A stretch of 64,000 bases of DNA from positions 25,234,001 to 25,298,000 of the forward strand of contig JANJGN010000026.1 in the NCBI GenBank assembly GCA_026770705.1, given 5' to 3'. Below are positions 1 through 64,000 of this stretch, piece after piece (within the stretch, counting starts at the first letter, position 1; every line of letters begins with the position of its first letter). Under the pieces are notes generated by a model. It searched no databases, was not told where the DNA came from, and worked only from the letters and a program-made list of their open reading frames with translations. The position numbers and the translations under genes were made by a program. The DNA is from Isurus oxyrinchus. Taxonomy: Eukaryota.

Positions 1-616
1 AGTACCCCATCTTCCGATTAAGCACCTTACAGCCTTCCCGGCCTAACATTGCATTCAACAACATCTGACCATGAATTCCCTCCCCTATTTTCACCCTCTT
101 TTGGCTTATTTATTTTTAATTTTTTTCTACTTATTTTCATTTTTTATTCATTTATTCATTGTTTTATCCCCTTTTATACTCATTTTTCCCTTTTTACATT
201 CCTTTTTCCCCACACCTTCCCCCTCCCCCCACCTTACCCACCACAGGGTCCTCTGTTACCTGTTCATATTGTCCTTTTCAGAGTGCTTACCCTTGTTCTG
301 CTATTATCGCATTCTGTTTTCTTACCTTTATACCACTATCGTTCTGATCATTCTTTAGCCCTTACCACCACCATTAACACTTCCTTTGTATCTTTGTTCA
401 TGGCATATTTGTCAATCTTTCCTTAGCCCCCACCTATGGCTGGCCTTCTATCCAGCTTCACTGTTCCACCCTTCTTAAACGGCATAATTTTCATCACACT
501 TCTACTTCTCTGTAGCTCTGAAGAGTCATACGGACTCAAAATGTTAACTCTGTTTCTCTCTCCACGGATGCTGTCCGACCTGTTGAGATTTTCCAGCATT
601 TAATGGCTTTATTTCA
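1..616 (+). mobile_element. Penelope-like element 3' end (GIY-YIG C-terminal remnant plus terminal repeat)
   Basis: Bases 1-68 read ..IFRLSTLQPSRPNIAFNNI*, resembling the Penelope endonuclease C-terminus. Followed by a pyrimidine-rich tract and the GATGCTGTCCGACCTG..TTTTCCAGCA terminal motif that recurs elsewhere in the window. Confidence 0.65.
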
Positions 617-1339
617 TGAATTATAATCCCTCTGAGGGGTTTCTCGCAAATCACCAAGCAATATTTCCCATCTCATGTGATTAATTTCTAGTTCTAGTCT
701 CAGTATTTCAGTTAGCTTCAGTCAGTCATTATTCTCAACGGTTTTGGCAGATATTTGGGGGTGGGTCTCTAAGTCTCCTCCCAGTAATTGTCAACACAAT
801 TGGATGATGTAAGATTGTAAGAGATTATATCAAAGTGACAAAATAACCTGATGTTGCGATACACAAGGGGATGGTCTCAACTGTCCTCTCTCTGGAAATT
901 CCTCTAAAATGTGTTTTGGCGTTATCACAGGATTAATCTGTTAGATCGCTGTTTCGTTTGAATTAAGGACCAGAGGCAATATATCGCAAAGTATGGATGC
1001 TTCAGTGTAAACACGAACGTTACAGTAAAATTATGTTAATGCACTCAATGAGTCACCACAAATTATATAGGCCAGCACATAGTAAAGTGAATGTGAATAC
1101 GTCCCCCGAATTCGTAGTATTGCAGGTTTCCTCACACCAGCAGATGCACTCACTGACTAACGTTTCTCTCAGTCTGATACTTAATACTGTGACCTTCCAT
1201 ATCTCTGATGAAACCCGCTTCAAATGTGGATTATAGAGAGAAACTTTGCATTACAATTTCCCGCGGAAGCCCTGCTCACAGTCTCCGTTTTCTGCTCCCA
1301 CTCTGACCCGCCTTGCCTGCCCTGTGTTATTGGAGAGAA

Positions 1340-1560
1340 TGCTGCAGTCTCTCCACGACTGTATCAAAAACTGTCTAACGCTGCCTTGAATGAATTAAGT
1401 GACCTTGCTTCCACTGCTCTCTGGAGAGGAGAATTCCATTTAAGAACGGCGGCCTGAGAGAAAATTCTTCTCGTCCCAGCCCTAAAAGTTAGAGCTTTTA
1501 TTCGCAATCTGTATCCCCTCGTTCTAGTCTCCTCCACAAGCGGAAACATCCCTTTTACCG
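1340..1560 (-). mobile_element. CR1-type LINE 3' fragment
   Basis: Minus-strand translation MFPLVEETRTRGYRLRIK...FSQ...WNSPLQRAVEARSLNSFKAALDSF is a typical CR1 ORF2 C-terminus. Confidence 0.75.
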
Positions 1561-1949
1561 CGCTGTTATTCTTAAAATTTCTTACGACCCACTGGCCGCC
1601 TGTCTCGGCTGCAGGTAGTTCTCGTTTAATTGGGGGTCCTGCTCTGATACTCGAACAAAATTAACTTTTCCTTTTCTGTCTTCGCCTTTCAGGTTTCACC
1701 TGTGAATGAGCCAAGATTGGGTTTAATCTTCGTACAGTTGTCTGTTGCGAGTTGAACAAATTCACTTTCCCCCGGCGCCGTTCGCATAAAATGAAGGTCA
1801 AATCACAGGTGAGCTGATGGGCTGCATTGAAAACAAAGGGGTTTTCGGCTGATTGGCTATCACCTGATGACGTTCTCAGCAACGAACAATCAGCAGAGAC
1901 CCGGATGTTACTCAAGCTCCTCCCAATTCTTGAATGAAACAAGATCAAC

Positions 1950-2185
1950 TTCAATCTCTCCTTTGCCTCGGTCTATCACTGACCTTCTACCAGCTTCGCC
2001 TGCTCCACACCCCCTTAAACAGTATAAGTTTCATCACATTTTTACTTCTCTTTAGCTCTGAAGAAGAGGCACACGGACTCGAAAATTCTGTATTTCTCAC
2101 CACAGATGCTGTCAGGCCTGCTGAGTTTTTCCAGCACCTTTTTTTTTTCAGATTTCCAGCATCCGCAGTAGCTTGTCTTTATCAA
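1950..2185 (+). mobile_element. Penelope-like terminal repeat fragment
   Basis: Homologous to 410-616; CTGAAGA..GAAA core at 2058-2084. Confidence 0.65.
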
Positions 2186-2674
2186 CTTCAACCCGTTCTG
2201 GTTAAATCTGCCGCAAGCTCTCTGCAAACATGTCTCCTATTACTCTGTATTTAATCCTTACAGCTGCAGCTCTTTTAACTGGTAGGTTCACAAGTTGCAC
2301 AGATCAGTGTTTGACAACTTTGCCACGCATTACATTTAATCTGGCATTTCGCTCAATACAAGGGGAGTAATAAATTGATCCCAAATGAGAAAGCTCATCC
2401 AGATCAACTTTTTCTCAACACTGAACACTGGGGGAAGTCGGCGAAATTCCCCGCCAGAATGAGGACCAAAGAAATGGACTTAGATTCTGAGCTCCACTGA
2501 TGCCTGTGAGGGATTTTGAGCCTCGCAAGTGTTTTTTTTTAAACCAGTTTGTAGTTTTCCCTTGAAATTACAGGAAATCGAGGCGAGGAACTGATTCTGA
2601 TAGAAGGTGCTGAATATTGATGAATGTGAGTTTTACTTAATCGATCCAAGAACCTTCCAGTTACAACCCTTTAG

Positions 2675-3151
2675 CTGTGGGGAGAGTATTTCTATTTAGC
2701 TGCCCTGATTTATTTCTCAGGTAACTTTTGGGGTTGATGGGCCGTTTCTGGGGGATAGACACAGTGACGTGACATTGTGTAAATTAATATCACCCTGGAC
2801 TCTTACAGGACATTGTGGAGCAGGGTCTGTTTCACAGACACCGGCTGCAGTCATAGTGAGCGAAGGAGGCAGTGTACAGTTGGATTGTAATTATACAGCG
2901 ACAAGCAGCAACCCTGAGATATTCTGGTACCGTCAGCATCCCAGCGGATCCATGGAGTATCTGCAGCGGAGGCATAGGTACAGCGAGAACACAGAGAGGT
3001 TCCTGGGGGACTGTTTTACAACGGATTATGATTATGTGAAGAGCATCGACCCGCTGAATGTTTCTAAAACAGAACTGAGAGACTCTGCGGTGTATCACTG
3101 CGCACTGAGGCCCACAGAGACACCGAACTGGGCTGAACCTGTACAAAAACT
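2675..3151 (+). pseudogene. TCR alpha/delta-type V segment (V1): open V exon, but leader lacks ATG
   Basis: Leader 2675-2720 (CTG-WGEYFYLAALIYFS, in-frame TAG just upstream), GT donor 2721, AG acceptor 2807-2808. V exon 2809-3112 with LDC..FWYRQ..DSAVYHCALR. RSS CACAGAG(3113)-23-ACAAAAACT(3143-3151). Confidence 0.88.
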
Positions 3152-3469
3152 GTCGCTCAACATAGCAATGCCTTAGCAATCATTTTGATCAGTAATGAGT
3201 CTGAAATGATCCCTGAAAATGGTGATATTTCACATTTTTAATTTTAATATTATTTATTTTATCATCCTTTGTGCTTAATAAATACATTACTGAACTATCC
3301 AAAGGGGGGAAGTTTAGCAAATGAAAGTAGAATTCTTCTATAACGTCTTTCATGATGTCCAACGTGTTTCACCGTCACTGTTATCATGAAATGTAGGAAA
3401 CGGAGCAGCCAGTTTGACCCCCGCATGATCTTCCAATCTGTAATAATTAATGGACTGCCTGTTTTTTTT

Positions 3470-4490
3470 TTAAATTCGTTCAAGGGATATGGGCACCGCT
3501 GGCTCGGGAGTATTTGTTGTCCAATCCTTATTGCCCTTGAGATGGTGATGGTGATTCCCCTCCTTGAACCGCTGCAATCCATGTGGTGTGTGTACACTCA
3601 CAGTGTTGTTAGGGAAGCAGTCCCAGGGTTTTGACCCAGAGACAGTGAAGGGACTGCGATATATTTCAAAGTGAGGATGGTGAGCGGCTTGAAGGGAAAT
3701 TTGTAAGTGGTGTTCCCACACATCTGCTGCCCTTGCCCTTCGTGGTCGCAGTGGCCGTGCTTTTGAAAGGAACTGCCTAAGGAGCCTTGGTGAATTCCTG
3801 CAGTGCATCATGTAAATGGTACACACTGTTGATACTTTGTGTCGGTGGTGGAGGGAGTGAATGTTTGTGGATGTGGTGCCAATCAAATGGGCTGCTTTGT
3901 CTTGGATGGTGTCGAGCTTCTTGGGTGTTGTGGGAGCTGCAAGTGGAGAATGTTCCATCCAACTCTTTACTTGTGCCTTGCAGATGGTGGACAGGTTGGG
4001 GGAGGAAGGAGATGAGCTACTCGACAGAGGAATCCTAACCTCTGCCCTGCTCTTCTAGCCCCAGTATTTATTTGCCTAGACCAATTCAGTTTCTGGTCAA
4101 TGGCCACCCCAATATTGTTGATAGTGGGGGACTCAATGGTGGTAATGACATTGAATATCAAGCGGCTATGGTTAGATACCCTCTTGTTGGAGATGGTCAT
4201 TATCTGGTACTTGTGCGGCGTGAATGTTATTTGCCCCTTGTCAGCCCAAGCCTAGGTGTGGTCCAGATCTCGTTGCATATGCACATGGACTGCTTCAGTA
4301 CCTGAGGAGTCTTGAATGCTGCTGAACATAGTGCAATTATCCGCAAAATATCCACACTTCTGACATTATTATGGAAGGAAGGTCATTGATGAAACAATTG
4401 AAGATGTTTTGGCCTCAGACCCTACGCTGAGGAGCTCTGCAGTGATGCCCTAGAACTCAGATAGTTAACCTTCAACAACCACAGTCATTT
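3470..4490 (-). mobile_element. L2/CR1-group LINE 3' fragment
   Basis: Decayed RT C-terminus (MEHSPLA..KKLDTIQDKAAHLIG..SLHHR) plus 3' tail; same family recurs at 13330, 32640, 40800 and 58000. Confidence 0.8.
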
Positions 4491-5464
4491 CAGTGACAGT
4501 GATTGGTGGAGAAATATTGGAGAAATATTGTCCAGGCCAATTCCCCTTCTCTCCTTCAAAATAGTGCTCATGTGATCCATGATGTCCAAGTAGCCGGTGT
4601 TCTCAGTTTAATATCTCAACTGAAAGCTGGCACCTCTGATGGTGCACCATCCCCTGAGGACTAAGCTGAAGTATCAGTATAGATCCTGTGGGTCAGTTCT
4701 GTAGAGAGGGGCAGAATCCTGAAACGTGTTCTTCAGAGGAGATCGGACGAATAACTGAGTCTCGGCTGACAAGTGGTGCTTGCAGAATGGCCTTTGTATT
4801 CTTATGCATGTGCATCATTCTGCAAATGACTACGTGGTAAAAATATACACCCTCAGGTAAATGAGTGCAAATATTTCATAATGGTGATCAGGCTGATGAC
4901 TGACACATGGGGCTGAGTGGCTTCTCGGGGTCTCGATCACCAACCCTCCCTGATCAGGAAGCCAGGGGCTCCTAAGTAAATTCCCGGATTGTTGTTTCCG
5001 ACAGATTACGGGTGTCCCGTTGACGGGACATTATCTGTGAACAGGCTGGAGATAGAATTCACGTAACCCCAGGACGTCATCAACACAATCCAGGAAAAAG
5101 GATTGAAATAAAGAGAAGGAAAAAAGTACCGCTCCACCTGGAAAACGGGGGCCATTAAATTTTACCCCTAGAATCAATTCTCACTCGGAAAGAGTAATCG
5201 CCTTTCACAGACTCAGGATGTCAGTAAGCACTTTCCTACCCAAGGGAGCATGTTTCCAGTGTAGTCGCTGTTGTGGTGTTAGTAATATTATTTACACAGA
5301 TGACAGTGCGAATGTTTAATTCTCTGTCAGGAAAGATTGTTACTCTGACCCTTGTCGTGGATTTGGAAGCCCATGCACTGTCCAAATACTTTGAAGTTGC
5401 GTCCACCAGTAACCAAAACATTTGGGCCCAAAAGGTGGATTGGCCGCTCTAGGTCTCTCCCCCG

Positions 5465-5497
<33 letters not shown>

Positions 5498-5506
5498 CTC
5501 TCTCTC
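5465..5506. repeat. (CT)n/(GT)n microsatellite
   Basis: Direct reading. Confidence 0.9.
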
Positions 5507-6089
5507 ATTGTGATATCCTTTTATTTCGGACTTCGCAGTGACATTGGACCATAGAATACAATGATTTATAGGGGTTAATCTCTAAATCTCTTGTGTAATT
5601 CACCTATACATTATTGCCCTATATACACTATTGTTTACAGTAACGTGTCACGGTGCCAGAATATTTCCTGTAATCACCAGCTGTCAGAGCGATGAACTGA
5701 CGGCTTAGTAAGTTTTCTCCAAAAATAAGGTTATGGAGCGCCATCTAGTGGAAGCTTGTCGGTAAAACAACGGCTTTAACGTGTTCTCAAATATTGCTTC
5801 ATGATATTGCTGCATCATTATTCTGCCACATTATTATGGTGATTATGGCGTTGGTTTTATTAGTATTGCAACTTCTCCCTTTTCATTGTTTTGCTCCTGC
5901 TAAATGTACTAATTAATATTCATTCTTAGATTAGTTGCCTGCTTTCTGACATGCCTCCTTCATTAAAGACATGTTCGTTTGCATAAATAGATTACTTTCT
6001 TGCTCATGAGTTTGTGGTTGTTCATTTCGGAAGAATGTAAGACTTGCATGCACCCTAATCATCAAATAACGATGTCAACCAAATTTCAG

Positions 6090-6430
6090 GACGCCAAATA
6101 TATACGATCATGGGAAATAGGAGCTGCAGTCGGCCTTTCGGCCCTTCAGGCCTGCTCCGCCATTAAAAAAGGTCATGGCTGATCTGACTGTAAACTCCCA
6201 CCTTCGCCCTGTTACGTTTCACTCCATTGTTTATCAAAAGCCGATTTACCTCTGCCTTGAAAACATTCGAAGACTCTGTTTCTCCTGCTCTTTGAGGAAG
6301 AGAGATCCAAAGACTCACTATATTCTGAGAGAAAAAAATCTTCTCATCTCTGTTTTAAATGTTTTATCCTTAAACAGTGACCCTTAGTTCTAGATTCGAC
6401 TACAAGAGGAAAGATCCTTTCCATGTGTCA
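6090..6430 (-). mobile_element. CR1-type LINE 3' fragment
   Basis: Reverse complement resembles the CR1 3' region at 63650-64000 and 1340-1560. Confidence 0.6.
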
Positions 6431-6593
6431 TGTATTTTTTTGTACAGAGTGTTCACCTGTATGTTATATCATTATAAATAATAAAAATATTTTCATTCCA
6501 TTTAATTACACGGATGATCAACTGTTTCTTTGCAGAATCACTCTCGCTTCTAAAGCCCATGTCCTAATTGTCTCCTCAGTGCCCATGTCGAAT

Positions 6594-7032
6594 TAGTTCA
6601 GTACAGCCTTCTCACCTCCTTGCCTCCCCGTGTTTCACCGCATTGTACTGCACCGCAGCATCTGAGAACTGAACCAAGTGAACGGTGAGAGTAGTACAGT
6701 CTTTCTCCCGGTCCACAGGTACTACAACTCTTCCCTCAACTCTTTCATTACTGAATATGGGGACGAGATGGTCGGCAGCTAGATTGGAGAATTGCCGGTA
6801 CAAGAATATAAGTCCATTTACAGCAAAAGTAGAGTTATGGAAGCGAAATGGTTGTCATTGCGTTCCCGATAAACCAATATCTGATTTTCTTCCGAGTGGC
6901 AAGGATTAGCTGTCAAAACAAGAATGAAATTAACATAATGATATATACAAGGGAAAATAAACAGATCAATCCACCCATCCGCCAATCCTACCTGGGCCCA
7001 TCTGAGTTAATGGTTCTGTAAGAAAAGCCCAT
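6594..7032 (-). pseudogene. TCR V pseudogene (V2), decayed
   Basis: Leader remnant 7032-6992 with GT donor; V exon ~6909-6633 reads LYRQFSN..TLTVHLVQFSDAAVQYNAVK (W41 and C104 lost). Degenerate RSS CACGGGG-23-ACTGAACTA. Confidence 0.75.
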
Positions 7033-7159
7033 AATTATCAGCTATAGGGTCTCCACTTCTGAGAGCTTTCATTACCTTGGTTGGCAAATCGATATTCCGG
7101 ATAAACACGCAGCTATTTACCCTAAAATGGCGCATGGAGATAAATATACCTGTTTGAAC

Positions 7160-7500
7160 GGGATGGTGACGGTTGCATTGCCGCTGGACTAGTGATCTGG
7201 AGATCACCAGGTTAATTCTGTGAGTTCGAATCCCGCCACGGTACATGGCGAAATTTAATTTCAATTTGCAGTCTAATGATGACCATGAAACTATTGTCGA
7301 TTGTTGTAAAAACCCACCTGGATCACAAATTCCCTTTAGGGAAGGAAATCTGCCGTCCTTACCCGGTCTGGCCTACATATGACTCCAGGTGTCCACAATG
7401 TGGCTAATTCTTAAATACCCTCTCAACAAAGGCAACTTAGAGATGGGCAGCCAATGCTGGCCTAGCTAGTGACCCCAACATCCCACGAGTAAATAAAAAA
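7160..7500 (+). mobile_element. tRNA-derived SINE with Deu-like domain and L2-type tail
   Basis: B-box GAGTTCGAATCC, GGAAGGAAATCTGCCGTCCTTACCCGGTCTGGCCTA core, AATGCTGGCC..CACATCCC..AATAAAAAA-type tail; several copies in the window. Confidence 0.7.
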
Positions 7501-7661
7501 TATCCCAAAACAGCTTCTCTGTGAATTTGGAGAAGGCTGAAGAGAGCAATAAAACTGTGGTAAATAGACCTGTCTTTTTTGCTTCTCCGGAACCCGGGAT
7601 CAACTGTTCCCGCCGACAAAAGCACAAAAGAAAGCTTACTGGAGCTGTAAATGCTCGCTGA

Positions 7662-8110
7662 TGTTTTTGTACTGGGTTCTAGTTGTGATTTGAAGTTGTG
7701 CTTCACTGCACAGTAACACATCGCCCCGTCCTCCACACGCAGTTCACTTATATTGTGGTAACCGTTCTTTTTAGACTGGTCAGCATTCGCCAGATATCGT
7801 CCTGAAATGTCATCTTTCTTCAGTGCTAAGACATTGGAAATAATCCATTTTGGTGGCCGTGCCGTTTGCTATCGACACCATTGCTTATACACCATATTTC
7901 ACTCTGTTTATTCACAGTCTAACCGCACCGAACCCCCTTCTGACATCGTTATTGCAGCCGTGCCCTGAGCTATTGGACGTGCGCATAGTCCGGTGTGGTA
8001 GGGGAATGAAATATCAAGCGATTGAACAGTGTTAATCAAAATTTGTTTGTAGCTGTGTGAGTTTATGGAATCACCTATCTACCCAGCAGCCCATCATATG
8101 GATATTTCAG
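7662..8110 (-). pseudogene. TCR V pseudogene (V3)
   Basis: V exon ~7990-7701 with EGGSVRLDC, WCR*QTARPPKWII (stop) and EDGAMCYCAVK. RSS CACAACT(7700-7694)-23-ACAAAAACA(7670-7662). Leader end approximate. Confidence 0.8.
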
Positions 8111-8666
8111 ATTGTTAGTTGTTTCAAATATTGTCGCAACCTCTGCACAATAATCTACTGATCTGCCTCTATGAACTTAGACCAGTATTTACTGTTCAAC
8201 AGCGCCACCAGTATTATCAGGAACATTGTGAGTGAGTCACTCTCAGCGAATGCGAATGGTATGAGTCGGAGATTAGAAATGAGAGAGGGAACACAGGCAC
8301 TGTTCAGATCATCGTTCCACCCATACACTGCAGGGGGCCAGGCCCATTGTGACCTCACTGAGGAAACTATCACTATTGGCTTTGGCGTTTCCACCAAATG
8401 ACTTAGTGACGCCCATGCTTGAACTTGGCCCCCTCCGCTGGCAAATTCGGTTCAATGCCTGTTCGGATGCGGCCGTTGAGAGGATTCATGGTTTATGGAA
8501 ATGCACATTCAAGACACAAATGTACCCCGGAAGCCTAAATTGGAGCAGTTTAGACGCAGCCTTTGTTGCTGCTGATGTTTATGTCGGAGCGCAATGTTAA
8601 ACCTGTAGAAATCATCGCTGGAGTTCTCTGTCCAACAATGTAGAAGTAATGTCAAGATTTTGGAGC

Positions 8667-9083
8667 AAGTGTGGGGCTCTTTGGCACAGTAATACACTGC
8701 TGTATCCACGCTCTCCGTCTCCTCAATAACCAATTGGCCCCGTTTGTCCTCAGTGGAAAGTTCCAAATCGAATCGGTCCATCATCCCTTTGCCAGCCGAG
8801 AATCTGCTTATTATACTCCAGCCCCTGACCGGATTTCTGTTTGTACCAGTACTTTCCGTTAAATCGGGACATGTCATAGGTGCAGTTTATCCGCACCGAA
8901 CCCGCGCTCTGGACTGTTTTCGCAGTGGGAAACTGGGACACTTGTTCCGAGCGACATCGACCTGTAAAAACATTCAGACAGCGAAACGTTGAAGCAACAT
9001 GAATATAAATAGACACTCTCTACAGGTTACTGAATATATCCCTTACAAGTTAGTAGCACTAGAATGACGGGGGATAGATTCAT
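8667..9083 (-). pseudogene. V pseudogene (V4) with VH-like FR2/FR3 motifs
   Basis: Leader MNLSPVILVLLT 9083-9047, GT donor; V exon 8961-8674 reads SVRINCTY..YWYKQKSGQGLE, frameshift, then IISRF..VDTAVYYCAKE. Heptamer CACACTT; no recognisable nonamer. Confidence 0.85.
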
Positions 9084-10899
9084 TTGCTCCGCGTAATGCA
9101 TCCTTGCAATTAAAGTATCAGTAAGAAAAAGAAGCAGAGCTCACATCAGCAGAGCATGGAGCGCCTGAAAGACGTCAATACTCGGTTAATGTAACCGCCA
9201 GAGATCATGTTTCAGTCACGTGGTTTTGCTGCTCTTGGATTGGTTGGAAATACCCTGTTCTCGTGATGTAAGGATGTTGTTTTTGACCCCCTGCTCCTTT
9301 CTCCATCGGTTCCCATCGGATCATGTCATTTGTCAAAACGCCAGAAATTCCCTTCACTCCTTGTGGCGGGAAGTGAGCAGAACGTAATAACTTTGCGGCA
9401 CTGATTCTCTAAAGGGACAAACTTGGGCTCCGGGTCTCTGTAAACATTTGAAACTCTGTACAAAGATTGCCTTAAGGAATGAAGGAATCCGGTTGTTAAA
9501 ACCCTATCTTACCAGTTCCCGTGCTGGAGTTGAACATTCAAGCTCCCATAGTTGGAAGAGTTCTGAATCTGGATCGGGACAGAACCAAAGGAGAAACGCA
9601 TTGATTCAAATGAGTGGCCCGTGAGGAAATTTCCGTTCGCAGCAAAGAAGCAAGCTCAATGTTGTGAATTTGCAGTCACATGACGGCCGGACCGGGTATA
9701 AGTGACGGATTTCCATTCCTGAAGCAGGTTAGTGAACCAGGTGTAGTTTTAAAACAATGTGATACTCCCGTGATCTTTGTTTCGCTTTGAACCCAAGTCT
9801 CCAGGTATTGATCCTCTGGATTACTCTCAACAGCAGCATTACCACTATTCTATCGCCTGGTCTTTTGCTCAGTCCGCTACTGAAGGGCACAAGGACTGGA
9901 GTCTGTCCCCTGGGACTGGATTCTTTCAAATAAATTAGCATCTGAACGCTTTGCTATAAGCCAAGGATGTCGGGAGGAAACCTTGCAGACTGTACTTGTA
10001 TTAAATCTGTCTCGCCTCTGTCCAGCAACAGCTTCCGTTGGTCGCTCCCTCTGCTTGTCCCGCCTTGCCCGCTTTGTCGGTGCTCCCTGTTTGTCATGGT
10101 TTGGATGAACAGTCCAGTAAGATGGGTAACTGCATCGCTTCTCCGACCGAGGGCATCCCGGCGTGTTCCAGAGTCACGAATTATCCAGCGCAGTTCTCTA
10201 GCGCTGCTCTTCATTATTATTTCACTTCTCACTACCTTTTGCTGCCGAACAGAAATCCATCCTTCCACCGACTGAAGTAATGTGGATATTAGAGTTTGTA
10301 ATCGGCGGTGGGTCCAACTCATTGTCTATTCACCCTCCTTCCCAACGTGTTTTGAATCTGATTTTCTTTAACACGCCCGCATTTGATCTCCACATTTTGA
10401 GCTTGATTTCGGGATCGGGGTCATAGAGCCGCTGCCTCCAGGAATTAAGGCAGAACAGCGACAAGGATTTTATCTTGCAATTATAGTACTGCTCACGTCA
10501 GTAAGTGTGGTTTCTCTTGGTATCGGCTACAAACTCAAACTCATCCCAAGTTTACAATGTTGAAATTTGCAGGTGGTAATGGAGGGAAACAGATTATGAG
10601 GGGGAAAATGTTTTTCTACAGAACTCAACAGCTTGGAGATATAGTTCACTTCGCCCATCCCGAGTGTGCAGCTGACCGACACAGCAGATTGGCAGTGTTC
10701 ACTGAGACTCTCAGCAACACCCTCCTCACGAAATTGCCCCCCGCCTTGTAAACCAGAAGCTCTGTCAGTTCACGTCAATTACAACAGTGCTTAAGTGTAA
10801 AAACTATGGCAACGGGGTTACTTCGAAAAGCTACCGCCTTCTTAAATTCAATTTCAATTATCAGCCAGTTCTTGTCTTTGAACAGCCACCAATAAAGAC

Positions 10900-11450
10900 T
10901 CAACGCCAGAACTTTCCAACAAGCACCAAGATGTTGCTTGGCTGGTGATGATTAAAGCCCTCCCCGCCAGATCCTTCCAACGCATCAGCAGTCTCACCTC
11001 CTCTGCATGTTGCCCTCGAGGTGGCTGTGATGGGGAAGAGACCATTCGCCTCCTTGTGGAATGTGCCTTTGCAAAGAAGGCCTGAAGAGGGATGCAGTGG
11101 TTTCTGTCCAGGTTCATCCCAAGCAGCTCCATGACGCAGGACTCTGTTTTCTACAGGCTGTTCCCAGGGACACACACTGAGACAAACATCAACTGCAGCT
11201 GGAGGACCATCAACTCAGTGAAAGGCGCTCTTTGGTCTGCCCGAAATGTGTTAGACTTCCAGTGCAAAGAGTTGTTCCTGACCGAGTGATGCAGATTGGC
11301 ACATTCCTAGGTCCAGGACTACGTGCTGAAGGACGCACTAAAACTTAGGGCAGCCACCGCAAAGGCGCAATGGGGAAAGGTCGCTGTCTAAGGCCTTTCA
11401 ACCACAGTGCACCGAAGGGCTGCGAATTGTATAAACCCATCGGACTATAT
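10900..11450 (+). mobile_element. Tx1/L1-clade non-LTR retrotransposon 3' fragment
   Basis: Translation includes PELSNKHQDVAWLV and CPRGGCDGEETI..LLVECAFAKKA (CCHC-type ORF2 C-terminus), and WRTINSVKGALWSARN. Confidence 0.75.
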
Positions 11451-13329
11451 GATTCTTGCACAGAATTGTGCTGTGGTGAGTCAGATCCTTGCTCTAGGAT
11501 CCTGACAGAGCCGGAGTCCGTTCTGCCTCAGCCGAGATCGAAGAGGGCCTCCTGTCTCTGACGAGGCATTCAGTTGGCCATTGGAGCAGAGGCTGACCTT
11601 TCACCCTGTGGCGTTTGCCTTGAAACCCAGGAGTCTGAAGGAGCGAGATCCATCTTCTGAGATGGAGCAGGAACACATCAGATGGGTTCACATTGCCATT
11701 CCTCTCCATTTAAGAGCCCACAAAATGAGAAAGAGCCACATTTGCTTCAGAAGCGAAGGTGGGGGCGGAGAGGATTGAGGGCCGCTCTTGGAGCAGAGGT
11801 GTGGTGGAGATTTTGCGGGTTCCGCAGTGTTAATTACACTCCCATTAATGCCCCTTACAACGGATTCAGGAAGCAATGACAGTATGGATGTGAGATCAGT
11901 ATAAGTGATTGAATTCTCCACATCTTTTCCAAGGTACCGGCGAGTGGGACAGTGGCTATCGTTTCCCCGCAGACGGGTGAATGCCACCCATTGAGTCCGA
12001 GTGAATTCCAGGAGCGAAATGAAATTTGGAAGCACAGATTGGATGATGGATAATTCGAAGGCTGACCAGCGGGTGAAACCGGCTCCAGGAAAGGAGCAGG
12101 GCGATTTCTGGGTTTCGTCTGCCACCTGTTGGAGGAAATCAAAATTTCGCCTCAGCGGCCGAGGGTTACTCTTCAATGCCGCTTCGGCGGCAACTGCCCC
12201 AAATCGGCTGTGTTAGCAATTTAACAGTCGCATGTCGTAGGCGACAAAGTGCAGTGAACAGGTCAGATTTTCAGGAGACCTCCCAGCTGAAAGAATAGAT
12301 ACAGTATCAATAACAGTGCCCTCTCCCATTGGCGGCAGAGTTCAATTCTTGCCGCTACACATTTCAGATAGTATTTTCCACTATTTTAAAGCTTTTATCT
12401 ATTGTATCGATCATTGTCTTCTTCGCACCTTACTAAGGTGATGGTAATAAATGAACTAAGTAACTAAAGCAATCATGTAATTATGTAATTATGCCATTCC
12501 CATTTGTGAGTCTGTCTCCTGTGATCTAGTTTATTTTCGGAAAAATATACTTTATTCATGCAATATCTGAAACAAAGCGTTTCAAAATGGCCATCACAAA
12601 AAGTGCAATCACATTTCGGTTTTCCACATAGATCATGAGGTGCTTCAATACAATCAATGAACATTACATGCATTCGAACCTGGTCTTTCCACATTTCTAC
12701 ATAACAGTTGCACTTTAATACACTTCAATGAAATTGTGACACATGTAGTACTCACTGCATGCAGTTCTCTCTTTGTCGCTGGGTAAAAAACCTGGAACTC
12801 CCTAACTAACAGAACTGTGGCTGAACCTGCACCACATGGACTGCAGCGGCTCAAGAAGATAGCTCACCACCAACTTCTCAAGCGGCAATTAGGCATGGAC
12901 AATAACTGCTGACCCAGCCAACGAATCTCACATTCCATTTGAATAACAAATAATAGTGAATGTCTTAAAGGAGCCTGTAGAAAACCTCCCACCGAGAGTC
13001 CCAGTCAGTGCCCACTAGAGGGCTCCCTCACACCAATGATGAGGAGGGCGAATTCAGTCTCCACAGTGAGTTTCAAGGAGACTGCTGGATTTATCAGAAA
13101 ACAGCGCAAAACTGAGCTGTGCGATGCTGAGGGTTTGTCCCGCTTGATAGATTTTGAAATGCCTTCTCTTGAACACAATCTTCTCCCCTTCATCCATATT
13201 TTCCCGTTTGAATGCAGGTGACAATGAATTCTGGATTTATATTAGTTTATTTCGACTCGCAATATAAATCAAAGTCAAATTTCGTAAAAGCATCTATTTC
13301 TTTTTTTCATCTTTTGCTGTCCTATTTTT

Positions 13330-13710
13330 GCTGGTGTTCCCATCTACCTGCTGCCCTTGTGCTTCTAGGTGGTAGAGGTCGTGGGTTTGGAAGGAGGTGT
13401 CTAAGGACCCTTGGTGAATTCCTGCAGTGTAATATGTAGATGGTACACACTGCTGTTACTGTGCGTCGGTGGTGAAGGGAGTGAATGTTTGTGAATGTGG
13501 TGCCAATCAAGCACCCTACTTTTTTTCTGGATAGTTTCAAGCTTGAGTGTTGTGGGAGATGCACACACCCAGGTAATTGGAGAGTATCCCATCACACTCC
13601 TAACTTTTGCCTTGTAGATGGTGGACAGGCATTGGGGAGTAGGGAGTGAGTTGCTGGTCGCAGGATCCCTAGCCTCTGACCTGCTCTTTAGCCACAGTAT
13701 TTATATGGAT
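13330..13710 (-). mobile_element. L2/CR1-group LINE fragment
   Basis: LIGTTFTNIHSLHHRRTV..HCRNSPR motif; same position as 32640-33040 in the duplicate copy. Confidence 0.8.
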
Positions 13711-14100
13711 AGTTGTGTCCAGCCTTGTGATGATTAAACCAAGCATTGAGCACCCTCAGTGTCTATTCTGTTTATGGATGTCTCCCTCATTCTAGAATGT
13801 ATCCCTTCTCCATTAACCTTGATTTACTGGTGATGTTGAGCAACCAGTGAGGATTGGACAGGGTGTCTTCAGGTATAATTGCCTTTATTGTCTGTCTGGC
13901 CAATCGGAATCTGCAGTTTGTTTGAGTTTCCCGGCCGCTACTGGGAAAAGTTGGGTGACAGTTTGATCCGAGGTTAATTTGATTTCCTCTCGCTGTGTGT
14001 TTCTAAGCGGCTGGCAGTGCTGCTGCGCATTGTAGCTTCATCCACCCGTGATTCTACACAAACCCCAACAGACAGGAGCTCCCACTAACAATGCAAAGGC

Positions 14101-14581
14101 AGTTTTTGTACAGGGGTGAGGCTGATTTTCATCATTGTGAGACTGAAAGCGCAGTAATAGATGGCAGCATCAGTCAGCTGCAGACCTGAGATGGTTAAAC
14201 TGGTGAATTTCTTGGCGATCTGGAGCACTACAGAGAAACAACTTCTCGCAAATTATGCTTTACGTTCATTGTTAGCAATATCCTTCAACAGTACAAACTG
14301 TGGCTCTGTGTCTGGGTGTTGTCGGTACCAGTATAATATATAGCCGCTCCTTGTAGTATCATAGTTACAGTTTAAAGTCACCTCTTCTCCTTCTGTCTTA
14401 ACATCTGATGAGAGTAGCTGAATTGCAGAATCTCCATGAGCCCAGTCTGGAAGAAATATATTAAGACAGAAATGATTGAACTCTCATTGAAACCATGTCT
14501 GGTAAATAAGAGAAAAGATGAAATGTATTCCCTTCACGATTACTTGTCAGGATTGCTGCCCACACAACTGAGTAGCCGCAT
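14101..14581 (-). pseudogene. TCR alpha/delta V pseudogene (V5)
   Basis: 38-nt out-of-phase leader 14581-14544; V exon 14446-14140 reads [30 protein letters not shown](14255-14253)..DAAIYYCAFS. RSS CACAATG-23-ACAAAAACT. Confidence 0.92.
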
Positions 14582-14739
14582 TGTCTCTGTCCACCCTGTC
14601 AAAGATCTGCTCGATATTTGAAGACACCCTTTCTAATGCCTGCCCTCAATAATCTGTTGTCATGTCTCAGGATGTTTGCACGTCACTGCCTGTGTCACCT
14701 GTGGTGCAGCGAGACCGGCAGGTTTTGAGAGAGCAGAGA

Positions 14740-14920
14740 GTCAATGAGCTCGATTGAACGTGGGCGGTCTCGTGTGAGCTCAGAGGCAGGGTGAGCCAGT
14801 GTCAGTGAGACATATTGAATGTGGCGGCCCAGTGTGAGCCAGTGTCAGTGAGAAATATTGAATGTGAGCGGTCCGGTCTTAGCTCAGAGACAGGTTGAGC
14901 CGGTGTCAGTGTGAAACCTC
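14740..14920 (+). repeat. Imperfect ~40-60 bp repeats upstream of single-exon V family members
   Basis: GTGAGCCAGTGTCAGTGAGA.ATATTGAATGTG units; homologous arrays at ~16640-16910 and (minus) ~20905-21000. Confidence 0.6.
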
Positions 14921-15087
14921 GAGCGGATAAATCCTAAGACTCGGCTTCTTTCATTAGTTCGATAAGAAGGCGCCTCTGAGTTGAACGTGAAGCTCCTTGT
15001 TGAATCTTCTAAATATAATATCCATCTCATGCTTCTAATCTGACCTCTTTGGACAATTGCTTCAATGCCATTTTATCGGATCTGATA

Positions 15088-15457
15088 ATGCTGAGAATTC
15101 ACAAAGTCTTTTTGCTGTTTTTCACTCTAATCTTCACAGAGGTGACCGGAGAAGATGAGGTGACGCAGCTCCCTCGATGGATGGTTGTCAGTGAAGTGGG
15201 AATCGCATCCATGAACTGCACCATCACCAGTGTGTTCAGTGCTGTGTACTGATAAAGGCAGCACCAGAATGTGCCACCCCTGCATCTGTTTATGGCCACG
15301 AGAGGATCCGATCAGCACGAGAGAACCACTGTTCAGTCAGTGGAGTTAACAAACTCAGCGCCCTGATTGTGAGGGGCGCTTGGCTTCCTGACACTGCCAC
15401 CTATCTCTGCGCCATGAGATACGGTGTAACAAAAGACTTCAAGCCCAAACAAAAACT
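15088..15457 (+). pseudogene. TCR V pseudogene (V6), leader and V in one exon
   Basis: ATG 15088: MLRIHKVFLLFFTLIFTEVTGEDEVTQ..MNC..AVY* (W41 to TGA, 15250) ..DTATYLCAMR. RSS TACGGTG-22-ACAAAAACT (CAC lost). Confidence 0.9.
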
Positions 15458-15889
15458 AGCAACATGTCCTGGTTCCTCTCCACTGTGTCTGGGGATCGGT
15501 ATTGTGACTGGCACGATTATAAAAATCCGAGGGCAGGTCAATAAGCTCAATTCAAAAATACAGGAGAAACATTTAAATGAAGCCTCAAATAAAGAGATTC
15601 AAATATGGACAGAGCAAAATGAGGGCTAAACATGCAACGTGGAATGATTAAGAGAGACAGGAAAAGCTTTGTTAGAACACTGGACCAGGAAAAGGAGAGA
15701 AAGGCAAGGTGGAACATTGAAAGATAAGCTACAGGAAGCAGGGGACGATGTTTTCACTGTTTTGGCTTCAGTGTCAGGACGTGAACAGCGTCCAGTAACT
15801 TTGTTGAACAAAGGGATTAAGGAAAAATTTACAATAAAGGCATTGCTTTGAAAATGGTGTCACTGTTTTTTATACGTTCTTATATCATT

Positions 15890-16290
15890 GTCAGCCCTGG
15901 TTCAGTTGGTGCTGCACTCTCATCAGAATGACAATGTTCCCGGGATCAATCTCACTCCAGGGCTTAGCGCAAAATTCAATGCTGACACTCAGGTGCATTG
16001 TGGAAGGAGGTGACACCTTTCAGTGAGACATGAAAACAAGACGGCATCTCCCTGCTCCGGTGATTGTTAAATATCTCATGGCACAATTTCCAAGAAGAGC
16101 GTGGGAGTTATCCAATGTTTATCCTCCAGGTCATCTTGTCATTACCACATTTCTGTATGTGGGAGTTTGCCAACTGGAAATTAGCTGTTGAAGTTCCTAC
16201 ATTACAGCAGTGACCCGGCTTTCAAAAATGCTTCAGTGCTGTTAAGTGCTCTGAGGCGTCCATTAATCATGAAACGTGCTAAATAAATGA
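15890..16290 (+). mobile_element. Decayed tRNA-derived SINE
   Basis: A/B-box-like head (TGGTTCAGTTGGT..GGATCAATC) and A-rich tail. Confidence 0.45.
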
Positions 16291-17117
16291 AAACCTTTCC
16301 TTATTTCTTGCTTTGATTATCGTTTTTCCATGCCGTTAATATGGTTGACAAATTGAAAACATCGCAGCCATCCGGGGCTCAAAGTACAAAAGAAAATATT
16401 AGGTTTGAATAATCAAAATCCTCTTCACACAAACAGAGGGTACTCAGTGTGGGATGTGGTTTCATTTAGAAGGTGGGAGAAAAAAAAACACTGACATTGT
16501 TGGATGCCACAATGGAAGATGGGGATTAAGATGTCTCGGGATCAGTGAACCACAACAAGAGGGAATAGCTTTTCTTAATTGTAACAGTCGTGGAAACTGC
16601 AACCTGTGGGAACTTGGATTCAATAAAAGCACCGCGCAGTTGGCAGTAGGAGCCACGTGGAGGGGATGTGAAACTTGAGAAATACTGGTGATCATTGAGC
16701 GAAGATAGTTGGCCTCTGTGACAAACACTGAATGCAGCTGGCTCAGTGAAATCTCAGAGAGTGTGAGCTAGTCTCAGTGAGAAACACTGAGTGTGGGCGG
16801 CCCGGTGTGAGCTCAGAGAGTGTGAGCTGGTATCCTGCAGAAAGACTGAGTGTAAGGTACCGCATGTGAGTTCAGAGGCAATGTAAACTGCCGTTAGTGA
16901 GAAGCACCGACTGGGAGGGATGGGGAAGTGGTGGCCCGGGAGCAGGTATACCCTGAGAACAGGATCTTGCAGTTTTTCTACTCGAAAATACCTCTGAGTT
17001 GGACCTGAAGCCGTTGTTTGGCTGTTTGTTGATCCTTCTGAATCTAATACCCCTGCCCTGGTTCTAAACCGGCCTCTGTAGAGAATTCTTTCCACAAGCA
17101 TTTCATCTTGTCAAATA

Positions 17118-17446
17118 ATGCTACGGATTTACTGAGTTATCGTGCTGGTTTACACACTTCCCTGAACGGACAAATGAAGATGAGGTGGTGCAGCTCCCTG
17201 GGCGGCTGGTTCTCAGTGAAACGGGAATTGTATCCATGAGTTGCACGGCTACCGCTGCTGTCACTGCACTGGGGCAGACGTCATCCGAATCAGCCCTTCC
17301 AACATCTGGTGATGGCTGCAAGTGGGACCGATCAACAAGGAAGGATAACATGAAAGTGAGGGCCGCCTGAGTGACAGAGAGCGCCACCTATCTCTGCGCC
17401 GTGATACCACAGTGTAACAAACAGGTGGAGAGTCCATACAGAAACC
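17118..17446 (+). pseudogene. TCR V pseudogene (V7), single-exon leader-V family
   Basis: ATG 17118 with early TGA; EDEVVQLPGRLVLSETGIVSMSC; internal deletions; ..ATYLCAV. Intact RSS CACAGTG(17408)-23-ACAGAAACC(17438-17446). Confidence 0.88.
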
Positions 17447-17764
17447 TACACCCAGTGGGGGAGCTGCTCTGCTGTGTTTTGGAGTATCCGGTAATAATAA
17501 TAGAAAGCTATAGGAAATGGGCATAAAATAGAAAAATAATGAATGTACAGAGTTCAAAAAGTGTGAAATAAAGAGAATTCGAAACACAGAAAGGGACAAC
17601 TGAAGAGCAAACATAAAAGAAAAATGGGTGAGGGGAAGGGTCGAAAAATTTGCTAAATGAACAAATTTTTCAAAACACGATTAGACTGGAACCCTTTTGG
17701 GAATGAGGTTTAAACTAAGGATTGACTTCTGAAGACGAGCAATGTGAGATATGCCTATGACATT

Positions 17765-17862
17765 GTATGTGTGCGTATGTGCATGTGTGTGTGTGCGTGT
17801 GCGTGCGTGTGTGTGTGTGTGTGTGTGCGTGCGGACGTGTGTGTGTGTGCGTGTGTGTGTGT
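17765..17862. repeat. (GT)n/(GTGC)n microsatellite
   Basis: Direct reading. Confidence 0.9.
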
Positions 17863-19005
17863 GGCCGGTGAGGATAAGACAGAATCCTCACACATTCTCC
17901 TGGCCTGTGGCACAGTTATAAGGGACAAAGCAAAACTGCACAAGAGACTGCTTCCCGGGCCACAGATAGTGATGGTTCACGCTAACAGTGTCAATGGCCA
18001 CAGGTGGCTGATTGAAACCGGACTCTTCTCTGATGCAGGAACTGATGAGGACCCACTGTGCCGAGAGAGGCGGGGCGGGGGCGCCGGGGGCGGCAGGGAG
18101 GCAGGGCAGTGGGGCAGGGGCGGGGCCGGTGGCAGCGGGGGGGGTGGAGAGGGGGGGTGGGGTGGGGGCGAGGGGGAGGTCTCACTGAAGCACAGCTTCT
18201 TTCTTTTGGCTGTGAAATGTTTTGAATTGAAGAAAGTAACTCAGTTTTTGGCCAGGAGGATACAGGTCATGTGAAACAGTTTGTTTGAATCTGCTTTTGA
18301 AAAGCCACACCAGCACATGTTGTTTTTGGGAAGAAGGCAATTTCTCAACTTGGGTAAAATATCCTGAATATGTCAGTTAAAAATCTATAAGGGTAGTTGC
18401 CAAAAAGATGGTTTCATTGTGGAGATTTGGTGAAAATTAAATTAAAGCGAGAGCTTATTCTTTCGGTCTGTCAAATTGTTTGTTCAGTAACAACATAAAT
18501 CATTGTTCTAATATGAAGAGCCCATAAATAACTCCGAAGATTTACGGAATCATACTTCGACCACCAGTTCACTGATCTATCACTAAAAGATCACTGGACT
18601 CACAGTTAGCAGCATCCTGTTGGGAAAGCTGCTAGAATGTAAGAGAAAGAATTAGCACCAGAAAAAGCCAAAATCATTAAAAATCTCATGTTTCCAATCA
18701 CAGTAACCAATCACTGAAGTCTGTCCCCTCCCACCACCCCGCACCCCTACCCCACCCTGACGTACACGGCCCCAAAGTTTCTAACAACGAAACCATTATG
18801 CCTATGAGAACACTGACTGTAGCCCAATTCGATGTGTTTTCACTTACTGACAACCAGATCACCACTTACCAGACTCAGGGTACCACTGAAGATAGAGGAA
18901 AGTGAGGTGAGAGCATCCTGAGACACTGCAACAGATCATTGAGAGTGAGGATGGAAAAGGCAGCCTTCAATATCTAACTCCCCGTTTACAGAGCAGACAG
19001 TGACA

Positions 19006-19442
19006 ATGTGGTGACTCAGCATCTGGGCTGCGTCAGGCAACTGAAGCCTTGAAATATTTCAACTGATGAATTTAGTCGAGGTCTAGAGATCTGGAGAAAA
19101 ACGGACTTTGGCAAAATCTGCAGAAACTCAGGCTGCGTGTCTGGGTGTTGCTGGTAACGGTATAAATTATGTCTGTTCCATGTAGCACCATAGATACAGC
19201 AGAGGAGAGCAACTGACTAATATAATCCCCCATGAGTCATATTTGATAGACAGGGCCCAACAGGAAAAGAATATCACCTCAGGCATGTTTAAAATTCAGA
19301 TTCAATCCATACTTGGGAAATTAGAGGTAAAAGAAAACTTGTTTTGTCCAGATTTACCCTTCAGTAATGATGCCTGCGGTGCATGACTGCGGTCCCTTGG
19401 ACACACAGTTGTGGAAAGCAGTTCCACACCTGCACAAAAAAA
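19006..19442 (+). pseudogene. TCR V pseudogene (V8, V5 family) with internal inversion
   Basis: Leader start (ATG 19006) and AVHDC + RSS CACAGTT(19404)-23-ACAAAAAAA lie on plus. The leader 3' end, intron and most of the V exon (~19032-19374) lie on minus. Confidence 0.8.
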
Positions 19443-20359
19443 AACTGCTTTGGACTGTGTGTCTGAGCTCCCATCTGTTGTCGAGTGTGTGCAATCGCAC
19501 CAATGAAGCATCTCAAACAAGATGCGAGAGGAAACCAAATAAACCCAGAATAACGCTGTTAACAACAGTTTCCAGGAGCGGCCGAGAGAACAAATTTTAG
19601 AATCAAATTGGAGCGACACCACTGATCAATCTGCTAGTTAAACTCTCCTTCCTGTTTCTAACCAACTATTTCTGTCATTATAATCAGTGATCTATGTTCA
19701 GATAATCTCCAAGGTAGAGAGTGCTGAAACTGAAACTCCATTAAACCTGAGCGACAACAGTTTACAGAGCCTGAGACCGGGGTCTCGAGAATGGGACAAT
19801 CCACCGATCGCAAAGTGAATCGGGGAGCTGGAGGGAAGCGAACAAAGGGAAACTGAACAGAATTAGAAGTAAAAACAGAGAAACCAGAGAAAATAAAACG
19901 GATAACTTAGTAAAATGTATTCAATAGAACAATGCAACTGATTGAATGAAAAGAAGATCTGGTCAATGTCCTTGAGTGAGGTTTGTCTCGGTGGATTAGC
20001 TCAGTGCCTGTCTGTCCTCAATGGTTAAATCCGTTTACTTCACCTCCTTTCTCTCTCTTTTCTTCCTATCTCTTTTTACTGTCTCTTTCAATAGTTTTCT
20101 AAACATCTGTCCTGTTCAAGTATTATTACTGCACCTTTTCTCACGCTCTTTTTCGCTACATATTCTGGCTTACGTCTTTACTCTTCCTTTTTCACCGTCT
20201 ATGTTTCCAGCTCTCTTTATTTCTGACTCTCTTTAAATATTTCTTCTATGTTTTCTTTATTTTGGTGCTCATATCTCCTACCTTCAGATCATTTTTTAAC
20301 CGCGCCACTCGCAGTGCTGATAGTCCAAACACAGTAGAGCGGCTCTCCCACTCGGTGCA

Positions 20360-20398
20360 GGTTTCTGTACGAGCTCCCAATATGTTTGTTACACTGTG
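20360..20398 (-). promoter_or_regulatory. 23-spacer recombination signal sequence of V9
   Basis: CACAGTG(20398-20392)-23 nt-ACAGAAACC(20368-20360). Confidence 0.95.
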
Positions 20399-20731
20399 GC
20401 TCGCGGCGCAGAGATAGGTGGCAGTGTCTGTAACTTGGGCATCTCTCAAAGTCAGGACACTGAGTTTGCTGTCTTCAATGATGGAAGCCGTGATCCTCCC
20501 TTGTTGGCCGGTTCCTCTTGTGGCCATCACCAGATGCTGGGGTGGCTGATTCGGGAGCTGTTTGTACCAATATACGATCTTTAACGATCTGGTGCGGGTG
20601 CAGTGCATGGTTGCTATTCCCGCTTCCCTAACGACCACCTGCCCAGGGAGCTGCACCACCTCATCCTTACCGGCCACCTCCGTGTAGATCAGAGTGAAAA
20701 ACAGCCAACAGATTCTGTAAATTCTGATCAT
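20399..20731 (-). CDS. Apparently functional TCR alpha/delta-type V segment (V9), leader and V in one exon
   Basis: Uninterrupted 111 codons MIRIYRICWLFFTLIYTEVAG-KDEVVQ..MHC..YWYKQ..DTATYLCAAS; C23, W41 and C104 are present. Confidence 0.92.
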
Positions 20732-22479
20732 TATCAGATCACCTGAAATACCGGCTGAAACAATTGTCCAGGGATGTCACGTTAGAAGCAGGATATGCTT
20801 ATTATTGTGAGCAGAATTAACAAGAAGCTACACACGGGCTTCAGGTTGAACTCAGGGGCGCCTTATTGTCGAAGTAACATAAGAAGCTTAGTCTTGGGGT
20901 TTACCCGCCCACGCTCAGCGTGTCATACTGACACCAGCTCACACTGTTGTGATCTCGCTCCATTCTGCCCACATTAAATTTTCTCATTGGTTCACACTGC
21001 TCCCTGATGGCATGTGCCGGTAGGTGCGTGAATTCCCGCCAAGCTACAGTACACAACATGGTTAGATAGACAAATTATAACAGTGATTCCCTCCCCCTTA
21101 CAATAGGTCTCTTATCGGCGGAGACCCTACATCTCGCCTTCAACTGTAGCATCCAAGGATTCCAGTGCACTGTCCTTCCACATTCTAGCTGAAGCCTTAT
21201 TCCACATTGCGATCACTCTCAGTGTGACAACAGGAAGATTTGCCCTAAAGTCTCCTTTCATATATTGAAACCGTCAGCTTGCCCACTTGGAAGCAGTGCG
21301 AACTTTTTTTTCAACTATTAACAACATGCCAAATGTAATAGCAACATTGACATCTCATTATAATGAATTACGTTAAACAATATAAAACATCCTATGAATA
21401 TTAAAATATTTTTTGTTTCTACGTGTGTTCCTTTAATGACATTTTCTTCAATAAAGTTACCGAACATTGTTCTCAGTGTGGAATTCGCCCCGACACGGAT
21501 CATAACAATCTGCCACTGCCCTCTGGTGGCAGTGACTGGAACTATAAGGTGCAGCTTTCCAGCACTTGTTAGCCTTCCAGATTCAAGATTGCTTTTAACA
21601 ATATTTCTACAGCATTTTTTTCTTCTTTCTATGTTTTCTCTTTGCATTTTGGATGGAAACTCGAAGGGATGAATCTGCTTTCCTTAAGTACACCTCCGCC
21701 AGAGCTATATTTCGTTTCTTTACTTGCCCCATACACTTTTCCTTTGGGCCACCCCTCCTGTAAACTTTTACCGACCCTGCCAGCCACCGTATCACTGACC
21801 TACGATTTTCTTCTTTATGTATTCCCACCTATACCTGCCTCCGTAATTATTTACAACCTGTTACATCCACAGGTTTTTTCCAGTCCTGATGAATATCATC
21901 GACTAAAATCTGTTTCTGTCTTTCCAAAGCTGCAAACCTGTTGAACTTCTCCAGAGTTTTGTATTTTTACTTCAGACACTATGCAGAACCTGCCGTGCAC
22001 CAGTTAATTTGATCATTCGGTATGATGGAGACCATGCGGCCAATTTAACGTCAATCATTCGCAGATGTTCTAACCTTCCCCCACGGTGGCCCAAATATTT
22101 CCTTGAACTCTGCAGGAGGTCTTCCATTCCAGCTGGGAATTTATTTCACAAATTCGGCACCTTCTGTGAGTAAGAAGTGTTTCTTGATTTGTTCTATTTT
22201 ACCTTTTATGCTTTGAACTCCTGTCCCCCATTTCGACTCAACAATTCAATTTACAGTAAACTTGCGGGATATGTTTTCAATACATAAGCAATATGATACT
22301 GATCTAAGTGCAATTGCAGTCAGGCACTCGGATAGGACGTTGATTGAAACAATGACATGTCCGTCAGCAGTGGGGCACGTGGGTTGGAACCCTTGGGATA
22401 GTTTATTTCATAGAAAGAAGCGGGGGAAGTCACTGAGACATCAAGTGCGGACAGCACGACAATTTCTCGCAGACGGACA

Positions 22480-22758
22480 CTACATAGGATAAAAACAAAA
22501 ACAGAATTACCTGGAAAAACTCAGCAGGTCTGGCAGCATCGGCGGAGAAGAAAAGAGTTGACGTTTCGAGTCCTCATGACCCTTCGACAGAACTTGATTT
22601 CGAAATCAAGTTCTGTCGAAGGGTCATGAGGACTCGAAATGTCAACTCTTTTCTTCTCCGCCGATGCTGCCAGACCTGCTGAGTTTTTCCAGGTAATTCT
22701 GTTTTTGTTTTGGATTTCCAGCATCCGCAGTTTTTTTGTTTTTATCTACATAGGATAA
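22480..22758. mobile_element. Palindromic Penelope-derived insertion with 13-bp TSD
   Basis: ~110-bp near-perfect inverted arms centred on 22601/22602; CTACATAGGATAA at 22480-22492 and 22746-22758. Confidence 0.85.
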
Positions 22759-22811
22759 CACCACCTATTAAAGGCCCTCCCAGAACTTTCTATTTGCTGC
22801 TATTACTATGA

Positions 22812-23088
22812 CCCTCCTGAGGACAGTGGCTGAGTGACAGAATCTCCGTGACTCAGAACAACAGGAAAGATCAAACAGGCGGGCGTTTAACATTCACATT
22901 TGAACCATGTTGGAAATGAGAGGGAAAGCAAAACGTGTTTGACCCTCCACTATCGACATCACCATCATTTCACAAAGTTCAATAATTAGTGATTAGTGCC
23001 ATCAGCAGGAGAATGGGTGTTTTACTCGGAAGGGCATACCTGCTGTGAAGTGTTAGAGTTATCAGGAAAATAAGAGATGGTTCTGCAT
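22812..23088 (-). pseudogene. Truncated TCR V relic (V10)
   Basis: Frameshifted leader 23088-23040 with GTATG donor; V start HGDSVTQPLSS at ~22852-22815, then no further V similarity. Confidence 0.55.
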
Positions 23089-23366
23089 TTGGCTGCCTTT
23101 GTCTGTAACTCTGCAGTAAGCTCCTCTGTCGCAGCAGTAATACAGATTCCCAGTCCCACTCTGATATCTGTGATACTGGAGAGATTGCTGCTGCTATTTC
23201 CTCATTGCCATTCATTGGGTCAGCAGGGCAGAGGGGTGCCATTGCCCTGCCTTTTCCCCATCCCCTTACACATTGTTTCCATTCAAATAATCATCTAATG
23301 CCCTCTTGAATGCCCCGATTGAACCTGCCTACACCACACTTGCAACGGTGCTGCCCCTACCAGGAA

Positions 23367-23591
23367 TGTTATAACTTCTTAACAAAAACAGAATTACCTG
23401 GAAAAACTCAGCAGGTCTGGCAGCATCGGCGGAGAAGAAAAGAGTTGACGTTTCGAGTCCTCATGACCCTTCGACAGAAAGGTCCTTCTCCGCCGATGCT
23501 GCCAGACCTGCTGAGTTTTTCCAGGTAATTCTGTTTTTGTTTTGGATTTCCAGCATCTGCAGTTTTCTTGGTTTTTGTGTTATAACTTCTT
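23367..23591. mobile_element. Second palindromic Penelope-derived insertion with 14-bp TSD
   Basis: Arms nearly identical to 22492-22740; TGTTATAACTTCTT at 23367-23380 and 23578-23591. Confidence 0.85.
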
Positions 23592-24139
23592 GTTGGGTAA
23601 ATGAATAGGTTGAAGAGTCTCCCTGTAATGTTTCTGGTAACAGTCGAGATGATAAATTTCGAGAGCAGTTCTGTCGTATCCTATGCCAGTGAATACTCTC
23701 AGAGCCTCTGGTGATTACTTTTTACTGCATTTCATTCGATTGTCCCTCTTGTGTAGAGATCTGCTCTGATTGGTGGATCACAGTCTCTCCACAGATAACT
23801 ATTGATAAAAAGGTGAAGAAAAATGTTCTAATGGCGAACACTATTCTCCGCAAAGTCCTCACCTAAAATCAAAACCAGAAGCTGTAATTCCATTCATTAA
23901 GTTTTCCTGGTTTCTGCACTCACTGGATCAGGAATATTACTGGAGAATTGATTTAATTGGGATTTACAATCAAAGATATTTTTATGGTGAATAATTTTCA
24001 TATTGTCAACGAAAGCAAGGGAGCAAACCGACGCTGATGTATTTTTTTCCACTGACATGCCCGATGGAGCCAGTTTTCTCATTTTTCCTTTTCAATAAAA
24101 GATACTACTGCCTCCTATAGCTCAGGAAGTGCTGGTGGG

Positions 24140-24290
24140 CCAACTCGGAGTTCTAAAGAATAGTCACATTGGACTCGAAATGCTAACTCCGTTTCTCTCT
24201 TCACAGGTGCTGCCAGAACTGCTGTGTCTTTCCAGAATTTTCTGGTTTTTTTATTTTAGATCTCCAGCATCCAAAGTATTTTACTTTTAT
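24140..24290 (+). mobile_element. Penelope-like terminal fragment
   Basis: GGACTCGAAATGCTAACTC..GGTGCTGCCAGAACTGCTG motif. Confidence 0.6.
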
Positions 24291-24949
24291 ACAAGGATGG
24301 GCATCTATTGTGTCCGATGGGGACTGAGCACATCAATTGGTTTGAAGCTGCGATTTCTGATTACATTAATTGGAGCCCAGAAAATGTTTAGAGCACGCAT
24401 TTGGTTTTGGAAACGAATGTCTTGATATAAAATGGAGAGTTTTTGAGGCCTGTTGTTGTGGCCAGGAATGTACATGGCTTGAGTTGTTGTTGTGTCTTAT
24501 TGACTAATCTCCTCTTCTACAGCAGTAACAAACATCTAATCGGGAAGACTCCCCAGGGAATGGAATGCAAAAGCAACATTTGGATATTTTCAATGAATCA
24601 AATAATTACGATGGAATAGAGCCCCGCCTGGGCGGCTAAATACTTGTTCTTCAAACTTCCTGTAAGTGACCGGCAGAGGGAGATGCACATTGAGAGACAA
24701 GGAGAAATAAAATGAGGGCAAGACAATGGCAGAAACACAAATGGAGGTATAGGGAGAAAGACTGAGTGAGAGGCAGAGAGATAGTTGCAGATGGAGATAT
24801 AGAGAGAAAAACGGGAGGAAAGACAACGATATAAATTAAGGAGAGAGATGGAGATAAGCAAAGAGAAATGACAGGGGGAGAGACATTAAGAGAAATGAGA
24901 GAGAAAGACAGGGAGAATTTAGAGGGAGGCGATGGAGGAATGGAATTGC

Positions 24950-25290
24950 CGCTGGACAAGTAATCCAGAAGCCCAAGGTTTACCCCAAGTAATGCACTGG
25001 GAATGCGGGTTAGAATCCAGCCATGTCAGATGGTGGAATTTGAATTCAATTAAAAAATCTTGAATTTAATGGTGACCATGAAACCATTGCCGATTATCAT
25101 AAAAACTCATCTGGTTCACTATGTCCTTTAGGGAAGGAAATCTGCTGTCCTTACCTGGTCTGGCCTATATGCAACCCCAGGCCCGCAGAAATGTGGTGGA
25201 CCCTTAAATGACTTCTGAACAAGAGCACTTAGGGATGGACAATAAATGCTGGCCCAGCCAGCACCCACATCTCATCAATGAATAAAAAAA
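24950..25290 (+). mobile_element. Deu-like SINE copy
   Basis: Homologous to 7160-7500, embedded in a purine-rich low-complexity tract (24680-25740). Confidence 0.7.
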
Positions 25291-37560: not shown

Positions 37561-38699
37561 AGTACTCTTTTTAGGTAAGGCCCCCAGGAACCTTCCAGAA
37601 CAAACATTGTTCAAGAGTTTTTTATGTCCTGACAAAGTGTCTCAGAGAGTCTCCCGATGTGAGTCCACTTCACAGGTGCAGCAGCAATGAGCATGAGATG
37701 GTCAGTAGCGAGAGGCCTTTTTAACTGCGCTTGAAATTAACACCAAGATTGTGTTTTTCCCAATCACTTGGACTCTGTTAAGACTGCGCTTTAGTTGAAG
37801 CTTTTACACCAATGCTGTGCAGCTTCTTTAAGGAGAGCCAGCAGACATTTTCACAGCCTCCACAGCGATTCCCAGCTCTGAATTCAATTTCTTTATCAGA
37901 ATTACCTCGTGCTAAACATGGGTTTAACCGGCAATTCAGCTAAAAAACCAACGTTGTCCCAAATTTTACTCTTTGATGCCTGAAGTATTGGTGAAAACCT
38001 GGCCCCCTGCATCACCACCACAAGCCCCCACTCCCGCCCCCACACCCGACCCACAAACACACATGCACTCATACACACCCCCCAACAGCCAACCTGCCCC
38101 CCCACCCCCCCACCCACCCCCCTCTCCCCCCCCCCCCACCCCCGCCGCTACACACACGCTAATTCCCTTCAAATATGTGCACCGATGGAAAATGGCGGGA
38201 AATAACATTAACCCCAAGGGTGATTTATGTTTCGGGGAATTATACTGTAGGTAACGTTGATCCTTCCAGCAATGAGCTGCATCCAAGGACACGGGTAAGT
38301 GAGGTTGAAAATTGCGGAGGCACTGGTTATAATCTCTCAGCCCTCCTTACAGAGCACAGAAGAACCATGGGGCAGAACAATTGCAGGATGTGAGAATCAG
38401 CACAGATTTTAGAAACGATAATTAGGGACAAAATTAACCGCCACCTGGACAAATGTAGATTCGTTAAGGAAAGTCATCACTCTAAGAGGTGGTGGTGGCA
38501 TATTATTATTGTCACTTGACTACTAATCTAGAGACGCAGGATAAAGATTTCGGGACCATGTCAGATGGTTAAATTTGAATGCAATAAAAATCTGGAAATT
38601 AAAATAATCTAATGATCACCAATTGTCGTAAAAACCCATTTTGGTTCCCCAGTTTCATTAAGAGGTAGGAAATCTGTTGTCTTTATCTGCCAATGTCCC

Positions 38700-41380
38700 A
38701 GACATCTCCATCCCTGGGTATGCCCTGCCCCACCGGAGGACAGACCCAGCAGAAGTGGCAGCACAGAGGTATACAGTTGGGAGGAGTTGCAACGTGAGCC
38801 CTCAACATTGAATCCAGACCCCATGAAGCCTCATGGCATCACGTCAAACATGGGCAAGGAAACCTCCTGCTGATTACCACGTATTGCTCTCCTTCAGCTG
38901 TTGAATCAGTGCTCCTCCATGTTGAACATCATTTGGAGGAAGCACTGAGGGTGGCAAGAGCGCAGAAGGTACTCTGGCTGGGGGACTTCAATGTCCGTCA
39001 TGAAGAGTGGCTTGGTGGCACCACTACTGGCCGAGCTGGCCGAGTCCTAAAGGGAATAGTTGCTTGACTGGGTCTGTGGCAGGTAGTGAGGGAAAAACAT
39101 ACTTGATCTCATTCTCACAAACCTGCCTTCCACAGGTGCATCTGAAATCACGGTATTGGTAGGAGTGACTACCGCTCCTTGTGGAGATGACGCCCCATCT
39201 TCACATTGAGGATACCCTCAATCGAGCTGTGTGGCAATACCACCATGCTAACTGGGATAGATTTCGAACATATCTAGCAACTCAAGACTGGGCAGCAATG
39301 CGGTACTGTGAGCCATCAGCAGCAGAAATGTATTCGAGGACAATCTGTAACCCCATGGTCCAGCAGATCTCCCACTTTACCATTATCATCAAGCCATGGG
39401 ATCAGTCTTGATTCAATGATGAGTGTAGGAGATTCCAGGAGCAGCACCAGGCATGCCTAAAAATTAGGTGTCAACCTGCTGAAGCTATAACACAAGACTA
39501 CTTACATGACTTACAGCATAAACAGCAAGTGATAGACAAAGATAAGTAATTTCACAACCATGGATTGGATCTAAGATCTACAGCCCTGCCACATCCAGCC
39601 GTGCATGATGGTGGACAATTAAACAACTCACTGGAGCAGGAGGCCCCTGAAATGACCCCATCATCAATCATGGGGGAGAACAGCACATCAGTGCAAAAGA
39701 TAAGTCTGAACTATTTGCTCCAACCTTCAGCCAGAAATGTCGTGGATGACCTACCTTGGCCTCCTCCAGAGATCTCCAGCATCACAGATGCCATGTCGAT
39801 TCACTCCACCTGATAGCAAAAAACGGCTGAAGGCACTGGACACTGCAAAGGCTATGGGCCCTGACAATATTCTGGCAATAGTACTGAAGACCTGTGCCCC
39901 AGAACTTGCCGCACCCCTAGCCAAGCTGTTCCAATACATCTACAACAGTGGCTTCTACCCGGCAATGTGGAAAATTCCCAGGCAGGAGTAATCCAACCTG
40001 GCCAATTACCGGCCCATCTGTCTACCCTCGACCATCAGTAAAGTAATGGAAGGGGTCATCAACAGTGCTATCAAGCGGCACTTCCTTAGCAATAACCTGC
40101 TCTCTGACGCCCAGTTTGACACCACCAGGGCCACTCAGCTCCGGACCTCATTACAGTTGGTTCAAACATGGGCAAAAGAGCTGAAGGTGAGGTGAGAATG
40201 ACTGCTCTTGACATCAAGGCAGAATTTCAAAGACTGTGGCATCAAGGAGACCCCGCAAAACTGAAGTCAATGAGAATAAGGAGGAAAGCTCTGCTGGTTG
40301 GAGTCATACCTAGCACAAAGGAAGATAGTTGTGGATGTTGGAGGTCAGTTATCTCAACTCCAGAACACTGCTGGAGGAGTTCCTCAAGGTAGTGTCCTAG
40401 GCCCAACCATCTTCAGCTGCTTCAACAATGACCTTCCGTCCATAATAAGGTCAGAAGTGAGGATGTTAGCTGATGCTTGCACAATGTTTAGTACTATTCA
40501 CGACTCCTCAGAAACTGATGCAGTCAATGTCCAAATGCAGCAAGACCTGGAAAATACCCAGGCTTGGCTGACCAATGCTGATGACTAGTCTTCCAGAAGT
40601 AACATTCGTGCCACACACGTGCCAGGCAATGACTATGTCCAACAAGAGAGAATCTAACCATCGCCCTTTGACATTCAATATCATCACTATTGCTGAATCC
40701 CCCATTTTAAACATCCTGGGGGTTACCACTCACCAGAAACTGAACTGAAATAATCATATAAATACCTGAGGCTAAAAGAGCAATTCAGAGGCCGGGAATC
40801 AGGCGGTGAGTAACTCACCTCCTGACTCCCCAAGCCTGTCCACAATCTACAAGGCATAAGTCAGACGTGTGGTGGAATATTCTCCACTTGCCTGGATGAG
40901 CGCAGCTCCAACAACACTCAACAGGTTTGACACTATCCAGGACCAAACAGCCTGCTCGATTGACACCCCATCTATCAACATGCACTCCCTCCACCTCCGA
41001 CACACAGTAGCAGCAATGTGTACCATCTACAAGATGTACTGTAGGAATTCACCGAGGTTCCTTCACCAGCACCTCCCAAATGCACGACCACTACCTTCTA
41101 GAAGGACAAGGGCAGCAGGCACATGGGAACACCACCACCTGGAAGTTCCCCTCCAAGTCACTCGCCACCCTGACTTGGAAATATATTTCAATTCCTTCAT
41201 TGTCGCTGGGTCAAGATCCTGGAACTCCCTTCCTGACAGCACTGTGGGTGCACCCACACCACATGGGCTGCAGTGGTTCAAGAAGGCAGTTCGCCACCAC
41301 CTTCTCAAGGGCAATTAGGAATGGGAAATGAATGCTGGCCGAACTAATGAAGCCTTCATTCCTTGAATGAATTACAAAAA
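38700..41380 (+). mobile_element. Decayed L2/CR1-group LINE, most of ORF2
   Basis: AP-endonuclease LGDFNV (~38980), KAMGPDNI, ANYRPICL, GVPQGSVLGP, LADA (for FADD), and 3' tail; many stops and frameshifts. Confidence 0.88.
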
Positions 41381-41389
41381 AATAACAGT

Positions 41390-42380
41390 GTTAAGCCCGT
41401 TTGATACTTAACTAAATTGCATGAGTTATTTGATGAGGTAACAGAGAGGGTTGATGAGGTGAATGCAGTTCGATTAAATGCCAAATAAAAGTCTTGGCAA
41501 CAAAGTTAGAGCCCGTGGAATAAAAGGTACAGTAGGAGCATGGATGCGAAATTATCTGAGCAGCAGGAAACATAGTGATGAACGACTGTTCCTCGGGGCT
41601 GGAGGAAAGTATATAGTCAGATTCCCCATGGATCGGTGTTAGGATCCTTACTTTTTCAATTTATATCAATGATCTAGACTTGAGTTTACAGGGAACAATT
41701 TCAGAATTTGCGGATGACACCTAATTTGGATGTATTGCAAACCATGAGGAGATGGTGAGAAGCTTAAAAAGCACATTAACAGACTGTGGAACGGGCGGCC
41801 AAGTGGGACGTGCAAGTAATTGAGAAAAGTATGAAATGATTCTTTTTATACTAAGAGCGAAAAGAGGCAACATGAAAACAAGGGTCCGGTTGGAAAGGGG
41901 ATGCAGGAGCAGAGGAGCTTTTGAGACTATGTGAATAAATAATTGAAAAGCTTTGAGGAGACTGAGACAGCAGCTACTAAATATAAAGCAGGCCGGGCTT
42001 CATAAATAGGATATAAAGGATACAAACCAGGAAATTATGATAGATCTGTGCAAAAGACTTGGCCTCAGCTGGAGTATTATGTGTCGTTTTGGCCATCGCA
42101 CTTTCGGGTGGAAGTGAAGGTATGAGAGAGGGTGCAGAAAACACTCATGGGAATGATTCCAGTGAAATGAATTTCAGTTCCGTGGGTGGTTGCTCTCTAT
42201 GGAGAAGAGGAGATTAGGTGGAGATTTGATATATTTGTTAGGACAATGTACGTAAGGAAGGATTGAGAATGAGAGGACTCCAATACGAGGCGATTGGTAA
42301 AAGATACAAGAGCGACATGATGGAAATCTTTTTCTATGGACTGAGTAATTCATATCTGGAATGCACAGCCTGAGTGTTCA
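41390..42380 (+). mobile_element. CR1 RT fragment
   Basis: GSVLG..IYINDL..FADDT (~41708) and LERVQK motifs. Confidence 0.8.
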
Positions 42381-42469
42381 ACTAGGCAATGTCGACGGAG
42401 CTTAAATTCTAGCCCCATGCTGCACCTGTCCTGGGAGTGTTTGATGGGACAGTACACCCGGTCTCGATA

Positions 42470-43200
42470 TTGCACTCAACTGTGACCATGTCCCTGTTTA
42501 TATTACACCAGGCCCTGTCCCTGTTCACATTAAACTCGACATGTCTCTATTTATATTGCACCAGACGCTGTCTCTGTTTATATTACACAATGCTCTCTCC
42601 CTGTTTATATGACACTCAACATGTACCTGTTTATATTATACTCGACATATCTCTGTTTGTATTGCAATAGATGCTGTCTCTGTTCATATTGCACTAGGGC
42701 CAGTCCCTGTTTATATGACACTCAACATGTATCTGTTTACACTGCAGTAGACCCTGTTTCTGCTTATATTACATTGACCCCATGTCTCGATTAATATTAC
42801 ATTAGACCCTGTCTCTGTTTATATTACACCAACTTCTCACTCTGTTTGTATTACACTAGGCCCAGTCCCTGTTTATATTACATTTCATATTTCTTTGTTC
42901 ATATTACACTCGACATTTTCTCTGTTTATATAATACTCGACATGTCTCTTTTTTTTTGGACTAGACGCTGTCGTTTTTTATATTAAACTGGACCTTGTAT
43001 GTTTATATTACACTGGACCCTGTTTCTTTTTATATTACTCTAGACCCTGCCTTTGCTTCTATTAAACAAGATCCTGTCTGTGTTTATATTATACTTGACA
43101 TGTCTCTGTATATATTGATCTAGAACTGTTTCTGTATTTCAGTAGATGCTGCCTCAGTTCTGTACTAGGTCATATTTAAATTACATTAGGCCCTGCCTCA
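42470..43200. repeat. ~29-30 bp minisatellite
   Basis: Tandem CCCTGT(C)TCTGTTTATATTACACTAGA-like units; inverted remnants at ~43470-43620, 46490-46690 and 47420-47510. Confidence 0.85.
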
Positions 43201-43649
43201 GTTATTCCTGCACTGCACAAGTGCAATAACGTGGAAATTGGTTGGGGTAGAAATAGTGAAGAGAATATAGCAAGATGGTGGGAACGGTAAGGATGCAAAA
43301 ATTCTTTGGGGAACAGTTATCATGGGGGCCTGTTTAGATGTGGTGACTTGCCCTCCCTTGCATCCCAGATTTGTGTTCATAAACCACAGATCTCTCTTAT
43401 CTTGCTGCTGTTTAAATTGAACAGTTTAACTCCTATTTCTAGGGCCTCGTGCAAGAAAGTAAGGGAATATACTAATGTAATATAAACAGAGGACAATTAC
43501 ATAAATAACTGAGACGGGACCTCGTGTTACAGAAGCAGAATCATGGACTAGAGCAGTAACAATATGGCAGGCCCAGTATAGCATGAATAGAGAAATGGTG
43601 GAGTGCAGCAATATTGATACAAGTTGCCCTAAAGTCCCGCAGAACCAGA

Positions 43650-46030
43650 TAAGATATGGGTGGAGATCCCTCCTTGTGATTACCACCTACTCCCCTTCCT
43701 CAGCTGATGAATCTGTGCAGCTTCATTTTTAGCACTACTTGGAAGAAACACTGAGGGTAGCAGGGGCAACGAATGTCCCGCGAATTTCCAAAATCAATGA
43801 CCATTTGACAAGACCACTAGTGACCGAGCTGGATGAGTCCTGTATGACGTAGCTGCCACACTGGACCTGTCAAAGATGGTGATAGAGCCAACATGATAGA
43901 AAATCCTATCCCATCTCGTGCCCATCACACTATTGATATAAGTGACAGTGACACCTGCACTGTCCTTGTTGAAAACAAGGCCGGTATTCACACTGAGCAC
44001 ATTCTCTACTGTGTTGTGCTGCACTGCCCCTGTGCTAAACAGGATACATTCAGAACAGATCTAGCAGCTCAAAACTTGGCATCAACGAGATGCTGTTGGC
44101 CATCAGCAGCAGAATAATTGCATTCAATCCCAACTGTGATTCATGGACCACAATATCCCTCACTCACACCTTGGTGTGCCTATCCACAGCCCCCTGAAAG
44201 TAGCAGGGTAGGTAGATGAGGTGGGTAAGAAGGCATACGGGATACTTGCCTTTATTAGCTGAGGCATAGAGTACAAGAGCAGGGAGGTTATGCTGGAGCT
44301 GTATAACACGTTGGTTAGGCCATAACTGGAGTACTGCATGCAGTTCTGGCCACCACATGATAGGAAGGATGTGATTGCACTGGAGAGAGCACAGAGGGGA
44401 TTTACCAGGATGCTGCCTGGGCTGGAGGGTCTGAGCTATGAGGTTGTTTTCCTTGGAGCAACAAAAGTTGAAAGGGGACCTGCTAGAGGTGTAAAGGATT
44501 ATGAGGGGCATAGATAGGGTGGATAGGAAGGCCTTAGTAGAGTGGCCAATAAACAAGGGGCAGAGATTTAAGTTAAGAGATAGTAGGCTAAGAGGAGAGT
44601 TGAGGAGATTTTTCTTCACCCAGAGAGTGGTAGGAATCTGGGACTTACTGCCTAAAAGGGTGGTTGAGTCAGAAACTCTCATATTTAAATGTTCACTTGA
44701 ACTGCCATAGCCTCCAATACCATAGGCCAAGCATAGGAAAATGGGATTATTATCGTCAGATCTTTGTTGACCGTGCGTAAATGATGGGCCGAATGGCCTC
44801 CTTCTGTGCTGTACACGTCTATGAATCCATGATTCTAACATCCAGCCTGGGGACAATGAGGAATGTAGAACAGCAGGTTAAAAACAAAACTAGGCAGACC
44901 GGAAAATAATGAACCATAGTCTGAATCTAGAACAATGTACATAATGGAAAACAGGTCAAATCTGTCCCCTTGCTACTCAATCAGTCTACTTTTGATCATC
45001 AGACTTGCTCACCAAAGCTCAGGCTGGATCAGCCTGGATCAGCGAGCTTCAAATCTTATTTTAAACTTGGTCTGAACATGGGCAAGAGAGTGAAATTCCA
45101 GAGATGATGTGTGAGTGCTTTAGTACTTAGTGTCAAAGCAGCGCTTGACTGAGTGTGGCATCAAGAAGCCTTGGGAAGAGTCACGTCAATGGGAATCAGG
45201 TGGAAGTCCCTCCCTTGGTTGAAGTCACACCAGGCGCACAGATGCTGTTTTGTTGGAGACCAATCATCTCAGCACCAGAACATGGTTCGAGGAGTCACTC
45301 AGAGAAGTGTCCTTGACCCAGCCATCTTCAGCTGCTTCATCAATGACCTTGCCTTCATCCCTGGGTCAAGAATGGGGATGTTCGCTCATACTTGCACTGT
45401 GTTCAGTTCAATTTATGATCTCTCAGATAATGAAACCGTCCTTACTTGTTGCAACCCGAACTGGACAAAATTCATGTTTGAGCTGATAAGTTGCAAGTGA
45501 TATAAGCAACACACAAGCGCTAGGCAATGACCAACTCCAACAATAAAGAAACCAATCATCCCTCCTCAAAGTTCAAAAGGCATTCCCGCCGCTGAAACCC
45601 ACCATCAACGTCGTGTAGGTACTACTGAACAGAAACTGAACTCGACCAGACATATAAATACTGTGGCTACAAGGGTAGGTCAGAGGCTAGGGTTTCTGTT
45701 GTGAGTAACTCACCTCCGGGCTCCTCGAATCCTTTCCACCACCTGCAAGTCTGCAAGTCAGATGTCTGTTGGAAATAGTTTACTTTCCTGGACAAATGTA
45801 ACTGCAGCAACACTCAAGAATCTCCACACCAACCAGGGGAAATCAAGCCCTTGATAGGCACCTCATTCAGGAGTTAAACATTCATTCCATTCACCACAGA
45901 CACACAGTGGCTGCAGACTGTACCATCCACAAGACGCACTGCAGCAACTCGCCAAGGCCCCTTCAACAGCACCTTCCATACCTGTGACTCCACCTCCCAG
46001 AATAACAAAGGCAGCAAGCACATGGGAACA
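43650..46030 (+). mobile_element. Nested LINE fragments (L2/CR1-group element interrupted by a CR1 3' fragment at ~44190-44820)
   Basis: Flanks homologous to 38870-41150; insert reads VRP*LEYCMQFW..ALERAQRGFTRMLPG..FFTQRVVGIW. Confidence 0.75.
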
Positions 46031-46299
46031 CAATGCCCTGCTTCCTCCAACACATACAACTCTATAGGTGGGAAATTGGTCTTGGGCACTGGTAAAGGAG
46101 AAGCAATATCTGAAATCTAATTCTGCTCACTGCGCTGAAGGTGAATATCAAGTGCTGCGTAGCATGTACGGCCAATCTGTTACTGTCCATTTCAGGCTAC
46201 TGCCAAATACCGATTTCTCGCCTAACATCTTTATTTATAATATTACCTCTCATCTCACAGAAACATGGAGTAATGCAGCCATAATTGAAGCAGAGGCAT

Positions 46300-46440
46300 A
46301 GATAAAAGCTAAACATTGCGGATGCTGGAAATCTGAAATAAAAACAGAAAATGCTGGACAAACTCAACAGGTCTGACAACACCTATGGAGAGAAAAACAG
46401 AGTTAACGTTTCGAGCCCGTATGATTCTTCTTCAGAAACA
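46300..46440 (-). mobile_element. Penelope-like terminal fragment with minimal hammerhead-like core
   Basis: Minus strand CTGAAGA-AGAATCATACGGGCTC-GAAAC-GTTA (46435-46404). Confidence 0.65.
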
Positions 46441-46714
46441 TAGTCTAGCGCCCTAGTTAAAATGTCCAGGTCTGGGAAATATAGACATAGTCAAGATGTA
46501 ATACAATATGAACCGAGACAGGGCCTAATATAATATAAACGGAGACAGGGTCCAGTGCAATGAAAACTGTGATGGATTCCAGTGGAACATCAACGAGATA
46601 GGGTCTATTTTAATACAAACAGAGGCCTGACCAGCACAATAGAAATTAAGTAATTCCCAGGACATTAAAATCGAACCAGGACCCTGTATAACATGGGAGG
46701 GACGATCGTGCAGT

Positions 46715-47230
46715 GGGAACGTCACTGAATTAGTAACCCAGAGATCCAGGCCTTTCCTGGGGATAGGGGTTTGAATCCTGTTATGACAGCATGTGGAATC
46801 CAAATTCAATTAATAAATCTGGAATTAAAAGTTCGTCTCAATAATGGTGACCATGAAACTATAATTGATTATATTAAACATCCATCTGGTTCACCGATGT
46901 CCTTTAGAGAAGAAAATCGGCCGTCCTTACCCAGTGTGGCCGACATTTGTTCATGGGAACGTGGGCGGCACTGGCTAGGCCAGCATTTATTGTCCATCCT
47001 TAATTTCCCTTGAGAACAGTGTGGCTTATTAGGCTATTTAAGAGTCAACCACATTGCTGTAGGTCTGCAGTTACATTCAGTCCAGACCAGGTGGCATTAG
47101 TGTGACCCAGATGGTTTCTTGGTCATCAATAGATTTGTGAAATCAAATTTCATCATCAGCCGTGGTGGGATTCAAGCACAGATCCCAAGCGACTTACCAG
47201 CCCAGTGAGAATACCACTACCGCCGCTTCC
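46715..47230. mobile_element. Two opposed Deu-like SINE fragments
   Basis: Plus copy ~46715-46945 and minus copy ~46950-47230, homologous to 7160-7500. Confidence 0.6.
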
Positions 47231-47979
47231 CACACAGAAAACTCCAGACCCACAATTTTATGCAGCCCCATTCTCCGTCCATTTGTTTAATTGCCCACCA
47301 CTATTAACGACTGGATGTGACAGGACTGCAGAGGTAAAATCCAATCCCTTGATTGTGGCATCTTCCAGACTTTGATATAAATATTGGTATTGACTGGTGC
47401 AGTACTAATTGAAAGGTATAATGAAATATAAACAGAGACAGTGTTTGGTCTAACATAAAAATAGATGGAGTTCAATTTAAAAAGACAGAGACAGGCTCCA
47501 GTGCAGTATTAATTGCGACAATACCTGCTTCATAGAATGTATCCAACAAGATTTCAAATCCATCTGCTGGCCAAACCTTGCAATTGCAGCTACTGTGAAA
47601 ATGTCGCTGTCATATTAGATCTTTGACATTATTGTATGAAGAATCCACTTCCCCAGATGTAATACCACATTGCCTTCTGTGGGAGGTGTCAAAATTTAAC
47701 AAAATTCAACTAATTGCAGATGAACATGGTTGATTAGCGCACATTAAAGTCAGTACCAGAGTAAAGCGGCCTAATTCCTGGTGATGTATCTTTGTTCACC
47801 TTGATTAAAGGGAGGGCGTTGATCAGGGCGCTGTATAGAGATGGCGGGAACTTTAACGTCCACCTCAACAAACATAGTGTTGGGGACAGGTTATTGGTTT
47901 ATGATACCACCTGAAAGACAGTTAAGGTCATTTTCTTCGACGGAGACTCCCAGGATGTTAAGGTGGGATCTCAAGTTGA

Positions 47980-49570
47980 AGCACAAGATGCCATCTGTGG
48001 CCTGTGTCTGTGTGTGTGTGAGGGAGAGGGAAAACTGAATTTCATGAAGATCCTGGACAACCTTCCATCTATGAAAGGTCACAGACACACAATGGAAACA
48101 GATCCATTTCAAATGTGCTGGTGGCTGAGGAGGCCAATTGTTGTGAGGCAGGTTCTGCCGGAAGTGCTGCACATGAAGGTACAAAATGTCGTTGTGAGTT
48201 GTTTTTTTCCGGCGTTGGCCTCGATTGCCAAACCGCTGTAGCTGCTGGTCATCACGGTGTTTCACACCAACCCACTGGAGGTGTCGCCATTTTCCTCAGT
48301 CGTCAGTTAGTTACACTCAGTTGTGATGACAGGGCCCTCACTTCAAGCATCCTTGAAGCGGAGCTTTGGGCGTCTGACTGGTTGTCTGCCTCCGGCTCCC
48401 TCACCATACAGAAAGTCCTTGTGCATGTGACCATCTTCCATCCTGTGGACGTTCCCAAACCACCAGCACCACCTCTGTTTCATGAGCTCTGCAGTCTTGA
48501 GAGCTCTGCCTTTGAGAGTACCGCTGCATTCGTGACTTTATCCTGCCAGTATATACCCATAATGCGCAGCAGGCAATGCAGATGGAAATTGTGAAGCTTC
48601 TTCCCTTGATAACTGTAAGTCGTCCATGTTTCACAGCCATACAGCAAGGTGCTGAGAACACAGGCTTTATAAACCATTAGCTTAGTCCTCAGGGTCAGTT
48701 TGATGTTATTCCAGGGGCGTTTCCTGTGTCACCCAAAGGTGTAAGTTACTTTTCCCATGCGGGTATCAAGTTCTGCATTAAGGAACAGGCTGCCTGTCAC
48801 CGTGGAACACAGGTGGCAGAATTTTCTTCCATTCGGGTGTTATTTAGTGTTATCAATGGCGGAAATGCAACACCTTGTCCTATGACTCATGGTTTTTCCC
48901 ATGTTTATAGTCAGGAAGAACAAGTTACAGGCATGGGAGAGTCAGTTCGTCAGTCTTTGTGGTTGAGTTTCCGCTTTGATGACAGGGTTATCAGTGTGGA
49001 GGAATTCTCTGATCAGGATGCGATGTGTTTATGTCTTCTCTTTCATCCTTATAGATTGTAGAGCTTGCCGTCTGACTGAGTTTGTAAGTCGACTCCTTTC
49101 ATATCTACAGGGAAGGCAAAGATCAGCATCATGGGGAAGAAGATGCCAAACCGAGTGGGGCAAGGAAATAGACCTGCTTCACTCCGTTCTTTATTCCGAA
49201 TCTGTCGGAAGTGGAATAATCGATCTGTACAGTGCAGTGCATATTGTCATGGAAGGAGTGAACGAGACTAGGGAGCTTTGGTGAACAGCCAATTTTCCCC
49301 AAATTCTTGTAGAGTCCTGTTTTGCTGACGGTGCCGAGCGCATGGAGCAGATCATGTCTAGAGTATACCTTCCGACACAAACACCGCACAATGCTTGGGC
49401 CTGCAAGTAGATGAAGTATTTAAAGTATGACCCGAGCAAAGGCTTTCCTCGTGACTCTATGAGTGAGATATCTCTGTTGTTGTTGCAGTCTCTTCTGTCG
49501 ACTTTATTTTCAGGTAGTGTGATGATTTTTGCATTTTTCACCTCCTGTGGAACGGATCTTATCTTTCAGC
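47980..49570 (-). mobile_element. RTE-clade LINE RT fragment
   Basis: DCNNNRDISL, FGIKNGVKQ..LAP, VYKACVLSTLLYGCETWTTY and FHLHCLLRIMGIYWQDKVTN motifs. Confidence 0.85.
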
Positions 49571-50599
49571 AGAGAAGAAGGTCGTAAAAGCTGAGAAAGA
49601 TAATAATCATATACACCAATTATTACCAATTCACAAATGTAAATAATTGTACTCACGAATTATCAACAATTCACAAAAATAAATAATTATATTCACCAGT
49701 TGGCATCAATTCACAAAGATAAATAATTATATTCACCAACTATTTTCAGCATTATATTTCATATAAAATGTAATTTCGGCTCATATAATATCATTAACAT
49801 TAATTGAGCTCACACTGACCATTCTGTCAGCAAGGAATCACATCTGTCCCAGAATTCAGTGGGAAATTGAATTAAATCAGACCGAGGAAATGAGCAGCTA
49901 CCCAGCAGCCTCTTCGCCTTATTGACAAGTAACCAGCTCATCATCACACAGAAGCTCCTGATGTATGAATGGAGTGAGTGAGGATTTGTAAAATGATGGC
50001 ATAAACGAAACTATCTGGACCGAACGTTAAGTTAATAAATAGTTAAAATCAGGTTTGTTATTTTCATCGTTTGGTAGGTAATGGAACATTTGCGGCTCTC
50101 CGGTAAGTTTCACATTATTTCTGTTTCCACGGTAATAATGCTTAACCTGTTGCCTTCACTAATTTTGCTGAGGTTATGTTGAATGTTTTGTTGGACATGA
50201 AAGGACCACATGTACCAAGTATTACAACCCTCCACCCTAAACAGAATGATGCACCCTCTTTCTGGCTGAAAGATGATGATCCCCCATCAGCAGGGAAGAA
50301 TTATCAATACCGCAGGGACATCTCCAGCCTTCTCTTGGTGACGTTCAGCTCGTTAGTTCCCGATAGCCTGGGGATGTAATTCATCCAGAAAATCTGGAAG
50401 AACTGAAGGGATTAGACTGACAGAAATGAAATACAGAGCTTGCTTCAAGATATGAAGTAGTCAAGCACAAAGATGAGAATGGAGGACAGCATCTTTCAGG
50501 CGCATCGATCAAGCCATTCATTGAATCCTTAATTAAAATATTCAGGCACCCATCTATCATTGATTCCTGCATCACTGCAGTCATCCCTCTATTACTTGG

Positions 50600-51002
50600 C
50601 AGGCAGTAGTATTGTATTAATATCACTGGACTATTAATCCAGAGGCCCAAGCTATTCTCTTCGGGGCTCGAATTCAAATCCCACAATGGCAGCCAGTGGA
50701 ATTTAAATTCAATAATAAATCTGGGATTTAAAATTGGTCCCAGTGAAGGGAACCGTGAAGCTATCATCGATTGTGGAAAAAACTCATCTGGTTCACTCAT
50801 GTCCTTTTGGGAAAGGAAACCTGCCACCGTACCTGGACTGGCCTACCTGTGACTCCAGATCAACAGCAATATGGTGGACTCTAACTGCCCTATGAAATGG
50901 CTTAGCCAGGCACTCAGTTCCAGGGCAATTCGGGGCAGGCAACAAATGCTGGCCTTGCCAATGACTCCCACATCCCGTGAAAGTGTAAAGTAGCAAAAAA
51001 AA
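50600..51002 (+). mobile_element. Near full-length Deu-like SINE
   Basis: Homologous to 7160-7500, with an A tail. Confidence 0.72.
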
Positions 51003-52807
51003 TCACACAAACATGCGTGTTTATCTGTTACAAAATGTGTCCTCTCTCTGAGTCCTCTCTGATTGTCTGTAATTCTTTCTATCCATCCATCCATCCATCC
51101 ATCACAATATTATGATGTGTTGGAGAGATCCTCCAATGAGCTGTTGATGCTAACAGGGTGTCAGAGAAGCTGGATAACTTTTCTTTCCTGAGGGATGGGA
51201 AAAGTTCACATAGGTTCATAACTTGAAAAAATAAAACTGACTCCAGTGCTGTTGCTGGGTAGATTTGTTATAAATATGCCTTGTTGACAATGTTAAGGGT
51301 TTGAAGTTGGCCTGCAGCTAAGCGGTCAGTACTGAGGAAACAGATCTTTGATTTACTGCAGAAACCCCCAGATGCTTCCTGTAAACAACACTGGACATTC
51401 GAGCGTCCCTGACTGCAGCCGGCTGGCCTGCTGCTAAATACTGTGTGGGGCAGATTGGCCTGGATAGGAATGAACAAAATGGGATTTAGCCATTCAAACA
51501 ATAAATCTTTTTGTCGCACACGAAAGGCACTTTTTAATTGGTATTTCATCCAAGGAAATGTTTTAATTAATGCCGTATTCACTGAGATTAAACACGATCT
51601 GGAAATATTAAATTGACCATATATTATTTAATTTATATTATTTTTAAGCAAAGGGCATTCCAGTTATTAAAGCTGGTTTATTAAGAACTTCATGAAGTGC
51701 GAGAGAGCGATGTTGATGGTCCCAATTCCCCAGTCTAATGAGTTGAGTAGAAAGGCAAAAAATTGAAAGGAATTAAATTAAAAGAAAATCATAGAATTGT
51801 CTTGAACCCGCAGGAAGTCCTTGAATATTCTCCGTGTTGTGCACTTCATTTAACCTGAGGGATCTCTTATACCTGATTAGCACCGTGCACTGTACAGTTT
51901 AATTTGTGCTGATTTCAATTATTTAACAGTTCTGTCTTAGCTGTCAATGAGTGGGAAAATGACCAGTTCATGACCTGCTTCAGTGGAAGATAAAACCTTT
52001 ATTCTTGTGACATTCTGTAAAGTCCTGATATCCTGTTTTCCCAATATCAGTGAATGGTAGACAGCCGGTAACCAATCAAATTAGATGAAATGATTTGGAT
52101 GCTGAAGGATAACTGTGCTGATCTCCGTATTCGTTCTGATTCATTAACTTCTCTGTCAAAAGTTGTAAATTTTATGTTTTTCTGTCAACTGTCTGTTTAA
52201 TTATCAGGCAGGCGGGCATCTTTTACCGCTAATTTTCACAGGGAGGCCTTCGGGATGGGGCAGCTCGAGAAATGCAAGGAGAGACATTGTATAATGCGAG
52301 GAGATTCTTCTTATCTCCGGACCCAAATTGTACAGCGACAGCCTACCACACTGTAAGTAGAATCACTTTGTTCATCTCCCGCATTTAGTTACATAAATCA
52401 ATAATAATTCCTATGACTGATACTTTATTGTTGTAATGAGACAGAGACCCGGAGTTGCTGCAAAACAGACTGACAGTCCCTTTATTCCCTAATAATATAA
52501 TTTATTTTTTAAAGTTCCATGCCTTGTGAGGCAGTGTAGAAATAAATGGACTTAATTTACAATGGAATTTTTTTTTTATTAACAGATGTTCAACTGAAAT
52601 TTCACCATGAGAGCCAATGGAGACATTACAATGAATCCATTCAGCCAAATATCCCAATATAGATAAAATGTCCACTTTTAACAATAACCTATTGTAAATA
52701 TCTGAGTCCATTCTGTTGGGGATATGGAAGGTGGGTCATGGATCCAATCGCCGCCTCCACCAGGGAATCAACAGACGGCAACTGGAAACTTGCCCCCTTC
52801 TGCCCGG

Positions 52808-52818
52808 TATTTAAATAC
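52808..52818 (+). promoter_or_regulatory. TATA-like element of the VH promoter
   Basis: GTATTTAAATA about 95 nt upstream of the VH ATG, with a CCAAT at ~52744; assigned by position only. Confidence 0.45.
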
Positions 52819-52906
52819 CACTCACTGGGACCGAAATCCAACAGTCAGGAAGCTGGTTTGTTCACTGAGTTCTGGACAGAATCATTTTCCCTAAGTGATC
52901 AGAAGG

Positions 52907-53424
52907 ATGAGGTCGGCGATTTCTCTCAGTTTGTTGCTGACTTTCTTATCAGGTGAGTAGTTTTTATTGTCCAAGCCTCTCACTGTTACTGTCTCAGTGT
53001 TAACCTCTCTCTGGAATGTTACAGAGTCAGGAATCATTTCACCAGGATTAATCCTCGGCGTTTTTGACATATTTTTACAGGTGTCCTTTCGGATGTTGTG
53101 TGGACTCAGCCAGAGGCAGAGACCGGGCGTCCCGGAGGCTCCCTGAGACTGACCTGTAAAACCAGCGGCTTCGATCTTGGCAGCTATACCATGTATTGGG
53201 CCCAACAGGTTCCCGGGCAGGTTTTGGAGTGACTGGTTAGCTATTTTAGTTCAAAAGGCAATTACTACGCCCCAGGAATTAAGAATCGATTTACTGCGTC
53301 CAAAGACACTTCAAGGAGCATCTTCTCCTTGGATATGAAGAACCTGAAGACTGAAGACACCGCAGCTATTACTGTGCAAAACAGTCACACCGCGAGGAAC
53401 CAGGGCTGGAGCCGAACAAGAACA
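52907..53424 (+). pseudogene. IGHV: Elasmobranch IgM-type VH pseudogene
   Basis: Leader MRSAISLSLLLTFLS 52907-52952; V exon from 53081 reads [46 protein letters not shown] (TGA 53230)..[13 protein letters not shown], 1-nt deletion, YYCAK. RSS CACACCG(53386)-23-ACAAGAACA. Confidence 0.95.
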
Positions 53425-53795
53425 GATCGAGAGGGACTCAACAACTTCCATCATAACCTGACGGTCAGTACTTGTTTTAAATGTAATAGTAACTGTAATG
53501 ATCAGAACCTGACAACAAGCAGCTCCTGACAAAACTAACACAGAGAAATTTTAACAGTAAAACCTAACAAACCAATCGATATAATGGGCTGAGCTTTTGG
53601 CTGTGCTTATATTTATTGTTAACGGTTTCCGCAAGTACAGACCTGGATATAATGTTCATTTTAACATCGCTGAAATTTGGAGGAGGTCTCTGTTAATTTA
53701 TTTTGTAAATTGTTGCATAAAGACTAAACTATACCAGAAGTAAACGTCTATTTGAAGTGAATATTGAGAGGCAGCACTGAACAGAGAGTGGATGC

Positions 53796-53875
53796 AGTTT
53801 TTGTGCGGGTGTATTTCACTGTGGTACTACAGTGGGTCACAGTGCTGTGCACAGCGGCATCCTCATACAAAAACC
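53796..53875 (+). other. IgH D1 segment (53824-53837) with 12- and 22-spacer RSSs
   Basis: AGTTTTTGT-12-CACTGTG | GTACTACAGTGGGT | CACAGTG-22-ACAAAAACC. Confidence 0.95.
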
Positions 53876-54185
53876 TCAGAGAAGGAGTTTGTTCAAATTG
53901 GTGATCAACAATACAGCAGGATCGTCAAAGAAAATGAAATTTAAATAAAATAATGGGTAGAGGTAATATTTGTCTGTAATAAGATATAAAAGTCTTCCAC
54001 TTTGTTCGTGTTGACGGACACGCTAAATCTGCAGAGGTTTAAAAAGTATTTCATTCACGTTTAAAAATATAATGACCAGTACAAGCTGAAATATTTCACT
54101 GATTCACTCTTAAGCGAGTAGGAATCAGTTTTTGGAAAACGCAGTGAGATTACATCTCTGTATTTTAGAGTGAACTGTCTGCCGC

Positions 54186-54254
54186 AGTATTTGACACGGT
54201 GTGTCTCACTGTGATATACTGGATGGCACAGCAGTTACTGTCAATACAAAAACC
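54186..54254 (+). other. IgH D2 segment (54214-54226) with 12/12 RSSs
   Basis: AGTATTTGA-12-CACTGTG | ATATACTGGATGG | CACAGCA-12-ACAAAAACC. Confidence 0.93.
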
Positions 54255-54571
54255 CCTCAGCACTAATTGAGTCTGCCTGGGTCAGTGCTCGCTTTTACAA
54301 TCCAACTATATTTACATTGAAGTCTTTTTTTATGTCCAGCACTGCCCAGAAAACATGGTTTAAGATGGAAAAGCTGTGATAATTATTCATTCATCAGTTG
54401 GTGATTTCAATAACATGTTCATGAAATGTAAAACATGAGGGCCATTGATGAATAGCTAAAGATATCTACAACGCAACTATAATTTCGTGAAGATTCATCG
54501 CGATCTTACTTTGCCTCTGAATTATCAACATTTAAAATAATGGTGGATTTCTGTGTTTTTCTTGCAGCGAC

Positions 54572-54657
54572 AGTTATTGTATGGCATAGTCCAGGGAATG
54601 TAACATGTGACATCATGGGCTACTGGGGACAAGGGACCATGGTGAAGGCGACGGCAG
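54572..54657 (+). other. IGHJ: IgH J segment (54610-54657) with 22-spacer RSS
   Basis: AGTTATTGT-22-ACATGTG, then IMGYWGQGTMVKATA and a GTAAGA donor at 54658. Confidence 0.93.
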
Positions 54658-57600
54658 GTAAGAGCCATGCACTGATTTGGTAATTATTTTATTTGAGTCT
54701 TTGTTTTATATTTTTGTCTATTTTTATAATTCATTTGTTCACTGAAATGTGGGTTTGGTGGATTCTGTATTGAGGTTTTTTAATAATGTTTCATATGATT
54801 CTGATGAAAAAGGTTTTTATAATTTGGCTTTTTCTCGACAAAGAAAGTGCTGCTGAGGGATTCAGTCCCTGGCGGTTGAGATTTGGTGTTTATCTGCTGA
54901 GGATATTGTGCAGCCGGCTACTTGAAATGCCCAACGTCTGTGAAAACAGTTTGACGTATCTGCAATGTTTAATCTCGGTGACATCTAATGGCTGCGGGTT
55001 TTACCATCTACTGCACAATGGTTTAAATATGTTTGAAATCAAACACAATATTAACAAAATATGCTTAAGTTTCAATGTTAATTTATTGAACATGTTTCTA
55101 CTCACAATGCTGTTGACATTATTCCATATTTCTGCTTAATTTAATTATTTATTCATTTGGTGACTAGCGGTTGTTTGGATTCGATATTGAGATTTTCTTG
55201 CAATGTTACATTTGATTCTGTTGGAAGTATTTGTAGAATTGAATTGCTTCTCCATAAAACGGGTTTCAGCCCCTCAGTGATGAGATTTGGTGATTTTCTC
55301 CTAAGGAGATTGTATGTCTGGGTGACTTCGAACAAGTAGAATTTGTGAAACGGTTTGGCGGTTCTGCATTGTTTCTGCATTATTTAAACTTGGTGACGTT
55401 CAGCTGTTATACGTTTTGTGATTGAATGGAAACAGTCTACGCGTTTGCCTGTGCTTGCAGCACGATTGTAGGAATAAACAGGCAGGCTTCAGAAATGGCA
55501 AAAACATTTAAAGATGTGTTAGAACATTTTGTTTTTTATTTTAAGTGAGAACTGCAGATTAAACTAAACCATGGTTTACGGCACTCATTCAGAACACAAT
55601 TCGTTACTGCAATCAGAAACTACATAATTAACAAGTTTTCAAATTGTAGAGTAACATTAATATAATTCAAACAATTATAATGCTGTAATATTTCTTCATA
55701 CTGACTGAACAGATTTCATATTAACATAATTGATCATTAATTGCCTTTCACAATTCTGCTGTGCTCTGCGCACTATTAACATGATCGGAAAAGTTTTTAG
55801 GCTGGAAACATTTTGTGATTATGCATGTAAAAATTTCAAGAAGAATATACTGATTCTGTAGAATTGTTCAGATTCACAAGAGATTTTGAATTACATTTTT
55901 ATATCCCTGATAATCTATGCATTTACTTAAAGAGGAGTTTGACATTGCAGTTTGGCAATATGTCTATTCAGTTATTACATTCTTTCTGTGCAGCCATAAC
56001 CACATTGTTCCCTCAATGTCATTGGGATTTGGATAGTGAAATAACTGTCACTAATCTAGTCTTAAGCAGTTTTCGGGGGGTGGGGGGGGGGGGGGGGGTT
56101 GGAATTTTCTGGCAGTAAAGGAACAATTCTTACATGTTTTTGGAACTTCAGAAGGTTCAAACTGCATGTGATTAGAAATTGACAAGTAAGAGCTTGAAAT
56201 TCGAACAGATTAATTTAGTTGCAAACATTAATATCAGTCTTGAATTTAATAACGACATCCTGTCTCCCATAGCTGTGCTGTACACAGGATAGAATTGTAG
56301 AAGAAGAACGGATTATATCTGAGCTTCATGCTTAATTCCTATTAAATATTAAATTGAAGAACAAAATCTCGAATCAATTTGCTGATTAAATTTCGTTGTC
56401 GAAGGTGATCTGAATGAATTGTTCTCATCAAGTTTTATACTGATCAATTTGGATCTTCTTTCAATGAACAATATATTTAATAATTAAATTATAGGGATTG
56501 TTATCTAGGAAGCACTTCTATTGATAATAAGTAACTGCCAGGAGCATTTTTTTACATATACTTTCGAGTTAAGACAAGTTTGCTTTAGCAAACAGATGAT
56601 GTTACAGCTCATATACAGTTAATGCGGTGTGACCCCGGCCAGACTTGAAAATATTTAAAATATTCCACTCATAAATTCGTCGTGTGAATTACTCGATGAG
56701 AGTAGATGGAATTTATGATTTCTCAATGCATTCAGAAACACGCACAGTTTACAATTGTGTGTTAAAATAGAGCAGTAGAAGCAAAAGTGAAATGGTAAAT
56801 AGTGATTAGATTTAAGTAAAATTGATATACTTGTCTGAATGTTTCCATCTCGTAATTTGAACTTTATTGTTTAACATTGTTTCAGTGTCAGGTTGATTTA
56901 AATAAACCCCAATTATTTCACAAAGTGCCAGGGAGAAGCAACTTTTCAATTATTAAAAACCATTTATTTAATATTGCAGAGTAGGAATCAGCTAACGAGA
57001 AAATGAATTGACAATAACAACATAATTCACTTATAATAAAATATTAGGGATAATTAATTCAACATAAATAAGCAGTTTCCTGGTTATTATAGTGAATGCA
57101 AAATCTCAGCGTGGAGAGAATTTTTATTTGTATCCAAAATGAATTTAGAAAAGAATACTTTTCTTACTCAGCTGTGCTCAACTCTGTAAGTGTTTCATCT
57201 CGATGATTTTATTGATTCTATTTATCCCTAAAATCAAATCAAATCAGTGGGTAATCGGCTTTCAATGTGAATGTTTCCTGATTTGTTTAATTCTTACCCT
57301 GTCATTCAGTCTCTGTTACAGACACCAAATTATCCTGAATCTGTAATATTTGCTGTGTTCATTTTCAGGGTAAATTAAATCCTACACTGTTTGGAGATTT
57401 GAGACAGACAGGGAGAATTAGATGGAGTTCAAAGGGAGTTTTGAAATAAAAATCAGATTAATTTCAAAGAACTTATAGAATAATTGTCGCAAATTGACTC
57501 TTGATCAATTCGAATCAAACAGCTTGAATGAAAGGACAGATTGAACAGATCTATCTGCTGGGAACGGAACTCGATTGTTGCACCATTTGTGATTGTTCTG

Positions 57601-57989
57601 TTTCTGTGCACGTGCTCACTGTGCTGGGACCAGGAATCTTCCTGACTGGTTGTAAACCTTCTGGTTCGCTCTCCTGTATTTCAGGAAGTGCAATTTAATT
57701 TATTTCTTCAAAAAACTTGTATCTGTGAGAAATGTGAAAGTTTGACTTTCTGCCCAGGCGCCTCAGAAATGAGATACCCAACCCATTATGACAGTCAGAA
57801 AGGACAATTCAGAAATGACAGACAGACTGTCGAGGGAGATTCGGTCGATTTTAAATCAATGAAGTACCTATCTTGGGGGTGTTCAGTTAGGCAATGCAAA
57901 GAGTGCTTTATTCCATTTTAATCCGTGCTGTAGCAGTCCTTGGCCTATTTGGTTGGACTGTGTGGAGGAGGAAATTAGCCTGTATCTTA

Positions 57990-58580
57990 TTTTTAAACCT
58001 GTCATAGGATGTTGAGGTCGCTGGCAAGGACAGCATTTGTTGTCTATCCCTAATTACCCCTTGAGGAAGTGTTGAAATGCCGCCTCCTTGAATAGCTGCA
58101 GGTACACTCACAGTGCTGTTAGGTCGGGAGTTCCAGGATTTTGATGTATTCACAGTGAAGGCGCGGTGATATAATTCCAAGTCAGGATGGTGGGTGACTT
58201 GGAGGGGAGTGTACAGGTGGCTGTGTTCCCAAGCACCTGCTGCCCTTGTCATTCTAGTTAGGAGAGGTTTGCTTTTTGAAGGTGCTGCTGAAGGAGCCTT
58301 GGCGAGTTGCTGCAGTGCATTTTGTATATGCTACATACTGCTGCCACTGTGTGGTGGTGGGGGAGGAAGTGAATGTTTAAGGCAGTGGATGGGATACCAA
58401 TTCTGTGGGCTGCTTTGTCCTGGATAGTATCGATTTTCTTGGGGTTTTTTGAAGTTTCACTCATTCAGGCCAGTCCTGACTTGTGCCTTGTAGATGGTGC
58501 ATTGCCTTTGGGTGATACAAGTTGAATTACTCGCCACAGAATTCCCAGCCTCTGATCGGCTCTTGCAGCCACAGCATTTT
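57990..58580 (-). mobile_element. L2/CR1-group LINE 3' fragment
   Basis: KKIDTIQDKAAHRIG..AAVCSIYKMHCSNSPR motif and 3' tail. Confidence 0.78.
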
Positions 58581-59329
58581 TATCAAAACCGGATTGAACC
58601 CTCTCCTGAGCATATTTGACGGGACCATATAGAGGAAGTTTTATTCTATATCAAACCAGTGCTGTACCTGCTTCGGAGTGTTTGACACTTCAGTGGAGTG
58701 TTGGCTTTCTGTTGAATCCCACCCTTGCAGCTGGTGACAGGACTGCACCGGGGGAGGAGTGGGGACTTTAATCCATATCTTAATTTGTCCTGTTCCTGAC
58801 CTGAGAGTCTTTTCCCCACAGAGGTCAAACAAACTGAATCAGCATTGAACTAACTGGCTGTGAGTCCTCGAGCCAGATCTGTGAAAATAAATTGTTCCAT
58901 TGCTCGGTTGAAATGACGCACGTTAATTGTTATTAACAATATTTCTGAAGAAAATATGTATAAATTTTAATGAATTAATTATGTTGAAGCATTTTGAGTA
59001 TCAGAAAATCATTGAATGTGATTGACCTGAACTTGAGCACAATTTCAGAACGAATAGAATCAGGGAGTGACAGTGAGGCTCCAGAGAGCAGCGCCTGTTC
59101 TGATCTGATCAGAGGCTGCGAGTTATTTAAACGATTGAAATGGACAATGACCAGGCTCCCACTCCAAATAACCAGCCGCGGGGGATTTAGGGAAAAGGAT
59201 CCACTATCAAAAACTGAGTCATTGGACTGCTGCCTGCAGGGGGAGGAATGAATGACAGAAATGAGAGCATGAGGTGGACATTCAGCCCTTCGACACTGCC
59301 CTCCATTCAGTAAGATCATGGCTGATCTA

Positions 59330-60130
59330 CCTCGACACACTCAGTCTCCTTACCACACACCCTCACGCACTCACTCTCTCTGTCACACACGCTCTCTCTG
59401 TCACACACACACACTCACATTCTCACTCTCGCACACAAACTCTCTTTAACACGCACACACTCTGTCTCTCACATATTGCCTTTCTCTTTCACGCACACTC
59501 TCATACAGACTTTCACACACATTCTCTCACACACTCTCAACTCTACACACTCTCACACGCGTGCACACTATCTCTCTCACACACATGCAGTCTTTCTTTC
59601 TCACACATGCACTCTGACACACACACACGCACGGGCACACTCCCTCTCTTTTACGCACACCCACTCTCTCACATACATACACCCTCTCTCCCACGCACAT
59701 ACACACTCACACATGCACACACTCTCCATTCTCTCTCTCTCTCTCTCTCTCGCACACACACAGAAACACAAACACATTCCCTCTCACACACACACACGTG
59801 TTCTCTCACATATACACTCTCTCTCATTCTCTCTCTCACACACACACACTCTCTCTGACATGAACACTGGCTCTCTCTTTCACACACTGTTTCTCTCCCA
59901 CACACACACACACACGTTCTCTCTTACACATTCTTTCTCTCCTACACACACATTCTCCATCTCACACACTCTCACACTTATACTCCCTATCTCACACACA
60001 CACGCACACACATGCACACACACACACACACACACTCTGTCTCTCTCTGTCTCTGTGCCTTTCTCTCTCAAAAACACACATACACTTGCATGCTCTCTCG
60101 CTCATGCACACACACATACTCACACACAGA
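59330..60130. repeat. (CA)/(CT) low-complexity tract
   Basis: Direct reading. Confidence 0.9.
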
Positions 60131-60699
60131 AGTGGGCTGAAAATGCCAACTGCAGAATGAAAATCCGTTAAGCTGCATAAATGCTCATTGTTCCATTTCT
60201 GATGCCTTTTTGTGGAAAATGAAATTACACAGGTGATATCACTATATATGTGGGGAATTTCCAAGGGTTGAGCCAAACACAAAGAAACAAGAAAAAGAGT
60301 GGCATGTGATGGAGACCACGGCCACCTGGATCCCCAACACCGGTGCACACTTGGTGCAAGATGCCTGCACGGCCCATCCTGGATTTGCTGTAACCTTCCC
60401 CTCCAGCCCCCTCAGTCTGCCTATTCACGCACTGACACGGGTTTCTCAAAGAAAGGCATTGGCATTAAAGCAGCTGGCCAGCGATCTATACTGCTGCCTG
60501 ACTTTACACAGCCGGTGTTACTGAAAGCTGATCAATATACGGAATCGGGACAGGATCAATGGAGAGGAAGAGGGGGAGGTGGAGGTGGTGGAGCTGAATG
60601 GAGGAGCCCCCAGCTCAATGTGGACAACAGACAATGGAAAGCTGAGCCGGAGTGGAAAATGATCCGGAGAAACATTGCCTTAATGAGCCTTCTGCACCT

Positions 60700-61415
60700 G
60701 GGCACCCTCACTACCCAAAATCACTCACCCTCACTCACCCTCGCTCACTCACCCTCACTCCCTCACCCTCATACACTGGCCATCACTCACTGGCCCTCAC
60801 CCACCCTCGCTCACCCACTCTCACTCCCTCACCCTCATTCACTCACCCATCACTCATGCACCCTCACTCATGCACACTCATTCACCCATCCTCACTCACC
60901 TTCACTCACCCTCATTGACTCACCATCAATTACTCGCTTACCTTCACTCATTCACCCTCACTCACTCACCCATCACTCTCTCACCCATCACTCACAAACC
61001 CTTACACACCTTCACTTCCTCTCACTCACCCTTACACACCCAGCCTCACCCACCCTCACTCACCCACCCTCAGTCACACACCCTCACTCACCCTCACTCA
61101 CCCTTACCCACCAAACCTCATTCACACTTATCCACCCACTGTCACACACCCACTCACCGTCACTCACATACCCACCCTCACATACCCACCAACGCTCACT
61201 TGCCCACTCATCTATCTTCATTCAAACACCCACCCTCACTCACTCATTCATCCTCACTCACTCACATTCAGCCACCCACCCACGCTCACTCACCACCCAC
61301 CCTCACTCACTCCTTCACTCACTCACGCACACCCAATCACTCAGCCACCCACCCTCACTCTGTCACTCAGCCACCCTCACTTTGTCAATCATGCACACGC
61401 TAACTCACTCAATCA
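60700..61415. repeat. CTCA/CACC low-complexity tract
   Basis: Direct reading. Confidence 0.9.
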
Positions 61416-61499
61416 CTTTCCCTAAATCGGTGTGTGGGAGGGTGGGAACTGCGGGGAAGAGAGACCTGGAAGCGAGACCTGAGGCCTAGCAGTCCCGGA

Positions 61500-62480
61500 A
61501 AGTGGAGCATGGTCCAAGGGAGTGGTGAGCATCGGTGGAAAGGGCAGAGAGGCGAGGCTAAAGCGCAGAGAGCCTGGGGGAAAGGGCAGAGAGGTAGGGG
61601 AAGGGAAGAGATTCGGGGAAAGGGGCAGAAATCCAGGAGAAAGTGCCGAGAGATGAGGCAAAGGTCAGCAAGCCGGTGAAAGGGCAGAGAGGCACGAGGG
61701 GGAAAGGGCATAGAGGCGGGAGGGGCTAAGGGCAGAGAGCGGAGTGGGAGGGGGGGTCCAAGGCAGAGAAGTGAGGGGCAGGGGAAGGGCAAAGAGGCAT
61801 AGGGGGAAGGACAGAGCGACCATGGAAAGGGCAGAGAGAGGGGGGAAAGGTCAGAGAGCCGGGCAAAAGCGCATAGAGCCTTGGAGTAAGTGCAGAAACC
61901 TGGGGGAGAAAGGGCAGAGAGCTGGGGGATGAAGGGAGGTGAGGTGATGGAAAGGTCAGCGAACCAGGGAAAAGGTCAGAGAGCCAGGTGAAAGCGCAGA
62001 GAGCTGTGGAGTAAATGAAGAGAGCTGGGTGAGAAAGGACAGTGAGGTGGCGGAGAAAGGGCAGAGAGGCTGGAGGGGGAAAGGGCAGAGAGGCTGGAGG
62101 GGGAAAGGGCAGAGAGGCGGGAGGGGGATAAGGGCAGGTAGGCGGGAGGGAGTAAGGGCAGAGAAGCTGGGGGTAGAAGGGCAAAGGGGAGGCGGAATAG
62201 GCAGAGGGGAGGGGGAAAGGTCAGAGAGGCAGAGGGTAAAGGCAGAGGGGTGTGGGGAATGGGCAGAGGGGAGCGGGGATAGGGCTGAGAGGGGGGAGGG
62301 TAAAGGGCAAAGCGGCAAGGGGAAAGGGAGAGAGGCGGGGGTTGCAGGACAGAAGGTGTGGTTGGGGCTGGCAGAGAGGCGGGGGGAAGGACAGGAAGGC
62401 GGGGATTGGGGGAAGGGCAGAGAGGCGCGAGAAAATGCAGAGAGTCAGGCTATAGCGGGGAGAGCTGGGCAAAAGCAGTT
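61500..62480. repeat. G-rich purine repeat (GGGGAAAGGGCAGAGAGGC-like, ~22-bp units)
   Basis: Direct reading. Confidence 0.85.
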
Positions 62481-62699
62481 GCAAGCCGAAGCCTCAGCTG
62501 CCCTGGGCCCCTATATCTCTATCTCTCTCTCTCTCTACCTCATTCTCTCTTCTCCTCCTGATATGCTTTCCATTCCCAGGGAAAGGCATTAAGTGCCTGG
62601 GATAGAAGGGAGACAATGTCTCCATGCTCTTCCACCCGGCTCTCTGCGCCTTTCTCCAGTGGATGTTCGCTGATGCTCCAGTCACAACCTATTTGTCTC

Positions 62700-64000
62700 C
62701 CACTTTTACTGCTGATAGAACGAAAATGCTGGAATCTATTATTGAGGAATCTATCACAGGTCACTTAGAAAATCCAAATGCAAATGTGGATCCATCATGG
62801 TTTTGTGAAAGGGGAATCATGTTTGGCTGACTTATTCGAGGCCTATAGAGGAAGCAGCAAGGAACATGAATAAAGGAGAACCTGTGGATGTGCTGTACTT
62901 GGGCTCCCAGAAGGCATTTGACAAAGTGACACATCAAAGGTTATTACACAAAATAATGGTGTCGGCTGTAATATTTCAGCATGGGTAGAAGCTTGGTTAG
63001 CTAACAGGAAACAGAGAGTTGGGATAAATTGTTTATTTTAGGTTGGCAAGATGTGACTAGTGGAGTGCCACAGGAATCAATGCTGTGGCATCAACTATTT
63101 ACAATTTATATCAATGACTTGAATGAAAGGACTGAATGAATTTGCTAAATTTGCTGAGAACACAAAGATAGATAGGAATGTAAGTGGTGAAGAGGGGATA
63201 AAGGTCAGCAAAGGGACATAGATAGGTTAAGTGAGTGGACAAAAAATGTGGAAAAATAAAACTTGTCCACTTTGGTAGGAAGAATACAAAAGGAGCATAT
63301 TATTGAAAAGGAGAGAGATTGCAGAACCCTGAGGTACAGAGACTTGTGGATCCCTTTGTGCATGAATCACAAAAAGTTATAACGCAGGAACAGCAAGTGA
63401 TGAGGAAGGCAAAGGCAATCTTGTCATTTATTACAAGGGGAATAGAATATAAAAATAAGGATTTTTTGCTACAGTTTAACAGGGCGTTGATGAGACCTCG
63501 TCTGAATCACTGTGTGCAGATTTGGTCTTTTAAAGAAAGGATAAAAAAGCTTTAGAAGCTGTTCAGAGAATGTTTATTTAAATGATACTGAGAGGTGTTG
63601 TCGGTTATCTCATGAGGAAAGTTTGGATAGGCTGGGCCTGTATCCATTGGAGTTTAGAAGAATGAGAGCTGATTTTATTGAAACATATAAGATCCTGAGG
63701 GGAATTGACAGGGTGGATGCTGAAAGGATGTTTCCCCTTGTGAGAGAGACTAACGGTAGGGAACACAGTTTAAAAATAAGAGATGTCCCATTTCTGCTGG
63801 AAATGAGGAGATTTTATTTTTCTCTCAAAGGGTTGTGAAACTTTGGAACTCTCTTTCCCAAAGAGAGATAGAATCATTAATATTTCAAGGCAGAGGTAGA
63901 GAGATTCTTCATTGACAAGGGAGTTAAAGGTTAGCCGAGAGTAGGCGGGAATGTAAAGTTAATGCCACAATCAGATCAGCTTTGATCGTATTGAATGGTG
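62700..64000 (+). mobile_element. CR1 LINE RT and 3' fragment
   Basis: QKAFDKVTH, GVPQES, IYINDL, RLGLYPLEFRRMRADFIETYKILRG motifs. Confidence 0.85.

Follow-up and report, generated by a model that had tools for sequence, protein, structure and literature searches.

The window analysed here, a 64-kb stretch of DNA from the lamnid shark Isurus oxyrinchus, contains an IgM-type VH-D1-D2-JH cassette at 52,907-54,657 on the + strand. The parts of the cassette and its 3' flank are as follows.

52907-52952, + strand: VH leader exon, from ATG to a GT donor at 52953, followed by a phase-1 leader intron
53081-53385, + strand: VH V exon, a pseudogene, with the RSS directly 3'
53386-53424, + strand: VH RSS, CACACCG-23-ACAAGAACA, score 12/16
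53796-53875, + strand: D1 with its signals, coding part 53824-53837, both RSS near-perfect
54186-54254, + strand: D2 with its signals, coding part 54214-54226, a 12-RSS on both sides
54572-54657, + strand: JH, coding part 54610-54657 (YWGQGTMVKATA), a 22-spacer RSS on its 5' side and a GT donor at 54658
54658-64000, + strand: 3' flank of JH, 9.3 kb of AT-rich DNA with LINE pieces and low-complexity arrays at 59.3-62.4 kb

The 5' signal of D1 is a 12-RSS (AGTTTTTGT/CACTGTG), and its 3' signal is a 22-RSS (CACAGTG/ACAAAAACC). The signals of D2 are imperfect: the 5' nonamer matches at 6/9 positions and the 3' heptamer at 5/7. The RSS of JH is composed of the nonamer AGTTATTGT, a 22 spacer and the heptamer ACATGTG, which is eroded (4/7). 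The order of spacers, VH 23, D1 12-22, D2 12-12 and JH 22, is exactly the one claimed in the first-pass annotation, and it is the classical horned-shark pattern. The V, D and J segments of a minicluster are all present, namely a VH with a leader and a 23-RSS, two D segments flanked 12/22-23 and 12/12, and a JH with a 22-23 RSS. The first 46 residues of the VH match antibody VH/VHH chains, with E values down to 8e-27. In word depths from short reads, which range from hundreds to thousands, the cassette appears as a member of a high-copy family.

The VH-D1-D2-JH order agrees with the canonical shark IgM minicluster, and the J carries the WGQGT motif and a splice donor. The segments are separated by 438, 376 and 383 bp (VH-D1, D1-D2 and D2-JH, respectively), inside the range of 250-500 bp given for shark IgH clusters (review, PMC5192425). 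However, the cassette differs from the canonical unit in several respects: the VH frame has two breaks, the J heptamer is reduced to 4/7, framework 4 of the J deviates (MVKATA), and no C-mu was found within 9.3 kb. It should be mentioned that IgM pseudogene clusters are also carried by the nurse shark (PMC5192425).

The open VH reading frame of a functional cluster is lost here through a stop codon and a frameshift. In the assembly, an in-frame TGA at 53230-53232 stands in place of the Trp of GLEWLV, and, ahead of YYC, loss of one nucleotide at about 53362/53363 puts the sequence out of frame. A short-read contig of single-copy depth (~34) showed no differences from positions 53305-53441, the frameshift site included, and a high-depth contig from paralogous copies has one extra C after position 53362. 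The JH heptamer is canonical or near-canonical in the paralogues and in a low-depth contig from a second organism, a probable ortholog, whereas it is eroded here. Judged from these lesions, the cassette's own VH cannot yield a heavy chain. RAG may still be able to cut the D and J signals, and there is no sign of their upkeep for that role.

Upstream of the cassette, 14 TCR alpha/delta-type V elements lie at 2,814-36,607, as located by tblastn of the window's own V open reading frames against the window combined with three-frame reading.

2809-3151, + strand: V1, V exon 2814-3113 open, YHC instead of YYC; RSS CACAGAG-23-ACAAAAACT (3113-3151)
6630-6812, - strand: V2, decayed FR3-like fragment without RSS
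7911-7973, - strand: V3, short FR1 fragment with stops
8638-8959, - strand: V4, frameshifted pseudogene ending in ...DTAVYYCAKE, RSS lost; paralogue of V14
10470-10707, + strand: V5, decayed remnant with stops
14101-14441, - strand: V6, one in-frame stop; RSS CACAATG-23-ACAAAAACT; inverted paralogue of V13 (74% amino acid identity)
15148-15431, + strand: V7, V10-family pseudogene with stops and a frameshift
17176-17446, + strand: V8, V10-family pseudogene with a stop and the conserved Trp lost; good RSS, CACAGTG-23-ACAGAAACC
19118-19204, - strand: V9, fragment of the FR2 region
about 20357-20731, - strand: V10, open leader and V frame of 111 codons, V exon 20357-20671; RSS CACAGTG-23-ACAGAAACC
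26817-27146, + strand: V11, pseudogene with a stop and the FR2 Trp lost; RSS CACACTG-24-GCAAAAACC
29244-29786, - strand: V12, V exon open (at about 29265-29589), after a leader exon at 29723-29786 and a phase-1 intron; RSS CACTGCT-22-ACAAAAACC
31918-32260, + strand: V13, frameshifted; RSS CACAGTG-23-ACAAAAATT
36428-36638, + strand: V14, truncated after FR2/CDR2, with FR3 deleted, and fused directly to RSS CACAGCG-23-ACAAAAACC

The number is close to the "about 15" segments proposed earlier, where nothing was said of their strands (seven on the + and seven on the - strand) or of how few are open. The V exon is open in V1, V10 and V12 (3/14), and the other 11 elements carry stops, frameshifts or internal deletions or are fragments. 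V12 is apparently a complete V gene. No leader ATG was found upstream of the V1 exon. An RSS with a 22-24 spacer scoring at least 13/16 is located exactly at the 3' end of 8 of the 14 elements, as against 15 of 2000 random 130-nt windows, and all recognisable V RSS have 22-24 spacers. For V7, no RSS with a CAC heptamer was detected in the RSS scan; its heptamer by eye is TACGGTG.

Classification of the V elements as TCR alpha/delta-type relies on best matches to mammalian structures in the PDB sequence set rather than on a tree built with curated TRAV/TRDV/TAILV sequences of sharks. By this measure V10 is closest to TRAV12-type alpha chains, and V13 to TRDV3 and TCR alpha. V12 hits TCR alpha and V-delta-1, a single light chain sharing first place, and the matches of V1 and V4 are TCR alpha mixed with multi-domain antibody constructs. 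Since V domains of TCR alpha/delta are the best matches of the V elements and the first piece of the VH matches antibody VH, the array gives no sign of grouping with non-TCR V domains, and its assignment as TCR-type in the first-pass annotation seems to be correct. No TCR D, J or C segments were found within the 64-kb window.

The V array contains an inverted duplication and an assembly gap, and it is separated from the cassette by a long spacer.

11455-14741: left arm of the inverted duplication, 79-82% identical to the right arm
30945-31120: assembly gap (N) inside a compound (TG)n/minisatellite, between V12 and V13
31599-35174: right arm of the inverted duplication, with a U6 snRNA-like insertion at 33262-33371 that is absent from the left arm
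36639-52906: spacer of 16.3 kb, between the RSS of V14 and the leader of the VH

A second inverted pair is formed by 14846-15630 and 20989-20177 (70% identity). The spacer contains LINE fragments on both strands (RVT_1 and repeated LINE tails) and a tandem repeat at 42.5-43.1 kb; no gene other than the LINE fragments was recognised in it, in agreement with the separation of about 16 kb noted earlier. The 10-mer CCAGCAGAGG borders the gap on both sides in the same orientation, as the last letters of the left edge and the first of the right. The gap is in non-coding DNA between V12 and V13, so that no reading frame runs across it.

The IgH minicluster unit and the TCR alpha/delta-type V exons are thus interspersed on the assembled window, with the gap at 30945-31120 inside. 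This arrangement resembles the elasmobranch antigen-receptor complex (AgRC), in which IgM/IgW/IgNAR miniclusters occur in linkage with TCR alpha/delta, with synteny to PSMB5 and the TCR alpha/delta constant genes (PMC12227049). According to that paper, IgH clusters show linkage with TCR alpha/delta, the clusters having TCR alpha/delta-type V exons between them, in the white shark and in three further species (Flajnik et al., Sci Adv 2025, PMC12227049). The earlier statement that the IgH genes of sharks usually form stand-alone clusters is therefore out of date. The window shares with the AgRC the presence of both kinds of element on the same DNA and the position of its V exons outside a canonical translocon array, and a lamnid, the great white shark, is among the published AgRC species. 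It differs in that this copy is degenerate, with a dead VH, an eroded J signal and 11/14 dead TCR-type V segments, and in that C exons are out of view.

The window is likely a decaying stretch of such a complex, with its mixture of IgH miniclusters and TCR alpha/delta-type V segments. The cassette would be the pseudogenised front end of an IgM-type minicluster (psiVH-D1-D2-JH), whose C-mu exons, if any, would lie beyond the window. The V patchwork upstream probably arose through local duplication, in several cases inverted, in a region where LINEs are also present. Most of the TCR-type V segments would have died after duplication, and at most V10, V12 and perhaps V1 might still feed the TCR repertoire. 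The adjacency of Ig and TCR segments would then reflect shared ancestry and the duplication history of the region, and not a locus-specific hybrid receptor.

Three other explanations bear on parts of this model. The juxtaposition might be artefactual, produced by a misjoin of V array and IgM cassette in the repeat-rich spacer or at the gap. The gap does sit in a minisatellite, the spacer is packed with LINE copies also found elsewhere in the window, and the cassette comes from a high-copy family. However, the sequence from 31121 to 64000 is gap-free, and contigs of single-copy depth match the cassette exactly. In addition, the inverted paralogues flanking the gap are just 79-82% identical, which marks them as duplicates of some age rather than collapsed copies, and interspersion of Ig and TCR segments has been published for four species (PMC12227049). 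A misjoin is accordingly quite improbable; should the join at the gap be in error, proven cis linkage to the cassette would shrink to V13 and V14, two dead elements. As to the 3' side, the V-D-D-J unit might have been cut off from its own C-mu exons. No Ig or TCR constant exon was detected anywhere in the 64-kb window, the 9.3 kb past JH included, by a search for constant-domain open reading frames and C1-set motifs, and the stretch after JH is filled by LINE insertions and 3 kb of low-complexity arrays, within which a G-rich array of 20-24-nt units lies at 61537-62427. The window ends 9.3 kb past JH, however, and C-mu could be situated just past 64 kb, which would make the unit an entire cluster whose VH is dead rather than a stranded front end. 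Separation from the C-mu exons is rather unlikely.

The remaining explanation is a working hybrid locus, in which TCR-type V segments rearrange to the IgM D1, D2 and JH (a "reverse chimera") or the VH is supplied to TCR delta, the D and J signals being kept through use. The recognisable V RSS all have 22-24 spacers and can formally pair with the 5' 12-RSS of D1 and D2, so that the RSS compatibility in cis put forward in the first-pass annotation holds under the 12/23 rule. The signals of D1 are near-perfect, and rearrangement of IgHV to TCR delta is established in the nurse shark (cited in PMC12227049). However, the VH is dead and could not be donated. V1 alone is both open and in the deletional orientation, yet a leader ATG was not detected upstream of it, and joining of V10 or V12 would require an inversion spanning 24-33 kb. 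Decay of the JH heptamer in this lineage relative to the paralogues and the probable ortholog, together with the imperfect D2 signals, argues against selection on the cassette. There is, furthermore, no constant exon within 9.3 kb of JH, and no RNA holder was found. The hybrid neighbourhood proposed earlier thus stands in the sense that V-D-D-J and TCR-type V segments share one assembled stretch, but its functional sense is weak, half of the V elements being inverted in addition to the lesions listed, and a working hybrid locus is very improbable. It is extremely improbable that the dead-VH cassette has been kept as a D-D-J(-C-mu) acceptor, joined to V1 by deletion and to V10 or V12 by inversion, to give TCR-V/IgM chimeric chains. 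Such chains, if real, would mirror the IgHV-to-TCR delta rearrangements already known.

The preferred reading, a decaying stretch of the AgRC, makes the window an ordinary and largely decayed example of a neighbourhood that is already known, since it was described in sharks and rays in 2025 (PMC12227049). Had the linkage of Ig and TCR been new, it would explain Ig-to-TCR "trans"-rearrangements as cis events and bear on a common origin of antibody and TCR loci; this point was made in the same year from chromosome-level shark and ray assemblies (PMC12227049). The window does provide a base-by-base view of how a mixed stretch is built up, by duplications, some inverted, in LINE-rich DNA, and of how it decays, through loss of the VH, the J signal and 11/14 V segments, which is useful for annotation. 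It also cautions against inferring function from 12/23 compatibility alone.

Two further systems can be compared with the VH of the cassette. The term TAILV denotes an IgH-like V found in association with TCR delta (PMC12227049), and TAILV and IgHV-to-TCR delta rearrangements have been described in the nurse shark (Criscitiello 2010; Deiss 2019; cited in PMC12227049). The VH likewise is an IgH-type V near TCR delta-type V segments, and its 23-RSS could pair with a TCR delta D. However, it is a pseudogene in its own V-D-D-J cassette; taken as a lone V without its own Ig D and J, TAILV was rejected as an identity for it, because D1, D2 and JH lie 3' of the VH. The VH-delta of frogs, birds, coelacanth and monotremes is an antibody-type V in TCR alpha/delta loci, a single V in a translocon that is used with TRDC. 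In both VH-delta and the window, an antibody-type V is in cis with TCR alpha/delta V segments, whereas VH-delta genes are single V segments and the window holds a complete Ig-style recombination cassette.

The window is a mixed Ig/TCR stretch, built by duplication, partly inverted, and mostly dead now. Searching the window with its own V-like ORFs (tblastn, with a three-frame reading of each match) located 14 V-type elements, spread from 2.8 to 36.6 kb, with seven on each strand. A spacer of 16.3 kb lies between the last of these and an IgM-type V-D-D-J cassette, which confirms the side-by-side arrangement noticed in the first-pass annotation. Only three of the 14 V exons are open; the remaining eleven are damaged or fragmentary. 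The elements, numbered in window order, are as follows.

V1, 2814-3113, + strand: open V exon
V2, − strand: fragment only
V3, − strand: fragment only
V4, − strand: frameshift
V5, + strand: fragment only
V6, − strand: stops
V7, + strand: frameshift
V8, + strand: conserved Trp lost
V9, − strand: fragment only
V10, 20357-20671, − strand: open V exon
V11, + strand: stops
V12, 29265-29567, − strand: open V exon
V13, + strand: frameshift
V14, 36428-36638, + strand: internal deletion, RSS directly after FR2/CDR2

For V12, a leader exon, a phase-1 intron and an RSS can all be read, and in V10 one open frame covers leader and V. A leader ATG was sought for V1 and none was found. In eight of the 14 elements, an RSS with a 22-24 spacer and a score of at least 13/16 lies precisely at the 3' end of the V. 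Since 13/16 is attained in just 15 of 2000 random windows of 130 nt, these eight are taken as genuine recombination signals. V14 extends from FR1 to roughly CDR2, where it passes directly into a near-perfect 23-RSS (CACAGCG-23-ACAAAAACC); its FR3 is wholly deleted and the signal is nonetheless intact. The leader and V domain of V10 form an uninterrupted frame of 111 codons (20399-20731, − strand), the coding part having no leader intron. This layout is unusual among Ig/TCR V genes, and is shared by V7 and V8, the dead paralogues of V10.

The array was classed by phmmer best matches among all PDB chains. V10 matched TRAV12-type alpha chains best, and V13, representing the V6/V13 family, matched human TRDV3 and TCR alpha. 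The best matches of V12 were TCR alpha and V-delta-1, and a single light chain tied at the top; those of V1 and V4 were TCR alpha, intermingled with multi-domain antibody constructs. On these matches the array is of TCR alpha/delta type, a class assigned by PDB similarity rather than by a labelled shark tree. A grouping with non-TCR V domains, which would have undone the earlier reading, was thus not seen. Light-chain V segments were considered and rejected, as the tie concerns V12 alone and TCR alpha/delta dominates every list. An exhaustive search of representative proteins gave 624 relatives of V10, the ten best of which are hypothetical proteins (bamboo shark, catshark, elephant shark) and fused multi-V gene models; these names are uninformative, which is why typing relied on the PDB rather than on a labelled phylogeny. 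A word-indexed protein search with V10 returned no match, a blank made uninformative by the length window and make-up of that database.

Self-comparison of the window revealed an inverted duplication, in which 11455-14741 aligns with 35174-31599 at 79-82% identity. The left arm carries V6 and the right arm V13; V4 and V14, which neighbour them just beyond the aligned arms, are paralogues as well. A second inverted pair (14846-15630 and 20989-20177, 70% identity) contains V7 and V10, to which V8 is related. The mixed orientation of the V elements is therefore explained by old local inverted duplications rather than by assembly collapse. Fragments of LINEs turn up repeatedly, at 3.5-4.5, 13.3, 32.6, 40-41.4, 45-46 and 58 kb. 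In addition, U6 snRNA is matched over its full length (Rfam RF00026, 92.9 bits) at 33262-33371 on the + strand. The match falls in a right-arm segment (about 33272-33504) for which the left arm gives no alignment; a candidate empty site is the corresponding left-arm point, at about 13076-13088.

The assembly contains a run of N at 30945-31120, inside a compound (TG)n/minisatellite. Its left edge ends with CCAGCAGAGG and its right edge begins with CCAGCAGAGG in identical orientation. Most simply, the run of N stands for repeat units whose number the assembly left unresolved. Being non-coding and placed between V12 and V13, the gap interrupts no reading frame. Were the join false, the provable cis partners of the cassette would shrink to V13 and V14, both dead.

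The IgM cassette has the following parts.

52907-52952, + strand: VH leader with GT donor
53081-53385, + strand: VH V exon, with RSS CACACCG-23-ACAAGAACA
53824-53837, + strand: D1, with a 12-RSS (AGTTTTTGT ... CACTGTG) on one side and a 22-RSS (CACAGTG ... ACAAAAACC) on the other
54214-54226, + strand: D2, with a 12-RSS on each side
54610-54657, + strand: JH, YWGQGTMVKATA, with GT donor, preceded by a 22-spacer RSS

This reproduces exactly the RSS order read previously (VH-23, 12-D1-22, 12-D2-12, 22-JH). The segments are 438, 376 and 383 bp apart, inside the 250-500 bp reported for shark clusters (PMC5192425). The first 46 residues of VH match antibody VH/VHH domains with E values down to 8e-27. 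In the assembly sequence, a TGA (53230-53232) replaces the Trp codon of GLEWLV, and one base is absent at about 53362/53363, so that the frame is lost ahead of YYC. The J heptamer, ACATGTG, agrees with the consensus at 4/7 positions. Identification of VH as a TAILV was rejected, since VH is followed by its own D-D-J.

Short-read contigs from two very close organisms, A and B, were compared with the cassette. They cover it in separate pieces and are uninformative on expression; none of the RNA runs searched contains the cassette. The cassette family is high-copy, with word depths of hundreds to thousands. Contigs of organism A at single-copy depth (about 31-35) show zero differences from the window, and one of them covers 53305-53441, the frameshift site included. 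This exact match shows that an assembly slip is not the source of the frameshift. A high-depth contig has one additional C after 53362 and presumably derives from paralogous clusters. A low-depth contig of organism B is without the extra C, which suggests that the frameshift predates the split of A and B; cross-mapping of paralogues is the alternative. The loose ends of the high-depth copies carry the canonical J heptamer CACTGTG. Over 54388-54645, a low-depth contig of organism B differs by three substitutions and one extra base, and a near-canonical J heptamer is restored. Judging from these two comparisons, erosion of the J signal in the lineage of the window seems to be recent. A 137-nt contig from organism B run X19, guessed to be RNA, joins 53412-53464 to 54569-54645. 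It links the sequence immediately 3' of the VH RSS directly to the JH RSS and JH, omitting 1104 bp with D1 and D2. Both RSS are retained and GT-AG ends are absent; therefore the joint is no RAG product, coding or signal, and no canonical splice either. It may come from a paralogous cluster that lacks D segments, or the contig may be chimeric.

The first-pass annotation took the stretch as a hybrid neighbourhood in which Ig and TCR segments are RSS-compatible in cis. The mixed stretch and the compatibility stand: the RSSs of the TCR-type V elements are formally 12/23-compatible with the 12-RSSs of the D segments. However, this holds for every VH or TRDV-type V against every IgH or TRD D, and it is not evidence of function. 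Its premise that shark IgH genes form stand-alone clusters is out of date, and the neighbourhood it proposed is already known: Flajnik et al. (PMC12227049) described linkage of IgH clusters with TCR alpha/delta in sharks and rays, and argued that this proximity accounts for IgHV-to-TCR delta rearrangements, NAR-TCR and TAILV. V10, V12 and perhaps V1 may still feed the TCR alpha/delta repertoire if D-J-C is within reach. With its own VH the IgM unit would be unable to encode a heavy chain, and D1 and D2 could still be cut by RAG. The eroded state of the J heptamer and of the D2 signals speaks against such use being under selection.

No Ig/TCR constant-domain exon was found in the whole window by inspection of stop-free stretches and a C1-set motif scan, and no NAR-type V was found. 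A motif scan gave no further J and no TCR D or J; the J scan also overlooked the true JH on account of its 4/7 heptamer. The IgM unit may be an entire cluster whose VH is dead, or else a front end cut off from its C-mu. In the spacer that separates the VH leader from V14, only LINE remnants (RVT_1) were recognisable, and among ten spacer and downstream ORFs the sole Pfam match was RVT_1, sub-threshold. The spacer also holds a tandem array (42484-43134, + strand) with overlapping periods of about 105-270 bp and 68-72% identity.

The 9.3 kb 3' of JH are taken up by AT-rich DNA, pieces of LINEs and low-complexity arrays, the arrays making up about 3 kb. One of these, at 61537-62427 (+), is purine-rich and G-rich, with roughly 38 copies of a 20-24-nt unit (consensus about GGAAAGGGCAGAGAGGTAGG). 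It lies on the same strand as the cassette, 6.9-7.8 kb 3' of JH, and holds several GAGCTGGGG motifs of the kind seen in mammalian S-mu. Sharks are without conventional switch regions according to reviews (PMC4279169, PMC8201067). G-rich low complexity also occurs at about 18.0 and 38.1 kb, so the array may not be specific to the DNA 3' of JH. C-rich arrays occupy 60703-61151, and from 59.3 to 60.2 kb there is CA/CT-rich low complexity.
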